Source: an uncultured cyanobacterium
GTDB taxonomy: Bacteria; Cyanobacteriota; Cyanobacteriia; PCC-9006; JAAUQQ01
Reading direction: 5' to 3'
DNA: 64,000 nucleotides
NCBI GenBank assembly: GCA_963718615.1
Contig: OY970368.1
Location: 352,001-416,000 of the forward strand
Shown here: one piece after another, positions 1 to 64,000 of the stretch
Layout of the letters: each line of letters begins with the position of its first letter
How positions within the stretch are numbered: position 1 is the first letter of the stretch
Notes under the pieces: model-generated
What the model saw: the letters and a program-made list of their open reading frames with translations, nothing else
The model's database searches: none
What the model was told of the DNA's origin: nothing
Translations under genes and position numbers: made by a program

Positions 1-111
1 GCTTAGAAGATAAGCGCTTCCTGCGGCGATTTGCTCTGAAATCTAATCGGGTGAAACAGCTAGGGTGAAACAAAATCTGCACAATCCTAGATTGCCTTGA
101 GATTGCGATCG

Positions 112-1065
112 CTAAGAGGCTCGGGCCATCAGATTAGCGGAGTTCGGTACAGGCGTAGCAGGCAACCCCACAACATCATAATTAATTCGATTTTTACCAT
201 GAGTCTTAACGTGATACATCAGCGTATCGGAATGGTCCACGACTTCTTTAACGGTTTTGGGCAATCGAATAAAGGTTGCCACTCCCATACTGAAGCTAAT
301 CGGCCACTGATGTTCCTGGACAATCTGCATGAGTTGCTGCTGTACACGGGGCAACACAATCCGCGCTTCCTGAGGTCCGGTCTGCGGCAACATGAGCGCA
401 AATTCATCCCCACCCAGCCGAGCCACAACATCAATCGATCGCACCTGCTTGAGCATGCATTGAGAGATCAAACTGAGGAGCAAATCCCCAGTTGCATGAC
501 CAAATCGATCGTTAACAGTTTTGAAATTATCGACGTCGATGTAGGCCACGGTCAGGGGGTATCGATAGCGGCGCGATCGCAAACATTCTGCCTGAAGCAG
601 CTCATAGAAATAGCGTCGATTGGTCACGCCGGTTAGCCCATCGGTCCGCGCCAAGCGTTTTTCCCGTTCGTAGCCCGCCTTGAGTGCTGCCAAGAGATGA
701 TTAATCATCATAAAAAATCCCAGACTGACGCTCATATTCCAGTAGGGCAACCAAGGATTACCGCCGTGGAATTGGCTGATCTCGCTGCTGAGCCAGAGAA
801 TCGCGCTGGTCATGGCAATAAAACTGCCAAAATTTACCCCAGCAAACCAAGACCCCATCAAAATGGGCACGGCATAGACAATCGACAAGTTGAGCTCTGA
901 AGGAATCAAATGGTCGACCGTCGCTAGCAGCAAAACCAGCAGCAAACTCAAGATCGCGCTAAAAAAGGGCGGCTGTCCTTCGAGGTAATGAATGACCTGG
1001 GGGAAAGGATTGGCGGGGGGCTTCATGGTTAACGCATCAAGTCTGAAAAAAACACGGTGCAACAA
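112..1065 (-). CDS. Membrane-anchored GGDEF diguanylate cyclase
   Basis: About 4 N-terminal TM segments; TDGLTGVTNRR, YIDVDNFKTVNDRFGH, RSID (RxxD I-site) and ARLGGDEF. ATG start is likely at 1026. Confidence 0.92.
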   Translation of the reverse strand: MLHRVFFRLDALTMKPPANPFPQVIHYLEGQPPFFSAILSLLLVLLLATVDHLIPSELNLSIVYAVPILMGSWFAGVNFGSFIAMTSAILWLSSEISQFHGGNPWLPYWNMSVSLGFFMMINHLLAALKAGYEREKRLARTDGLTGVTNRRYFYELLQAECLRSRRYRYPLTVAYIDVDNFKTVNDRFGHATGDLLLSLISQCMLKQVRSIDVVARLGGDEFALMLPQTGPQEARIVLPRVQQQLMQIVQEHQWPISFSMGVATFIRLPKTVKEVVDHSDTLMYHVKTHGKNRINYDVVGLPATPVPNSANLMARAS

Positions 1066-1274
1066 CCTGTTAGCGAACCAAACGCTGCTCTGATGTCGGC
1101 ATCCCCAGTTGCCGTCCTTAACAAGCTCACCAAATCATTTGCTTGCAAAAAACGATGGGAACTGGGTATGATGATTGCGTATATATACGCAATTGCCTTC
1201 AGGTATAAATTATTATTGTCTAAGCTGCCGAAAATCCAAGGGTGGCTGATGCCCTTATGAAGCCTGACGAAGGA

Positions 1275-1294
1275 ACCCCTGAGGGGTCTGACCC
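1275..1294. promoter_or_regulatory. Candidate HetR-binding box (GGG-N5-CCC)
   Basis: GAGGGGTCTGACCC at 1281-1294 closely resembles the Anabaena hetP site GAGGGGTCTAACCCCTC (recalled); it lies upstream of the GGDEF gene. Confidence 0.4.
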
Positions 1295-1357
1295 ATGGAT
1301 CGCGCCAAGTGTATCACAAAGATATTGCCTGCCTGGGTTTGATGTATAAAAAAATTC

Positions 1358-3733
1358 TCACTTTCCCTCTAGTTTTTCGAGGGGAGCAAGGCTGGGGTCG
1401 AAGATTTTTTGGCCCAAATTAGGGAATTTAATGGCGATCGAAACCTTGTTTCCCACTCCGAAGACATGGGTGACTTGGCCAATCCCGAAGGAGCGATGGA
1501 GGGCGCGATCGCCCACCTGCCACTCCACAAGGGTTGCACGGTTCTTGGCTTGGGTACGGGCGGCACTGCGGGCCTGCTGACGCTGGGTTTCGACATCGAT
1601 GGCGATCGCCTTGGCCCGTTGAGTCCGATTGCCCAGGCTCACTGTATGGCCCTGCAAGAGGTCCTTGGGCAACTCTCCGAGGAACACCGAAGGCATCGCC
1701 GGTTCGCGGGAGCCCCAAAGTCGGCGAGCCATGGCATGGGTAATGAACAATTGTTCCTGGGCGCGGGTAATCCCCACATAGCAGAGGCGGCGTTCCTCTT
1801 CGATGGCCGAGGCATCATCCAAGGAGCGATAGCTCGGAAACAGGCCCTGCTCCATACCCACCAGAAAGACCACCGGAAATTCTAAGCCCTTAGACGCGTG
1901 GAGCGTCATCAAAGAAACTTGGGAGTTTTCTTCGTCCAAACTGTCTAAATCCGATGCCAGGGAGGCATTGCCCAGAAAGTTCAGCAGCGTCGCATCCTCA
2001 TTTTCTTCTTCGAATTGCAGCGCCGCATTAAATAATTCTTCGACGTTTTGCAGCCGATCTTCTGCTTCTTCGGTGCCTTCGGCCAGGAGGCTATCGCGGT
2101 AGCCCGACTCGTCGATGACCTTGCGGACCATGGCTGAAGCCGACAGGCGATCGATTTGGCCAATACAACCGAGAATCAGATTGGCAAACTCGATTACACC
2201 ACGGGACGATCGCCCCGCCAAGGTTTTCACCGAGGTTTCATCGCTCAGGATTTCCCAAAGGGGTACCCCCAGTTCCTGGGCCGCGCCGCTGAGTTTGTCC
2301 AGCGTGGATTTGCCCACGCCCCGACGGGGTACGTTGATTACCCGCAGGAGGCTGACCGTATCGGCGGGATTGGCGATCGCCCGCAAATAGGCCAAGACAT
2401 CTTTAATTTCGCGGCGATCGTAAAAACGCAACCCCCCCACCACGGTGTAGGGCACGTTGAACCGGCGCAGGACTTCTTCAAAGGCGCGGGATTGGGCATT
2501 CGTCCGATAAAGAATAGAAAATCCGCCCCAGTTGAGATTGGGGTCGTCCTGTTCTAGGCTGCGAATTTGCTGGACCACATAATCGGCTTCGACGATTTCA
2601 TCATCAGCTCGAAAACAGGTAATCGGTTCACCACTGCCCCGCGTGGGTCGCAGGACCTTATCAATCCGCTCGGTATTGTTTTGGATAATGTGGTTGGCCA
2701 CTTGGAGAATATTTTCGGTGGAGCGATAGTTTTCCTCCAGTTTGACCATGGTGCGGGTATCGTCATCGGGTAGACCGTCGCCAAAGTCTCCCTGAAAATC
2801 CATCAGAATTCTAAAGTCGGCGCAGCGGAACGAATAAATCGACTGATCGACATCGCCCACGACAAACACGGAACGCTGGTTCCAGTGATCGAACTGCTTG
2901 GGGCTGGCTCCGTTGGTGACCAGAAGGCGAATCAAGTCGTATTGGGTGCGGTTGGTGTCTTGATATTCATCCACCAAGATGTGGCGAAACCGGCGGTGCC
3001 AATAGTCTAAGATTTGTGCGTTTTGCTCAAATAGCCGCACCGGAATCAAAATGAGGTCATCAAAATCAAGGGCGTTGTTGTTGGCTAGGCCGGCCAGGTA
3101 ATACTCATAAACTTCCGCAATGACACGACCTTTGTAGTCGGGATGCTCTTTGCGATATTCGTCCGGTGAAAGGCCAAGATTTTTGGCATTGCTGATGGCA
3201 AAACGCACCGAGCGGGGCTCAAACCGTTTGGTATCGAGGTTGAGGACACCCGTAACAATATTTTTGATCAGACTCTGGACATCGGATTCATCAAAAATCG
3301 AAAACTGTTTCGTCCAGGTATGGCCTTGGGGGCTTCTATATTTATCGATATCAAACCGCAAAATACGGGCACAAAGGGCGTGGAAGGTGCCAATCCAAAG
3401 GTCTTTGAGAAAGTTTCGATAGACGCGCGATCGCAACTGGGTTTGCTCCCGACCCGACAGCAGGGACAAGGGCTTACCGTATTCGTCTTCCGCTAACTGC
3501 TGAGCAAAGATCTTTTGGATCCGCTCTTTCATTTCCCGCGCCGCCTTGTTGGTGAACGTCACCGCCAAAATATTTTCCGGGTCAATCCGATGAACCCGAA
3601 TCAAATGGGCAATTCGGTAGGTCAGCGCTCGCGTTTTCCCGGAGCCCGCTCCCGCCACCACCAGCAACGGCCCACAGAAATGCTCGACGGCAGCGCGCTG
3701 AGAAGAATTGAGGTGACTGAGGTAGTCCGACAT
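1358..3733 (-). CDS. pcrA: ATP-dependent DNA helicase PcrA/UvrD
   Basis: AGAGSGKT Walker A, VTFTNKAA, LVDEYQDTN, LEENYRS, MTLHASKGLEF, EERRLCYVGITRA; C-terminal Tudor-like domain. Confidence 0.97.
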   Translation of the reverse strand: MSDYLSHLNSSQRAAVEHFCGPLLVVAGAGSGKTRALTYRIAHLIRVHRIDPENILAVTFTNKAAREMKERIQKIFAQQLAEDEYGKPLSLLSGREQTQLRSRVYRNFLKDLWIGTFHALCARILRFDIDKYRSPQGHTWTKQFSIFDESDVQSLIKNIVTGVLNLDTKRFEPRSVRFAISNAKNLGLSPDEYRKEHPDYKGRVIAEVYEYYLAGLANNNALDFDDLILIPVRLFEQNAQILDYWHRRFRHILVDEYQDTNRTQYDLIRLLVTNGASPKQFDHWNQRSVFVVGDVDQSIYSFRCADFRILMDFQGDFGDGLPDDDTRTMVKLEENYRSTENILQVANHIIQNNTERIDKVLRPTRGSGEPITCFRADDEIVEADYVVQQIRSLEQDDPNLNWGGFSILYRTNAQSRAFEEVLRRFNVPYTVVGGLRFYDRREIKDVLAYLRAIANPADTVSLLRVINVPRRGVGKSTLDKLSGAAQELGVPLWEILSDETSVKTLAGRSSRGVIEFANLILGCIGQIDRLSASAMVRKVIDESGYRDSLLAEGTEEAEDRLQNVEELFNAALQFEEENEDATLLNFLGNASLASDLDSLDEENSQVSLMTLHASKGLEFPVVFLVGMEQGLFPSYRSLDDASAIEEERRLCYVGITRAQEQLFITHAMARRLWGSREPAMPSVFLGELPKDLLQGHTVSLGNRTQRAKAIAIDVETQRQQARSAARTQAKNRATLVEWQVGDRALHRSFGIGQVTHVFGVGNKVSIAIKFPNLGQKIFDPSLAPLEKLEGK

Positions 3734-3848
3734 GGGGCAGATGGATCAAGCGTACGCAATCCAGCCTATCGCAGATTCTGGAGTCGGAGCAGACGGATTC
3801 GGCGAACCGATGGGTCTGCTCCGAGGGTGATTCCAAACGCCAGGGAAA

Positions 3849-4616
3849 CTAGGCTCGGCTGGGAATGAGCTCAGATTGCAGGGCTTCCACTAGCCCCTGG
3901 ACCGCTGCGGTCATTTCAATTTCTGATTCCAGACGGTTGATGGCAGAGCCAACCCCGACCCCAGAAGCACCGGCAGCGATCGCCATGGGCACCGTCACCG
4001 TAGATAGACCCGAAGCACAGAGCACCGGCACTTCCACTGCGCGGGAAATTTCCCAAGCTGCCGCCAGGGTCGGCACAGCCTTTTCGATCAGCCCCATCAA
4101 ACCAGCATGCTGCGGCTGGATGCTTGTGCCACCTTCGGTTTGGATCATGTCGGCCCCTGCGGCCACAAGGGCTTCAGCCAAGGCTGCCTGCTCACCCAGA
4201 TTGAGGATGTGGGGAACCGTCACCGACATAGCCACCTTGGGCAGCAGCGCGCGGGTCCGGCGGGTGAGCTCTAGGACTTCAGCAGCTTCAAACCGACGGC
4301 CCTGGGCATAGAAGGCATCAAAATTACCGATTTCGATCAGGTCCGCACCGGCTTCCACCGCTGGCACAAACTGCTCGGGTTCGATGGCCGAGACACAGAC
4401 AGGCAGGTGGGTATTGTGCCGAGCCAAACGCACAAGATTGGCATCCGCTGCAATATCTACAAAAGTCGCACCGCCACGGCTAGCTGCGCGGACAATCATG
4501 GCCACGCGATCGCCATTAAAGTTTGTCAAACCGCTAATGACTTTCAAAGCTTGGCCCCGTTCTAGGGCTTGCAGCAAACTTGGGGGCATCGTCGTCATAG
4601 TGTTGTCTCCCAGCAT
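3849..4616 (-). CDS. DUF561/Ycf23 family TIM-barrel protein
   Basis: LKVISGLTNF, ATFVDIAAD, IEIGNFDAFY and IQTEGGT motifs. Confidence 0.88.
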   Translation of the reverse strand: MLGDNTMTTMPPSLLQALERGQALKVISGLTNFNGDRVAMIVRAASRGGATFVDIAADANLVRLARHNTHLPVCVSAIEPEQFVPAVEAGADLIEIGNFDAFYAQGRRFEAAEVLELTRRTRALLPKVAMSVTVPHILNLGEQAALAEALVAAGADMIQTEGGTSIQPQHAGLMGLIEKAVPTLAAAWEISRAVEVPVLCASGLSTVTVPMAIAAGASGVGVGSAINRLESEIEMTAAVQGLVEALQSELIPSRA

Positions 4617-4805
4617 TATTCCCCTAATTCTACGGGAGGATCGGGCGATCGCTGAAGCCTAAATCAGAAAAATCCCTAAAAATCTCAGCAATTTTGCCTA
4701 ATTTTTTAGGGATTCTATACATTTGGCTAGAGAAAATCCCGGAGGTTTTTAAGAAGCGAAAATTCTACGGAAAGCATAAAAATCAAGCCTCTCGTCACCC
4801 CTCTC

Positions 4806-5399
4806 CTAGGAGGCACGCACCAACGGTGTTCGATTGATCACTTTGTCGATCAGACCATAGTCCGCTGCCTCCGCTGCCGACATAAAAAAGTCCCGTTCTG
4901 TATCATCGGTAATTTTGGTCAAGGGTTGGCCTGTGTTGTCCGCCAGGATAATATTCAGTCGCTGCTTGGTTTTGATAATTTCTCGCGCCTGAATTTCAAT
5001 ATCCGTGGCCTGTCCTTGAGCCCCGCCAATGGGCTGGTGGATCATGATCCGAGAGTGGGGCAGGCTACTGCGCTTACCCTTGGCTCCAGCCGCCAGCAAA
5101 AATGCACCCATACTGGCTGCGAGCCCCACGCAGACCGTTGCCACATCCGGACCGATATGGTTCATGGTGTCAAAAATACCCATACCCGCTGTAACCGATC
5201 CGCCTGGAGAGTTGATGTAGAGATAAATATCCTTTTCCGCGTCCTCCGCTTCCAAGAACAACAACTGCGCCACAATCAGGTTGGCGACGTCAGAATCCAC
5301 AGGCTGACCCAGGAAAACGATGCGTTCTCTAAGCAAACGAGAGTAAATATCAAACGCGCGTTCGCCCCGCCCAGATTCTTCGACAACAATGGGAATCAT
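4806..5399 (-). CDS. clpP: ATP-dependent Clp protease proteolytic subunit
   Basis: [23 protein letters not shown] start at 5399; YINSPGG, AASMGA (catalytic Ser), IMIHQP (catalytic His). Confidence 0.97.
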
Positions 5400-5578
5400 C
5401 AAACGTACCTGTTCTGTTTTATTCGCTCCTTTGATTCTAAAGATTTTTGTGGAGGTCCGACGAAAGACAGGCGGGGGATTTTGCCCGTTGGATCCGTTCC
5501 TCAGCTTTCCAAAGGGTTCAGGATCAAGCACAATTAAGATTTGGATGTCTTGAAGTTTTGTCTACACTCCTCAGTCCT

Positions 5579-6316
5579 GTGAACAACGTCCCTACGGTCT
5601 CTGATACCAAACGTGCGTTTTACAACGCCCACACCCGTCCGATCAACTCGATCTACCGTCGGGTCGTTGAGGAACTGCTGGTTGAAATGCATTTGCTGTC
5701 GGTGAATGACAATTTCACCTACGACCCCCTCTTTGCCCTCGGGGTGGTCACGTCCTTCGATCGCTTTATGGATGGCTACCGACCTGAGGCCGACCGCACT
5801 TCGATTTTTTCAGCCCTGTGCCAAGCCCTCCAGCAAAGTCCCGACACCTATCGCAGGGATGCAGAGACGATGCTTCAGGCGGTTAGCGATGTGGAGCTCG
5901 GGTCTCTGCTAGGTTGGCTCCAAGGGGAAAACAGTCTGGCTCCAGAGCCTTTGCAAGGGGTGTTGAATGCGATCGCCCATCGCCCGACGTTCAAGTATAG
6001 CCGCCTCTTTGGCGTAGGTTTGTTCACCATCCTGGAAAAGGTTGACGCGACCTTGCTGAAACAAAAAACGGAGGAGCGCATCAAGCTACTCCAGCCGGTG
6101 ACTGACCATTTGAATTTGCCCCTCGATAAACTGCAAAAGGATCTCGAAACCTACGCCAGCAATTTAGAGAAAATGGCCCAGGCCAAAATTGTCATGGAAG
6201 AGGCGGTCCAGGCAGAACGCAAGAAGCGCGAGCAGCGGGAGCAAGAGCGTAAAGCCAAGGCAGCAGCCACGGATGCCCCCCCGGCTTCGGACACCCCGGA
6301 TCAAGCGGTTTCCTAG
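5579..6316 (+). CDS. psb29: Photosystem II biogenesis protein Psb29/Thf1
   Basis: GTG start at 5579: NNVPTVSDTKRAFY..RPINSIYRRVVEELLVEMHLL; FKYSRLF; C-terminal coiled coil. Confidence 0.95.
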   Translation: MNNVPTVSDTKRAFYNAHTRPINSIYRRVVEELLVEMHLLSVNDNFTYDPLFALGVVTSFDRFMDGYRPEADRTSIFSALCQALQQSPDTYRRDAETMLQAVSDVELGSLLGWLQGENSLAPEPLQGVLNAIAHRPTFKYSRLFGVGLFTILEKVDATLLKQKTEERIKLLQPVTDHLNLPLDKLQKDLETYASNLEKMAQAKIVMEEAVQAERKKREQREQERKAKAAATDAPPASDTPDQAVS

Positions 6317-6353
6317 CCCTCCATCTCTGCCCATTGACAATATAAACGGACAA

Positions 6354-6393
6354 TATAAAAAGGGACTTAGCCAAGGCCAGGTCCCTTTTTATA
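6354..6393. terminator. Bidirectional intrinsic terminator
   Basis: TATAAAAAGGGAC...GTCCCTTTTTATA inverted repeat between convergent genes. Confidence 0.8.
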
Positions 6394-6437
6394 GGGGAAT
6401 ATTGATTTTGAGAAGCTGTGTTGGTCGCCTCAGGGAA

Positions 6438-6836
6438 TTAGCTGAGGGCTAGCTTTTTGCGAGACCAGCCGAGGAGCGATCGCCATGTTCCTTCGGAATT
6501 TGCAGTCTCCGGCTTTGAGCAGGTCTCTGGCGCAGCTGGGCCTGATTCTCCCTGGGCCAACTCCTCCGGTGAGAGCAAAAGCTGATCTGACGGACGGATC
6601 AACATTTCTCCTCGATTTAAGGCTTGCCTCCATTCTTGACCTAGCCGCCAAGCTCGTAGCTTGGTTCCGTTCCAGCGAGGGTTTACCGAATAGCCTTCGA
6701 ACCCAGCCCTTAAGGCCGAATGACAGACCGGAGGCAACGATGTTCGGGCCCGAACATCAGCACTCAACTCAACAATCGAGAAACAGGGCTGCTGATTATT
6801 TTCAGCCATGGCACTCACCTCCGAGAGATTCATCAA
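6438..6836 (-). CDS. Hypothetical protein of cyanobacterial type
   Basis: 132-aa ORF ending at the terminator; GFEGYSVNPRWN..AWRLGQEWRQAL core looks protein-like. Confidence 0.6.
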   Translation of the reverse strand: MMNLSEVSAMAENNQQPCFSIVELSADVRARTSLPPVCHSALRAGFEGYSVNPRWNGTKLRAWRLGQEWRQALNRGEMLIRPSDQLLLSPEELAQGESGPAAPETCSKPETANSEGTWRSLLGWSRKKLALS

Positions 6837-6980
6837 TGGATACTCACAGCTACTAGCGTCTGGTACAGATTGACCTAGCGGCTGCTTCTTGACATATAGG
6901 GAAACCCAATATTGAGCTCAGTTGTAGATCGAATATCAGCGAACCACAGGACCCGAAAGCCTAATGACCTTAAGGCTTTA

Positions 6981-7048
6981 AGCACAAGGGTCTTAGTCCA
7001 AGAGTCTTAGTCCGAGGATCTCAGCACGAGGGTTCTATCCAAGGCTTT
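6981..7048. repeat. Degenerate 14-nt tandem repeat, about 5 copies
   Basis: AGCACAAGGGTCTT / AGTCCAAGAGTCTT / AGTCCGAGGATCTC / AGCACGAGGGTTCT / ATCCAAGGCTTT. Confidence 0.65.
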
Positions 7049-7353
7049 GATTCAATATCCGAGCCTAAATTAGGCTCAGAATGGAAAACCAGTCTTCTTT
7101 CCTTAGGAATTTCGACTTACCTTGTGTAAAGACCCACTATATTTAGGTTTTCACCCCAATCACCGCAGATCCGACAAGATTAAGACAAATATTTAAAGAA
7201 AGACACCCTTTTCCCTAGGGATTACTCTCTTGCGATTATCTTTTCCCTAGCGTTAAATCACGACAACTCCGTAATTTGGGTTAGGGACGTGATTTTGAGT
7301 ATGAAAAGACTGTCCTCGCGATGCGAAGCCGCTGATGCTTTGCGTCTGCTTTG

Positions 7354-7392
7354 ATTATAGATTCCAATCTGTGGAATGTAACCCTTTGTAAG
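7354..7392 (-). promoter_or_regulatory. Promoter with HLR1-like (RpaB) direct repeat
   Basis: Minus strand reads CTTACAAA-GG-GTTACATT (7392-7375), followed 15 nt later by TATAAT (7359-7354). Confidence 0.55.
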
Positions 7393-7420
7393 TAAAGATG
7401 TAGCTTTCGGTGAAATTGCG

Positions 7421-8011
7421 CTACCCAATCGGGCTGATGTGTGGAAGCGGGTGAATTTGGGTGATGAGGTGGTCAAGCTCCGGCAGAATGAGCTGGGTCA
7501 TTCCCAGGCGGACGGCATTGCTGGAGCCGGGTAGCGCAAAAATCAGGGTGGGATGGGGCGGGGCGGGCAAGATGCCAGCGATCGCCCGAGAGGCCAGCGC
7601 CCGCGAGCCAATCTCTTGATAACTTAGCCAGCGAAACAATTCCCCGAACCCTGGGATTTCGGTCTGAATGGCCTGGGTAATGACGTCATAGGTGGTATCC
7701 CGAGGAGCCAACCCTGTTCCCCCACTGGTGATGATGGCTTGGGGGGCTTGAACGTTTTTTACGTCTTGGATCCAGGCGGCGATTTGGGCCGGTTCATCTG
7801 GAACAATCCCATAGGCAACGACGATGTGCCCTGCATTGGTGAGCAAGGTTTGGGCCAGTTGACCACTGCGATCGCTCACCACCGTGCGGGTATCACTAAT
7901 CGTTAAGACAGCACAGGCGATCGCTCCCCTTGTGCCATCTGGATGGGGGTGCTCTGAAGAGGACTTTTCCGGATTAGGCTTTCGAGAACCCAAGGCCATT
8001 GGCCTCCGCAT
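7421..8011 (-). CDS. moaB: MogA/MoaB family molybdenum cofactor biosynthesis protein
   Basis: [41 protein letters not shown] and FALPGS motifs. Confidence 0.9.
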
Positions 8012-8315
8012 AGCGATTCATAAACCGCATAAACCGCTCCCACTCTTCTTCGCTGCGCATTTGATAGGTGGCTTCAATGCCTGCGGGTTGTCCGTTAATG
8101 AACTTGGCATAGACATCGCGGGAAACCAATTCGCCTTCTTCGTCAATCAGATAGAGCCCGGTAATGTCCTGCTTTTCTTCCCCAACCAGGGCTTTAGGTC
8201 CTTCAAAATAAAAAATAGCTTGCCCGGTACTGCCGTCTTTGGAGCGGGTCAAACGCACGTCAGGAACGACTTCTTCATCAATGCCTTGAAAAAACTGGAT
8301 TCGCGCCATGGCCAT
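7974..8315 (-). CDS. psb28: Photosystem II reaction centre assembly protein Psb28
   Basis: [25 protein letters not shown]...KFING...[19 protein letters not shown]. Confidence 0.97.
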
Positions 8316-8551
8316 GATTGTGTCTCTCCCCTCGGTGACAGAACTCCTAGGTCGTTGCTAAGGGGTTGATAACCCGAGGAACAACGCCGATTAAGGAAAT
8401 GTTAACTTTTCTTCATCATACCGAACCACGCTTCAAAACCCGAATCAAGGTCTAAGAAATTTCGGGATTTCCGACCCAGGCCGGTTATCCATCACCTAAA
8501 GAGGCGCTTTATCATGGCAGACAGGATCTCTCTTGAGGTCCGACCTATCCC

Positions 8552-10024
8552 TTGGCCCTTGACGTTGAGCAACTGACTTTGAAGACCTCTGTGCCTGTGT
8601 CCAATTTGCCTGTGTCCAATTTGCCTGTGTCCAATGTTCTAGAATCTGTCCTAGCTGATGTCCCTGATGGTGACGTTACCGAGGGTGATGTTGCCGCTAG
8701 TGATGTTGCTGGTTATGCGGTGGAAGCGATCGCCCTAGACAATGGCTTGACGCTGATTTATCAATATTTGCCGACCCCCATCGTCGTGGTAGATGCTTGG
8801 CTGGGGGCTGGTGCGGCGGTAGAGCCGCCGGAATGGGCCGGTGCGGCTCATTTTTTGGAACACATGGTGTTTCGCGGGACAGAGCGGATTCAGCCCGGTG
8901 CCTTCGATCGCATCATCGAAAATAGTGGCGGCCTCACCAATGCGGCCACCGGACATGACTATGTCCACTACTACATCACGGCAACGGCTCAACAACTGCC
9001 CGCCATGCTCCCCGCCTTTGCGGATTTGCTGTTGAATGCAGCAATTCCAGAGGACGAGTTTGAGCGGGAACGGCAGGTAGTCCTGGAAGAAATTCGCCAA
9101 GCTCAGGATGAACCCGATTGGGTTGGTCTCCAGGTGCTAGCGGCTCAGATCTATGGCGATCATCCCTATGGCCGTCCGATTTTGGGAACAGAGGCCCATC
9201 TCTTGGCCCAATCGCCCCTGACGCTGCGGCAGTTTCACCAAACCCATTATCGGCCTGAGCAGATGACGCTGGTGGTGGTGGGGGGGCTAGAGCGCGATCG
9301 CGCCTTAGCTTTGGTGCAAGAGCATTTTCAGCCTCAACCCCGTTCCAAGGCAAAATCCAAGGCAAAATCCAAGGGAACGTCCAAGAGAAGGTCCAAGGGA
9401 GACAGTTCACGGCTCGATTCCCCAGCCACGCCCTATCCTCCAGTGGAGTGGCCCACGCCATCGCGACCCCAGCGACAGGTGCTGACATTGCCCAACCTGG
9501 AACAGACGCGGTTGCTGCTGGCTTGGGTCGGACCGGGGTTGGACGAGCCGCGTGTCGGCACGGGCCTCGACCTTTTGGCGGCTATTTTGACCGAGGGGCG
9601 GCTATCGCGACTGGTGTGGAGTTTGCGGGAGGAGCGGGGTTGGGTGATGGATATTGATGGGGATTATTCGAGCGATCGCCACTCCGGTCTCTTGGGTCTG
9701 ACCGCTTGGCTAGAGCCCCAGTATCTAGACAGCGTGGAAGCCTTTATTCACGAACAAATTCAGCGCTTGCACCAAGAGCTGATTAGCGAAGTGGAGTTGC
9801 AGCGGGCCAAACGGTTACTGTGCAATGACTTTGCCTTTTCCCTGGAGACCCCCGGCCAACGGGCGGATCTCTATGGCTACTACGCCACCCTCGGCAATCT
9901 AGAACTCGCCTTTGCCTATCCAGACTGGGTTAAACAATGGACCCCAGAAACACTCCAGGCGTTGGCCATTCAGTATCTTTCCCGAGAAACCTGTGCCACA
10001 ACCATTCTGCAACCGGAGGACTAG
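8552..10024 (+). CDS. M16 family zinc peptidase, catalytic subunit
   Basis: HFLEH (HxxEH), NAATGHD, ERERQVVLEE, HPYGRPILG. The true start may be later because the N-terminus is repeat-derived. Confidence 0.92.
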   Translation: MALDVEQLTLKTSVPVSNLPVSNLPVSNVLESVLADVPDGDVTEGDVAASDVAGYAVEAIALDNGLTLIYQYLPTPIVVVDAWLGAGAAVEPPEWAGAAHFLEHMVFRGTERIQPGAFDRIIENSGGLTNAATGHDYVHYYITATAQQLPAMLPAFADLLLNAAIPEDEFERERQVVLEEIRQAQDEPDWVGLQVLAAQIYGDHPYGRPILGTEAHLLAQSPLTLRQFHQTHYRPEQMTLVVVGGLERDRALALVQEHFQPQPRSKAKSKAKSKGTSKRRSKGDSSRLDSPATPYPPVEWPTPSRPQRQVLTLPNLEQTRLLLAWVGPGLDEPRVGTGLDLLAAILTEGRLSRLVWSLREERGWVMDIDGDYSSDRHSGLLGLTAWLEPQYLDSVEAFIHEQIQRLHQELISEVELQRAKRLLCNDFAFSLETPGQRADLYGYYATLGNLELAFAYPDWVKQWTPETLQALAIQYLSRETCATTILQPED

Positions 10025-10064
10025 GGGCACATTCCGAGCAACAGGAGGTTAAGGTGAAGAAGTA

Positions 10065-11366
10065 ATGCATGCAGCTGAAAGGAAAGGCACTTCGATGACC
10101 CAATTCGCCGAACCGAGCCGTGGGCTACCTCAGCGGATTTGTTTAGATAATGGCATTGTGGTGCTAGTCACGCCCAACCCGACGGCGGATATCATTGCAG
10201 CTCGGCTCTTTATGCGATCGGGCAGTGCTTGGGAAACCCCGCACAATGCTGGTTTGCTCAATCTCTTAGCTGCGCTGCTAACCAAGGGCACCGAGGATTA
10301 CTCTTCCCTCGAAATTGCAGAACAGGTCGAATCCGTCGGGGCGGGGTTGGGAACGGACGCGGCAACGGATTATCTGTTACTGAGCCTCAAAACCGTATCC
10401 CAGGATTTTCCGGAGCTGTTGCGGCTGGCGGGGGAGATTTTGCGATCGCCCGCCTTTCCCCCCCAAGAGATTGAACTCGAACGCCACCTCACCCTCCAAG
10501 GCATCCGCTCCCAGCAGGAGCAACCCATCTCCCTTGCCTTTGATGCCCTGCGCCAAGCCCTCTACGGTGACCATCCCTACGCCTTGTCGTCCCTAGGGAC
10601 CGAAACCTCCGTGGCACAGATCACCCAAGCGGATTTGCAGGCTTACCATGCCCAGCATTTTCGGCCCGATAACTTGGTGATTAGCATCGCGGGGCGCATT
10701 GACCCAGCCGTTGCCCTTGAGCTCGTTGAAACGATCTTCGGCGACTGGCGACGGCCCGCCAACCCACTTCCAGTCATCAGTTTGCCCCCCGTGGCTTCCC
10801 AGCCCCATCCCGTTCAGCAAACGATTCCTAGCCATCAAGTCATGGTGATGGTCGGACATCTGGCCCCAGCAGTCCACGACCCTCACCATGCTGCGATGAA
10901 GCTGATCAATACCTATCTAGGCAATGGGATGTCCAGCCGGTTATTTGTGGAATTGCGAGAGAAACAGGGGTTGGCCTACGAAGTCTCGACGTTTTACCCG
11001 ACCCGGCTCCATACCGCCCCCTTTGGGGCCTATTTGGGGACCGCCCCCAGTAATACCGTCCAGGCCCTAGAGGGATTGCAAGGGGAGATGGCTCGACTGA
11101 CGACGGTTGCCCTCACCGACGAGGAGCTGCAATCCACCCAAAACAAACTGCTGGGGCAATATGTCCTGGGCAAGCAGACCAACTCTCAAATTGCCCAGAT
11201 CTATGGCTGGTACGAGACGCTCAATTTAGGCATTGACTTTGACCAGCGATTTCAAGCGGAAATCCAGACCCTCACCGCCGAGGATCTTCAAGCTGCGGCC
11301 CAGGCCCATTTCCATGAGCCCTACGTTTCTCTCGTAGGCCCCGCCGAGGTCTTGGACGGACTCTAG
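10065..11366 (+). CDS. M16 family peptidase, non-catalytic partner subunit
   Basis: M16 fold motifs (LTKGT, HPY, SSRLFVELREKQGLAY) but no HxxEH; paired with the upstream gene. Confidence 0.9.
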   Translation: MHAAERKGTSMTQFAEPSRGLPQRICLDNGIVVLVTPNPTADIIAARLFMRSGSAWETPHNAGLLNLLAALLTKGTEDYSSLEIAEQVESVGAGLGTDAATDYLLLSLKTVSQDFPELLRLAGEILRSPAFPPQEIELERHLTLQGIRSQQEQPISLAFDALRQALYGDHPYALSSLGTETSVAQITQADLQAYHAQHFRPDNLVISIAGRIDPAVALELVETIFGDWRRPANPLPVISLPPVASQPHPVQQTIPSHQVMVMVGHLAPAVHDPHHAAMKLINTYLGNGMSSRLFVELREKQGLAYEVSTFYPTRLHTAPFGAYLGTAPSNTVQALEGLQGEMARLTTVALTDEELQSTQNKLLGQYVLGKQTNSQIAQIYGWYETLNLGIDFDQRFQAEIQTLTAEDLQAAAQAHFHEPYVSLVGPAEVLDGL

Positions 11367-11406
11367 CAGGCGTCGTTAGACCTTCAGGCAACCTTTTAAC
11401 CTTTTT

Positions 11407-11628
11407 CTAAACTTTTTGGAGGAAGGCGCTGTCGAGCAGGAACGAACCCCGCTCAAACCGCACAACCCAGGTTTGGCCGAGGCGCTGTTCGGTGAGCATG
11501 CCTTCTTCTCCGACGGTAATCAGGTCTGGGGGACGTAACATGGGCATCGGGTCTGCGGTTTTGAAGTAGGGGGGGGATTGACAGAGGCGCACGCGATCGC
11601 CCACCGCCAAAGAGGATTCAAGAGTCAT
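11407..11628 (-). CDS. sipA: NblS/Hik33-interacting regulator SipA (DUF3148)
   Basis: VGDRVRL..PPYFKTADPMPMLRPPDLI..GEEG..WVVRFERGSFLLD. Confidence 0.85.
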   Translation of the reverse strand: MTLESSLAVGDRVRLCQSPPYFKTADPMPMLRPPDLITVGEEGMLTEQRLGQTWVVRFERGSFLLDSAFLQKV

Positions 11629-11700
11629 GGTCTTGCTTCTGGTAAAACGCCTGATAAAACACCTGATAAAACGCCTGGAATAACAACTGACACCATTGGT

Positions 11701-12777
11701 TTACGGAACCTGCCAGGCTCGCTCGTGGTACTGCTCGGGCTGGGCATAGGGATCCGGGGCCTCGTGGTCGTAGCCATGGTCGTGACTGTGGTGGCCGTGA
11801 CTGTGGTGGTCGTGACTGTGGTGGTCGTGGTCGTGAGCATGGCCGTGGTGGCCGTTATGCGGGTGCCCAGCCCCGACTTCGCCCACCGCAGCTAGCCGGA
11901 ACTTGCACATTTCGCAGTTCATCTGCACTTGGCCGAGCTGGGTTTCGATTTCCCGTTCCCGCGCGATTGCGAAAAGCTGCGGATGGAGTCCCATTTCCGG
12001 CAGACAGACCATTTCAATCTCGGGATACTGCGCCTGGGCCTGCAGCGTCAGGTCGAAGATCTTTTTCATCAGGACCCCCGTGAAGAGGAAATAGGGCAAG
12101 ACGATAATGCGTTTGGGCCGATACAGGCTGGCTCGCCGAAAGCCTTCTTCCAAGCGGGGGTGGGTAATGCCAATAAAGCAAATTTCGACGGTGCTGTAGC
12201 CGCTCCCCTCCCAAAGCATCCGTGCCAGCTTAAAGACATCGCCATTGGCATCAGGGTCGCTGGCTCCTCGTCCGACAAAGAGCAGAACGGTCTCGGCGCG
12301 GTCAATTTGGTGGGGATTCCAAGTCGGGGTATCGAGCAGGGTGAGGCGATCGCGCCACAGCTCCAACATCCCCGGCGAAATCCCAAAATGACGCCCATAG
12401 TGGAACCGAATCTGGGGATGACGCGATCGCGCCCGATCCAACTCATTTGTGACGTCAAACTTGTTGTGCCGTGCGGCAAACAACAGGACAGGCAACGCGG
12501 ATAGATCGGTATAGCCCATCTCCACACAGCGATCGACCCCATCCTGGATCGTCGGTTCCGTCAGCTCCAGAAAACAGGGAATCACCGGGCGAGAGGGATC
12601 CAATGCGGCGTAGGCAGCGGCAAAATCTAAAACCCCCTGACGGCCTTCCGCATCGCGGCTACCATGGCCAATCATCAGCAAAGGTCGTTGTTCGGGCAAG
12701 GGGGGAAGAAAGAGGGGCGATCGCGCCTGCTCCGCCTGCTGCAACCCTTGCATTACCGCAAGATCCAATAAAGACAT
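11701..12777 (-). CDS. cbiX: Sirohydrochlorin cobaltochelatase CbiX, long form with His-rich tail
   Basis: [38 protein letters not shown]; (HDHHS)n tail; AGGAG RBS before ATG 12777. Confidence 0.93.
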
Positions 12778-12825
12778 ACAAAGAGGCTCCTTTCCTGTGC
12801 TTGGCAGGAATGAAACAGACAAACA

Positions 12826-12945
12826 ATGGGCAGGCATTCTGACTTACGGTTAGGTCTCTTTCCACACCTGTTCCGTTCACAGCTGCCGCACAGCCTCGGA
12901 CTCTCACCGATGTTTCCCTGGCCCATTGCGGTCATGAGTACCCTG
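12826..12945 (-). ncRNA. Cobalamin riboswitch upstream of cbiX
   Basis: Minus strand: AGGGAAACATCGGTGAGAGTCCGAGGCTGTGCGGCAGCTGTGA...AAGTCAGAATGCCTGCC (B12 box). Confidence 0.88.
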
Positions 12946-13139
12946 TCATCTTAGCCCGCAAGGCGGCTGAGGCATCACGCCCATTCCCCTTGTTTCCCAG
13001 CCCAAAAGCACCCTAGCAAAAAGCAGGGTATTGGACCCTGCTTCTGAAATGCATAGACTAATGGATTGAGTTTGAATTAAACCGTGAAGCCCATCGACGC
13101 AGGTTCTGAGCGGAACAAACGCCATTGTTCTGGGGGAGC

Positions 13140-13601
13140 CTAGCTCTGCTTACCTAGGACTTCCTTCTTCAAGGCATCAAAGTCCCGAGACAGTTCGTCC
13201 CGACTCGAAGCTTTGAGCAGATAGCGATACAGAAACCAAGCGCTATAGCCAAGACCAATAGTTTCAAAAGTAGGGGCAAGGAGGGGAATCTCGTTGATCG
13301 CAGACAAAACAGCCAAGGCAACCTTCACGGTCACGATCGCGCCAATCACCAAACCCACCTTCAAAATGGCCGGTTGATTGCTCTTGAAAAAGTCAGTCAC
13401 CCAAGCAACATAGGCAGAGGCTTGAGCAAGCAGCGCTTGGAGCTCGCCGCTGCCCTGGGGGAGCCTAGGTGTCGTGGCCAAGGGACCAGACTCCATCTTG
13501 ACTTCGACAACGGGGGCTTTAGTTTCTGTTGTGGCTTCCATGGTTTGTACGTCCGGGGTTTGCCCATCCGGAGATTGAGGATCTTGTGCTTCTGGATTCA
13601 T
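13140..13601 (-). CDS. curT: CAAD-domain thylakoid curvature protein (CurT/CURT1)
   Basis: AINEIPLLAPTFETIGLGYSAWFLYRYLLKASSRDEL CAAD signature; two TMs. Confidence 0.88.
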   Translation of the reverse strand: MNPEAQDPQSPDGQTPDVQTMEATTETKAPVVEVKMESGPLATTPRLPQGSGELQALLAQASAYVAWVTDFFKSNQPAILKVGLVIGAIVTVKVALAVLSAINEIPLLAPTFETIGLGYSAWFLYRYLLKASSRDELSRDFDALKKEVLGKQS

Positions 13602-13844
13602 AACGATCTTCCCATCTGTAGAGTTGAACCTTTCGACCCCGCGAATCTATTTAAGACTAGCGCAGACAGGGAGTCCGCTCAGCGAGCTCAAGTAAACCGT
13701 ATAAGAATTACAAACCTGAGCGACTCTTGCAAGCCTAGTTCATATGAACCACAATACCATAGACGGTCGGGATCAGGACTGCAAGCCAGAAAGACCTGCT
13801 GAGGCTGCATTTTGTCTCTCTAGCTTGCCTTGAAAATAGAGCGA

Positions 13845-14573
13845 TCAGTCTCGGCTTTGGAGGGCGATCAGGAGCCGCAGCAGAAAGACAAACAAATTGA
13901 TATAGGTCAGATACATTGACAATGCAGCGGACAAATATTGTTCGTCTTTATAGGTACGTGGCAGAGCATAGAAATCCACCACAGCGGCTCCAGCAAACAG
14001 GACAACGCCAATGCCTGAAATACTGATTTCTAGCCATCCAGGGGTATACACCCCAAACACACTCAACAGCAGTTGAGCGGCCAGCACTACCACTAAACCA
14101 ATCACACCCAGCTGAATGGTTCGTTGCAGGGCAAATCCGTCGCTTTCGCTGAGGTTGCTGCCAATGGGGCGGGCGAGGATGAAGGTGATGCCACAGCCTA
14201 GGGCTGCGATGCCGATCCCTTCAATGCCCACTTTGGGGGTGGCGAGGGCGATCGCAATCAATCCCGTCAGCGTATAACCCGAGAGCAGGCTATAAAGACT
14301 CAGCAACGGCAGCGCCGTCGTTTGCTTCTCCTGCTCTGCTGCCCCACGGGCCACAAAAAACAACAGGAGCTCTAGGATAATTGCCCCAATAAAACTGGGC
14401 ATAAAGAACTGGGGATAGCGTTCGAGTACCCCCAACCCCCCATAGGTCCCAAGGGCGGTGAGCAGCAGCCCACCCCCCAGAAAAGGCAGCGCTTTGCCAA
14501 TGACATTGGGACCCACCAAGGATTGGCCACGGGCTGCCTCGATGGCCTTCCGAAAATTACTGGTATTCGCCAT
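13845..14573 (-). CDS. Bax inhibitor-1/YccA family membrane protein
   Basis: About 7 TMs; C-terminal AALSMYLTYINLFVFLLRLL. Confidence 0.9.
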   Translation of the reverse strand: MANTSNFRKAIEAARGQSLVGPNVIGKALPFLGGGLLLTALGTYGGLGVLERYPQFFMPSFIGAIILELLLFFVARGAAEQEKQTTALPLLSLYSLLSGYTLTGLIAIALATPKVGIEGIGIAALGCGITFILARPIGSNLSESDGFALQRTIQLGVIGLVVVLAAQLLLSVFGVYTPGWLEISISGIGVVLFAGAAVVDFYALPRTYKDEQYLSAALSMYLTYINLFVFLLRLLIALQSRD

Positions 14574-15144
14574 AGGGTCTAGAAATGATGATGGTCATTG
14601 GTTTCAGTTTAGCGCTGGATGCTTGTGGAGGAGGATTCGATCCTCACGGCTCAACAAAGCCTGCAATCCTGGGAAACCTATAAGTAGAGCCATCGAGTAG
14701 AGCCCCGTCGGGACCACCATCAGAACCGCAAGGGGGGGCCAATCCTAGAGAGATAGGGGGGCTACCAACCCCGACAGACCATCCAGATCAGGTTACGCTT
14801 CCAGAGAAGTGAACCAATTTCCGAAACCAGGGAAAGGGTTTGCGTAGTTCTAAAGGGACACCAGTTCTGAAGGGACACCAGTCAATCCCATTCTCCACCC
14901 TATCTGTCTAGTCCTTCTGAGATTAAAACCCTCCATCCGGACTTCTACTCCTGTTGACGCGATGGATATAAAACCTCATTCTCCACTGAGCATTTTTCTC
15001 TGAATAGATACGAAAATCACAGCCCCAAAGACCCATAAAGTGCCTTCCGTGATTCTTCTGAAGCGATCGCCAGCGTGATTTTAGACTCCCGTAGATCAAC
15101 GATGGTTATCCCCGGTTCAGATCTCGACAATAGGGCTAGCTCTG

Positions 15145-15948
15145 ATGCAAGGTGTCCTGTCAATGCTAGCCACTCAATCTTCCTATCGTTCCCGAGGACT
15201 GGAACTGCTGGTGCAGTACCACAACGATCGCTCGATTAAGACAAGGAACCATCTCGTAAGAATGAATGCAGGTCTGGTGCGTAAAATTGCTCATCGGATT
15301 AGCCACCAATGCTCTGAACCCTACGAAGACCTAGAGCAAATTGGCTACCTGGGCCTGATCCGAGCAATTGAGCGGTTCAACCCTCACCAAGGCTGTGCGT
15401 TCAGCTCCTTTGCCGTTCCCTACATTCGCGGTGAAATTCTGCACTTCCTGCGCGATCGCGCCACCTCTGTTCGGATTCCCCGCCGTTGGCAAGATCTGCA
15501 AAAAGCCAGCCAGCGCGCTCGCGAAAAGCTGACCCGTGAAATGGGCCGTCAGCCCCAGGATCAAGAGGTCGCTGATGAACTGGGGATTTCGCTCTGTGAA
15601 TGGCAGGACATTAAGCTGGCTGGGAAAAACCGGATGCCCCTGAGCTTAGATGCAACCGTCTGCTATCAAAATGATTCTTCACTGACCCTCGGCGATACCC
15701 TGCCGGATCCCCAGTATATTCATCTGCAAGCGCGGGAAGAGGAGCGTCAGCAACTGCAACGGGCTATGGGAGAACTTGAAGACAAGACTCGTGCAGCGAT
15801 CGAGTTTGTCTTTTTCAACGACATGTCTCGCAAAGAAGTAGCAGAGCGCATTGGCGTTAGCCCTATGACCGTGACGCGTCGGATTCAGCGCGGGATTCAA
15901 CAGATGATTTCAACCTTGCAACCCCAAATGCCCCAAGCTGAGCCTTAG
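15145..15948 (+). CDS. sigF: RNA polymerase sigma factor SigF
   Basis: RNHLVRMNAGLVRKIAH, EPYEDLEQIGYLGLIRAIERF, FSSFAVPYIRGEILHFLRD; region 4 HTH. Confidence 0.93.
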   Translation: MQGVLSMLATQSSYRSRGLELLVQYHNDRSIKTRNHLVRMNAGLVRKIAHRISHQCSEPYEDLEQIGYLGLIRAIERFNPHQGCAFSSFAVPYIRGEILHFLRDRATSVRIPRRWQDLQKASQRAREKLTREMGRQPQDQEVADELGISLCEWQDIKLAGKNRMPLSLDATVCYQNDSSLTLGDTLPDPQYIHLQAREEERQQLQRAMGELEDKTRAAIEFVFFNDMSRKEVAERIGVSPMTVTRRIQRGIQQMISTLQPQMPQAEP

Positions 15949-16040
15949 GGGAACCGAGCCTTCAGGGATATTGCTAGGTAGAGGCTCCAACCCTGAGTCC
16001 TCCCTCTAATTTCTCCCTCTAATTTCTCTCTCTAATTCCC

Positions 16041-16067
16041 TAAGGGGTCGGCATTCCCGACCCCTTA
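16041..16067. terminator. Hairpin between convergent sigF and anti-sigma genes
   Basis: TAAGGGGTCG-GCATTCC-CGACCCCTTA. Confidence 0.7.
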
Positions 16068-16104
16068 TCCATGACGGTCAATCTATACTATGACGACCCA
16101 TCCT

Positions 16105-16623
16105 TTAGGAAGCGCAGGATAAACAAACCGGCTTGCGCGCACGCTGATAGCGCTTATAGAGGGTGAGGGTCGTGCCTTTTGCATTCCAGGAAATCTCATC
16201 AAAAACCTGATGCAAAATAAACAGACCTCGTCCACAGGATTGGTCTTCGCAGGGAAACCAATCCTCGCTGACCTTGAAATCTAGAGAAGGCGGGGTAAAT
16301 CCAGCCCCTTGGTCTTCAATGATCCAATAACAGCCTTGGCTATAGCGAGCATAACGAACAGAAATCGATTTGGCTGGATCCAAAGCATTTCCATGCTTGG
16401 CCGCATTGACTAGGGCTTCCTGCAACCCGAGGCGTACCTCAAGCTGGTGGGGGTCAGGGGTTAGGGTCAATAACAAATCCAGGATGGGCTGGAGGTGGAG
16501 TGTGGAGGGAAAACTCAACGTTTTCCAAGTGGGCCGATGACGGGACCGAAGGACGTCATCCGTAGACCCTTGCTCGAATTGAACCCAGTTGTTACCAGCC
16601 ATGGCAATCCTTGCTTGAGGCAA
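16105..16623 (-). CDS. Anti-sigma factor-type Ser/Thr kinase (HATPase_c_2, RsbW-like)
   Basis: LQEALVNAAKHGN (N box), IEDQGAGF (G1), GRGLFILHQVFD (G2). Confidence 0.85.
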   Translation of the reverse strand: MPQARIAMAGNNWVQFEQGSTDDVLRSRHRPTWKTLSFPSTLHLQPILDLLLTLTPDPHQLEVRLGLQEALVNAAKHGNALDPAKSISVRYARYSQGCYWIIEDQGAGFTPPSLDFKVSEDWFPCEDQSCGRGLFILHQVFDEISWNAKGTTLTLYKRYQRARKPVCLSCAS

Positions 16624-16763
16624 TTCCTAACTTCTAATTTTATCAATTTTTTAGATTTCAGGCTACTGGCGTAAGACAGACAGAAAATATTTGGGTTTGC
16701 GATTGTGCCTGTCTAAAGCTTCAAAACCCTATTTTCAGAAGCTTGCGGTGCGATCGCCAAGAA

Positions 16764-16826
16764 GGGGTAACACCCCATTATCAAAAGTAACGAGACCTTC
16801 ACCCCTGAGGGGGGTCATCCCCCTCA
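16764..16826. promoter_or_regulatory. Two candidate HetR boxes in the divergent anti-sigma/hetR promoter region
   Basis: GGGG-TAACA-CCCC (16764-16776) and the perfect inverted repeat TGAGGGGG-GTCAT-CCCCCTCA (16806-16826), both GGG-N5-CCC. Confidence 0.55.
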
Positions 16827-17116
16827 AGCAGAAACCCAATCTTTTTGGGGGCCTAGGATTGACTTAACTATTGAGCGGCAAAGGCATACGGCTCTGCCCA
16901 GAAAGACTGGCGAAAATTCCAGTATTTTTGCGGATCTTTGGGCAACTATCTGGACTGCCTAGTTAATTGCTGTATTATGGGTAATAATTATTACTTCAAG
17001 AGATGGAAATCCAGCCGCTTACCGGCGGTACTTCGGGTTCGAGTGATTAAGGCCAATTAAAGTCTTTTTAGCCATTGTCATGAACAAACCCCAAATCGTT
17101 TAGGAAGGGTGTTCCC

Positions 17117-18076
17117 GTGCAATCTACTACTACATCCACCAAAGTGTCATCTATCGCAGCGTCCGTAAATTCAAACTCTGCACTCTACGCCAAATTATTT
17201 GATGCGTTAGAGCCCAGTGCCATTGACCAAATTCTGCTCCAGCTTGCAGCAAGCGCTATGCGCATGGGGGGACACCGCTATGGTGCCTTCCTGGATGCGG
17301 CAACCACCGCTGCCAAATGCGCGATTTATACGACCTATTTGGAGCAGGGTCAGAACCTACGGAAAACGGGCGGTCTGCACCATGTTGAGCCCAAACGGGT
17401 AAAGGCGATCGTGCAGGAGATCGACGCCGCGCTGAACGAGGGGAAACTGCTAAAGACGCTTGGCTCTCAAGAACCTCGCTACCTGATTCGCTTTCCGCAC
17501 CTTTGGCTGCAGCAATATCCCTGGAATTCCAATCAACCTCGGCTGTTAACGAATCGTCTGACTCTGGGCGAAAAGCAAAAAATCGAGGAAACGCTTCCCG
17601 ATGATCTGCCCGATGCCTGTTTGCTCAACTCGTTCCAGTTTATGGAATTAATTGAGCTGCTACATATGAAGTCCCAGGACCATTTGCCCCCCGACCGGCG
17701 GATGCCCTTGAGTGAGGCGCTGGCGGAGCATATTAAGCTGCGGTTGCTTTACTCCGGTACGGTGTTGCAGATCGATTCCCCCTGGGGACTGCCTTTCTAC
17801 GCACTGGCTCGGACCTCCTATTCGCCCAAGGGTGAACAAGAGCGAGCCTATGTGGTCATTGAAGACGTGGCTCGGTTCTTCCGCCTGATGCAGGTTTGGG
17901 TGGACGAAAAGCCTGGAGTGATGCGGGCGCTGGAGGCGTTCGATATTGATCCGGCTCGACGGGAAGATGCGCTTCAGGAATTGGACAAATATGTTCAAAG
18001 CTGGGCGGATAAATACCACGTGGAAGGGGGTGAGCCGATGATTATGCAATTGGTTGTGGGCGATCGCGAAGACTAA
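17117..18076 (+). CDS. hetR: HetR transcriptional regulator
   Basis: PSAIDQI, GHRYGAFLDAA..AAKCAIY..YLEQGQNLR, HHVEPKRVK, LGSQEPRYLI, LSEALAEHIK, DSPWGLPFYAL, WADKYH. Confidence 0.97.
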   Translation: MQSTTTSTKVSSIAASVNSNSALYAKLFDALEPSAIDQILLQLAASAMRMGGHRYGAFLDAATTAAKCAIYTTYLEQGQNLRKTGGLHHVEPKRVKAIVQEIDAALNEGKLLKTLGSQEPRYLIRFPHLWLQQYPWNSNQPRLLTNRLTLGEKQKIEETLPDDLPDACLLNSFQFMELIELLHMKSQDHLPPDRRMPLSEALAEHIKLRLLYSGTVLQIDSPWGLPFYALARTSYSPKGEQERAYVVIEDVARFFRLMQVWVDEKPGVMRALEAFDIDPARREDALQELDKYVQSWADKYHVEGGEPMIMQLVVGDRED

Positions 18077-18125
18077 ATTCTTTCTGTCTCTCCTCTGTTT
18101 TGTGAATTGTGTTCAGTTTAAATTC

Positions 18126-18153
18126 AAGCGACTCCCTAGGGGTCGCTTTTTTG
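18126..18153 (+). terminator. Intrinsic terminator of hetR
   Basis: AAGCGACTCC-CTA-GGGGTCGCTT followed by a T run. Confidence 0.8.
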
Positions 18154-18182
18154 TGGGGATTATTGGGTATCAAAGGCAAAAT

Positions 18183-18935
18183 TCAATATAACGTTCCAAA
18201 CCGATAGCCCTTGCCATAGACCGTATGAATGAGTGGCACTTCGTCGGGGGCTTCGATTTTGCGGCGCAGGAGACGAATTTGGGCAGCGAGGACATTGCTG
18301 GAGGGCTGGCGATCGCCCCCCCACAAAAATGCTTGAATCGCTTCATGGGTCAGCAGTTCCGCCGGATGCTGCATGAGATAGGTCAAGAGCAACGTTTCCT
18401 TTTCTGATAGATCAATCGTGCGCCCCTGGCGTCGGGCTCGGCGGTTGTCTGGATCGAGTTCTAAGTCTTCGACCTGAAGCACTTTGGGTGCGGTGACCCT
18501 TGATGGATCAGAAGTGGTACTAGAGCCTGCGATCGCCTCTGCCATGGGAGGCCGCCGCAGAAGAGCCCGCACCCGCGCCAATAATTCCCGCAGTTCAAAG
18601 GGTTTCATGAGGTAGTCATCGGCTCCGGCATCGAGCCCTTCGACCCGATCATCCAAGGTATCTTTGGCAGTGAGGAACAGGACGGGGGTGCGATCGCCCC
18701 GTTGTCGCAGCCTTTGGCAGAGTTCGAGGCCCGAAACCTGGGGCATCATCCAATCGAGAATCAGCAAACTGTAAATCCCCGTTGACGCCAGGGTTAAACC
18801 AGTTTGGCCATCCTGGGCAATCTCTACCTGATAGCCTTCCTTTTGGAGCACGCGGCCCAGGGGCGTGGTTAGTTCGGGTTCATCATCCACCAGCAAAATT
18901 TGGGGAGAAGCGGGGGAGCGATCGCTGATTGTCAT
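18183..18935 (-). CDS. rppA: OmpR-family response regulator (RppA-like)
   Basis: ILLVDDE, LILDWMMP, LFLTAKD, GADDYLMKPF; winged-helix end SNVLAAQIRLLRRKIE..IHTVYGKGYRF. Confidence 0.75.
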   Translation of the reverse strand: MTISDRSPASPQILLVDDEPELTTPLGRVLQKEGYQVEIAQDGQTGLTLASTGIYSLLILDWMMPQVSGLELCQRLRQRGDRTPVLFLTAKDTLDDRVEGLDAGADDYLMKPFELRELLARVRALLRRPPMAEAIAGSSTTSDPSRVTAPKVLQVEDLELDPDNRRARRQGRTIDLSEKETLLLTYLMQHPAELLTHEAIQAFLWGGDRQPSSNVLAAQIRLLRRKIEAPDEVPLIHTVYGKGYRFGTLY

Positions 18936-19083
18936 GGTGATATGTTGGGCGGACCCACGGCCCTTGCTAGAATGGAGCACTGGGAAAGCCAAACCGTCAA
19001 TCTGTGCCTTCTTCTGCGCTTTCTTCTGCGCCTTCTGAGCGCTTGACCTTCACCCTTTTATATTCACCCATTTTCACCCTTTC

Positions 19084-19731
19084 ATGCTAACCGTTGCCCT
19101 TGCCAAAGGTGAATTGCTCAAGGAAAGCATTCGCCTGTTCCAATCCATTGGATTGGATTTTAGTGCCTTCCTGGAGCCGGGAATGCGCCAGCTACAAATC
19201 GAAGATCCCACCGGACAGGCCCGTGCCATGATTGTCCGCAATGGTGATGTGCCGGTGCATGTGGAATATGGCCAAGCGGATCTGGGCATCGTGGGCTATG
19301 ACGTTTTGCGGGAAAAGCAGGCGAAGGTCGCCCAGTTGGTGGATCTGGGGTTTGCCCCCTGTCGGCTTTCTGTGGCGGTGAAAAAGTCGAGTCCCTACCG
19401 CTCGGCGCTGGATCTACCGGCCCACGCCCGTGTGGCATCCAAGTTTGTGGGCTGTGCCAAGGACTATTTTCACGCCCTGGATTTGCCAGTGGACATTATT
19501 TATCTATCGGGGTCCGTAGAGTTGGGGCCAATTACGGGATTGTCGGAGGCGATCGTCGATTTAGTCGCGACGGGGACAACCCTGCGGGAGAACGGTCTGG
19601 TGGAACTGGATGTGATTTTTACGAGCACGGCCCGACTCATTGCCAATCCGCTTAGCTATCGGCTCAATCACAACGGCATTGGCGATATCGTCGAGAAGCT
19701 GCGCCATCTGACGGCTCCAATGGCGATTTAA
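19084..19731 (+). CDS. hisG: ATP phosphoribosyltransferase, short form
   Basis: [53 protein letters not shown]. Confidence 0.96.
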
Positions 19732-19764
19732 TTTTGGGATTTAACCTTACGTGGGCTTAACTTT

Positions 19765-20604
19765 ATGAAATCTGCGGCGGTTCAGAATTTTTCTTTGTCG
19801 GTGATTGGGGCGATCGCAGCCCTGCTCTTACTCCTGGGAGCCAATGCCTTTGTGATCATCAACCCAGGCCAAGCGGGAGTCTTGAGTGTTTTGGGTAAAT
19901 CCCAGGATGGGGTCTTGCTCGAAGGGCTCCATGTCAAACCCCCGTTCGTGGGTCAGGTGGATGTGTACGATGTGACCGTGCAAAAGTTTGAGGTTCCAGC
20001 CCAAAGCTCAACGCGGGATTTGCAGGAGCTAACGGCCAGCTTTGCCATTAACTTTCGGCTCGATCCCGATCGCGTTGTCGAAATTCGCCGCAAACAGGGA
20101 AGTTTGCAAAATTTGGTCACCAAAGTCATCGCCCCCCAAACCCAGGAGGCGTTCAAAATTTCTGCCGCCCGCCGCACTGCTGAGGAGTCGATTACCCAAC
20201 GGGAAAAGCTGAAGGAAGATTTTGATATTACGTTGGGTCAGCGGTTGGAAAAATACGGCGTGTTGATTCTCGATACGAGCGTCATTGACCTAAGTTTTTC
20301 GACGGAATTTGCCCGCGCCGTGGAAGAAAAGCAAATCGCTGAACAGCGGGCGCAGCGAGCCGTTTACGTCGCCCAAGAAGCCCAGCAGGAAGCCCAAGCC
20401 GACATTAACCGCGCTCAAGGTAAAGCGGAAGCCCAGCGATTGTTGGCGGAAACGCTGAAGGCAGCGGGGGGTGAGTTGGTGTTGCAGAAGGAGGCGATCG
20501 AGGCTTGGCGCGAGGGTGGAGCCCAAATGCCAAAGGTGTTGGTCATGGGTAAGGACGGGGGCGCGGTGCCGTTTTTGTTTAATGTGGGCGAGATGGGAAA
20601 TTAA
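19765..20604 (+). CDS. Prohibitin/SPFH (band 7) family protein
   Basis: N-terminal TM; SSTRDLQ, FARAVEEKQIAEQRAQRA coiled coil. Confidence 0.92.
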   Translation: MKSAAVQNFSLSVIGAIAALLLLLGANAFVIINPGQAGVLSVLGKSQDGVLLEGLHVKPPFVGQVDVYDVTVQKFEVPAQSSTRDLQELTASFAINFRLDPDRVVEIRRKQGSLQNLVTKVIAPQTQEAFKISAARRTAEESITQREKLKEDFDITLGQRLEKYGVLILDTSVIDLSFSTEFARAVEEKQIAEQRAQRAVYVAQEAQQEAQADINRAQGKAEAQRLLAETLKAAGGELVLQKEAIEAWREGGAQMPKVLVMGKDGGAVPFLFNVGEMGN

Positions 20605-22954
20605 ACCTTGACGCTAACGTCGGTTGGGTTGCGCTTTGAGCTTGTTTGAGCGCGGCCTCAAGGGATTGCACCACCGCTGCTTTTTCCATTTCAGTCTGCT
20701 GCCCATACCGCCAACTAACATAGGTTCGTGAAATTGCTTCAGCAACACCATGCCATTCAGGGGAGGCTTGGGCTTGAACTTGGGCGGCGTATTCGTAGGG
20801 GGTTTGGCTGGGGGATTTGGGATGCCCTTGGGCAGCGAGGTTGGAAATCAGTTGTTGATACAAACGTTCAAGGGGGGGGAGTTGGGAGAGATAGTGGCGA
20901 TCGCGCCATCCCCGCCAGCCCATCCAACTTAGCCAACCCAAAAAGGCAAGTCCGACCAGAAGAATCAGGCCCACAAACAAGCCCACAATATCCCGACCCA
21001 GTAGGCCCAAAAGCCAGCCTAGCGCCCGTCCAAGGGTTTGCCCCAGAAAGGCAAATATCGTGTTTAAGCCATTGCGTAGGGGCGAAGGTAACCAGCCTGC
21101 GATCCATTGCCAAAACTTTTTAATCAGACCAAAGGCTGCACTTTCTTCCACAGAAGGGGGAAATAAATCATGACCGGGAATCGGGTCGAAGGCAAACCAG
21201 CCGTAGCCGGGGAAATACATTTCCGTAAGGGCATAGGCATCGGTGTTGCTCACAATATAGAGCCCGGTAAAGGGGTTGAATTGACCGGGGCCAAACCCCA
21301 CCGTGAGCCTTGCCGGGAAGCCCAAGCTCCGCAGCATCAGCGTCAGCGTGGTGGAAAAGTGGTCGGGATACCCCCCTTGATATTGAAACAAAAAGGCTTC
21401 GGCTAAATCGTCGTTCTCATTTAAAAAGGGCAAATTGGGCTGGACCGTGTAGCGCTGTTTAAGCAATTGGGTGAGATAAAGCGCTTTTTCGTAGGGGGAA
21501 GTCAGCGGCTTGGGAGCCGTTGCCAAGAGTTCTTCTGCTTTTTGGCGCAGTTTGGGGGCGATCGCCTCGGGCACTTCGGTATATCGCCGGGTTAGCAGCT
21601 TGGGATAGCCCTGAGAGGCCGCTGCCAGTTGGCTGCGATCGCGATAGGGCACCCGCGACACCACGGTATAGGTCAATCCTTCGCTGAGGGGAACGGGCGA
21701 TCGCAATCCTCCTTCCAAATCCAGCGCCACTTCCTGGGTGGGAAAGTAAAGCTGGGTCGGTTGATGCATGGCTGGGACGAGGTTAGGCAGGTCGCTGACG
21801 AGAGTGTAGGTTTGGATGACTTCACGGCTGCGGCCCCGGACGAGGGAGGGAATTTCAAAGCGATAGCTCCAGGGCGATCGCCGCAGGGTTTGGGTATCTT
21901 CGTTGCGGCTAATTTCCCAGCCCTGGCCGGTGTAGCGGTCAAAAGCCATCACCCGCCAAAAGCCTTCCACCTGGGACCGGACCCGCATGACCACCTTGGG
22001 CGTGAGCGAGCCCCGCAGGTTTTGGTTCATGACGGTGTTGAAGCCGTAGTAATAGTCTTCGTCAGCTTGTCCAGGCCCTTGGGTGGGGCTGCGTCCACGC
22101 CCCTGGACGGCCCTAGGATCGCCTTGCTCTGCACCTTCGAGCTCAGAATTATTGTTCGTGACGTAGCCCGGATTGAAAACCTGACGATTGTCAAATTTAC
22201 CCTGGACATCAATGGGAGCACTGACGGGAAACGTACGCAGTTGATACCCCGGCAGCCGAGGCAAACCGGCAAAGATGGTCAAACCTAAGGCGGCCACGCA
22301 AACTAAGACTAATCCGAGGCGGCGGGGGGCTAAATCCGGTGCGAGTTTGAGGGCGGCAAAGCTGTTCCAGCGGGGATTAGAGGTTGAGTGAGAGGTTGAT
22401 TCGGGGGTGAGACCGAGGCGGGAGCAGTAGTCGAGAACGAGGACCGGCAGGGCGATCGCCAAAAACAAAAACAAAAACACCCCGAACGTCAGCGTCTGGC
22501 TCAGGGTCGCCGCAGATCCCACTAGGATGAGGCCAATCATCATCGAATAGCCCAAATCCTTGCGGCGAGGCAAATCGAAGCTATGCAGCACCTGCAACTG
22601 AATCAACAGTTCGACCAGCACTAGTCGCGTATCGTAGCTGCGGCTGAGCAGATTGGTGAAAAAATAGGCCAGCGCCACGAGCATCCCCAGAGCAATGCCA
22701 AATTTGAGGGCAATGTTGCGCTGATGGCGGCGAAAATAGCTGACGCTGGCTCCGGCAAAGCTGAGGGGCACGGCCCAGCCAATTAGGTTGAGACGATCAG
22801 TTACATCCGCAGCGGCAATGTCGGTGGCGATGATGCCGACGGTAACCAAAAGCTGCACGAGCACCCGTAGGGCGATCGAATCTTCTGTCTGGAGTTTGGG
22901 GCGGGATTGGAGGCGTGTCTGGAGGCGATCGCTTATCTGGGCCAGCATAGGCAA
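20579..22954 (-). CDS. TgpA-like membrane protein (DUF3488 + transglutaminase-like + DUF4129)
   Basis: Multi-TM N-terminus; FWRVMAFDRYTGQGW; LRSLGFPARLTVGF; YFPGYGWFAFDP; C-terminal SQTPYEYA. Confidence 0.88.
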   Translation of the reverse strand: MPMLAQISDRLQTRLQSRPKLQTEDSIALRVLVQLLVTVGIIATDIAAADVTDRLNLIGWAVPLSFAGASVSYFRRHQRNIALKFGIALGMLVALAYFFTNLLSRSYDTRLVLVELLIQLQVLHSFDLPRRKDLGYSMMIGLILVGSAATLSQTLTFGVFLFLFLAIALPVLVLDYCSRLGLTPESTSHSTSNPRWNSFAALKLAPDLAPRRLGLVLVCVAALGLTIFAGLPRLPGYQLRTFPVSAPIDVQGKFDNRQVFNPGYVTNNNSELEGAEQGDPRAVQGRGRSPTQGPGQADEDYYYGFNTVMNQNLRGSLTPKVVMRVRSQVEGFWRVMAFDRYTGQGWEISRNEDTQTLRRSPWSYRFEIPSLVRGRSREVIQTYTLVSDLPNLVPAMHQPTQLYFPTQEVALDLEGGLRSPVPLSEGLTYTVVSRVPYRDRSQLAAASQGYPKLLTRRYTEVPEAIAPKLRQKAEELLATAPKPLTSPYEKALYLTQLLKQRYTVQPNLPFLNENDDLAEAFLFQYQGGYPDHFSTTLTLMLRSLGFPARLTVGFGPGQFNPFTGLYIVSNTDAYALTEMYFPGYGWFAFDPIPGHDLFPPSVEESAAFGLIKKFWQWIAGWLPSPLRNGLNTIFAFLGQTLGRALGWLLGLLGRDIVGLFVGLILLVGLAFLGWLSWMGWRGWRDRHYLSQLPPLERLYQQLISNLAAQGHPKSPSQTPYEYAAQVQAQASPEWHGVAEAISRTYVSWRYGQQTEMEKAAVVQSLEAALKQAQSATQPTLASRFNFPSRPH

Positions 22955-23036
22955 ACGATTAGGGGAGAGCCTGCGTTTCCATTGTGCCCGAGGTCAGGCG
23001 GCTTGGGGAAATCGAACGGCACTGCGCAGGCCACCC

Positions 23037-24071
23037 TTACCGATCAATTTTGGCCATTGCCCCCCCAAAGGCAAAGTCTTGAACCATAGGGCTCTGCAAA
23101 AAATCATGGGGAAATCCCAACGTAATCGCGCTCACCTCATCCAGCTTTTGCAGCTGCTCCTCCGAGAGCGAAAACTCCACACAGGCCAAATTATCCTGAA
23201 CCTGGGCCAGTCGACGCGCACCAATAATTGGAATTGTGTGGCGATTTTTCTGTCGGATCCAATTGAGGGCGACTTGGGCGGGCGATCGCTCCAAAATATC
23301 CGCCACCTCCATCACCACATCCGCAATTTGCAAATCCCGCTCCGTAATCCGTCCCGCACTCTCCTCCCGTGCCAGCCGCCCCGTTTCTTCATGCTCCTCC
23401 GGCGGCATGTTGTATTTGCCCGTTAGCACACCGCCCCCCAAAGGACTCCAGGCTGTAACCCCCAGCCCAAACGCATCAGCCATGGGCAACAGATCCCGCT
23501 CCGCCGTCCGTTCCTTCAGAGAATATTCAATCTGTAAGCCAATAAACGGCGTCCAGCCTCGCAACATCGCCAGCGTATTGGCCTGGGACACCACCCAAGC
23601 GGGCGTATCCGAAACCCCAACGTAAAGCACCTTGCCCTGACGCACCAGATCATCCAGCGCCCGCATCACCTCTTCCACCGGCGTCAAACCATCCCAGGCA
23701 TGGAGCCAAAGCAGATCAAGATAATCGAGGTTCAGGCGCTGGAGGCTCGCATCAACCGATTGGACGAGGTTTTTGCGATCGTTCCCCCCTGCATTGATGT
23801 GGCCCTGGCCGGTGTTGAGGCTGTATTTGGTCGCGACGACCCAGCGATCGCGCTCCCCCGCCACAAATTTCCCCACCATCCGCTCACTAGAACCATTGGT
23901 ATAGAGATTCGCCGTATCGATAAAGTTTCCCCCGGCCTCCGCGAAGGCATCGAAAATTTGTCGACTTTCCGCCTCGGCTGCTCCCCAGCCCCAATCTTCG
24001 CCAAACGTCATCGTACCTAGACAGAGTTCCGAAACGCGCAGGCCGCTGGGTCCGAGGAGTTTGTATCGCAT
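23037..24071 (-). CDS. Aldo/keto reductase
   Basis: MRYKLLGPSGLRVSELCLGTMTFG, FIDTANLY, ATKY, LDLLWLH, WSPLGGG. Confidence 0.95.
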   Translation of the reverse strand: MRYKLLGPSGLRVSELCLGTMTFGEDWGWGAAEAESRQIFDAFAEAGGNFIDTANLYTNGSSERMVGKFVAGERDRWVVATKYSLNTGQGHINAGGNDRKNLVQSVDASLQRLNLDYLDLLWLHAWDGLTPVEEVMRALDDLVRQGKVLYVGVSDTPAWVVSQANTLAMLRGWTPFIGLQIEYSLKERTAERDLLPMADAFGLGVTAWSPLGGGVLTGKYNMPPEEHEETGRLAREESAGRITERDLQIADVVMEVADILERSPAQVALNWIRQKNRHTIPIIGARRLAQVQDNLACVEFSLSEEQLQKLDEVSAITLGFPHDFLQSPMVQDFAFGGAMAKIDR

Positions 24072-24167
24072 GGGTTGCAGGGATAAATGACGAAAACAGA
24101 GCCGAACGGCAAAACCATCTGCACTGTAAAGCCAGACTTTGAGAAGGGGAAGACCCCAGGACCACAT

Positions 24168-24364
24168 TTAAAGGACCGATAGAAGCTCGAAACCCGTGTC
24201 TATGTCAAGAAGTAAAAAGAAACATTAAGTAGAACGGGCCTGGGACACCGAGCTTGATATCGTAGTTGTTGTTACGGTTTGTCGGGTGCAATCTTCCGGG
24301 TCCTGATGTCGCTGGGAGACCCCATAACCGAATAGGGTCAGCTTATATAAAGACCTTACCTTTA
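24168..24364 (-). ncRNA. ssrS: 6S RNA
   Basis: Minus strand has CCGGAAGATTGCACC..CAAACCGTAACAACAA..CTCGGTGTCCCAGGCCCGTTC, matching my recollection of cyanobacterial 6S; the ends pair (AAGCT/AGCTT, TAAAGG/CCTTTA) into a rod of about 190 nt. Ends and strand are approximate. Confidence 0.72.
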
Positions 24365-24815
24365 CAAACCCCGCGTTATAAATCAACGGAGCTGCGCCTG
24401 CTCCTGCGGAAAACTAAGCGTCATTGCTATTCACAAGCTAACGAAATTAGCCCCGTTGGGTTGATTTTTCAGGTTTGTTGGATGGTGTATCTTGTTATCT
24501 AGTGCTGTGCCGTTTGTAACAGCAAAACCTGCAACAAGCGCTACAGTGCGGTTTTAACCCCAACCACCAGGCACCGCTCGAAGCTGCGAGAACAGCCTCA
24601 AGCGGCTAAGCCCCAAACTGAGTAGACCAGTTCAGAGGCTAAGAGTGAATTGTATCACTTTGTAACGCTTCTGCCCGCTTCGCTTGGGACGCGCTATGGA
24701 GGTTGGGGTTTCTACTTGAACGTGTTAATGAGTATTTTTGCCTAGTTTTCGCTCTATTTCCGCGATTTGGGCCAGTCTTAGGAATTTGGTTTTGTCGTTT
24801 AGCTTCATCAAAACT

Positions 24816-26912
24816 TCACCAAACCCGCCAGTCTTCCCAAGATTCGTTAAAGATGGAGGTGTTGGGAAAGGCAGTGGGGTTGCCTTGGCGGTTGAGGCGA
24901 TCGCGCAATTTCCGCAGCAAAGGCTCATCCCTCGGCAAATCATCCACCATCTCGTAGGGCTTGGTCCCCGTTTCCAAGGCCAAGTCGATCGTCACCCCCG
25001 CCGCTGCCCCCGCCGACCACTCGAAGGAATGGACCCGATAGGCCGCTGCTGCAATGTGGCTAGTGGCGATACTTTTGCCTGCGACTAACAAATTATCAAG
25101 CTTCTGGGGAATCATCGCCCGCAGGGGAATCTGGGCCGGGTAGGCTTGGCCATGGCCCTGACGGGTGCCGGGACGTTCGATGTTACCGGGTTTTTCGGAG
25201 GGAGATTGCTCCATGCAGGGGTGGAAGTCAATGGCATATTGGGCGATACCCACGGCATCGGGATAAATCGTTGAGCGGGTGCGCCGCTGGATCTGGTCCA
25301 CCGGAATTTTGCCGCTAATGGCCGCCGCTGCTTCCAATCCGGCCAAGGCATTCCAGAGATGGCGGTAAGTTTGGATCGAGAGATTTTCTTTGTAGAAATC
25401 GGCCCGGAAATCCTGGCGCGAAATATCTAACTCAGAAATACTAAAGCCCTCGCGGTAGGCGTAGGACGGACGGCCAATAATGCGACGCCCTTCGCGGATG
25501 TAGGGATATTTGGACAAACCGTGAACCGTACCCATGGGCGAATCCAAACCGCTGAGTAATTGATGATTGGGATAGGGTTTTTTCAACGCCGCGTCACCTT
25601 GGGAATTGGTTGTACCGCTGGTCAGCCAGTGATAAAAGCCCAAGGATTGCTCTTCTCCGGCCCGGAGCGTCTCGGTTCGCAGACCGCCAAGCCAGCCGCC
25701 GGGCTGGAGCTGTCCCGTTTGGGCCAATTGTTCAGGGGTATAAACCAAATTGTCCTGAGCTGTGCCGGGTCGGTAGTCATTGCCCCAAACCCAGTTTTGC
25801 ATCGAGATATCCCCTGGCTGGGGCAGACCCACATTGAATTTAGGGACTTTTTGCGTCCGTTGCGCCCCGCCCGGTGCCCAGATGCGACGGTAGGTAAAGA
25901 CCGCGTCGAAGTCCGAGAGGTTGGGATTTTTGTCGTAACCGTAGTAGGCCGCGTAGCGATCGTAAAAGCTAGGTTTTAGCTGGGGTTGAGCCTCGGCAGT
26001 TCGCTCCATGGCGAAGGTGTAGGTAAACCCCTGAGTACAGTAGGGATCGCCTGTGGTGCTGGCAGAAGAGGGATTGAGAGAGGAGCGGGGGTCGATGCCA
26101 AGGCGGTAGGGGACCTGGGCGATCGCAATCAATTCTCCTGTTTCTGTTGCGTCCACAACGTACCAGTCCTGCTTCACCAAGACTGTCTTTTGCTCTTGCT
26201 TTTGTTTTCTCGGTTGTGGCACGAACTGGATCGTCGTTTTGCTCAACCGGGTCGAGTCTTCATAGCGATAGATATCTTCGAGGGTTTGGGATAAAGGCTC
26301 GGTATTGAGCGGCTGGCCATTGGCCGAGCGGTGCTGGATGGCGATCGCCCCTTCAATCAGCTTGCCATCGGTTCCAATCTGCAAATCCTTAATCACCGTA
26401 TGGGGAAACCATTTGAGTTTGCCCTTGCCTTGCTTCTCCGCCCGTTTGAGCTGGGACCAGAGTTCTACATGGGCATCGTTGGGTAAAAAGCAGGAGACAC
26501 TCACCCAGCAGTTACCGGGATTGAGGGTGCCGTAGTGTTTTTCGATGCGATCGCGCAGTTCGTTATAGCCTCGGGCGTAGTATTGGAGCGATCGCTGCTT
26601 TTTGGCTTCGTCCAGCGCTGACGTTCCCTGAGCTGAAATCTGGCCCCCCACCCAGTCGGTGATTTCGGTGAGGCAAACGGTGCGACCGGCGAGCAACGAT
26701 TCGTAGGCCGTGGCGGCACCGGCTAGTCCGCCCCCGGCCACGAGAACTTCGCAGGTTTCGGTTTTTTCTGGAGTGGGCACAGCAGAGGGTTGGGTTTGGG
26801 CGATCGCGCCAGTCCCCAGCCCCCCCATGCCAACTGCCTGACCCAGTAGCAAACTGAGAAGACTGAAGGCCTGACTCCTTTTGAAACGTGAGCGATTGTT
26901 TAAAGTAACCAT
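24816..26912 (-). CDS. Secreted FAD-dependent oxidoreductase
   Basis: Signal-like N-terminus; VLVAGGGLAG, WVGGQISAQG, DATETGE, YPYIREGRR, QIPLRAMIP. Confidence 0.88.
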   Translation of the reverse strand: MVTLNNRSRFKRSQAFSLLSLLLGQAVGMGGLGTGAIAQTQPSAVPTPEKTETCEVLVAGGGLAGAATAYESLLAGRTVCLTEITDWVGGQISAQGTSALDEAKKQRSLQYYARGYNELRDRIEKHYGTLNPGNCWVSVSCFLPNDAHVELWSQLKRAEKQGKGKLKWFPHTVIKDLQIGTDGKLIEGAIAIQHRSANGQPLNTEPLSQTLEDIYRYEDSTRLSKTTIQFVPQPRKQKQEQKTVLVKQDWYVVDATETGELIAIAQVPYRLGIDPRSSLNPSSASTTGDPYCTQGFTYTFAMERTAEAQPQLKPSFYDRYAAYYGYDKNPNLSDFDAVFTYRRIWAPGGAQRTQKVPKFNVGLPQPGDISMQNWVWGNDYRPGTAQDNLVYTPEQLAQTGQLQPGGWLGGLRTETLRAGEEQSLGFYHWLTSGTTNSQGDAALKKPYPNHQLLSGLDSPMGTVHGLSKYPYIREGRRIIGRPSYAYREGFSISELDISRQDFRADFYKENLSIQTYRHLWNALAGLEAAAAISGKIPVDQIQRRTRSTIYPDAVGIAQYAIDFHPCMEQSPSEKPGNIERPGTRQGHGQAYPAQIPLRAMIPQKLDNLLVAGKSIATSHIAAAAYRVHSFEWSAGAAAGVTIDLALETGTKPYEMVDDLPRDEPLLRKLRDRLNRQGNPTAFPNTSIFNESWEDWRVW

Positions 26913-27186
26913 AGAACGTTGCGATTCCCTGTGCAGTCCATCACCGTGCTAGCGCGCGATCGCGGTTTTGCTAGCTCCGTTGTCCTCTAGAGACGGGAAT
27001 CTGTCGAGATTGTGTCCAGAACTGTGAGGGTTGGGGCAGTGACCCCCTTGCCAATGCAAACTGACAAACCTAGCGCAGGCGATCGCACTGTCGCTGCGGT
27101 ATTGCGGCTGAAGAGAAAGCGCTTGCAGCATCGGTAACCATGCCTGAGCTCAGGGCAAAAGGTTGTGCGGGCATGATCGTGTTGTT

Positions 27187-27900
27187 TTATTCGGGCAGAT
27201 TGCTCGGGTCAAAGCCCTGGGATCGCAAAAACGCCTCCAACCGTTCCTTTTGCTGACGCTCTTGCTCCGCTCGCTGACGCTCTTGCTCTGCCAAACTCAA
27301 GCGGCGATCGCCCCCCTCCCCATACCAAGTCAAAATTTCCTGAGACAATCCACCCACCTCACCGGGGTACCGCCCAATCCCCAAACCCACCTCCGGCATC
27401 CAAAACGGTTCGCCAATCTGAAGCCGATACTGACCCGCTTCTAGCCGATACAGCTCAAAGGGTTGATGCCGGTCCCGCTGCCAAAACTCCGGATTGTAGA
27501 CCAGGTAATACAACACACCCAAGTTGGCGTAAATCACCATCTTCTCGTCATACTCCCCACCCGGACGATGGGAGACCATCTCCAATACCCAAATCGGTAC
27601 CCTGTCGTTTTCTTCCCAAGTGGCATAGCTGCGACGGGTTTGGCCATTTTTGCGACGCTCCACCCCCAGACTCAGAAACGCATCTGGCACCACCGGTACC
27701 TTCGGACTCACGCCAGTGGTGTGATACACCGCCATATCCACGCCAAAGAACCAATCCATCCGCGCCGCCCAAAGGTCCGTCAGTAAGAGCAGCAGCAGAT
27801 TTGGCAACAGATTCTGAGTTTCGTTATCCACAGGCGTATCGTCCGAACAGGGCAGGTCGGCAGTGCTGGGCAATTGATGGAGGAGCGGTTTCGAGATCAT
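27187..27900 (-). CDS. Uma2 family (DUF820) PD-(D/E)XK endonuclease-like protein
   Basis: LPCSDDTPVDNE, VVPDAFL, WVLEMVS, YDEKMVIYA; AEQERQR repeat tail. Confidence 0.92.
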   Translation of the reverse strand: MISKPLLHQLPSTADLPCSDDTPVDNETQNLLPNLLLLLLTDLWAARMDWFFGVDMAVYHTTGVSPKVPVVPDAFLSLGVERRKNGQTRRSYATWEENDRVPIWVLEMVSHRPGGEYDEKMVIYANLGVLYYLVYNPEFWQRDRHQPFELYRLEAGQYRLQIGEPFWMPEVGLGIGRYPGEVGGLSQEILTWYGEGGDRRLSLAEQERQRAEQERQQKERLEAFLRSQGFDPSNLPE

Positions 27901-28082
27901 CGGAAGTATCCGAGCGACTACCTTGATTGTAATTGACTCCCTCCGGCAGTTGTCTCGATGCATCTGCCTAGCATCCACTTTGTTTTTTGACGATCGCTAG
28001 CAGGTTGCGGGAATGAGACGGGGTCTGGGATTGACGGTGTTTCAGATGGCGGCAAGCCAGTTCTGAAATCTATCCGTGACTC

Positions 28083-29192
<1,110 letters not shown>

Positions 29193-29294
29193 GGCATTCC
29201 TCAGTGCTACAAGGGACTATCGGTGAGGTAAACCAGGATTATTAGGCAGATGGATCGATGTCTTACTTAATAAGTTTTAAAAGACCGGTGAGCC

Positions 29295-29653
29295 CTAGTG
29301 GTAAAGCCTGGAAGGAAGCAGCTAGCTACGAGGTCTGAAGCCTTGGAATTACCACTGAAAGGGCTTGGCCATGGTGCGATTGAAATAGTCGATGAACTGA
29401 AGGATTTGCCGCCTGAGGTCATCGGTGGAGGTGAAATTGCCCCAGCGAAGCAATCGGCGGACCAAGATGCTGAACCAACACTCTATCTGATTCAACCAGG
29501 AGGTGTGCTTGGGAATGTAAACAAACCGAATGCGATGAGTCGGGTCACTCAAAAAAGCTGCCCGACTCTCCATGGATGCAAGAATGCCCAATTGACCTTT
29601 CATGCCCAAGTCATCCTCAAGCTCACAGCAAGCCGCCACCAGTCGGACCAATG
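29295..29653 (-). mobile_element. IS630-family transposase 3' fragment (pseudogene)
   Basis: RIRFVYIPKHTSWLNQIECWFSILVRRLL..FIDYFNRTMAKPFQW*; 5' part absent; apparent premature TAA. Confidence 0.85.
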
Positions 29654-29688
29654 ACAATCCAAAATCGCCAATCCGAAATCCAAAATCG
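29654..29688. repeat. STRR-like heptamer repeat, 5 copies
   Basis: ACAATCC AAAATCG CCAATCC GAAATCC AAAATCG at the IS relic junction. Confidence 0.8.
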
Positions 29689-29803
29689 CTATCTGCCACT
29701 GCTGTTCCCAGGATTGGGCAATGCTTTGGGAGCTATCGAGCCCTTGTTGGAGGATCTGGGTTGCGCCCGTGACGGCTAGCCAGAGGAGAGGTGGAGAGGT
29801 CAT
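29689..29803 (-). pseudogene. N-terminal stub resembling a cyanobacterial plasmid conjugation-cluster membrane protein
   Basis: MTSPPLLWLAVTGATQILQQGLDSSQSIAQSWEQQW, cut off by the STRR and IS relic; similarity is from memory only. Confidence 0.4.
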
Positions 29804-29866
29804 GGGAAACTCGCAGAGGGATATCGCCTCAGGCTAGGAAGCGGATATGACTGGGAGATGGAAGAA

Positions 29867-30280
29867 TTAGGGGAGTTCAAGGGCACGCTCGACAAGTTCT
29901 GCCAGTAAACCTTCACGATCGCTCACCGCACGAGTCACGAGTTCGGCAGGCACAGAGCCCGAAGTATGTTTACTTCCCCAAACCATTAAATCAACCAGTA
30001 CCGGAATCAGCTCCAGACCACTCTCGGTGGGAACATATCGACGACTACGCCTATCGCGGGGATCTCTTCGCCGCTCCAAAACGCCTGCTTCGATCAATCG
30101 CTCCAGTCGATCGGTCAGGGTATTCGTTGCGATGCCTTCGTCAGCGGCAATTTCTGAGAACGTGCGGCGCTGACCCAACAGCACATCGCGCAGCACCACC
30201 AGCGTCCATCGGTCTCCTAATAGATCTAGAGCGCAGGCAATCGGGCAGTTTGAGCGCGGCATGTCTTTGCCAGACGGCAT
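29867..30280 (-). CDS. HxlR/DUF24 family winged-helix regulator
   Basis: RSNCPIACALDLLGDRWTLVVLRD, EGIATNTLTDRL, YVPTESGLEL..WG; N-terminal Cys. Confidence 0.92.
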   Translation of the reverse strand: MPSGKDMPRSNCPIACALDLLGDRWTLVVLRDVLLGQRRTFSEIAADEGIATNTLTDRLERLIEAGVLERRRDPRDRRSRRYVPTESGLELIPVLVDLMVWGSKHTSGSVPAELVTRAVSDREGLLAELVERALELP

Positions 30281-30320
30281 AAATCGATGATCGCAGACAG
30301 TTCAAGAGCTCTAAATTATA

Positions 30321-30386
30321 GCTTGCATTTTGCTAGCCAAAAAGTTACTCTTATTTCGCAAGTTAAATCACTTGTGTTTTGCAAGC
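30321..30386. promoter_or_regulatory. Three candidate operators RCTTGC-N5-GCAAGY
   Basis: GCTTGC-ATTTT-GCTAGC (30321), ACTCTT-ATTTC-GCAAGT (30347), ACTTGT-GTTTT-GCAAGC (30370). Confidence 0.65.
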
Positions 30387-30422
30387 TAACCAGGCTGGCC
30401 ATGACTGGCTGAGGAACTATCC

Positions 30423-31157
30423 ATGGATATCAACGGAAAGCGCATCGTCATCACGGGCGGCGGTTCAGGGATTGGGTTAGCGATGGCGCGATCGCTCGCC
30501 GCTAAAGGTGCCCACGTGGTGATCACGGGCCGCAATCAGACGAAGCTAGCGGCTGCGACAACCAATCATCCGAATATTTCGTCCCAGGTCTGCGATGTGG
30601 CTGACGAGGCGGCTGTTGTTGCCCTGCGCGACGCTATGGATGCAGCTGGCGGCACGGATATGTTGGTCAACAATGCCGGGATCATGCACGCGTTTGATGT
30701 CACCCAGGGTTTCCCGCTGGAGAAACAGCTGCAGGAAATCGACATCGATGTGTCAGGCCCGGTGCGCCTGGTTCACCACTTTTTACCGGGGATGCTGAAA
30801 CGCGAGTCGGTGATTGTCAACGTCAGCTCCGGCTTAGCCTACGTTCCCTATGCTGCGGCCCCGGTTTACAGCGCGAGCAAAGCATTTTTGCACTCGTACA
30901 CCCAAAGCCTGCGATCGCAACTTGCGAATACTTCTGTTCGGGTGGTAGAGCTGTTGCCGCCGGTCGTCGATACTCCATTGGCGGCTGACCTCGATCCGTC
31001 ATTCCCCCGCATATCGCCTGAAAAGTTAGTCGCAGCCCTGATCAAAGGACTTAAAAACAATACTGACGAAATCACTCCCGGTCAGTCGGCACAGCTGAAG
31101 CTAATGAGTCGCCTAGCGCCAGGATTCCTCTTTCAACAAATGAATAAGAACGCCTAG
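30423..31157 (+). CDS. Short-chain dehydrogenase (DltE-like)
   Basis: ITGGGSGIG, VNNAG, NVSSGL, YSASK. Confidence 0.93.
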   Translation: MDINGKRIVITGGGSGIGLAMARSLAAKGAHVVITGRNQTKLAAATTNHPNISSQVCDVADEAAVVALRDAMDAAGGTDMLVNNAGIMHAFDVTQGFPLEKQLQEIDIDVSGPVRLVHHFLPGMLKRESVIVNVSSGLAYVPYAAAPVYSASKAFLHSYTQSLRSQLANTSVRVVELLPPVVDTPLAADLDPSFPRISPEKLVAALIKGLKNNTDEITPGQSAQLKLMSRLAPGFLFQQMNKNA

Positions 31158-31200
31158 AGATAACGCTCCCATTACTTAAGCATGGAGATAGCAAATCATC

Positions 31201-31710
31201 ATGAACAACTGGACTATCCTGGGCGTTCAAAGCACCATTGGATTAGTTGTATACACGTTGATATTTTTCTGGTACGTGCAGCCGAGGCTCTCAAAGTTAC
31301 CCTTTGAAAAAGCTGTTTTGCCGCTACTTTTGTTGCACGTTTTTCGATATGCGGGCTTTGCGTTACTGGTGGTTGGACAGGTAGATCCGTCTTTGCCACG
31401 ACCAGTGATGTCTGCGATCGCCGTAGGCGATTTACTGGCTGCTATCAGCGCGTTAATTGCCGCGCTTGCCCTACGGGGGCAGTCAAGTTTGGCGATGCCG
31501 TTGATTTGGCTCTTCACTTTCATCGGAGTTGCAGACATCGTCAATGTCGGGCGCATTGCCATCAGCCTTGATCTGTTCAATCATGATATCGGCACGATGT
31601 GGTTTGTCTCGATCTTGTTTTTTCCGACTCTGCTCATCGCGCATATTTACATCTTCCATCGTCTCGTCAAAAAAGGAGACGAAGACCTTAAAAGGATTGA
31701 AAACGCCTAA
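31201..31710 (+). CDS. Hypothetical integral membrane protein
   Basis: About 5 TMs; LLLLHVFRYAG..GDLLAA; GGAG RBS. Confidence 0.8.
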   Translation: MNNWTILGVQSTIGLVVYTLIFFWYVQPRLSKLPFEKAVLPLLLLHVFRYAGFALLVVGQVDPSLPRPVMSAIAVGDLLAAISALIAALALRGQSSLAMPLIWLFTFIGVADIVNVGRIAISLDLFNHDIGTMWFVSILFFPTLLIAHIYIFHRLVKKGDEDLKRIENA

Positions 31711-31787
31711 TGAAAATCACCACAAGATCCCGGCCTGTGGCAATTATTACGGCTTTGGGCCGAGACACTCAATAGAGGAAATTTCCT

Positions 31788-32324
31788 ATGCCCAAACGAT
31801 CTCATTTCATGGCCGTTGTCGCCACTGGACTGTTTGCAGGCGGCGGCACTATGGTCGGCCTCTCCTTCGGAATTGTCTTTCTAGGACTTGGCAACCTGGT
31901 GCCAGCGATGAGCGGTGAGCAACTGGTCGAGCTTTTCCCAAAATACTGGATTGCGATCGCTTGCACGATCATTCCTATCGCACTCACAAAGACTATCGCG
32001 CTCTTTACAGCAACATTCACGTCACCCAAGGGCAATGGTGTTCGGCAGCTTTGGGTCTGGGCGCTGTGTCTTTGGCTCATGAACTGCACGATCACCGTTG
32101 GATACCACCTTCAGGTCGTGATCGCTTCATTCCAGGGCCAATACTCCCCTGAGGAGATGGTCGGCACAATCCAGATGTGGATTGGGCTTCACTGGGTCCG
32201 AGTGGCGCTGGCCCTGGCGAGCTTTGCGTTCGCTATCATGGCGACCCTGCGCGCGGCAATAAAGAACACAGCCTGGCAGCGACGGACTGAACAGCCATCG
32301 ATACAACGAGGAACTCAATTGTGA
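31788..32324 (+). CDS. DUF1772/anthrone oxygenase-like membrane protein
   Basis: ATGLFAG start, four TMs, W..LHWVR motif; GAGG RBS. Confidence 0.65.
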   Translation: MPKRSHFMAVVATGLFAGGGTMVGLSFGIVFLGLGNLVPAMSGEQLVELFPKYWIAIACTIIPIALTKTIALFTATFTSPKGNGVRQLWVWALCLWLMNCTITVGYHLQVVIASFQGQYSPEEMVGTIQMWIGLHWVRVALALASFAFAIMATLRAAIKNTAWQRRTEQPSIQRGTQL

Positions 32325-32410
32325 CCTATCGTATCGGGCCTGCCATAACCGAGGTATCCCCTGCCTCTGACTGAGATAGCACCAGCAGACTACGTAAAAA
32401 GGTATCGACA

Positions 32411-32818
32411 ATGACACAAACAGTCAGATGGACCATCGCCTTATTGATGGCAGCAACGATTTTCCGGGTTCAAACAGTCCTTTTTCTTCCCACAGTGGAA
32501 ATGTTCGGCGGTTCTGCTCCGGATGGTTGGTTTGGTCCGTGGCTGAGCGATGCCATCCTTGGCTTCCTCTTGCCGGTAATGCTCTTCCTGTTTTGGACGG
32601 GGCACGGAATTCGGGTCTGGGGCGTGCTGGTGGGCTATAACGCTGTCGGAGCCTTTGACTATTCCCAAGGTCTGATCACGCAATATGTCAGCCCAATGCC
32701 AGCAGAGATGGCTTCGCCCGCAACCGTCTATGGTGGCATCGGCATCTTTGTGGTGTTGCAGCTGATCGCGCTCTGGCTGCTGTTCCGCCACGATGTTGTC
32801 GCCCATTTCAAAACGTGA
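32411..32818 (+). CDS. Hypothetical integral membrane protein
   Basis: Four hydrophobic segments; same orientation as the operon. Confidence 0.75.
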   Translation: MTQTVRWTIALLMAATIFRVQTVLFLPTVEMFGGSAPDGWFGPWLSDAILGFLLPVMLFLFWTGHGIRVWGVLVGYNAVGAFDYSQGLITQYVSPMPAEMASPATVYGGIGIFVVLQLIALWLLFRHDVVAHFKT

Positions 32819-32960
32819 GTTCAGAGGGCAGGCGGTGTCAACAATCGGTGCAATCATCGCGTTTTTTCTGATGAGAGCAGAAGATCAGTTGGCAATACTT
32901 TTTAGCACAAGGGAATCTGAAAATTATTACGTCGATACCACAGGGAATTAATTCAAGACT

Positions 32961-33653
32961 ATGGATTTCAAAACCGCTTTAATTGTTGGTGCAGGCAATG
33001 GGCTCAGCGCATCGATAGCACGCCTTTTTTCTGAAAACGGTATGACGATAGGATTAGCCGCTCAAAATACTGAAAAGTTGACTTCTCTTTGCGATCAGAT
33101 CAAGGCACAGGCTTTTCAGTGCGATGCCTCGCAGCAAAATGAGGTTGAGCAGCTTTTTACTGACTTTGATCATCGCCTTGGCTCGCCTGATGTCGTGGTT
33201 TACAATCCTAGCTACCGCACCCAGGGAGCTCTGGTTGATTTGAAGCCTGCCGATGTTGAAAAAACATTGGCCGTCACAGCCTACGGCGGTTTTCTCGTCA
33301 GCCAGCAGGCCGTGAAGCGGATGCTAGAAAAGGGGCATGGGGCAATTTTGTTCACAGGTGCTTCTGCGAGTGTGAAAGGCTATGCGTTTTCTGCGCCTTT
33401 CGCGATGGGTAAGTTTGCCCTGCGCGGGCTGGCTCAAAGTATGGCCAGAGAGCTAGCGCCGAAGAATATTCATGTGGCTCATTTCATTATTGATGGGAGC
33501 ATTGCATCGCATCACCGACCGCAGCCTGAGGATAAGCCGGATAGTTTTTTAGAACCGGATGCGATCGCACAAACCTATCTAAACACCTTAATGCAGCACC
33601 GCAGCGCTTGGACATGGGAAGTAGAGCTACGTCCCTGGGGCGAACGGTTTTGA
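32961..33653 (+). CDS. Atypical SDR family oxidoreductase
   Basis: LIVGAGNGL, LFTGASAS, FAMGKFALRGLAQSMAREL (FxxxK variant), HVAHFIIDG. Confidence 0.9.
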   Translation: MDFKTALIVGAGNGLSASIARLFSENGMTIGLAAQNTEKLTSLCDQIKAQAFQCDASQQNEVEQLFTDFDHRLGSPDVVVYNPSYRTQGALVDLKPADVEKTLAVTAYGGFLVSQQAVKRMLEKGHGAILFTGASASVKGYAFSAPFAMGKFALRGLAQSMARELAPKNIHVAHFIIDGSIASHHRPQPEDKPDSFLEPDAIAQTYLNTLMQHRSAWTWEVELRPWGERF

Positions 33654-33713
33654 GCCGAGTTATCTTGCTCCTGCCCTATATGAATCTTACGCTTAGTTTG
33701 GAAACTTTAAAAA

Positions 33714-34163
33714 ATGAAAAACATAGCGGAAATTATTGCCATCATTGCCACTGCTGCTTTTGCTGGAAACATGATTAATATCGGCATGAGTTATGCAAGC
33801 TATTGGCAATCCATTGATCCGATGGCCTTCATGGAAGATTTCAAGGTGAAATTTCCGCTGCTTTTAGCCCCCACCGCAGCGACTCTTTTACCCGCTCTGA
33901 TCGCAACATTCTTGTCTGTTGTTTTCAATTGGAATAACCCTGAAACTCGATCACTTTGGCTAATCGCTTTAGTGGGGTTGCTACTTACCATAGCGATTAC
34001 GCTGATTTACCATTTGCTAAATAATTTGGCTTTCATGGGCCTGAAGTATAGCGCGGCAAAGGCAACCAGCAGGTTGCAAATCTGGGTACTGCTGCATTGG
34101 GTGCGAGTAGTCGTGGCGATCGCAGCCGCAGTCTTTGCAATTTTAGGTTTCAAAAAGTCGTGA
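33714..34163 (+). CDS. DUF1772/anthrone oxygenase-like membrane protein
   Basis: TAAFAG, four TMs, ITLIYHL..N, WVLLHWVR. Confidence 0.75.
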   Translation: MKNIAEIIAIIATAAFAGNMINIGMSYASYWQSIDPMAFMEDFKVKFPLLLAPTAATLLPALIATFLSVVFNWNNPETRSLWLIALVGLLLTIAITLIYHLLNNLAFMGLKYSAAKATSRLQIWVLLHWVRVVVAIAAAVFAILGFKKS

Positions 34164-34196
34164 TGTAAATAGAGTTACATTCAAAGGTTATTTCCC

Positions 34197-35114
34197 ATGA
34201 AAAAGGTTGTCGTTTGCGGAGCCAGCGGCATGGTTGGCACTAGGCTGGTTCAGCTGCTCCACGAAAAAGATTGTCCCCTGGTGCTGGTCGGAAGAACCCC
34301 TCAGCGGCTTCAGCAAAAATTTCCCTTTGCAGCGGATTGCTGTTCCTGGGCGGAATTTTCTGCGTACCCGGCTGAGGAATTAGGCGTCATTATCAACATG
34401 TCGGGTGCTAATGTGAGTGACCAACCGTGGTCGGATGCCTACAAGCAAATCATGACCGATAGCCGTCTGGACACTACCAACACCTGCGTTGAGGTCTGCA
34501 AACAGAATCCCGATATTCGTCTGATTAACGCGTCAGCGGTCAGTGCCTACGGGTTTTATGACGATGACCACGAGGCGTTTTCAGAAGCAGATACTGATCG
34601 CAGAACAGGGACTTGCTTTTTGCAGGAGCTGATTGACCAATGGGAGCAAGCAACGAAGCCAGCCATGGAAGCGGGCAATCGGGTCGTACTACTGCGCATC
34701 GGGGTCGTATTCGATCGCAACGAGGGCGCACTGCCAACCATGGCAACTCCATTTCCCTATTTCCTGGGGGGCAAATCTGGCACGGGGAAGCAAATTATGT
34801 CCTGGGTCAGTTTGCGCGATTTAGTCGCCGCCATCGAGTTCATTTTTGACCATCCCGACCTCAACGGACCGATCAACATCGTTTCGCCGGGAGCCTGTAG
34901 CAATCAGGTTTTTGCCCAAAGTCTGGGCAAAGCGTTGGGCAGACCAAGTTTTGTCCCTGCCCCCGCTTTCTTGATCAAAGCGCTGATGGGACAACTGGGG
35001 CAAGAGCTGGTGCTGACGGGGCAGCGCGTCTCACCAGGCAAACTGCTAGAGGCAGGCTTTGTCTTCCAGGATCAAGACATCGAACAATGCCTGAGAGACA
35101 TTTACGGTCGTTAG
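34197..35114 (+). CDS. TIGR01777 family NAD-dependent epimerase/oxidoreductase
   Basis: VCGASGMVG, SRLDTT, ASAVSAYG, FLQELIDQWE, LRIGVV, GQRVSPGKLLEAGFVF. Confidence 0.93.
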   Translation: MKKVVVCGASGMVGTRLVQLLHEKDCPLVLVGRTPQRLQQKFPFAADCCSWAEFSAYPAEELGVIINMSGANVSDQPWSDAYKQIMTDSRLDTTNTCVEVCKQNPDIRLINASAVSAYGFYDDDHEAFSEADTDRRTGTCFLQELIDQWEQATKPAMEAGNRVVLLRIGVVFDRNEGALPTMATPFPYFLGGKSGTGKQIMSWVSLRDLVAAIEFIFDHPDLNGPINIVSPGACSNQVFAQSLGKALGRPSFVPAPAFLIKALMGQLGQELVLTGQRVSPGKLLEAGFVFQDQDIEQCLRDIYGR

Positions 35115-35156
35115 AGAGAGAATCTGGTAGGTATATTCCAGGAAATATGCTTATTT

Positions 35157-35795
35157 TCATTCCCCGGCAAATATACATTCGCCGCCGCCTGCACCCCCTG
35201 CTGCGCCCCTGCCATCTCTGACCCATGGCTTCACCCGATTCCCCTCATTCAGCGCCTCCGAGATATTCGCCCCAATCAAATTCGCCGTCGCCGACTGCAG
35301 CTGCAGCTGCATCAACTGCTCATAGCTGCCCGCCTCTAGCTGACTCTGATGGCTCACCATATCCGTCAAATTTTTCATCACGTCCTGGGTTACATCCAGT
35401 GACTGGGCTTCCTGAGACTTGTCAGCAATGGCACTCAATGCCTGCTCAGCGGCATCCATCTCCTGCTTCATCGCCGTCTGTCCTTCGCTTCCCAACACCG
35501 AAGTAGCTATACTGCGGGCACTTTCCCGATCCGAGGCATTGGCCAACGACTGCTGCAACACCACCGGGTTAGCGTTGAAATTATCCAGCCGCTGTGACTC
35601 TCCCGACGCCTGCCCCATCACATCCCCCAGTCCATCGCCCCCAATCACCTGGTTCAGTTCCTGCCAGTCTCCCGGCGGGTCAGGGATGCCTAGCTCTCCC
35701 GTGTTGCTGCTCAGAATATCGCCCAGCACGCTACCCAATACATCATTCACCGTACGGGTATAGTAGGCCTCAAAAACCTGGACGTACTGATCCAT
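35157..35795 (-). pseudogene. Truncated, frameshifted gene resembling a cyanobacterial plasmid/ICE conjugation-cluster coiled-coil protein
   Basis: GELGIPDP, NPVV..LAN, SVLGSEGQ, VTQDVMK, ANLIGANISEAL; a plausible C-terminus SEMAGAQQGVQAAANVYLPG lies in another frame from about 35225. Confidence 0.5.
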
Positions 35796-35946
35796 GTTTT
35801 AGCGATTTTGTCAATGCGTAAGTCCTGATTTCCTGATTTAATTGCGCTAATTGCGCCTAGCTACTGAGTTTTTGGGAGTAATCGCGATCGCCAACTCACA
35901 AACAGCATATTGGGAACCATAAGCCCAGTGAACTCAGGTAACGCCC

Positions 35947-37461
35947 TTGACTCCATCTCAATCCAGCCCCCTCTCCAGCAAAGCGAGCCACGAAGCCGAA
36001 TCAAGCCCTTTAGCTCCGACCCAAGCTTCAGTGCAATCCCTACAAGTAGGACAGCGCTTGGCGCAGCGGTATCAACTGGCCGAATCCTTGGCCAAACATG
36101 ACAACCGGCACACCTGGATTGCCCTGGACAGGGAGCAATCTCCACCTCAGCCTGTGGTCATCAAGCTCTTAAGCGTCAGCAGTGCCGAACACTGGGAGTC
36201 GCTCAAGCTGTTTGAGCGGGAAAGCCAAGTCTTGCAATCACTGAATCACCCCCAGATTCCAGAGTATCTCGATTCCTTTGAGCTAGAGGAGGGTTTGGGC
36301 TTTGGACTCGTCCAGACGTACATTCCTGGAAAGTCGCTCAAGCAACGACTGAATGAGAGCGAGCACTTCTCCCCGGAATGGGTCAAAGCCATGGCGCGTT
36401 CGATGCTCAATATTCTGAGCTATCTGCACGAGCTGAGTCCGCCGGTTCTGCACCGTGATATCAAGCCCAGTAATATCATCTTGGGTGAAGATGGACAGAT
36501 TTATTTGGTCGATTTCGGTGCGGTTCAAAACCAAGCCGCTGTGGAGGGGCAGACCTTTACGGTGGTCGGCACCTACGGCTATGCCCCCATGGAGCAATAC
36601 GGCGGACGAGCGGTTGCGGCCTCGGATTTATATAGTTTGGGGACGACGCTGATTCATTTGTTGACCGGCGTCGCGCCGATGAACTTGCCCCAGGATGACA
36701 CCGGCATTCGATTTCAGGACTACACCAGCGCTGAACGTCCGTTTGTGAATTGGCTGGCTAAGTTGAGTGAGCCACAACTGCGCCAACGCTTTGGAACCGC
36801 TCGCGAAGCTCTAGCAACGTTAGAGCAAGGCATTCCTGACCAAATGACTCGGGGCGAAGCGTTGCTCGCCCGTCCCTACGGCAGTCGCATTCAGGTCGAA
36901 AGCGACGGGTATCGGCTCACGGTTGTCATTCCTGCCGCCGATGATTCGCTGTTTTCACTGCTGGGGGATCTGATCATGATGCCAATCCTCATGCTTATCT
37001 TTGTTGCTGTTCTGGGGGGATTGACGATGCTAATTCTCTCTATTGTCGTTCTAAGCATCATGGCGGTAGAGAGTGCTGCTGCCATGCCTTCGCTATATGT
37101 AGGCAGTGGCTTGATAACCATTGCCCTGCTTCGGCTGCTCGGCTATCCCCAATTTTGTGCCAGGTTTGAGCCCTACCGCAGCCTTAATCTGGAGTCTGAT
37201 GGTCAAATTCTCAAAATTCAACATCGGCTTGGAATTATTTCCTACTGGAAGAGCCAAGTCGCACTGAAGGAGATCAAGCAGGTGTACGCCCATGAAAACC
37301 ATATTCGTTTGGTGGTTGAGGGCAAACGAATCAAAATTGCTCAACGGGTCGCACTTTCGATTGAAGAACTACGCTGGCTCGGACAGGAGTTTGACCGGCA
37401 GTGGCGAATCGGTAAAAGCGTGCATAGCCATGAGAAGCAAACGGCAAGGGAAATAGGCTAA
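35947..37461 (+). CDS. Hanks-type Ser/Thr protein kinase with membrane C-terminus
   Basis: VVIK, FERE, HPQIP, HRDIKPSN, LVDFG, GTYGYAPMEQ, SDLYSLG; two TMs. Confidence 0.93.
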   Translation: MTPSQSSPLSSKASHEAESSPLAPTQASVQSLQVGQRLAQRYQLAESLAKHDNRHTWIALDREQSPPQPVVIKLLSVSSAEHWESLKLFERESQVLQSLNHPQIPEYLDSFELEEGLGFGLVQTYIPGKSLKQRLNESEHFSPEWVKAMARSMLNILSYLHELSPPVLHRDIKPSNIILGEDGQIYLVDFGAVQNQAAVEGQTFTVVGTYGYAPMEQYGGRAVAASDLYSLGTTLIHLLTGVAPMNLPQDDTGIRFQDYTSAERPFVNWLAKLSEPQLRQRFGTAREALATLEQGIPDQMTRGEALLARPYGSRIQVESDGYRLTVVIPAADDSLFSLLGDLIMMPILMLIFVAVLGGLTMLILSIVVLSIMAVESAAAMPSLYVGSGLITIALLRLLGYPQFCARFEPYRSLNLESDGQILKIQHRLGIISYWKSQVALKEIKQVYAHENHIRLVVEGKRIKIAQRVALSIEELRWLGQEFDRQWRIGKSVHSHEKQTAREIG

Positions 37462-37773
37462 GGCGACTTCAACGGCACAATAGAGAAGCCTTTTGAGCAA
37501 GACAAGAAAGACTTTAAAACTAAAGATTGAAAGGCAGTAGATAAGTCCAGCAATCTGCATGTGTATCTCGAACTCGCCAAACTCGGGGTTGTTCGCGATC
37601 GCAAAAGCTTCCTCTTCAGCACTCAAACCATAAAAATCCCAGAACAGAAGAACCTGCGAAAGATACATCAAAGGAACGGAAAACAAACAGCCTAAGAACG
37701 TTCAACGCTAAATTAATAAAGCAGGGGCAAGTAGCCCTGTCAGACAGATTAATTTTATTAAAAATTCTATCAC
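37369..37773 (-). pseudogene. AT-rich membrane-protein pseudogene with two in-frame stops
   Basis: GTG 37773 gives MIEFLIKLICLTGLLAPALLI*R*TFLGCLFSVPLMYLSQVLLFW..., all in one frame. Confidence 0.5.
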
Positions 37774-38338
37774 TTGCTATAAATATTCTCAGCAATTGTA
37801 TCCACAGCAATTTTATCTTAATGTTTCCTTAAATGTACGGCACCTCTGCCAAAATAGGCCAAACAGGGTATAACAGATTGACGCTCTCCCCCCAAGCCTA
37901 ACGGGTATGGTCGGAGATTCCTGTTTCACAGCCTCTTAACTAGATGCAGCGCTGTGACTACACCCCCGTCAGACCGACTCCGCAGGCAGTTTGGTTTTCA
38001 GTCCACGGTGCGCCCCACCGCAGACTTTGAACAAGTACAAATCGAGTTTGATATGTTCAACCCTTACGCACAAAGTTTTACCCAAGACACGATTCAGTCT
38101 TGGAACCCCATACTCTGTTATCTAGGTTCAGCTCATTGAGCGTGACGCATTACCGTGACTTCGCTCAGTACGATTGTACCGGAGAAGATTTTTTGTTGTT
38201 CGACTGGATATTCGCGATTTGCTCCCTATCGGTCGCGTGACCCTTCACCACCAACCCAGCCCGCGAGGCTATGGTTGGAGCACTGCGAAGATTTCTGGTA
38301 GATAATCAGGATTGTGCGATCGCCCCAGGAAGCAAACC

Positions 38339-39238
38339 ATGCGATTTATCAACCCCAAAACCGACTTCGCCTTTAAAAAAATCTTCGGCTCCGACCAAAG
38401 CCAGGAAGTTTTAATCAGCTTCCTCAATGCCCTGCTCTACGACGGCGAACCGAACATTGCATCCCTCGACATTCTCAACCCCTACCAAGCGCCTCGGGTG
38501 CGGGGGATGAAAGACACCTATCTCGACGTAAAAGCCCAACTGGCCAATGGCACCAGCGTCATCATCGAAATGCAAGTCCTCAACGTCGAAGGCTTTGAGA
38601 AACGCATTCTCTACAACGCCGCCAAACGCTACTCCACCCAGCTCAAAACCGGTGAGGGCTACACGCTGCTCAATCCCGTCATCGCCTTAACGATTACGGA
38701 TTTTGTGATGTTTGATGAAATTGAGAGCTATCGGTCGTGCTTTGTGCTCAAGGAGAAAGACTATTTAATTGATTATCCGGTCTATGATATCGAGCTAGTG
38801 TTTGTGGAATTGCCGAAGTTTGAGCGATCCCTCGATGACCTCCACAGTCTCATGGACCAGTGGCTATTCTTTCTCAAAAATGCCAGGGCGTTGCAGGCCA
38901 TCCCCGCCTCCATGGAGCAAATCCCAGCCCTGCGCCAAGCCTTCACCTTTGCCAATCAAGCGGCCTTGACCCCCGAAGAACTCGACGATCTGGAAAGCCG
39001 CGAAATGTTTATTCACGATCAGCGCAACGCGGTTCGACTGGCCGTTCGCCAAGGGATGCAACAGGGTCTTGAGCAGGGTCTTGAGCAGGGTCTTGAACGG
39101 GGCCTTGAACGGGGTCGGCGGCAGGAGCAGTTGGCGATCGCCCGTCAATCCCTCCTACTCCTCAACGACGAAGTCATCAGCCAGATCACGGGGCTCTCGC
39201 TAGAAGACGTGCAACAGCTCCGGGCTGAAGCCTCCTAG
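38339..39238 (+). CDS. Rpn family recombination-promoting PD-(D/E)XK nuclease
   Basis: MRFINPKTDFAFKKIFG, YLDVKA, IIEMQ, RILYNAAK, FVELPKF; (QGLE)n repeats and ITGLS HTH tail. Confidence 0.93.
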   Translation: MRFINPKTDFAFKKIFGSDQSQEVLISFLNALLYDGEPNIASLDILNPYQAPRVRGMKDTYLDVKAQLANGTSVIIEMQVLNVEGFEKRILYNAAKRYSTQLKTGEGYTLLNPVIALTITDFVMFDEIESYRSCFVLKEKDYLIDYPVYDIELVFVELPKFERSLDDLHSLMDQWLFFLKNARALQAIPASMEQIPALRQAFTFANQAALTPEELDDLESREMFIHDQRNAVRLAVRQGMQQGLEQGLEQGLERGLERGRRQEQLAIARQSLLLLNDEVISQITGLSLEDVQQLRAEAS

Positions 39239-39343
39239 AGATTGCACGCGATCTGCATTTCCCTATATCCATCCCGAGTAAAAATTTTGTACTATAAGCC
39301 TAACCTCCTGCCTGTCTAAGGGCCTCTAAGGGCCATTAAACCC

Positions 39344-41071
39344 ATGTCTCCCTTTGATTCCTCGATCTCCGCCGTTGCCCCTCGGTCCTCTACCCATATC
39401 GTGGGCACTGTGAAGGGACCGGGCGAAAATGGTAACCAGTATGTGTTTATTACGGCAGATAAACGCCAGGTCAAAATTGGCGAGTATGTTTATTACATTC
39501 TCGAAGAAAGTTTTGGGCCAGGGCAGCCAGTGGAGCGGCGCAATATTTTGGGCAAAATCTCTGGAATTAGCCTGATTGATCATCTGCCCGATCGCATCTT
39601 TGCGGACACTGAAACCAGCCCTGAACTGATTGCCGCCCTCGTGGGCTTCACCCACGATAACCCCGAAATTTACGAAGTTTCTGTGGATGTAATTGGCTAT
39701 TTCCATCCAGCCTTAGGCTTTTTGAATTTGCGCAAGGCCCCCAATCCGGGAGCCAAGGTTCACATTGCTGAAGACCGCATGCTCCAGCGAATTCTCAACA
39801 AAAAGCAGCCCGGAGAATTGGGCTCAGCGCAGATTGGTTCGCTGCTCCTGCGAGAATTGGGCGCGGTACCCGTGACGCTGGATGTGAAGGAACTCGTAAG
39901 CACCCACATGGCGATTTTGGCGGGGACGGGCTCGGGCAAATCCTATACGGCTGGGGTCTTAATCGAAGAATTGCTCAGCCCTTACAACCGCGCAGCAGTC
40001 CTGATTTTCGACCCCCATGGTGAATACAGTACGCTAGAGGAGTTGCGGGGGCATCCGGCCTTTCAAGATCCTGATGGTTATGCTCCTAAGGTGCAGATTC
40101 TAACGCCAGATCAAATTCGGATTCGTATGTCGTCGCTGGATTATTACGACATTGTGACGCTGTTGCCTGCCATGAGCGATCGCCAGCAGGCCATTCTCAG
40201 CAAAGCCTTCGCCATCCTCAAAAAACACAAGCGTGGTGGTGGGGAATATCGTTGGGATATCCAGGATTTGATTGCGGCGGTTTATCAAGCAGATACCACT
40301 GTCGATGAAGAGGGTAATGAAAAACGGGGCTCTTCGGCAGAGGCTTTGGAATGGAAATTGGGGCAGATGGAGCGATCGCCCTATTTCCACGCCTACGAAC
40401 ACATGACACCCCCAAGTCTGCTGGAACCGGGCCAAGTCACGGTCCTGCAAATGAGCGAAATCAGCCAGGAAGAACAGCAGGTGATCTGCGCAGCGGTGTT
40501 GCGGCAAACCTACCACGCCCGACTGAATACCCAAAAGGAAAACATCGGCCCTGACGATGAAAACTATCTGCCCTATCCGGTGTTTATCCTCTTAGAAGAA
40601 TCTCACCGCTTCGCCCCGGCTCACGAGCCCTCCCGCTGTAAGCAGGTCCTGCGGACGATTTTAGGAGAAGGCCGTAAGTTCGGTATGGGGATTGGGTTGA
40701 TTACACAACGCCCAGGAAAGGTAGATTCCGATGTGTTATCCCAATGCATGAGCCAGTTTTTGATGCGCATTGTCAACCCGGTCGATCAGGAAAGTCTCAA
40801 GCATGGGGTCGAAGCCGCAGGGCGGGATTTGCTGATGGAATTGCCTGCGCTCACAAAGGGTCAAGTGATTGTTTCTGGGGCTTGCATCAATACACCGGTC
40901 CTGTGCCAAGTGCGTCAGCGACTCACCAAACATGGGGGCACGACGCTGAATGCCCCGGAAATGTGGATGAACCATTTTGAGCAGCATCAGGTTCGGGCAC
41001 GGCAGATCAAGGAAGCGCCGTTAGCAGGACGGAAACCGGCTAAAACCCGTCGAGGGGTGAGCATTGAGTAG
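39344..41071 (+). CDS. HerA/FtsK-family ATPase (HAS barrel + DUF87)
   Basis: N-terminal barrel; HMAILAGTGSGKSY Walker A; IFDPHGEY; LLEESHRFAP; EGRKFGMG..TQRP; VLSQC. Confidence 0.9.
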   Translation: MSPFDSSISAVAPRSSTHIVGTVKGPGENGNQYVFITADKRQVKIGEYVYYILEESFGPGQPVERRNILGKISGISLIDHLPDRIFADTETSPELIAALVGFTHDNPEIYEVSVDVIGYFHPALGFLNLRKAPNPGAKVHIAEDRMLQRILNKKQPGELGSAQIGSLLLRELGAVPVTLDVKELVSTHMAILAGTGSGKSYTAGVLIEELLSPYNRAAVLIFDPHGEYSTLEELRGHPAFQDPDGYAPKVQILTPDQIRIRMSSLDYYDIVTLLPAMSDRQQAILSKAFAILKKHKRGGGEYRWDIQDLIAAVYQADTTVDEEGNEKRGSSAEALEWKLGQMERSPYFHAYEHMTPPSLLEPGQVTVLQMSEISQEEQQVICAAVLRQTYHARLNTQKENIGPDDENYLPYPVFILLEESHRFAPAHEPSRCKQVLRTILGEGRKFGMGIGLITQRPGKVDSDVLSQCMSQFLMRIVNPVDQESLKHGVEAAGRDLLMELPALTKGQVIVSGACINTPVLCQVRQRLTKHGGTTLNAPEMWMNHFEQHQVRARQIKEAPLAGRKPAKTRRGVSIE

Positions 41072-41126
41072 GCAAGATGGGATTCAAGATGGGGTTAAGT
41101 AATTTACCCGATCGGTTTCCATGGTT

Positions 41127-41154
41127 GTAGGGACAGAGCAATTTCTGTCCCCAC
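41127..41154. repeat. GTAG-type REP-like palindrome
   Basis: GTAGGGACAGAG-CAAT-TTCTGTCCCCAC between convergent genes. Confidence 0.7.
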
Positions 41155-41179
41155 GAAATCCTCACACCACCTTCGCGAT

Positions 41180-42349
41180 TTATTTCTGGGCCAGACGAGC
41201 TTGGGCTTCTTTGCTGCTGCTCAAGTCCTGTTGAACTTGGGCGATCGACCAACCATTCTTTTCCATCCGGCGCATGTAGGTCTTGAGGCCAGAATGATCG
41301 GCATCGCGACCCAGGACTTGGCGATAAACCCGGTTAATGGCAACGGTGCGGCCTTCCTGGCTATTGAGGAGGCGATCGCGCACCCAAGCCAAGGTCTTGC
41401 CTTTCTCTAGCTGACGGCTATAGGTCGCTAGCCCAGATGGATCTACGGTTCGTCCCAAAATGTCACTGTACAGTGCATTGAGGGCCTCATAGTGAGGATT
41501 TTTTTGCTCGGTGGCAGATACCGTTGCTGCCGGAGGCTTAGGTGTGGAAGCAACCGGCTTAGTGGGCTCGGTCACGGGTACGACTTCAATGATAATGGGT
41601 TTTTGTTCAACCGGTTTTTGGGCAACGGGCTTTTGGGCGACAGGCGGAGTGGGCAAGGGATTCCCCACTACCACGGGCGGTTGTGTGGGTTGGGGTGCGG
41701 GTGTTGCGGCAACCGGAGGCTTGGGCGCGGGCGCGGGCGCGGGTGTTGCGGCAACCGGAGGCTTAGGTGTAGGCTTCTGGGCAATCGTATTCGCCAAGGC
41801 CACCGGGCTCGTGAAATAAACATGTCCCAGGGGTTTGCCATCGTAGATCCGACGGCTCAATTCCCAACCCGGATTCAGTTGAACTGCCAAATAATCTTGA
41901 GCGATGCCCTTGGTGCGGCCAATTTCAAGCTCGGTTTGACGGCGGTTGCTGGGCGTACCGAGGAGTGCTACATAGGAACCCCGGTTTTCTAACCGCAAGC
42001 TATAGCTCAAGCCCAAATCCTCACCGGCCATGCGGATCGAGTAACCATTGCTATCGGTGCTGCGACCACAGATGCCGGAGAAGTCAAAGTTGAGCAGGAG
42101 GGGATCGACGGTTCCCGCAGCGGTGTTCTTCTCTTGCCAACAGGCGCGCTGATTGGGTTTCTGTTCAATCACGACCAAGTTATAGGCGTTATTGGCGCGG
42201 GGAGCGGCCATGACTAAAAAACTATCTTGCGGGACGGCTGCCTCGGTGAAGAGAGAGGCCGCTGCTTGAACAGGTGCAAGTCCAACTGTTGAAGAAAGCG
42301 CGGTGCCAAGGGCGAAAGCGGAGAGAGCGAAACGAGCAGGGAGGGTCAT
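41180..42349 (-). CDS. Secreted DUF3747 protein with Pro/Ala linker and DUF4214-like C-terminal repeats
   Basis: Signal peptide; VDPLLLNFDFSGICGRSTDSNGYSIR; KPPVAATPAP repeats; LYSDILGR..DPSGLATY and VYRQVLGRDADHSGLKTY. Confidence 0.85.
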   Translation of the reverse strand: MTLPARFALSAFALGTALSSTVGLAPVQAAASLFTEAAVPQDSFLVMAAPRANNAYNLVVIEQKPNQRACWQEKNTAAGTVDPLLLNFDFSGICGRSTDSNGYSIRMAGEDLGLSYSLRLENRGSYVALLGTPSNRRQTELEIGRTKGIAQDYLAVQLNPGWELSRRIYDGKPLGHVYFTSPVALANTIAQKPTPKPPVAATPAPAPAPKPPVAATPAPQPTQPPVVVGNPLPTPPVAQKPVAQKPVEQKPIIIEVVPVTEPTKPVASTPKPPAATVSATEQKNPHYEALNALYSDILGRTVDPSGLATYSRQLEKGKTLAWVRDRLLNSQEGRTVAINRVYRQVLGRDADHSGLKTYMRRMEKNGWSIAQVQQDLSSSKEAQARLAQK

Positions 42350-42537
42350 GGGGTAGGCTCCGGTAGAATTTCTGAGTATCAAAGTTTGCCTTTCTGGGTT
42401 CTATGACCGGGCGGGTTGCGGAGAAGATTCCAGGGCGGATCCGCTTCCTGAAGTGTCTATGGGAACTCCCGTTTGTCCGGATTGGGACGGGTCTGTCCTG
42501 AAGAAAACAAGTTGCCATTAGGACGTATAGTGGGAAA

Positions 42538-42692
42538 ACCAGGATGGTTTCTGGAGGGAACAGCTCCAGAAGGAAACGGGGAAAGCCAGTGTAAGTCTGG
42601 CGCTGTCCCGCAGCTGTAAGGTCGAGGATTGGTCTTTATGGGGTTTTGTGCCATGACCGCAGCCTTCACCAAGTCAGAATGCCCGCCATCAG
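42538..42692 (+). ncRNA. Cobalamin riboswitch
   Basis: GGTTTCTGGAG..CTCCAGAAGGAAACGGGGAAAGCCAGTGTAAGTCTGGCGCTGTCCCGCAGCTGTAA...AAGTCAGAATGCCCGCC. Confidence 0.92.
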
Positions 42693-42739
42693 GACTGTTC
42701 ACCGAATTAACATCTGCGCGGTACAGATGGGGAGACTTT

Positions 42740-43396
42740 ATGACGAGCAATGTGTTTGGGCGATTTTCGTCCATTGGGAAACTACTTTTTATCGTTGCAG
42801 GGGCGATCGCCACTCTCGGCCTTCTCCCCTCTACAGCTCTGGCTCACCATGCCCTCAGCGGTCGCCTTCCCAGTAATGGTTTAGAAGGATTCTACTCAGG
42901 ACTGGCCCATCCGATGATTGGCCTGGATCATTTTTGCTTTGTGCTGGCGATCGGGGTTTTGGCTGCAACCCAGGTGCGGGGGCTGTGGCTCCCGATTGTT
43001 TTTGTGCTGGCCGGCTTGGGGGGGACGCTGCTGCATCTCGCTGAATTTAATCTGCCCCTCGTCGAAGTGGGCGTTGCCGGTTCGCTGCTCCTGGCGGGTT
43101 GGTTCTTGGCGCGGCGACAGGGGTTACCGCTCGTGGCGCTGTTGGGATTGGGGGCGATCGCCGGTATTTTCCACGGCTATGCCTATGGAGAAAGCATTGT
43201 AGGGGCCGAAATGACGCCGTTGACTGCCTATTTGGCGGGTTTGACGCTGATTCAACTGGGGGTGGCGATCGCCGTCGCCCAGTTCTTCAAAACCGTCATC
43301 CAGCGGGCCACTCAGAACCCTGCGACGTTACTTCGCTATGCTGGGTTTACATTTTTTGGTGCGGGCATCGCATTTTTATCCACAGCTTTAGGGTGA
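42740..43396 (+). CDS. hupE: HupE/UreJ family cobalt/nickel transporter
   Basis: ALAHH, GLAHPMIGLDH, FHGYAYG; GGAG RBS before ATG 42740. Confidence 0.92.
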   Translation: MTSNVFGRFSSIGKLLFIVAGAIATLGLLPSTALAHHALSGRLPSNGLEGFYSGLAHPMIGLDHFCFVLAIGVLAATQVRGLWLPIVFVLAGLGGTLLHLAEFNLPLVEVGVAGSLLLAGWFLARRQGLPLVALLGLGAIAGIFHGYAYGESIVGAEMTPLTAYLAGLTLIQLGVAIAVAQFFKTVIQRATQNPATLLRYAGFTFFGAGIAFLSTALG

Positions 43397-43402
43397 TAGA
43401 AA

Positions 43403-44491
43403 ATGCATAAGATTCCGGTCACGATTATCACAGGATTTCTGGGTGCTGGCAAAACGACACTGGTTCGCAATCTTTTGCAAAATAACCAAGGCCGTCGCAT
43501 TGCGGTGTTGGTGAATGAGTTTGGCGAAGTCGGGATTGATGGGGATTTACTGCGCGGTTGTCAGGTTTGTGACGAGGAGGAGGTCCCAGGCTCCACCGAA
43601 GAATCCGCCGAATCCGCCGCTGCCAATAACACGGTCAATAACGCTGCCAATATTGTCGAACTGACCAACGGCTGTCTCTGCTGCACGGTCCAGGAGGAGT
43701 TTTTGCCCACGATGGAGGAACTGCTCAAGCGTCGCGATCAGATCGACTGCATGCTGATTGAAACCAGTGGATTGGCAATGCCGAAGCCCTTGGTTCAAGC
43801 CTTTCGCTGGCCGGAGGTACGCACCGGAGCAACGGTGGATGGTGTGGTCACAGTGGTAGATTGTGTGGCGGTGGCTGCGGGGCAATTTGCGTCGAATCTA
43901 GAAGCCCTAGAACAGCAGCGCCAGGCAGATGACAGTTTAGACCATGAAACGCCCCTGGAAGAGTTGTTTGAGGATCAGCTCAACTGTGCGGATTTGGTGC
44001 TGTTGACGAAAGTCGATCAGGTGGAGCCAGCCGTGCGGGAAACGGTGGAGCGGTGGTTGCGATCGCAACTCAAACCCCAAGTCAAAATTATCCCCTGCAC
44101 CCACGGAGAGATCAGCCCTGAGGTTCTGCTGGGGTTTAATGCCGCCGTTGAAGACGATCTAGAGAGTCGGCCCAGCCACCATGACCACGAGCATGAGCAT
44201 GAACACGACGAGCATCTCAATTCGGTGGTGTGGCTCAGTGACGCTGCTTTTGAGCCTCAAGCTCTGATTGCGAAGCTTCAGCAACTGGTAGAAACCCAGG
44301 AAATCTATCGCATTAAGGGGTTTGTCCAGGTGCCGAACAAGCCCATGCGGTTGGTTTTGCAAGGGGTGGGGTCGCGGTTTGATTCCTTTTTCGATCGCCC
44401 TTGGCAACCGGATGAACCGCGACAAACTCGGTTGGTGCTGATTGGGGATGAGCTGGATGGGGAGGCGATCGAGCGTCAGCTTAGCCTGTGA
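43403..44491 (+). CDS. cobW: Cobalamin biosynthesis GTPase/metallochaperone CobW
   Basis: ITGFLGAGKTT, VNEFGE, GCLCCT, ETSGLA, FEDQL, His-rich loop, YRIKG. Confidence 0.95.
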   Translation: MHKIPVTIITGFLGAGKTTLVRNLLQNNQGRRIAVLVNEFGEVGIDGDLLRGCQVCDEEEVPGSTEESAESAAANNTVNNAANIVELTNGCLCCTVQEEFLPTMEELLKRRDQIDCMLIETSGLAMPKPLVQAFRWPEVRTGATVDGVVTVVDCVAVAAGQFASNLEALEQQRQADDSLDHETPLEELFEDQLNCADLVLLTKVDQVEPAVRETVERWLRSQLKPQVKIIPCTHGEISPEVLLGFNAAVEDDLESRPSHHDHEHEHEHDEHLNSVVWLSDAAFEPQALIAKLQQLVETQEIYRIKGFVQVPNKPMRLVLQGVGSRFDSFFDRPWQPDEPRQTRLVLIGDELDGEAIERQLSL

Positions 44492-44541
44492 AGCTTGAGC
44501 AGTAAAGGTTAAAATCTAAGGACTCGCGACGGAGCAGGCAC

Positions 44542-45198
44542 ATGTCCTTGGTCACCCTCCAACTTCGGCAACTCGACATCCCTCCGGGTCAAAGGCTTCT
44601 CATCCATGATGTTGACTGGTCTGAGTTTGAGCACATCTTAGAAGAGCTGGGGGAAAAACGAGCTGCCCGCATTGCCTATAGTGAGCGCATCTTGGAGATT
44701 AGAATGCCGCTGCCAAAGCACGAGCGCGAGAAATCGATCCTCGGTGATGTCGTCAAGATATTGCTGGAGGAGTTAGAGATAGATTGCGAATGCTTCGGTT
44801 CAGCGACGTTTAAGCGCCAAGAGATGGATTTTGGGATTGAGCCAGATGATTGTTTTTATATTCAAAATCACCGGGCTGTGATGGGTCGCGATCGCCTAGA
44901 TTTATCGGTTGACCCACCCCCGGATCTGGCGATCGAAGTAGATGTCACCTCCAAAACTCAAATCAACGCCTATCTCAGCTTGGGTGTGCCTGAGCTTTGG
45001 GTTTATGAGGGGCAGAAACTCAAAATTTACGGATTACAGGCTGGAGACTATCAATCCGTCGACGTTAGCCCAACATTTCCGACATTGCCGATTTTGACCT
45101 GGGTTACAGAGGTATTAGCACAAAGTCTAACCGAGGGCAGAAGTCCGGCTTTGCGAGCTTTGCGGCAAAAGGTTCGGCAAGCGCTTAACGGGCTTTAA
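44542..45198 (+). CDS. Uma2 family (DUF820) protein
   Basis: LEIRMPLPKHE, GSATFKR, IEPDDCFY, PPPDLAIEVD, LGVPELW. Confidence 0.92.
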   Translation: MSLVTLQLRQLDIPPGQRLLIHDVDWSEFEHILEELGEKRAARIAYSERILEIRMPLPKHEREKSILGDVVKILLEELEIDCECFGSATFKRQEMDFGIEPDDCFYIQNHRAVMGRDRLDLSVDPPPDLAIEVDVTSKTQINAYLSLGVPELWVYEGQKLKIYGLQAGDYQSVDVSPTFPTLPILTWVTEVLAQSLTEGRSPALRALRQKVRQALNGL

Positions 45199-45210
45199 TG
45201 CGTTTCAAGG

Positions 45211-45840
45211 CTAGATCTCTGAGTGTTTGCCCCCATCCCAACGACGCAGGGGAACACAGTCCAACTCAAACTGATCCAACGCCCGCGCCACGACAAAATC
45301 GACCAGATCTTCGATCGTTTGAGGGTGGTGATACCAAGCTGGAATGGCTGGAACAATGCGCACGCCCGCTTCCGCCAGCGTCGTGAGATTGCGCAAATGG
45401 ATCAGGCTAAACGGCGTTTCCCGAGGCACGAGCACGAGCTTTCGACCTTCCTTGATCTGCACATCCGCTGCTCGCTCTAAGAGGGCAGGCGTAAGTCCCG
45501 AGGCTAATTTGCCAACCGTACTCATGGAGCAGGGCAAAATTAACATCCCCTGGGTGCGAAATGAGCCGCTGGCGATCGTTGCACCTACATTTCCCCAGGC
45601 ATGGCAAGTCAGCGTTCCCGCCTCCGGCACCCCGGCCAGCCCGCGCCAAAACTGACTCTGCTGCTCAGGCTCTAGGGGCATGCGAACGCCCTCCTCCGCT
45701 TGCCAGACGATCGCCACGGATTTAGACGCAACCAAATCAATCTGATGGCCCGCCGTGAGTAGATGTTTGACGGCACGCACGGCATAAATCAACCCGGAGG
45801 CTCCGGTCACCCCCAGGATCAAAGGACGGGACTGGCCCAT
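45211..45840 (-). CDS. ubiX: Flavin prenyltransferase UbiX
   Basis: LGVTGASG, IASGSF, PCSMST, RAADV..KEGR, VPRETP. Confidence 0.96.
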   Translation of the reverse strand: MGQSRPLILGVTGASGLIYAVRAVKHLLTAGHQIDLVASKSVAIVWQAEEGVRMPLEPEQQSQFWRGLAGVPEAGTLTCHAWGNVGATIASGSFRTQGMLILPCSMSTVGKLASGLTPALLERAADVQIKEGRKLVLVPRETPFSLIHLRNLTTLAEAGVRIVPAIPAWYHHPQTIEDLVDFVVARALDQFELDCVPLRRWDGGKHSEI

Positions 45841-45849
45841 GAAGCTGGT

Positions 45850-48225
45850 TTACTCCTCTTCGTTGAAATCGAGCCCGGACAGATTCGTTGAGCCCGAGCC
45901 TAGATCATCCATTTCCCCATCGGGGTCTTCATCGCTCTCGCTACCGCCCCCAACCACCATGAGGTCAATTTGCTGACGGTAATAATCGACGCTCTTGACC
46001 TGGACTTCGACGCGATCGCCCAAACTATACTGCCGCCGATTTTTGCGACCCACTAACCGCTGCTGTCGAATGCGATGCTCATACCAGTCGTCCTTGAGCG
46101 AACTCACATGGACGAGCCCTTCCACGAGCCAATCTTCGATTTCCACAAAGAAGCCGTAATTTTGCACCCGCGTAATTAAACCGTTGAAGACCTCCCCGGT
46201 GTGGGCCTTCATAAACTCCGCTTTCTTAAGGCCAATCAAATCTTCTTCGGCATCCTGGGCACGGGTTTCGCGCTCGCTGAGCTGAACGACGATCGCCTGG
46301 TGCTGCATTTCCAGCTCTTGCTGAACATCGGGAGGCAAGACATTCCAGTTGACATTGCCATGGGCCTCGCTGCTGTGCAGATTGACCCGATCCTTCGAGC
46401 GCGTGGTGCGGCGATCGCGTCCCGTCTCAAACAAAGCATGGAGAACCCGCTGAATTTGCAGATCACAGTAGCGCCGAGCGGGGCAGGTAAAGTGGGTGTA
46501 CCCTTCCTCTGCGGCGATCGAGAGCCCAAAATGCTTACCAGGCGTAAGGCTATAGGAGGCGGGTTTCAGCGTTTGTTGCAACAGATAGGTGAGTACCCGC
46601 TCCGCCGAGGTTTCGCCAAACTGTTCCAAAAAGCGCTGATACACCTTGGAGTCAATATCCTCGTCGGATTCTTCCCAATCCAACTCAATTTCTAGATTGG
46701 CTGCGAGCTTAACCAGCTCCTGGACAGTGTTGCGATCGGGCGCACGATGGACCCGATAAAGCAGCGGTAGGCCCAAGGACTGAAGATGCATCGCCACCAG
46801 ATGATTGGCTAGCAGCATAATTTCGGCCAATTGACCTCGAATCGGCAATTCATCGGCGACGATCATCGCCCCCAAAATTCCCTCGTCGTTATAGGCAAAG
46901 CGGCTGTAGAGGGCAGGACTGACGTTATCCTTGGCCTCCGCTACCATGGGCAACCGCTCCGGCAGATTGAGCTCAAAGGCTCCCCGCTGGTAGCGCTGCT
47001 GGCGTAGCAGTTGACCGACTTCTGCTAACTGATCAATCAGTTCAAAGATTTCTTTATGCTTTTTAATGCCCTTGGTCTTAGCATCCCGATCCAAAATGGT
47101 CTGGGCCTGGTGATAGCTCAAAACCGCATTGGCCTGAATAATCGAGGGATACACCTCAAAGGCTTGCAGCTCTCCCTCCTCGCTGAGCAAAATTTCCAGA
47201 GAAATACTGAGGCGATCGCGCCCCTCCTGAAAACTGCAAAGACTCTTGGCCAATGGATCCGGCAACAGCGGAATCACCGTTTCACCCAGATAAATCGCCG
47301 TTCCACGCCGTCGGGCCTCTTGGTCGATGGCCGAATCCACCGGCACATAAAACGCCACATCCGCCGTATGCACCCAAAGCCGCCAGCCGTCTTCGAGCTT
47401 TTCTAAGGAAATGGCATTGTCGATCATGCCCGCTGCCGAATCCGCCTCTGCCCCATGGATGGCAACGGTCAGCGTATCCCGGAGCTCGATCCGATCCTTT
47501 AGATCCGCCTTGCGCACTCGGGTGGGCAAATCCTTCAAGACCTGCTGGAGCGACTCGGGAAACTCTCCCGGCAGACTGTGCTTGCAGCAAACGATATCAA
47601 TATCGGAAGCCGCCTCGGCATCGCTCCCCAAAACCTGGGTCAAACGGCCCACCGGAGCATGGCGACCAATGGGATAGCGCATGACCTCCACATTGACCAA
47701 ATGTTCAATCGCTTCATTCAGCGCCGCTTCATCCGCATCCAGCGCCAGTTCAAACAACAGGCGATCGTCCAGGGGAACCGCTCGAAAACGGCCCTGATCT
47801 CCCTTAATACGGGCTAAAACCGACGTATTGGCCCGCTCCATAATCAACTGAACTCGCCCTTCTGGACTGCGGCGGCGGCTAGCTTCCTTGGTAACGGTGA
47901 CTAAAACGCGATCGCCATTCCAGGCATGATTGAGGTCGCGATCGCGAATATAGATATCCTCCGCATCCTCCACATCCTGAATCGCAAAACAAAATCCCTT
48001 ACTGGAGCAGCGCAAGCGCCCTTCGATATAGCCCGTATCGGTCAACCGCCGATATTTTCCCCGCTCCTTCACCAAAATCCCAATTTTTTCGAGGGCATCT
48101 AGGGTAATTTGCAGCTCCCGCAGACTGGTTTCATCCTCACAACCCAACTTTTTTTCTAAAACCCGAGGTGCAACCAATTTGTCATCAGCAAAGGTAGCAA
48201 GCAGGGTGGCGACTGAAAATTTCAT
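45850..48225 (-). CDS. rnr: Ribonuclease R family exoribonuclease
   Basis: MKFSVATLL start; RCSSKGFCFA cold-shock domain; HTADVA, RRGTAIY, YTHFTCPARRYCD; S1 domain EGLVHVSSL. Confidence 0.9.
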   Translation of the reverse strand: MKFSVATLLATFADDKLVAPRVLEKKLGCEDETSLRELQITLDALEKIGILVKERGKYRRLTDTGYIEGRLRCSSKGFCFAIQDVEDAEDIYIRDRDLNHAWNGDRVLVTVTKEASRRRSPEGRVQLIMERANTSVLARIKGDQGRFRAVPLDDRLLFELALDADEAALNEAIEHLVNVEVMRYPIGRHAPVGRLTQVLGSDAEAASDIDIVCCKHSLPGEFPESLQQVLKDLPTRVRKADLKDRIELRDTLTVAIHGAEADSAAGMIDNAISLEKLEDGWRLWVHTADVAFYVPVDSAIDQEARRRGTAIYLGETVIPLLPDPLAKSLCSFQEGRDRLSISLEILLSEEGELQAFEVYPSIIQANAVLSYHQAQTILDRDAKTKGIKKHKEIFELIDQLAEVGQLLRQQRYQRGAFELNLPERLPMVAEAKDNVSPALYSRFAYNDEGILGAMIVADELPIRGQLAEIMLLANHLVAMHLQSLGLPLLYRVHRAPDRNTVQELVKLAANLEIELDWEESDEDIDSKVYQRFLEQFGETSAERVLTYLLQQTLKPASYSLTPGKHFGLSIAAEEGYTHFTCPARRYCDLQIQRVLHALFETGRDRRTTRSKDRVNLHSSEAHGNVNWNVLPPDVQQELEMQHQAIVVQLSERETRAQDAEEDLIGLKKAEFMKAHTGEVFNGLITRVQNYGFFVEIEDWLVEGLVHVSSLKDDWYEHRIRQQRLVGRKNRRQYSLGDRVEVQVKSVDYYRQQIDLMVVGGGSESDEDPDGEMDDLGSGSTNLSGLDFNEEE

Positions 48226-48512
48226 GGATGCCTCGATCTGAATCTGCGGAGTGAAGGTGAAGATGGACCGAAAACCGCCCTCGAAACCCAGGACGCCAAT
48301 AGCCGAGGTTCCAAGACGCGAAGAGCACAAAACCTGAAACGCGATGAACCAACAGACTAGACAACGACCCCTGACTTCAAAGAACAGGGCGATGGACAGA
48401 TCTGAAATGCTACAGAAACTTTGCCGTGCGATCTCCGTTGCCCCAGCAAAATTTTGCGCAACGTGGCATAAGCACAATCCGTCGCACTACATTGTAGCGG
48501 TCTATGGATGCT

Positions 48513-49184
48513 TTATCGCTTTCCAGTCACGATATAAACCACTCGATTCCCAATATTCGTCGCGTGATCGGCCATCCGTTCCAAATATCGAATGACCAAG
48601 ACCAGCAGCACCACGGGCTCAACGCCCTGTTGCAGGTCGGGTTCTTGGACCAAGGCCCGATAGAGGCTTTCATAGTCCGAATCCACCACATCATCTTTAT
48701 GTTTGATGGCCTTGGCGGCTTCAACATCGAGGTTAGACAGCGCTTCTAAACTCAGGGCTAGCATGGCCCGACAGCGATCGAGCATCAGTCCAATCCGCCC
48801 CATCAGCGGCGACTCGGGGTAGGGAAAGAGCTTGACCGCTAGCTCGCTGATATCTTCGGCATAGTCCCCAATGCGCTCTAGGTCTCGAACCAGCTGCATC
48901 AGCGCACTGAGCAGCCGCAGATCGTGGCTGACAGGAGATTGCAACGCCATCAGATTGACGCAATCCAACTCAATTTGACGATAAAGCTGATCAATTTGCT
49001 TATCTTGATGGTCTAGGGCCGTGGCAGCGTCGAGGTCGCGGTCAATTAAGGACTGACGGGCTAGCCAACAGGAACTTTCAACCAGTGCCCCCATGCGCAG
49101 GACATCCTGCTGGACGCGCTTAATTTGACGCTCAAAATGGGTTCTAGTGGTACTCGGCGGACTATCAGAGAAAAGGCTCATCAT
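48513..49184 (-). CDS. phoU: Phosphate signalling protein PhoU/SphU
   Basis: LQSPVSHDLR, RDLERIGDYA, YLERMADHATNI. Confidence 0.96.
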   Translation of the reverse strand: MMSLFSDSPPSTTRTHFERQIKRVQQDVLRMGALVESSCWLARQSLIDRDLDAATALDHQDKQIDQLYRQIELDCVNLMALQSPVSHDLRLLSALMQLVRDLERIGDYAEDISELAVKLFPYPESPLMGRIGLMLDRCRAMLALSLEALSNLDVEAAKAIKHKDDVVDSDYESLYRALVQEPDLQQGVEPVVLLVLVIRYLERMADHATNIGNRVVYIVTGKR

Positions 49185-49436
49185 TATTTACTGACCCGAA
49201 TTTACAGACCCGACCCAAGTTTTTTATTTTTATTTTTGAGGGTGAACCCCAGGCAATGAGCGCGACATGACGCCCCCTAAGAAGATCCCATTCTAGCGGC
49301 TGTATTTGGGAGGCTCAAGTGTTCTAGGTAGCAGTTTTCTTGTTAAGTCATGTGACAGTCCCGTTCGATTTTGCAATTTATAACGGAATCTAAACAGAGA
49401 ATCTATGACATAACGTTTTAAGGAGATTCCAGAGCA

Positions 49437-49526
49437 ATGTCCCAAACCCAAATTATTGTCGCCCTTTTGCTTGCCCTAGTTCCTGGCTTTTTGGCCCTAC
49501 GTCTCGGAACCGAGCTTTATAAGTAA
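49437..49526 (+). CDS. psaM: Photosystem I subunit XII PsaM (not in the ORF track)
   Basis: MSQTQIIVALLLALVPGFLALRLGTELYK*, with AAGGAG RBS upstream. Confidence 0.95.
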   Translation: MSQTQIIVALLLALVPGFLALRLGTELYK

Positions 49527-49841
49527 GCCCAGCAAGGAAGCCCAGCATCCACTCCAGTGAACGGGGGTAGAGTCTATCTGCCCCCGTTTGCTTTTTGGGG
49601 TAACTAGACTAATGCGATCCATCTTGTGTAGGCCCTGGAGGGATATAGGGGCCTCTGCCCCTAGGGGGTGTTTTACCAAATCCCGCTTTGTCGTGTATCC
49701 TTAGACACTTCCGATAGTCAGGTATTAGGTTTAATGGACTCCATAGCCCAGGTTTGCGCTAGTTTCTCTTGACCTGAGAAAATCTGCTGCTAGACTGCTG
49801 GCTATCGAGCCCCCTCGCCTCTTGTTGATGGATGTTTTAAC

Positions 49842-50279
49842 GTGATGCAAGCGACCCGCACCAATTCCCGCCGAGCTCGGGGTCCCCAACCTGCCTCCAT
49901 TCGCACCCGTGCTTCCCATCTTCGTGCAGCTCCGGTCCGGCCCCTGGCCCGCAAGCAGCCCAAGCAGAGTGTTTTGGCACTCACCCGTGAGACGGTGGTT
50001 AAGCTTTCGATTAATGGGGTGCTGATTGGGATGTCTGCGATCGCCCTCGCCCGCTTAGTGCCAACCCACATGACCCAACAGGCCCAACTGCGGGAAGTTC
50101 AAGCAGAGCTAAGCTTTACCAAAGGGCGGGTGGATCAGCTCCGGTCGGAGTTTAACCGTTCCTTTGATCCGATGCAGGCCCAGGCGGTGATGCAGCAAGA
50201 AAGCTATCGGATTGACCCCAATCAGCGACCCGTGGTGTTTATTACGCCGACCACGACATTGGAAGATACACAGCCGTGA
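49842..50279 (+). CDS. Slr1601-like putative cell-division (septum initiator-like) protein
   Basis: Basic N-terminus, TM (KLSINGVLIG..LARLVP), coiled coil, RSFDPMQAQAVMQ. Confidence 0.65.
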   Translation: MMQATRTNSRRARGPQPASIRTRASHLRAAPVRPLARKQPKQSVLALTRETVVKLSINGVLIGMSAIALARLVPTHMTQQAQLREVQAELSFTKGRVDQLRSEFNRSFDPMQAQAVMQQESYRIDPNQRPVVFITPTTTLEDTQP

Positions 50280-50285
50280 GGGAGG

Positions 50286-51149
50286 TTAGCCCAAAGGTTG
50301 AACGAGGTCCTGGACAAATTTGGGCAGCATGGCGCTGGCTTGGTGGATGTCTGGGGTGTAGTACTTGCAGTTGAAGGGAGCTGCTTGGTAGCGATCGCGC
50401 ACCCGCGCCAAATCCGCCTGGAGCTCAACCTGGGACCCTAGGACATAGGACCACAGACCGGACGGATAGAAGGGAATAAATCCCACGTAAAACCGAACTT
50501 GGTCAAAGACTTGGCGCAGTTGCTGGCTCACGGAATGAATTTCGTTAGGATAATAGAGCGGTGTACCGCATTGGGTTACGTAAATCCCTTGGGTTTGGAG
50601 CGATCGCTGGCACATTTTAAAGAAAGGAGCCTCGAATAGCGGGACCGCTGGACCGATGGGGTCGGTTGAATCCACAATCAAAACATCAAAATGATGGTCA
50701 TACTGGGGCAAAATGTCTTCCCCCGGTGCGACTTGCAGCGACACCCTCGGATCGCTCAGGGCAATGTGGGAAACGCTAGGGAAAAATTCGCGGGAGGCAT
50801 CCACCACGGCTCCGTCGATTTCGACCCAGAGGACTTCTTCGACGCTGGGATGTTTGAGGATTTCTCGGACAGCTCCGCCGTCGCCGCCGCCAATCACCGC
50901 CACCCGCTTGGGGTCGGGGTGGGTGAGCATGGCCGGATGCACTAACATTTCATGATAAAAATACTCATCTCGCTCGGTCAGCATGACTTTATCGTCGAGC
51001 ATCATTAATTTGCCAAATTCGACGGTTTGATACACGTCAAGTTTTTGGTAAGGGGTTTGGGTTGAAAGCAGGGTTTCTGTAATGCGAAAGCCAAGCTGGA
51101 GATGATCGGTTTGTTGCTCAAAAACAACGGGATCAGAAAAGGGGGTCAT
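50286..51149 (-). CDS. speE: Spermidine synthase
   Basis: YHEMLVH, VIGGGDGG..REI, VEID, LIVDSTDP. Confidence 0.95.
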   Translation of the reverse strand: MTPFSDPVVFEQQTDHLQLGFRITETLLSTQTPYQKLDVYQTVEFGKLMMLDDKVMLTERDEYFYHEMLVHPAMLTHPDPKRVAVIGGGDGGAVREILKHPSVEEVLWVEIDGAVVDASREFFPSVSHIALSDPRVSLQVAPGEDILPQYDHHFDVLIVDSTDPIGPAVPLFEAPFFKMCQRSLQTQGIYVTQCGTPLYYPNEIHSVSQQLRQVFDQVRFYVGFIPFYPSGLWSYVLGSQVELQADLARVRDRYQAAPFNCKYYTPDIHQASAMLPKFVQDLVQPLG

Positions 51150-51310
51150 GGGGACTTGCCTTCACAAAATAGAACAGATGAAAACAAAAGTTTAGGAAGC
51201 GGGCGATCGCCTTCACCAGGCAATTTAGCCGTTTTCTATCATCGGTGAAGACCGGGTCGAAAATACAGCGGATTTAGGCCGCAGGTGGTATAATGAGTCC
51301 TGGGATTAAG

Positions 51311-51424
51311 TATTCGGTTGATGCGTTCGTTCCTTGATATTGGCGGATTTGTCAGGTTTTTCATAGGTAGCACCTCTCCGAAATCTCACCCGTTGCAGAC
51401 CTCATATGATTCTGGAGACGCTCC
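51311..51424 (+). promoter_or_regulatory. Conserved rbp 5' leader with an RBS-sequestering stem
   Basis: TCTCCGAA (51375-82) is complementary to TTCTGGAGA (51410-18) over the RBS; TTCGGTTGA upstream. Resembles boxes recalled from cold-induced cyanobacterial rbp leaders. Confidence 0.6.
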
Positions 51425-51736
51425 ATGTCGATTTACGTTGGTAATCTTTCTTTTGACGCTACCGAGGCAGACCTGAACGACGTGTTTTCCGAATATGGAA
51501 CCGTAAAGCGCGTTCAACTGCCCACGGACCGCGAAACTGGACGGATGCGTGGCTTTGGATTTGTTGAAATGAGCTCGGACGCTGAAGAAGCCGCTGCCAT
51601 TGAAGCCCTGGATGGGGCGGAATGGATGGGTCGGGATCTGAAAGTGAACAAAGCTCGTCCTCGCGAGAACAACCGAGGGGGCGGCGGTGGCGGCTCCTTC
51701 GGGGGCGGCGGCGGTGGCGGTCGTCGTCGTTACTAA
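51425..51736 (+). CDS. rbp: RRM RNA-binding protein with Gly-rich tail (Rbp family)
   Basis: MSIYVGNL (RNP2), RGFGFVEM (RNP1), WMGRDLKVNKARPR. Confidence 0.96.
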   Translation: MSIYVGNLSFDATEADLNDVFSEYGTVKRVQLPTDRETGRMRGFGFVEMSSDAEEAAAIEALDGAEWMGRDLKVNKARPRENNRGGGGGGSFGGGGGGGRRRY

Positions 51737-51774
51737 ACTTAACGAAGACGGATTCATTTCCAATTAGCTAACCT

Positions 51775-51802
51775 GTAGGGACATGGCATGCCATGTCCCT
51801 AC
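51775..51802. repeat. Perfect 28-bp GTAG-type REP-like palindrome / terminator
   Basis: GTAGGGACATGGCATGCCATGTCCCTAC followed by TTGCTTTTT. Confidence 0.85.
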
Positions 51803-51809
51803 TTGCTTT

Positions 51810-52757
51810 TTAGGTGCGATCGATCTCATAGGTGGCATGGAGCCGATAGGTTTCACCGGCTGCTAAATCAATCACCTCTGTGGCGGCATTGGCTGTTTCT
51901 ACGCAAACAAACTGTCGATAATCGTCGTCGCCTAAATCGGCCATTTGGGCCGCAATCTCTGCCCCTGGATTCCAGACCACTGCGGTTTTGCTTCCGTGGG
52001 CGGAAATTTTGATGCGACGGCCTAAATAGGGGTCCTCAATGGCCAGTTCTGAAGGGACATCCAAATAGATACGATCGACCTCTTGCTCGATCGCCACCGG
52101 TCCCGTTTGAGTTTTTTCTGCACCGCCATCCACTTTGTCTAAATAGCGCTTGTTGTCTAACCCTAAAATCTTCACTTGACGGATATCGCCGACGGTGAAA
52201 TAGCTGTGCAGGGCTTGGGTGAGTTTGAAGGGTTGATCGTCGGTGTTGCGGGTGATCAGTTCGAGGGTGAGGGTTTGGCCGACGGTGATGGCGATCGCCA
52301 GCTCAAACCGATAGGGCCAAATTCCACGGGTCTCCTCGGTGTCGGTCAAGCTGAGAATGACTCGGGTTTCGCCGGTTTCAGTGGTTTCGGTTGTCCACAC
52401 ATTCCAGGGACGATTGCGCACAAAGCCATGGCTGGGGCGGCCTTGCCCGTCGGGATCGGGGCCAAACCAAGGCCAGCAAATGGGAGTGCCGCCTTTAATG
52501 GCTTTGCCAGTGGCGTAGTAAGCCTTATCGCTCACAAACATTAAATCGACGGGTTCGCTGGCGGGTTGGAAGGACAGGACTTGACCGCCGTAGAGGGAGA
52601 TGCGGGCCTGGGCAAAGCGATTGGCTATTGCAATAATCGGGAATTCGCCTGGACCGGAGACAAATTGCAGTTGGTCGGTAATGCCATAGTCTGCGTTGAG
52701 TTGTTCTGGAGTGAGGGATGGGGTGATGGGGTCGGGGGTGATGGGGTCAGGGGTCAT
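51810..52757 (-). CDS. D-hexose-6-phosphate mutarotase
   Basis: GGQVLSF, IKGGTPICWPWFG, HGFVR, ALHSYF, VWNP, FVCVE. Confidence 0.94.
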   Translation of the reverse strand: MTPDPITPDPITPSLTPEQLNADYGITDQLQFVSGPGEFPIIAIANRFAQARISLYGGQVLSFQPASEPVDLMFVSDKAYYATGKAIKGGTPICWPWFGPDPDGQGRPSHGFVRNRPWNVWTTETTETGETRVILSLTDTEETRGIWPYRFELAIAITVGQTLTLELITRNTDDQPFKLTQALHSYFTVGDIRQVKILGLDNKRYLDKVDGGAEKTQTGPVAIEQEVDRIYLDVPSELAIEDPYLGRRIKISAHGSKTAVVWNPGAEIAAQMADLGDDDYRQFVCVETANAATEVIDLAAGETYRLHATYEIDRT

Positions 52758-52841
52758 AGGGCAGAGGTGAAATTGTTTTGATCGGTGTTCTCAGTATGAT
52801 GGATGGCTGGGGAAGGCGCGTGTGATGGGGAGGCATTTTTT

Positions 52842-53606
52842 ATGCATTGGATACCCTTGGGGTTGGGGGGGCTGGGGGCGGGGTTGCTGGCTGGCATTTT
52901 GGGCATTGGCGGGGGGACGGTGTTGGTGCCGGTTTTGGTGGCGTTGGGGGTTTCGCCGATTCAGGCGATCGCCACCAGCTCCTGGGCGATCGTAATTACG
53001 TCTCTTTCGGGAACGGTACAAAACTGGCGCATGGGGCTGTTACGGGGCGAGGAGGTGGTTTATATTGGCCTACCCGCATTGGTGGCGACGCAACTGGGGG
53101 TGGTTTTAGCGACGATTTTGCCGAGTCAGGTTTTGCTGATTGCGTTTGGTCTGTTGATGCTGCTGAATATCTATTTGATGTCGTTGCGGCAGGAATTGCA
53201 GGCAGGAGAGCCTCAGCCCACAAGCGCTCGAACGGTCAGAGTTCAGCGGTTGGTTCAGGGGGGAACGGGGATGATCGCTGGGGCGATCGCGGGTCTATTG
53301 GGGGTGGGGGGCGGGGCGATTATGGTGCCGTTGCAGATGTTGTTGTTGGGGGTGCCGATTAAGCGGGCGATTCAGACGAGTTTGGGGGTGGTGGTGTTAA
53401 CGGCGATCGCTTCAACGGTTGGGCATGGGGTCCAGGGCAATGTGTTGTGGGGGCCGGGGCTAGTTTTGGGGTTGGGAGGATTGCTTGGGGCTCAGTTGAG
53501 TACGCGGCTATTGCCGAAGTTGCCGAGTGGGGGGGTGAGTCTTTTGTTTCGGCTGTTTCTGTTGCTGTCGGCGGCCTATAGTTTTTGGCAGGCGGCGGGC
53601 GGTTAG
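52842..53606 (+). CDS. TauE/SafE (sulfite exporter) family membrane protein
   Basis: Two GILGIGGG/GLLGVGGG..VP repeats; AIATS/AIQTS. Confidence 0.93.
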   Translation: MHWIPLGLGGLGAGLLAGILGIGGGTVLVPVLVALGVSPIQAIATSSWAIVITSLSGTVQNWRMGLLRGEEVVYIGLPALVATQLGVVLATILPSQVLLIAFGLLMLLNIYLMSLRQELQAGEPQPTSARTVRVQRLVQGGTGMIAGAIAGLLGVGGGAIMVPLQMLLLGVPIKRAIQTSLGVVVLTAIASTVGHGVQGNVLWGPGLVLGLGGLLGAQLSTRLLPKLPSGGVSLLFRLFLLLSAAYSFWQAAGG

Positions 53607-54126
53607 GGCTGGGGTTGCGAAAAAGATGCTGATTGTGCGGGGAGTGGGGTGGGTTGTGGGCTTGGGATTGCGGAGGGGCGATCGGTAAGTTCTATTTTTC
53701 TTTCATGAAATTTACTGAGCTGGGGTTGGAAAATTTGCGTGAAATTGGGGAGCAGCAGTTGCGGGAATGGGGCGAAAGGTGGAGAGAGGGGGCTAAAAGG
53801 GGAGTTTTTGGGTGAGTATTTAGGGTTTTAGTTGATTTTGTCTCGGTGTTCTTAGGGATTGCCTAAGTTTGCAATTTGCTGATTTCTTCGAATAAGAACC
53901 TTAGGTTGATTTGGGCAGTTTAAATTTATAAAAGATGGCTTTTAGCACTGAGTGCTTTAAAGAGGATTGAGTCAATAATTAAGACAAGCGAATCGAAACG
54001 TTGTTTCACCCGGTTGCGATTCTCTTTCAACTTTAGAAAAGCTTGATTAATAAAGCTTTGCTGTCTGGGTTGAGTGTGGGTTTTATTCTCGTTTTCTTTT
54101 TTGATTACTCAGGAGTCTGACAAGAC

Positions 54127-54639
54127 ATGCGTACTTTTAATCGTTTGGCGATCGCTGCTGGTGTTATCCTCGGTTCTTCGGTGCTCTATGCTTCGTCTGC
54201 CATGGCAGCAGATGTGACAATTAGCGGATCTGTTACTTCTCAAGCTAGCGTTACACTAACCAATGGTAATCAAGCCTTAGTTTTGGGAGGCACAGGTACA
54301 GGTACGGGATTAACTGACCATATCGAAAAAGCCGCTGATGTATCGCTGTTCACTAACAATACTGGTGGATTAGAGTTAACAATTACCTCTGGTAACTTAA
54401 CTAATGGTACTCCTGGTAGTAGCACAATTGCCTATCAGGTCGTAACTACCGCCGATACTTTGACACCTGCATCTGGCGACTTTACCCAGGCTTCTAGCAC
54501 AGACAAAAAAGAGAGCATTACTACAGGTTTTACCAATGGTGCATTGGAGCGTGATTTGCATGTAATGTATACAACTCCTGAGTTGTTAGATCCAGGCATA
54601 TATACTGCAACTATCACTGTAACTGTCGCAGATCTGTAG
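54127..54639 (+). CDS. Putative major pilin of a chaperone-usher pilus (Csu/spore-coat-U-like)
   Basis: Signal peptide ending AMA; Thr/Gly-rich beta protein; C-terminal DPGIYTATITVTVADL; AGGAG RBS; first gene of the operon. Confidence 0.75.
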   Translation: MRTFNRLAIAAGVILGSSVLYASSAMAADVTISGSVTSQASVTLTNGNQALVLGGTGTGTGLTDHIEKAADVSLFTNNTGGLELTITSGNLTNGTPGSSTIAYQVVTTADTLTPASGDFTQASSTDKKESITTGFTNGALERDLHVMYTTPELLDPGIYTATITVTVADL

Positions 54640-54763
54640 TTGCGCATTGTCAGCATCGAAAGTCTGCTAAGCCTAGAGCCCGTTTCATAGGGCTTAAGTA
54701 AGGCAGCTCTCTATTCTACGGTGGGATACAGATAGAACTCACCGTAGAAAGCTTACATATTAT

Positions 54764-55240
54764 GTGAATTCATACTGGAGAGAAAGGATGAGAAAAAGCC
54801 TTGTTCTTATAGGATCACTTATTTCTCTGTTCGTAGAAATAAGTGTCTCTGCTCAGCCAGTCTTGAATGTTAATCCTAGTACAGATCGAAATTCATTGAC
54901 TCTAGATGGAACAGGGACATCTTCAACGCATATAGCTAAAATTGCCGACCTTACTGTTTCTAGTGTGGCTCAAAATGGATACACTCTGGTGATCACTTCA
55001 GGCAATATAAGCAAATCTGATGGCCAGGATATTCCCTATCAGGTTACCGCAGTAAATACTGGAACAAACCCAACTTCTGGGAGCTTTACAGTTCCTGCCG
55101 GAAGTTCTTATATCTTGTGTAGCACTACCACTCAATCGTTGGATGTATATATTCGTTATACACCAGCAAGTTTACAGGATCCAGGGCTGTACAGTAGCGT
55201 CGTCAGCGTCACGGCGGAAGACAATGTAAATGCTTGTTGA
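54764..55240 (+). CDS. Second pilin-like subunit
   Basis: Paralogous to the first (L.L.GTGT..HI.K.AD; ITSGN; I.YQV; DPG.Y...V..ED); two Cys. Confidence 0.72.
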   Translation: MNSYWRERMRKSLVLIGSLISLFVEISVSAQPVLNVNPSTDRNSLTLDGTGTSSTHIAKIADLTVSSVAQNGYTLVITSGNISKSDGQDIPYQVTAVNTGTNPTSGSFTVPAGSSYILCSTTTQSLDVYIRYTPASLQDPGLYSSVVSVTAEDNVNAC

Positions 55241-55249
55241 TTAAAACTA

Positions 55250-56026
55250 TTGTTTTCTAGAATTGATATGAAGGCAAGATTATACGGATTAGGATTAGGC
55301 ATTGCTGCTTGCGTAATTACTTTTGCACGCTCAGCGCTTTGTTTCCAGATTCTTCCTATGTCGCAAACGTTTAGTCCATCAGGATCTGGTTCAACGCAAT
55401 CTTATGAAATATCTAACTCTAAAGATGAACCTATTGCGATCGAGGTTTCTGTTGTAAAAAGATTAGTGGATGCTAATGGAGAAGAAACTCAAATACCAGC
55501 AGAAGAAGATTTTGTAATTTATCCACCACAAGTTTTATTAGGACCTCAATCGAAACAAACAGTTAGAGTAACTTGGGTTGGAGATCAAGATCCTAGTCAA
55601 GAACTATCTTTCCGTTTGGTCGTGGAGCAATTACCAGTACCGCTTGAAGTCAAGAAGGAAGGCTCACTACCTCCTAGTCGGGCAGTGGCAGCATTTCAAG
55701 TTATGCTTCGCTATGCTAACTCTCTGTATATTCGTCCTTCTCATGCAAAATCAGATGTTTTGCTTCAGAGTGTAAGTATGGAACGGGATAACGCTGGAAA
55801 GTGGTTACAGGTCCATATTAAAAATCAAGGTACTGCACATCAGACCTTAGAACTCCCGAAAATTCAGCTAACCTCTTCCAATCGCTCGATTATTTTGGAA
55901 GGTGAAGTTTTGGAACCCATTAATAGACGGACGATTTTAGCGGGGGGTGAGCGTCGCTTCCGCATTCCCTGGCCCACCGAACTCCCCGAAGGCGAAGTCA
56001 CCGGACAACTTATCCTGCAAAAATAA
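55250..56026 (+). CDS. Periplasmic fimbrial chaperone (PapD-like)
   Basis: Signal peptide; FVIYPPQVLLGPQSKQTVRV, ELSFRLVVEQLP, IKNQGTAH, ILAGGERRFRIPWP. Confidence 0.88.
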   Translation: MFSRIDMKARLYGLGLGIAACVITFARSALCFQILPMSQTFSPSGSGSTQSYEISNSKDEPIAIEVSVVKRLVDANGEETQIPAEEDFVIYPPQVLLGPQSKQTVRVTWVGDQDPSQELSFRLVVEQLPVPLEVKKEGSLPPSRAVAAFQVMLRYANSLYIRPSHAKSDVLLQSVSMERDNAGKWLQVHIKNQGTAHQTLELPKIQLTSSNRSIILEGEVLEPINRRTILAGGERRFRIPWPTELPEGEVTGQLILQK

Positions 56027-56031
56027 GTCCC

Positions 56032-58767
56032 ATGGAACAACCCCCTACTCCCCATAGGGCAACGCATCTACACCACCTAAAACGCCTGAGAACCCTTTCC
56101 CTCAGCCTCATCAGCCAACTCAGCTATCCAATCTGGGCCACAGTTCACTGTCCCCTCCTAGCAGAAGTTCCCCCTCCCCCAAGCCTTCACCCCCCCGAAA
56201 CCCCTTCGCCTCTACCCAGCCCGCTTTCTGCTGTTTCTACCGAACCCCTGGCCCCTGAAGCTTTTGCCCCTGAAACTTCAGCCCCTGAGCCACCCGCCCC
56301 TGAGCCACCCGTAGAAACCGACGAAACCGAGCTAGTTCCTGCTGCAACGCCCGATCGCCAAACCCTCTTCGAGCAAGTCTTCGGCAAACCCAAACCGGGC
56401 CAAGCCCAAAACGTCATCATCCCCTGGAGCATCAACCAAAACCGCCAGGGCGAAATGGGCATCAACATTGGCGCAGACCCCAACACCATTAGCTGGAACG
56501 CCACCAGCTTCCTCGAAACCCTCGGCGCAACCGTCAAACCCGAGCTGCAAGCCCAGCTCAAAATTCTCAGCACCCAGGGACCCTTTTCCCCGGAAACGCT
56601 GAAAACCCTGAACATCGAAACCCAATTTAATCCCCAAGACCTCACCCTCAATATCGTTCTTACCCCCGCTCAACTGCGCACCAACGTCGTCACCACCAAA
56701 AGCAACCGCAACAACCTCGACAGTTCGCCCACGGTGAATCCCGCAAAGATTAGTGGCTACGTCAACATGCGCGGCAACCTCGGCTGGAACTGGATTTCCG
56801 AGCGCGACGAAACCGGCAGACAGCCCCTCGCCCTCAGCTGGGACGGCGTAATGAACCTCAACGGCTGGGTTCTCGAAGGTCGCGCTGACTTTACCGAAGA
56901 CGGAACCCCCCGCTGGCGACGGGGAGATTTGCGGCTGACCCATGATTGGCCCACCCTGGCCATGCGCGCCAGCGCCGGAGAAATCTCCACACCCACCACC
57001 GGCTACCAGCGCGGCCAAGCGATTTTAGGCCTTTCTGCGGCACGACAGTTTGGCATTCAACCCGACCGCATCACCCGCCCCATCAGCACCTACGAATTTT
57101 TTCTCGAAGCCCCCTCCGAAGTCGAAATCTACATCAACGGCGACAAAGACCGTACCCTCGACCTGCCCGCCGGAACCCAAGATTTACGAGATCTCTCCCT
57201 CGGCGCAGGCGTCAACGATATTGAACTCGTCATTACAGATCCCGTCGGTCGAGTCCAACGGCTGCAGTTTTTTGCCCCCACCGCCTCACAACTTTTGGCT
57301 CCAGGGCTGCAACAGTTTGCCTATAGTTTTGGCGTGCCCGTGACCAAAGACGGCGAAACCCGCATCTACAACTGGGACGACCCCTTGCTAACCGCTTCCC
57401 ATCGCTGGGGCCTGAGCAATACGCTCACCAGCGGAGCCTATCTGCAAGCGCGCTTAAACCAACAACTCCTCGGTTGGGATGGGGCCTGGGCGACAACCTT
57501 GGGGAGCTTTGATTGGGATCTGGCCCTCAGCCGCGATCCATCCCTTGGTCTCGGCTACGCTGGGAAATTGAACTACAACTATCGCCGAGCCGGGGATACC
57601 CACAATCGAGCCTTAGGGCTGGGTTTGGAATATCGCAGTCCAGACTTTCTCAGCGTTGGAGAAGCAGAGGCCAACAACGACACGGCTTTAGAAGCTCGGC
57701 TCACCTATAGCCAGACCCTGTTTGAGAAAATTCGAGCCAATTTGGGGGCGCGGTACCAGTGGGGACGGGGCGATCGCAATGGCGATCGCAACAATGCCTA
57801 CCGCCTCAACCTCGGCCTCTCCCGCCCCATCGGCCCAGGCCGCAACCTGGGCATCACCCTCAGCCACGAACAGCGGGAAGACGGTTCCACCGACAACCAA
57901 GCCAAAGTTAATTTTTCCATGTCCTTTTCGCCTCGCCAGGGACAAACAATGCGACTGTCCACCGACGCGGATCTCGGCGGCTTTAGCAAACAGCAAATCA
58001 ATTGGAACTACAATCCTCGGGCTGCGTTCAACAGCATCAAAACCGGCGCAACCTTGAACTACACTCCAGAGGATTGGGATGTGAACCAACGCATGTCTTG
58101 GCAGGGGCATCGGGCTCAATTGGAGTTGCAAAACAAAGTTGAAGGGAATACGGGGTCTTGGCTGGATCCGGCATCGATGGAAAGTAATCTGACGTTTGGG
58201 TCGGCGATCGCCTTCGCCGATGGTCACTGGGGCTTCTCCCGTCCCATTAACGGCAGCTTTGCCCTGCTGGTGCCCCATCCCACACTCAAGGATATCGACG
58301 TCGAAATCAACCCCAGCCGCTCCGGTGCCGCCGCAACCATTGACACCTGGGGAGCCGCAATTTTGCCGGGACTGTCGGAATATCGTCTCAACACCGTCAA
58401 TCTAGATGCCCCAGAACTCCCCCTAGGCTATTCCCTCGGTCGCTCCAGCCATCGTCTCCGCCCCAGCTATCGCCGGGGTACGCTGATCACCGTCGGGAAT
58501 GATGCCACGGTCTTCCTACGCGGCATCTTGCAAACTGCCGAAGGGACACCCCTCGAACTGGCCACCGGCGAAGTCATTGCCCTGAATGATCCCCATTGGA
58601 AACCCATCACCCTCTTCACCAACCGCGTCGGCAAGTTTGCCCTCGAAGGCTTTAAGCCCGGTCGCTATACCATTCGGTTGACCAGCGGTGAGCAGCTAGA
58701 GTTTACAATTCCAGAAACAGCCACAGGGGTTTATAACCTCGATATTTTGAAGGTTCCAGCGACCTAA
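56032..58767 (+). CDS. Fimbrial outer-membrane usher
   Basis: 911 aa; RGDLRLTHD, SEVEIYING, GVNDIELVITDPVG, LLAPGLQQFAYSFG, FTNRVGKF; beta-barrel periodicity. Confidence 0.9.
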   Translation: MEQPPTPHRATHLHHLKRLRTLSLSLISQLSYPIWATVHCPLLAEVPPPPSLHPPETPSPLPSPLSAVSTEPLAPEAFAPETSAPEPPAPEPPVETDETELVPAATPDRQTLFEQVFGKPKPGQAQNVIIPWSINQNRQGEMGINIGADPNTISWNATSFLETLGATVKPELQAQLKILSTQGPFSPETLKTLNIETQFNPQDLTLNIVLTPAQLRTNVVTTKSNRNNLDSSPTVNPAKISGYVNMRGNLGWNWISERDETGRQPLALSWDGVMNLNGWVLEGRADFTEDGTPRWRRGDLRLTHDWPTLAMRASAGEISTPTTGYQRGQAILGLSAARQFGIQPDRITRPISTYEFFLEAPSEVEIYINGDKDRTLDLPAGTQDLRDLSLGAGVNDIELVITDPVGRVQRLQFFAPTASQLLAPGLQQFAYSFGVPVTKDGETRIYNWDDPLLTASHRWGLSNTLTSGAYLQARLNQQLLGWDGAWATTLGSFDWDLALSRDPSLGLGYAGKLNYNYRRAGDTHNRALGLGLEYRSPDFLSVGEAEANNDTALEARLTYSQTLFEKIRANLGARYQWGRGDRNGDRNNAYRLNLGLSRPIGPGRNLGITLSHEQREDGSTDNQAKVNFSMSFSPRQGQTMRLSTDADLGGFSKQQINWNYNPRAAFNSIKTGATLNYTPEDWDVNQRMSWQGHRAQLELQNKVEGNTGSWLDPASMESNLTFGSAIAFADGHWGFSRPINGSFALLVPHPTLKDIDVEINPSRSGAAATIDTWGAAILPGLSEYRLNTVNLDAPELPLGYSLGRSSHRLRPSYRRGTLITVGNDATVFLRGILQTAEGTPLELATGEVIALNDPHWKPITLFTNRVGKFALEGFKPGRYTIRLTSGEQLEFTIPETATGVYNLDILKVPAT

Positions 58768-58780
58768 GGTACCGTTGCCC

Positions 58781-59938
58781 ATGCATCGCCCCATTTATCT
58801 CGACAACCATGCCACAACGCCCCTAGATCCGAGGGTGCTGGAAGCCATGCTGCCCTACTTCACCGAAGCCTTTGGCAATCCCGCCAGCACCACCCACAGC
58901 TATGGCTGGGAAGCCCAGGCCGCCGTTCAACAAGCCCGTGAGATCCTCGCGGCTAGCATCAACGCCGAACCCACCGAAATCGTATTCACCAGCGGTGCAA
59001 CGGAAGCCAACAACCTCGCGATCAAAGGGGTCGCCGAAGCCTCTTTCAGCCAGGGTAAACACATCGTCACCGTCGCCACCGAACATTCTGCGGTCCTCGA
59101 TCCCTGTCGCTATCTTGCAACCCTCGGGTTTGAACTAACAATTTTGCCGGTACAACCGGATGGTTTGCTAGACCTTGACCTGTTCAAAGCTGCCCTGCGG
59201 GACGATACGATTTTGGTCTCAGTCATGGCTGCAAATAATGAAATTGGCGTGCTCCAGCCGATTCAAGCGATCGCCGCCCTCTGCCGCGATCGCAATATCC
59301 TTTTCCACACCGACGCCGCCCAAGCCCTCGGCAAAATTCCCCTAGATGTCCAGGCGATGCAAATCGATCTGATGTCGATGACGGCCCACAAACTCTATGG
59401 ACCAAAGGGCATTGGCGCGCTTTATGTGCGTCGTAAAAATCCTCGGGTGCAGTTAGCCCCTCAACTCCATGGGGGGGGCCATGAGCGGGGCCTGCGATCG
59501 GGAACGTTGTACACACCGCAGATTGTGGGGTTTGGAAAGGCGGTGGCATTGGCGCAACAAGAGTCTTTAGGTCAAACCGAGCAAACGGTGAGAGAATTGC
59601 GCGATCGCCTCCATAACGCCCTCAAAGCCCTCGGCGGTGTGCATCTCAACGGTCATCCCACCCAGAGATTACCGGGAAACTTGAATCTCAGTTTTGAGGG
59701 GGTGGCGGGTCCGGCCTTGCTTTTGAAATTGCAGCCGGTGGTGGCGGTTTCGTCGGGTTCGGCTTGTACCTCGGTCAACTCAGACCCTTCCCCTGTGTTG
59801 CTGGCCTTGGGGCGATCGGCTCCGCTCGCCCAGGCTTCGATTCGATTTGGCTTAGGACGATTTACAACGATGGCGGAGGTTGATCGGGTGGCGGCGCATG
59901 TGCGGGAAACGGTGGTGGCGTTGCGGAACGGACGGTAA
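58781..59938 (+). CDS. iscS: Cysteine desulfurase (IscS/NifS type)
   Basis: YLDNHATTP, FTSGATE, HTDAAQ, TAHKLYGPKG (PLP Lys), SSGSACTS. Confidence 0.93.
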   Translation: MHRPIYLDNHATTPLDPRVLEAMLPYFTEAFGNPASTTHSYGWEAQAAVQQAREILAASINAEPTEIVFTSGATEANNLAIKGVAEASFSQGKHIVTVATEHSAVLDPCRYLATLGFELTILPVQPDGLLDLDLFKAALRDDTILVSVMAANNEIGVLQPIQAIAALCRDRNILFHTDAAQALGKIPLDVQAMQIDLMSMTAHKLYGPKGIGALYVRRKNPRVQLAPQLHGGGHERGLRSGTLYTPQIVGFGKAVALAQQESLGQTEQTVRELRDRLHNALKALGGVHLNGHPTQRLPGNLNLSFEGVAGPALLLKLQPVVAVSSGSACTSVNSDPSPVLLALGRSAPLAQASIRFGLGRFTTMAEVDRVAAHVRETVVALRNGR

Positions 59939-60064
59939 TGTCATCATTCGCGATCCGTTCATGATCCGTTCTCAATTTTTCCGCAAACGGTTTGTGGAGA
60001 ACCACAGAGTAGATCGTTTAAGATCAGGATCAAGCTGTAGTCAAACGCCATTGGAGGTTATGGG

Positions 60065-63000
60065 ATGGATAGTCGTGTGTCTGGAGCAACTCCATCCACC
60101 TCGTCGGTTTACGAGGATCAAACCCAGGCGATCGCCCGCCAACTCCTCTCTGAGAGCCGGGAGAAGCGATCGCTCTTCTCCAAAATGCGGGATCAACTGC
60201 GATGGGACGACAAGCTCCTGGCCTGGACCATGGAGAATCCTGGCCTACGGGTGCAAATGTTTCGATTGATCGATGCCTTGCCAGCCTTGCGCTCTAAGGC
60301 CGAAATTGCCCGACATTTACAGGAGTATCTCGACGACGCCAGCGTTGAACTGCCCCAGGCGCTCAAGGGCCTACTCAACTTTGCCGATGCAACCTCGATG
60401 CCGGGGCAAGTGGCAGCGACGACGCTGTCAACGGCAGTAGAAACCCTCGCACGCAAGTACATCGCCGGGGAAACCCTCAACCAAGCCCTCAAAACCATCG
60501 AGCAACTGCGCAAGCAATCCATGACCTTTACGATGGATTTGCTGGGGGAAGCGGTGATTACAGAGCCGGAAGCTGAGTCCTATCTGAACCAGTATTTGGA
60601 GTTGATGACCCAACTCAGCGAAGCGACAAAGCGTTGGAATTCCGTTCAGCAGATCGATCAAGCAGATGGCGTAGCGTTGCCCAAAGTCCAGGTTTCGGTG
60701 AAGCTGACGGCGTTTTATTCGCAATTCGACCCGCTGGATGTGGAAGGTAGTCGGGCTAAGGTGAGCGATCGCATCCGTATCCTCCTGCGCAGGGCCAAGG
60801 AACTGGGTGCAGCGGTTCACTTTGACATGGAACAGTATCGCTATAAGGACGCGACGCTAGAAACCCTGAAACAGTTGCTGATGGAACCGGAATTTCGCGA
60901 TCGCACCGATCTCGGCATCACCTTCCAAGCCTATCTGCGGGACAGCTACAAAGACTTAAAAGACTGGATCGAGTGGGTAAAACAACGGGGCAATCCCCTG
61001 ACGGTCCGCTTGGTGAAAGGCGCTTACTGGGATCAGGAAACGATTTTGTCGCGCCAAAACCATTGGCCCACACCGGTTTATAACCACAAGTCTTCCACCG
61101 ATGCCAACTTTGAGCGGATGACACAGTTGCTATTAGAACATCACGAGTATTTGTACGCAGCCATTGGCAGCCACAACGTCCGCTCCCAAGCCCATGCCCT
61201 GGCGATCGCCCAAACCCTCAACATCCCCCCCCGCAACATCGAATTCCAAGTCCTCTACGGCATGGCCGACAACCTCGCCACCGCCCTCGTCAAACAGGGC
61301 CACCGCGTCCGCGTCTACTGCCCCTACGGCGACCTCATCCCCGGCATGGCCTACCTGATCCGGCGACTGCTGGAAAACACCGCCAACAGCTCCTTCCTGC
61401 GCCAGAACCTAGAGGAACGCCCCGTAGAAGAATTGCTCGTGATCCCCGCTTGGGGAGAGGGCGATGGCGATACGGATACTGTTCGACCGACTGCGATCGC
61501 CTCTACAACTGATCCGGTGATCCGGATTAATCCGGCGGCAGATACCGATTATGCGATCGCCCCTCTCCGCGACACAGCCCTAGCCGCACTGACCAAGGTG
61601 CGTCAGCAACTTGGCAAAACCTACTGGCCCATCGTCAATGGTGAAGCCATCCAAACAGACGCTAAGGTTGAATCGGTTAACCCGTCTAACCCCTCCGAAA
61701 TTGTGGGAACCGTGGGGCAGATCAGCATTGAGCAGGCAGATGGGGCGATCGCCGCTGCCAAAGTTGCCTTTGAAACCTGGAAACGCACCCCAGCCCAGGA
61801 ACGAGCCGCGATCATTCGCAAGGCCGGAGACTTGCTGGAGCAACGCCGCCATGAGCTGAATGCTTGGATGGTGTTGGAAGGCGGGAAGCCGTTGCACCAA
61901 GCCGATGCGGAGGTGTCAGAGGCGGCGGATTTCTGTCGGTATTATGCGGCGGAGATGGAGCGGCTCGATCAGGACATTAATTATGATGTGGCGGGGGAGC
62001 GCGATCGCTACCACTACCGGCCCAAGGGCATTGTCCTGGTGATTTCCCCCTGGAATTTCCCCCTCGCCATCCCCACGGGCATGACCGTCGCAGCCCTCGT
62101 AACTGGCAACTGTGCCCTGCTCAAACCCGCAGCGGTGACCTCGGTGATTGCGGCAAAGCTGAGCGAGATTTTGCTAGAGGCGGGCCTTCCTCGGGGAGTA
62201 TTCCAATACGTGCCCGGTCGCGGTTCGACGGTGGGCAATCACTTGGTTAAGCATCCCGACACCCACATGATTGTCTTTACCGGCTCCCAGGAAGTCGGCT
62301 GTCAAATCTATGCCGATGCCGCGATTTTGCAACCGGGGCAAAAGCATCTCAAGCGTGTGGTGGCGGAAATGGGCGGCAAGAATGCCATCATCGTCGATGA
62401 AAGTGCCGACCTGGATCAAGCGGTCCAAGGGGTTGTCTATTCTGCCTTCGGCTACAGTGGCCAGAAGTGCTCCGCCTGTTCCCGCGTGGTGGTGATGGCT
62501 TCGATTTACGAGACTTTTGTAGCACGTCTTGTAGAAGCAACCCAGTCCCTTAATGTTGGCGACGCATCCAAGCCTAGCACTAAGGTCGGCCCGGTGATCG
62601 ACGCAGCGGCCCAGGCCAAGATCCGCGAGTACATCGCCAAGGGCAAGGCGGAAGCGACGCTGGCGGTGGAGTTGCCCTCGCCGGAGCCGGGATATTTTGT
62701 CGGCCCTGTGGTGTTTACGGATGTCGATCCCCAGGCGGCGATCGCCCAGGAGGAAATCTTTGGGCCGGTGTTGGCGGTGATCAAGGCGGGGGATTTTGAC
62801 CAGGCTTTGGCGATCGCCAACGGCACCCACTACGCCCTCACCGGCGGTCTCTACTCCCGCACGCCGTCCCACATTGCCCAGGCGGAGGCGGAGTTTGAGG
62901 TAGGGAATTTGTATATTAATCGCAGCATTACGGGGGCGATCGTGGCACGGCAACCGTTCGGCGGCTTTAAGCTCTCGGGGGTGGGCTCGAAGGCGGGGGG

Positions 63001-63091
63001 ACCGGACTATTTGTTGCAGTTCCTGGATCCGCGCACGGTGACGGAAAATGTGCAGCGTCAGGGCTTTGCGCCGATTGAGGGGGTGGATTGA
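60065..63091 (+). CDS. putA: Bifunctional proline dehydrogenase / P5C dehydrogenase
   Basis: DLLGE, RLVKGAYW, YLIRRLLENTAN; ISPWNFP, FTGS, AEMGGKN, GQKCSA, EEIFGP. Confidence 0.96.
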   Translation: MDSRVSGATPSTSSVYEDQTQAIARQLLSESREKRSLFSKMRDQLRWDDKLLAWTMENPGLRVQMFRLIDALPALRSKAEIARHLQEYLDDASVELPQALKGLLNFADATSMPGQVAATTLSTAVETLARKYIAGETLNQALKTIEQLRKQSMTFTMDLLGEAVITEPEAESYLNQYLELMTQLSEATKRWNSVQQIDQADGVALPKVQVSVKLTAFYSQFDPLDVEGSRAKVSDRIRILLRRAKELGAAVHFDMEQYRYKDATLETLKQLLMEPEFRDRTDLGITFQAYLRDSYKDLKDWIEWVKQRGNPLTVRLVKGAYWDQETILSRQNHWPTPVYNHKSSTDANFERMTQLLLEHHEYLYAAIGSHNVRSQAHALAIAQTLNIPPRNIEFQVLYGMADNLATALVKQGHRVRVYCPYGDLIPGMAYLIRRLLENTANSSFLRQNLEERPVEELLVIPAWGEGDGDTDTVRPTAIASTTDPVIRINPAADTDYAIAPLRDTALAALTKVRQQLGKTYWPIVNGEAIQTDAKVESVNPSNPSEIVGTVGQISIEQADGAIAAAKVAFETWKRTPAQERAAIIRKAGDLLEQRRHELNAWMVLEGGKPLHQADAEVSEAADFCRYYAAEMERLDQDINYDVAGERDRYHYRPKGIVLVISPWNFPLAIPTGMTVAALVTGNCALLKPAAVTSVIAAKLSEILLEAGLPRGVFQYVPGRGSTVGNHLVKHPDTHMIVFTGSQEVGCQIYADAAILQPGQKHLKRVVAEMGGKNAIIVDESADLDQAVQGVVYSAFGYSGQKCSACSRVVVMASIYETFVARLVEATQSLNVGDASKPSTKVGPVIDAAAQAKIREYIAKGKAEATLAVELPSPEPGYFVGPVVFTDVDPQAAIAQEEIFGPVLAVIKAGDFDQALAIANGTHYALTGGLYSRTPSHIAQAEAEFEVGNLYINRSITGAIVARQPFGGFKLSGVGSKAGGPDYLLQFLDPRTVTENVQRQGFAPIEGVD

Positions 63092-63102
63092 GTTTAGGCT
63101 TA

Positions 63103-63167
63103 AGACACCGGGTGTGTGCAAGGCTCTTTGAGCAGGCAGCGAAGATGCGGGAAAACACCTGGTGTTT
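63103..63167. repeat. Short element bounded by inverted repeats
   Basis: AGACACCGGGTGT...ACACCTGGTGTTT between convergent genes. Confidence 0.5.
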
Positions 63168-63169
63168 AG

Positions 63170-63424
63170 CTACAGATTATAGAGGTAGTTGACAATGCCC
63201 TCCTCTGCTTTAATGACAGGCAAAAACAACTGATACTCCCATCCTTCTCCAGCAGGACGATCCTTTTTAGCGATGTAGTCTTGCCTTGGCCCCCCTTTTC
63301 CTTCCACGCCTGCATAACGTTCAACTGTGTGAAAAATGAATACTCTGGCGTAAGCGTAGCTGAGTAAGTATATGCACAGCATACCCAATAGAATCGGGAG
63401 TAATTTACTGTTTTTCTGCATCAT
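63170..63424 (-). CDS. Small membrane-anchored hypothetical protein (cassette-like)
   Basis: MMQKNSKLLPILLGMLCIYLLSYAYARVF..; lower GC; downstream of the attC-like site. Confidence 0.6.
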   Translation of the reverse strand: MMQKNSKLLPILLGMLCIYLLSYAYARVFIFHTVERYAGVEGKGGPRQDYIAKKDRPAGEGWEYQLFLPVIKAEEGIVNYLYNL

Positions 63425-63572
63425 TGATCGAGTGAGTTGTGAAAATAGCGATCCTGTACTATACAAGATTTCACAGTTTGAGGCTCTAAAACAGGAACAC
63501 TGCAAGCTTAGAGAGGAGAATGAGGGTCTGAGGCGAGAGACTGAGGGGATGCCCAAACTGGGGAATTAAGCC

Positions 63573-63660
63573 GTCCAACGACCCCGTTCACCCGCCGCTG
63601 GCAATCTTTCGGACTCACCAACCAACTTGATTCGGTCGGTGTGCAACGGGATTGTTATAC
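63573..63660 (-). mobile_element. Integron attC-like recombination site (88 bp)
   Basis: Minus strand runs from GTATAAC (R'') to GTTGGAC (R', GTTRRRY); arms CCCGTT(G)CAC(A)CCG(A)CCG and CGGCGGGTGAACGGG pair with three extrahelical bases; starts 11 nt after the upstream stop codon. Confidence 0.65.
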
Positions 63661-63671
63661 TGCGACCGCGA

Positions 63672-64000
63672 TCAGAATGGCTTGGAACGCCGTAAAAAAT
63701 TCTCTGCGAAAACTTCCGGTTGCCCTACTAACTCGCTATCGGGATCTTGGTTACGAAAGAGTAGCCCAATACCGAAGTCTTCATTTCCAAATTTTCGTTG
63801 CAGATACCTCCAATTTTCAATAAGGTAGCGCGAACTTCCAAGCGTTGCACTTGAACCAAGTCCGGCGCAAATAAAGACGCTGATCTTCTTGTCTACATCA
63901 TAAAATCTATGAATGAATGCAGGTTCTACACGCTGGTCACGACCTTCCCCGGTAATTGAATCTGCTAAACCATCTTGGCGAACACCCATCACTCGTTGAC
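63672..64000 (-). CDS. Hypothetical protein, probably 5'-truncated by the window edge (cassette-like)
   Basis: AT-richer ORF open to the edge and ending immediately before the attC-like site. Confidence 0.55.
   Translation of the reverse strand, partial: QRVMGVRQDGLADSITGEGRDQRVEPAFIHRFYDVDKKISVFICAGLGSSATLGSSRYLIENWRYLQRKFGNEDFGIGLLFRNQDPDSELVGQPEVFAENFLRRSKPF

What the first reader, a model, noticed from the sequence alone, without database searches (positions are those of the whole stretch)
1..64000. HIP1 (GCGATCGC) sites mark local strand-skew switch points: G/T-rich on the 5' side, C/A-rich on the 3' side
Seen by eye: composition flips sharply at many HIP1 sites, in genes on either strand. 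Examples: 10442 (GGCGGGGGAGATTTT|GCGATCGC|CCGCCTTTCCCCCCC), 20897 (GGGGGGGAGTTGGGAGAGATAGTG|..|GCCATCCCCGCCAGCCCATCCAAC), 22452, 23282, 27304, 38316, 44059, 57770, 59601, 61202, 62001, 62810. The tracts run tens to hundreds of nt and appear carried by synonymous positions. The foreign 30.4-35.1 kb and 54.1-55.9 kb blocks show little of it. Established: HIP1 is methylated and its function is unresolved; a methyl-directed repair role has been proposed. Inference: recurrent nicking at HIP1 with 5'->3' excision would leave the opposite strand single-stranded 5' of its own HIP1, where C->T and A->G deamination would give exactly this polarity. That would be a mutational footprint of an HIP1-initiated repair or recombination system.
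Basis: partly seen in the sequence, partly recalled or inferred. Interest (0 to 1): 0.85.

Follow-up and report, generated by a model that had tools for sequence, protein, structure and literature searches.

The report
Strand skew flips at HIP1 palindromes
In this cyanobacterium and many others, the DNA on either side of each copy of the abundant 8-base palindrome HIP1 is lopsided in G versus C in a mirror-image way, which looks like the scar of a repair or recombination process that starts at HIP1.

Summary
In the window, 57 of 101 HIP1 sites are G-rich on the left and C-rich on the right, against 19% of random positions; 3 are reversed. In the whole 6.1-Mb genome (8,800 sites), GC skew on the strand 5' of HIP1 is +0.34 next to the site and reaches zero near 150 nt. 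Among 64 palindromic hexamers, only CGATCG shows a weaker version. The signal sits mainly at synonymous sites. It is equal and opposite in the arms upstream and downstream of HIP1 within genes, and it is present but weaker in intergenic DNA. In orthologous comparisons it follows HIP1 presence and is strongest at conserved sites. It recurs in 80 other cyanobacterial genomes pooled (z = 11), but two HIP1-rich genomes lack it.

Deamination alone is not enough: at fourfold sites G replaces C, T does not rise, and purine content rises. My best reading, at 0.6, is a footprint of a short, strand-polar repair or recombination tract anchored at HIP1. I found no report of this in the searched literature.

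The parts
1..64000 (.). 101 HIP1 (GCGATCGC) sites, each with a G-rich arm on its 5' side and a C-rich arm on its 3' side when read on either strand. The arms are detectable out to about 100-150 nt.
   Evidence: One search gives the site list; 57 of 101 sites have left > 0 and right < 0, 3 of 101 are reversed, and the mean antisymmetric skew over 0-60 nt is +0.174 +- 0.016.
10442..10449 (.). Listed HIP1 site; flips on both sides.
   Evidence: GC skew left +0.18, right -0.51 (60 nt each side).
20897..20904 (.). Listed HIP1 site; flips on both sides.
   Evidence: left +0.72, right -0.41.
22452..22459 (.). Listed HIP1 site; flips on both sides.
   Evidence: left +0.49, right -0.25.
23282..23289 (.). 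Listed HIP1 site; flips on both sides.
   Evidence: left +0.38, right -0.67.
27304..27311 (.). Listed HIP1 site; only the right arm fits.
   Evidence: left -0.29, right -0.59.
38316..38323 (.). Listed HIP1 site; flips on both sides.
   Evidence: left +0.23, right -0.46.
44059..44066 (.). Listed HIP1 site; flips on both sides.
   Evidence: left +0.41, right -0.35.
57770..57777 (.). Listed HIP1 site; flips on both sides. A second HIP1 lies 4 nt to its right, at 57782.
   Evidence: left +0.28, right -0.44. for the second site.
59601..59608 (.). Listed HIP1 site; flips on both sides.
   Evidence: left +0.23, right -0.33.
61202..61209 (.). Listed HIP1 site; only the right arm fits.
   Evidence: left -0.28, right -0.54.
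62001..62008 (.). Listed HIP1 site; flips on both sides.
   Evidence: left +0.45, right -0.33.
62810..62817 (.). Listed HIP1 site; flips on both sides.
   Evidence: left +0.47, right -0.46.
30400..35100 (.).
   Evidence: mean antisymmetric skew +0.076 against +0.17 to +0.20 in the other three stretches; GC 51.4%.
54100..55900 (.). Low-GC block (41.9% GC) with a single HIP1 site; too few sites to judge the skew.
   Evidence: two ORFs with no Pfam match, followed by a PapD-like chaperone gene.

Best explanation
HIP1 anchors a recurrent, strand-polar DNA transaction. Something acts at the site: a nick, a break, or a protein that fixes which strand is treated as 'new'. From there a short tract runs away from the site. 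The typical tract length is about 40 nt, with a tail to about 150 nt. Inside the tract the two strands are treated unequally, so base changes are made or kept with a bias. The strand lying 5' of HIP1 gains G and loses C, and A and T stay about neutral. Its partner, which lies 3' of HIP1 on the other strand, gains C and loses G. Because the site is a palindrome, the same thing happens on both sides, and over evolutionary time this writes the mirror-image skew.

My preferred version (about 0.3 of the 0.6) is this. The strand 3' of HIP1 is the one that is resynthesised, or is the incoming strand of a heteroduplex. Mispairs containing G (G.T, G.G, G.A) are corrected against that strand. Mispairs containing C without G (C.C, C.T, C.A) escape correction more often, so that strand drifts towards C. 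This ranking of mispairs is recalled from E. coli MutS and pneumococcal Hex work, not from a call.

5'->3' excision exposes the strand 5' of HIP1 as single-stranded DNA. C is then lost to T, G and A, and A is lost to G, by damage and error-prone gap filling.

Shown here:
- site specificity;
- polarity;
- decay with distance;
- location at synonymous and intergenic sites;
- equal size in gene-upstream and gene-downstream arms;
- dependence on HIP1 presence and on site age;
- variation between lineages.

Inferred, not shown:
- the nick or break;
- the tract;
- the direction of excision;
- the mismatch bias;
- whether the bias acts on mutation or on fixation (gene conversion between chromosome copies or with transforming DNA).
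For: 1. Specificity. HIP1 is the top one of 154 palindromic octamers. Of 64 hexamers far from HIP1, only CGATCG is clearly positive. An unbiased scan of all 4-, 6- and 8-mers for switch points more than 200 nt from HIP1 finds HIP1-derived words leading the + to - class (CGATCG z 10.7, GATCGC z 9.1), with no comparable motif for the reverse switch.

2. Not an extended motif, hairpin or repeat. Mirrored complementarity equals expectation beyond position +-1. K-mer asymmetry in the arms is explained by additive composition (R2 0.90 for 4-mers). Unique arms give the same value as all arms.

3. Neutral-site signature. GC skew at third codon positions is +0.42 at 10-20 nt, against a baseline of +0.02 to +0.045. 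First and second positions shift much less. Intergenic DNA shows ln(G/C) +0.26 to +0.28 at 10-30 nt.

4. Not coupled to transcription. The fourfold ln(G/C) shift at 10-20 nt is 0.84 in gene-upstream arms and 0.82 in gene-downstream arms.

5. One additive preference fits everything. G about +0.44 to +0.48, C about -0.45 to -0.53, and A and T about 0 reproduces both twofold and fourfold sites. The fourfold frequencies predicted from the twofold values are A .140, C .198, G .478, T .184. The observed ones are .139.222.459.180 (my arithmetic).

6. Tract-like decay. A single exponential gives lambda 38 nt. A two-component fit is better, with 13 and 54 nt.

7. The skew follows HIP1 (325 kb aligned to family relatives at 73% identity).
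- HIP1 in both genomes (n = 237): G000 (the window's own genome) +0.115 +- 0.009, relative +0.100 +- 0.008.
- G000 only (n = 212): +0.075 against +0.011 +- 0.009 in the relative.
- Relative only (n = 106): +0.080 against +0.027 +- 0.013 in G000.
- Paired difference, genome with HIP1 minus genome without: +0.060 +- 0.007.

8. Generality. 80 loci from 80 other cyanobacterial records (1,228 sites) give +0.038 +- 0.0034. Of the 44 loci with at least 12 sites, 41 are positive. Of 33 control hexamers only CGATCG is significant.

9. Known analogue with the same polarity. At human meiotic break hotspots, the strand left single-stranded by 5'->3' resection carries C>N and A>N mutations (PMC7615360, passages read).

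10. Independent experimental hints. HIP1 acts in recombination or DNA uptake in Synechococcus PCC 7002, in a methylation-dependent, Chi-like manner (bioRxiv 10.1101/2024.09.10.611283, abstract).
Against: - No direct evidence of nicks, gaps or tracts at HIP1.
- No candidate nuclease was found. MutH was not found in this genome. Vsr was not found in 21 of 21 genomes.
- MutS and MutL are present in genomes with and without the skew, including the two clear nulls G016 and G012. Their presence therefore does not explain the difference between lineages.
- Intergenic DNA shows only about a third of the fourfold-site shift (0.26 against 0.6-0.84). A purely neutral process does not predict this unless intergenic sites or their HIP1 copies are younger or constrained. 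This is unexplained.
- Skew autocorrelation is about twice as high in skew-positive genomes, even more than 250 nt from any HIP1. Part of the local skew structure is therefore not tied to present-day HIP1 sites.
- Two HIP1-rich genomes have no skew in whole-genome counts (G016 +0.016 +- 0.014, G012 -0.003 +- 0.011). HIP1 alone is not sufficient.
- Equilibrium composition cannot separate mutation bias from fixation bias or from weak selection.
- The orthologue test was done at 73% identity, where synonymous sites are saturated. It shows coupling, not strictly the order of events.
Confidence: 0.6

Rival explanations
1. Selected flank. The G-rich (and slightly T-rich) 5' arm is a functional part of the HIP1 element. 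It could be a preferred substrate for RecA loading or strand pairing on the 3'-ended strand produced at a Chi-like palindromic hotspot, or part of a DNA-uptake signal. On this reading it is kept by selection, or by the recombination advantage of such alleles.
For: - The polarity (G/T-rich on the strand that would end 3' at the site) matches the Chi picture. In E. coli, Chi lies in GT-rich islands of preferred RecA pairing sequences. That paper (Tracy, Chedin and Kowalczykowski 1997) is recalled, not read. The RecA preference for TGG-type sequence and its likeness to Chi is stated in the abstract of PMC3763553 (search listing).
- HIP1 raises transformation and recombination efficiency in PCC 7002 (abstract).
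- HIP1 abundance correlates with transformation-linked genes across cyanobacteria (PMC13756078, abstract).
- The skew is strong enough to shift amino-acid usage.
Against: - The signal is almost purely compositional, with no preferred word such as TGG or GTG beyond additive G-over-C.
- T is not enriched at fourfold sites.
- Selection would have to act on roughly 50-100 synonymous positions at each of 17,600 arms.
- The smooth decay with distance looks like a distribution of tract lengths rather than an element with an edge.
- Two HIP1-rich genomes lack the skew altogether.
Confidence: 0.15
2. Recurrent nicking at HIP1 is followed by 5'->3' excision. Only C->T and A->G deamination of the exposed opposite strand then produces the skew.
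For: - The polarity is right.
- At twofold sites, T rises at the expense of C (C fraction 0.386 to 0.271) and G at the expense of A (G fraction 0.53 to 0.645) on the 5'-arm strand.
- TA skew is positive (+0.026 +- 0.0013).
Against: - Transitions cannot change purine content, yet the purine fraction at fourfold sites rises from 0.457 to 0.598 and from 0.554 to 0.686.
- At fourfold sites T falls slightly (0.193 to 0.180 and 0.149 to 0.130) and A hardly moves, while G replaces C.
- The shift is present in all eight fourfold codon families and after every neighbouring base, with no deamination-type context.
Confidence: 0.08
3. Reverse causation. Local switches from G-rich to C-rich sequence exist for another reason, and HIP1 sites are preferentially created or retained at them.
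For: - Skew autocorrelation is raised genome-wide, also far from HIP1.
- One-mismatch relatives of HIP1 carry a small antisymmetric skew, S about 0.00-0.03.
- Orthologous places lacking HIP1 by one mismatch show +0.033 +- 0.018.
Against: - Orthologous places lacking HIP1 have essentially no skew (+0.017 overall; +0.007 +- 0.012 when the octamer differs at 4-8 positions), while the genome that has HIP1 shows +0.077.
- Conserved sites are more skewed than lineage-specific ones (+0.115 against +0.075).
- No other word marks such switches.
Confidence: 0.07
4. An RNA-level or translation-level cause. Because the pattern is antisymmetric round a palindrome, every transcript sees G-rich sequence before HIP1 and C-rich sequence after it. 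The skew could therefore serve mRNA structure or decoding.
For: - The shift is about three times stronger at fourfold sites in genes than in intergenic DNA.
Against: - It is clearly present in long intergenic gaps at least 100 nt from any called gene (ln(G/C) +0.25 to +0.26 at 10-30 nt).
- There is no excess of mirrored pairing that a hairpin would need.
- The shift is of equal size upstream and downstream of HIP1 within genes.
Confidence: 0.03

Closest known systems
Strand-asymmetric mutation round meiotic double-strand-break hotspots in humans (Hinch et al. 2023, PMC7615360; passages read)
   Same: A defined site where DNA is broken. There is a mirror-image asymmetry on its two sides. The strand that ends 3' at the break (left of the site on the forward strand) loses C and A, and this includes C>G and A>G changes.
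   Different: That case was measured as de novo mutations, over 1-2 kb of resection, in a eukaryote. Here I see only equilibrium composition, over tens of nucleotides, at 8,800 copies of a methylated 8-base palindrome in a bacterium. No break has been shown.
Elhai's GmeC-directed mismatch-repair model for HIP sequences (Life 2015, PMC4390886; section 3.4 read)
   Same: It proposes that HIP1 is the strand-discrimination site of a MutH-like nicking step. That would make HIP1 the start of excision tracts.
   Different: The model explains how HIP1 sites accumulate. It says nothing about flank composition beyond a 1-2 base palindromic extension (section 2.4, passages), and it predicts no polarity. 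The nicking enzyme is hypothetical. My test of its 7-base functional unit was inconclusive.
Chi and its GT-rich surroundings in E. coli; the Chi-like behaviour proposed for HIP1 in PCC 7002 (bioRxiv 10.1101/2024.09.10.611283, abstract)
   Same: A short recombination signal with G/T-rich sequence on the strand that becomes the 3' tail.
   Different: Chi is asymmetric and is read by RecBCD from one side. HIP1 is a palindrome with two mirror arms. Here the enrichment is in G far more than in T, and no preferred word is seen. The E. coli island paper is recalled, not read.
Replication-linked GC skew (origin and terminus switches)
   Same: G and T excess on one strand, with the sign changing at a defined point.
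   Different: That skew has one or two switches per replicon and domains of megabases. This genome shows no replichore-scale skew but has 8,800 local switches. 26.7% of the genome lies within 100 nt of one.
Very-short-patch repair of deaminated 5-methylcytosine (Vsr plus Pol I)
   Same: A nick made inside a methylated palindrome, followed by a short 5'->3' resynthesis patch of tens of nucleotides.
   Different: Vsr was not found in any of the 21 genomes searched. The only PF00145 methylase gene of this genome lies beside a PstI-type endonuclease gene.

Membership tests
Replication origin/terminus skew switch | Few switch points per replicon, with skew domains on the chromosome scale | tested here: not met
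   200-kb windows show no two-domain pattern; the switch is centred on 8,800 sites and fades by about 150 nt.
Transcription-coupled strand asymmetry | The sign follows the transcribed strand, and the skew is absent from untranscribed DNA | tested here: not met
   equal and opposite shifts in gene-upstream (0.84) and gene-downstream (0.82) arms; present in gaps of at least 600 nt, at least 100 nt from called genes.
Extended palindrome or hairpin element (REP-like, cruciform) | Mirrored positions are complementary beyond the core | tested here: not met
   observed pairing equals expectation at positions 2-60. Only position 1 is enriched (0.450 against 0.391).
Dam/MutH methyl-directed mismatch repair | MutH endonuclease present | tested here: not met
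   PF02976 was not found in the complete genome. The E. coli control was found.
Dam/MutH methyl-directed mismatch repair | GATC adenine methylase, MutS and MutL present | tested here: met
   one PF02086 gene. MutS_I and MutL_C are present in this genome. Their sequence specificity was not tested.
Very-short-patch repair | Vsr endonuclease present | tested here: not met
   0 of 21 genomes. The controls E. coli, B. subtilis and Caulobacter matched PF03852 (two of the three over the curated cut-off).
Very-short-patch repair | Cytosine-5 methylase acting on CGATCG | tested here: inconclusive
   the single PF00145 gene is adjacent to a BsuBI/PstI-type endonuclease gene. Its specificity was not determined.
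Chi-like hotspot in G/T-rich pairing islands | G/T-rich sequence on the strand 5' of the site | tested here: inconclusive
   G is strongly enriched and T only weakly. No TGG/GTG-type word stands out beyond composition.
Chi-like hotspot in G/T-rich pairing islands | The site stimulates recombination through a dedicated helicase-nuclease | not testable with these tools
   There is only the PCC 7002 transformation data of others (abstract).
Break-anchored single-strand mutational asymmetry | Mirror-image loss of C and A on the strand ending 3' at the site | tested here: met
   C falls strongly. A falls at twofold sites (0.47 to 0.355) and slightly at fourfold sites. These are composition data, not mutations.
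Break-anchored single-strand mutational asymmetry | A physical break or nick at the site | not testable with these tools
   Needs nick, break or single-strand mapping.
Elhai GmeC-directed repair | The 7-mers GCGATCG and CGATCGC are the functional unit, so each arm depends on its own flanking G | tested here: inconclusive
   One search shows skew only on the intact side of NCGATCGC variants. The same pattern is expected from skew autocorrelation, and position-2 variants show the opposite asymmetry, as autocorrelation predicts.

The most novel reading that the evidence does not exclude
HIP1 is a palindromic, two-sided initiator of short repair or recombination tracts. It would be a bacterial counterpart of a programmed break hotspot, or a bidirectional Chi. 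Its activity drives a strand-polar biased conversion that has rewritten synonymous sites, and measurably shifted amino-acid usage, in about a quarter of the genome. The amplitude of the skew would then be a per-lineage read-out of HIP1 activity. It ranges from 0 to +0.20 at position -16 among eight HIP1-bearing genomes (seven HIP1-rich; G014 has about a tenth as many sites). It could be used as a trait for phylogenetic profiling to find the still unknown HIP1-acting enzyme.
Probability: 0.35. Interest if true: 0.9.

Novelty: new variant of a known kind. Interest (0 to 1): 0.8.

Why it matters
HIP1 was described about thirty years ago and its function is still debated. Proposals include repair signal, chromosome structure, uptake sequence and Chi-like site.

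A strong, polar, site-specific footprint in the flanks is a new kind of evidence, for four reasons.
- It says that something strand-specific happens at HIP1, and that it runs outward for tens of nucleotides.
- It gives the polarity and the base preferences that any candidate mechanism must reproduce.
- It varies between lineages, from none to strong. That makes the responsible genes findable by comparative genomics.
- It makes direct tests simple: nick or single-strand mapping, and strand-resolved mutation spectra against side and distance from HIP1.

It also matters for practice. 26.7% of this genome lies within 100 nt of a HIP1 site. Codon usage, GC-skew analyses, substitution models and even amino-acid composition are locally biased there. 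Gly, Val, Glu, Met and Trp are up about 18-35% on the gene-upstream side relative to the downstream side, and Pro, His, Thr, Asn, Gln and Ile go the opposite way.

I found no mention of it in print. Four full-text searches and passages of the main HIP1 papers gave no report of a compositional skew round HIP1.

Tried and rejected
1. Half-site rule. One-mismatch variants NCGATCGC keep skew only on the intact side: +0.044 to +0.054 against -0.010 to +0.014. I first read this as each arm depending on its own flanking G. I rejected that as evidence. A word's own G/C excess predicts same-sign flanks in this genome, and position-2 variants show the reverse asymmetry, exactly as that confound predicts. 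The antisymmetric part for the variants is only 0.00-0.03.

2. 'Both gene orientations' as evidence for a DNA-level cause. This is forced by the symmetry of a palindrome. I replaced it with the comparison of amplitudes in gene-upstream and gene-downstream arms.

3. Replichore dependence. It could not be tested, because the genome has no clear replication skew.

4. Enzyme presence or absence.
- Vsr: 0 of 21 genomes.
- MutH: 0 of 1.
- MutS_I: 19 of 21. MutL_C: 18 of 21. Both are present in the null genomes G016 and G012.
- PF00145: 11 of 21, with no clean fit. G015 has skew but no hit; G011 has three hits and weak skew.
- PF01555 methylase orthologue: present in null genome G016.

5. Lead: a close orthologue of the Dam-like methylase goes with skew. 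I tested this prospectively with whole-genome counts at position -16.
- Close orthologue: G000 +0.204, G023 +0.166.
- Only distant homologues: G068 +0.083, G011 +0.067, G030 +0.065, G014 +0.036 (not significant), G016 +0.016 (not significant), G012 -0.003.
This is a trend, not a switch. The genomes are few and related, so I make no claim.

6. Model organism check. The first 50 kb of Synechocystis PCC 6803 plasmid pSYSM holds 32 HIP1 sites with skew -0.011 +- 0.023. That is uninformative, and I fetched no more of it.

7. Polarising substitutions. The nearest genomes are 70-78% identical. Among the 80 hisG loci, only a few pairs of 5-11 kb are 90-95% identical. This is too little, so I did not attempt it.

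8. Sequencing runs and read laying were not used. 20 kb would give too few variants near HIP1 to decide anything.

9. G047 and G022 turned out not to be HIP1-rich (22 and 226 matches), so I dropped them from the comparison.

10. The gene calls are my own crude ORF and codon-score caller (4,851 genes). Codon-position classes inherit its errors.

Full report
WHAT WAS CLAIMED.

- The window has 101 HIP1 sites, where dinucleotide-preserving shuffles give 1.6.
- With 60 nt on each side, 57 of 101 sites have positive GC skew on the left and negative on the right, and 3 of 101 are reversed. Of 5,000 random positions, 19.3% and 18.6% fall in these classes.
- The mean antisymmetric skew is +0.174 +- 0.016 at HIP1 and 0.000 at random positions.
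Sites 27304 and 61202 fit only on the right.

IT HOLDS GENOME-WIDE AND IS SPECIFIC.
- The window is bases 352001-416000 of a single 6,095,823-base contig with 52.3% GC and 8,800 HIP1 sites.
- Left-arm GC skew is +0.335 at 0-10 nt, +0.176 at 10-20, +0.131 at 20-30, +0.090 at 30-40 and +0.066 at 40-50. It reaches zero near 150 nt. The right arm mirrors it.
- A caution: for a palindrome the averaged profile must be antisymmetric. Only the sign and size are findings.
- The size is large. The per-site mean at 10-100 nt is +0.0741 +- 0.0014, and the whole distribution is shifted, with 71% of sites positive.
- Duplicated sequence is not the cause. Only 181 of 17,662 arms are duplicated, and the unique arms give +0.0735.
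- HIP1 is the top one of 154 palindromic octamers with at least 30 sites; the others average -0.002 with sd 0.017.
- Of 64 palindromic hexamers more than 250 nt from any HIP1, only CGATCG is clearly positive (+0.0205, z 8.3). The other GATC-containing hexamers are at zero.
- A scan of all 4-, 6- and 8-mers for switch points away from HIP1 finds HIP1-derived words at the top. It finds no comparable word for the reverse switch.
- The T/A component exists but is about three times weaker (+0.026 +- 0.0013).

ANATOMY. I called genes with a simple ORF and codon-score method (4,851 genes, 84.8% coding).
- The skew is concentrated at third codon positions: GC3 skew +0.42 at 10-20 nt, +0.23 at 30-50 and +0.13 at 75-100, against a baseline of +0.02 to +0.045. 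First and second positions move much less.
- 'Genes on either strand' is not independent evidence, because symmetry forces it. The informative comparison is between the arm upstream and the arm downstream of HIP1 within genes. The fourfold-site shift in ln(G/C) at 10-20 nt is 0.84 and 0.82 respectively. This argues against a transcription-coupled cause.
- Intergenic DNA also shows the shift (ln(G/C) +0.26 to +0.28 at 10-30 nt), including in long gaps far from called genes. It is only about a third as strong there as at fourfold sites. I cannot explain this difference. Younger or faster-turning-over intergenic sequence is one possibility.
- There is no extended palindrome. Mirrored complementarity equals expectation beyond position 1.
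- There is no special word in the arms. Additive composition explains the k-mer asymmetries (R2 0.90 for 4-mers).
- The shift occurs in all eight fourfold codon families and after every following base. It is somewhat larger next to a like base.
- It decays with a length constant of about 38 nt. A two-component fit with 13 and 54 nt is better.
- It is strong enough to alter proteins. Gly, Val, Glu, Met and Trp are about 18-35% more frequent in the ten codons upstream of HIP1 than in the ten downstream. Pro, His, Thr, Asn, Gln and Ile go the other way.
- 26.7% of the genome lies within 100 nt of a HIP1 site.

WHICH BASE CHANGES. On the strand 5' of HIP1:
- Fourfold sites show G 0.311 to 0.459, C 0.350 to 0.222, A 0.146 to 0.139 and T 0.193 to 0.180 where that strand is the coding strand. 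The same pattern appears where it is the template strand.
- Purine content therefore rises from 0.457 to 0.598, and from 0.554 to 0.686. Transitions cannot do this, and T does not rise.
- A single additive preference (G about +0.45, C about -0.5, A and T about 0 in log units), estimated from twofold sites, predicts the fourfold frequencies closely: predicted A .140, C .198, G .478, T .184; observed .139.222.459.180 (my arithmetic).
- So deamination alone is insufficient. G-for-C exchange is the largest component.

DOES THE SKEW FOLLOW HIP1? The nearest genomes held are other genera of the same family, 70-78% identical in DNA. I aligned 325 kb of them, and of the closest hisG loci, to this genome (388 blastn segments, mean identity 73%). 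I then classified HIP1 sites inside the alignments.
- HIP1 in both genomes (n = 237): +0.115 +- 0.009 here and +0.100 +- 0.008 in the relative.
- HIP1 only here (n = 212): +0.075 +- 0.009 here and +0.011 +- 0.009 in the relative.
- HIP1 only in the relative (n = 106): +0.080 +- 0.012 there and +0.027 +- 0.013 here.
- Paired difference, genome with HIP1 minus genome without: +0.060 +- 0.007.
- Orthologous places whose octamer differs from HIP1 at 4-8 positions have no skew (+0.007 +- 0.012).
- Some sites of this genome are counted against more than one relative. As unique sites, 214 are conserved (+0.108) and 170 are not (+0.081).
A smaller first run gave the same picture. The skew is thus tied to the presence of HIP1 in that lineage and is larger at older sites. 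At this divergence synonymous sites are saturated, so the test shows coupling and maintenance. It does not strictly show the order of events.

HOW GENERAL?
- Samples of 48-200 kb from other genomes of the class give, at 10-100 nt:
  - two family relatives: +0.067 +- 0.010 and +0.058 +- 0.011;
  - G015 +0.042 (z 6.0), G009 +0.047 (z 3.7), G013 +0.040 (z 3.2), G019 +0.024 (z 2.7), G011 +0.015 (z 1.7);
  - G016, G012 and G014 about 0.
- A genome whose iterated palindrome is GGGATCCC gives -0.017.
- Whole-genome counts of G against C at position -16, both arms, give: this genome +0.204 +- 0.010 (5,899 against 3,900, confirmed by my own count), G023 +0.166, G068 +0.083, G011 +0.067, G030 +0.065, G014 +0.036 (not significant), G016 +0.016 (not significant) and G012 -0.003 (4,303 against 4,325).
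- Eighty loci round hisG from 80 named cyanobacterial records (1.17 Mb, 1,228 HIP1 sites), mostly Leptolyngbya-like filamentous forms, pool to +0.038 +- 0.0034. The profile falls from +0.119 at 3-10 nt to +0.010 at 150-200 nt. Of the 44 loci with at least 12 sites, 41 are positive. Of 33 control hexamers only CGATCG is significant.
- The effect is therefore widespread among HIP1-rich cyanobacteria and never reversed. Its strength varies from none to strong, so HIP1 alone is not sufficient.

ENZYMES.
- This genome has a Dam-like methylase, one PF01555 methylase, MutS and MutL, no MutH and no Vsr (0 of 21 genomes).
- Its only PF00145 cytosine-5 methylase gene lies between a photolyase gene and a BsuBI/PstI-type endonuclease gene. 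The usual statement that HIP1 carries m5C was established in Synechocystis 6803 (PMC6105098, passages). It may not hold in this organism.
- MutS and MutL occur in genomes with and without the skew.
- A close orthologue of the Dam-like methylase tends to go with stronger skew. A prospective check gave only a trend.

MECHANISM. The data call for something that:
- (i) is anchored at HIP1;
- (ii) treats the two strands unequally, with a polarity set by the side of the site;
- (iii) reaches tens of nucleotides with a tail to about 150;
- (iv) favours G and disfavours C on the 5'-arm strand, including transversions;
- (v) does not depend on transcription direction;
- (vi) accumulates with site age;
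- (vii) differs in strength between lineages.
A short repair or recombination tract starting at HIP1 fits all seven. I see two versions.
- Version (a). The strand 3' of the site is resynthesised, or is the donor strand of a heteroduplex, and correction acts against it. Mispairs with G are well recognised, and C.C, C.T and to a degree C.A are poorly recognised. That ranking is recalled, not from a call. Changes that pass through C-containing mispairs then survive. The strand drifts to C and away from G, with A and T neutral. This is the additive pattern observed.
- Version (b). Exactly this asymmetry, with the same polarity, is reported round human meiotic break hotspots (PMC7615360). Version (b) predicts a rise of T at fourfold sites that is not seen, so I weight (a) slightly higher.
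Neither a nick nor a tract has been shown. Composition cannot tell mutation bias from fixation bias.

RIVALS.
- Selection for a G-rich 3' tail at a Chi-like site (0.15).
- Deamination only (0.08).
- HIP1 born at pre-existing switches (0.07).
- An RNA-level cause (0.03).

COMPARISON WITH WHAT IS KNOWN.
- The main HIP1 papers describe abundance, conservation, periodic spacing, 1-2-base palindromic extensions, associated methylases and a role in transformation.
- None of the passages I read mentions a compositional skew of the flanks.
- Four full-text searches combining HIP1 or its sequence with skew, flanking or asymmetry found nothing relevant.
- Supplements were closed, and subscription journals are not in the library.
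- Site-anchored strand asymmetries are known at replication origins, at transcription starts and at meiotic break hotspots.
- What appears new is such an asymmetry at a short, hyper-abundant, methylated bacterial palindrome, repeated thousands of times per genome and reaching into protein composition.

VERDICT. The finding is of high interest because it turns the old question of what HIP1 does into a set of direct, cheap tests.

Noticed in passing
window 52803-53606 (+), and 52720-52770: A TauE/SafE-family membrane protein gene (Pfam E 2e-47) is extremely G/T-rich. The 52-54 kb bin has GC skew +0.35, the highest in the window. Just upstream lies a 15-nt tandem repeat (GGGGTGATGGGGTCA, 3.5 copies). 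The gene holds four HIP1 sites, but its skew is one-signed across the gene, so it is not the HIP1 pattern.
   Followed up: partly
window 54127-58767 (+): A low-GC block (42% GC at 54.1-55.9 kb) opens a chaperone-usher pilus-like cluster: two ORFs with no Pfam match (possible pilins), a PapD-like chaperone gene (55250-56026) and an usher gene (56032-58767). The 56-58 kb bin has GC skew -0.23.
   Followed up: partly
whole genome (G000) and samples of G002, G003, G013: Autocorrelation of G-minus-C at lags of 12-150 nt is about twice as high in skew-positive genomes (0.013 against 0.0065 at lags 12-30). In this genome it is just as high more than 250 nt from any HIP1. Local skew domains that are not tied to present HIP1 sites remain unexplained. 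Decayed sites are one possibility.
   Followed up: partly
whole genome (G000): There is no replichore-scale GC skew. 200-kb windows wander between -0.034 and +0.034 without a two-domain pattern.
   Followed up: no
G000:C1:6016168-6019643 (locus L191): The genome's only PF00145 cytosine-5 methylase gene lies between a DNA photolyase gene and a BsuBI/PstI-type restriction endonuclease gene. This looks like a restriction-modification pair rather than an orphan HIP1 methylase.
   Followed up: partly
G010 (200-kb sample, loci L029-L038): This genome has no HIP1. Instead GGGATCCC is hyper-abundant (259 sites in 200 kb), and its flanks show no positive skew (-0.017 +- 0.007).
   Followed up: partly
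relatives; matches to the Dam-like methylase of G000:C1:731486-732382: Many orthologues show one in-frame stop inside the region matched to the first ~20 residues of the query. The TTG-started ORF I used is probably over-extended at its N-terminus, rather than these genes being broken.
   Followed up: no
whole genome (G000), genes: HIP1 is not evenly spread over reading frames: 3,759 sites as GCG-ATC-GC, 2,897 as .GC-GAT-CGC and 1,298 as ..G-CGA-TCG-C. HIP1 density is 0.95 per kb in intergenic DNA and 0.75 per kb in the most atypical tenth of genes, against about 1.65 per kb in typical genes.
   Followed up: no
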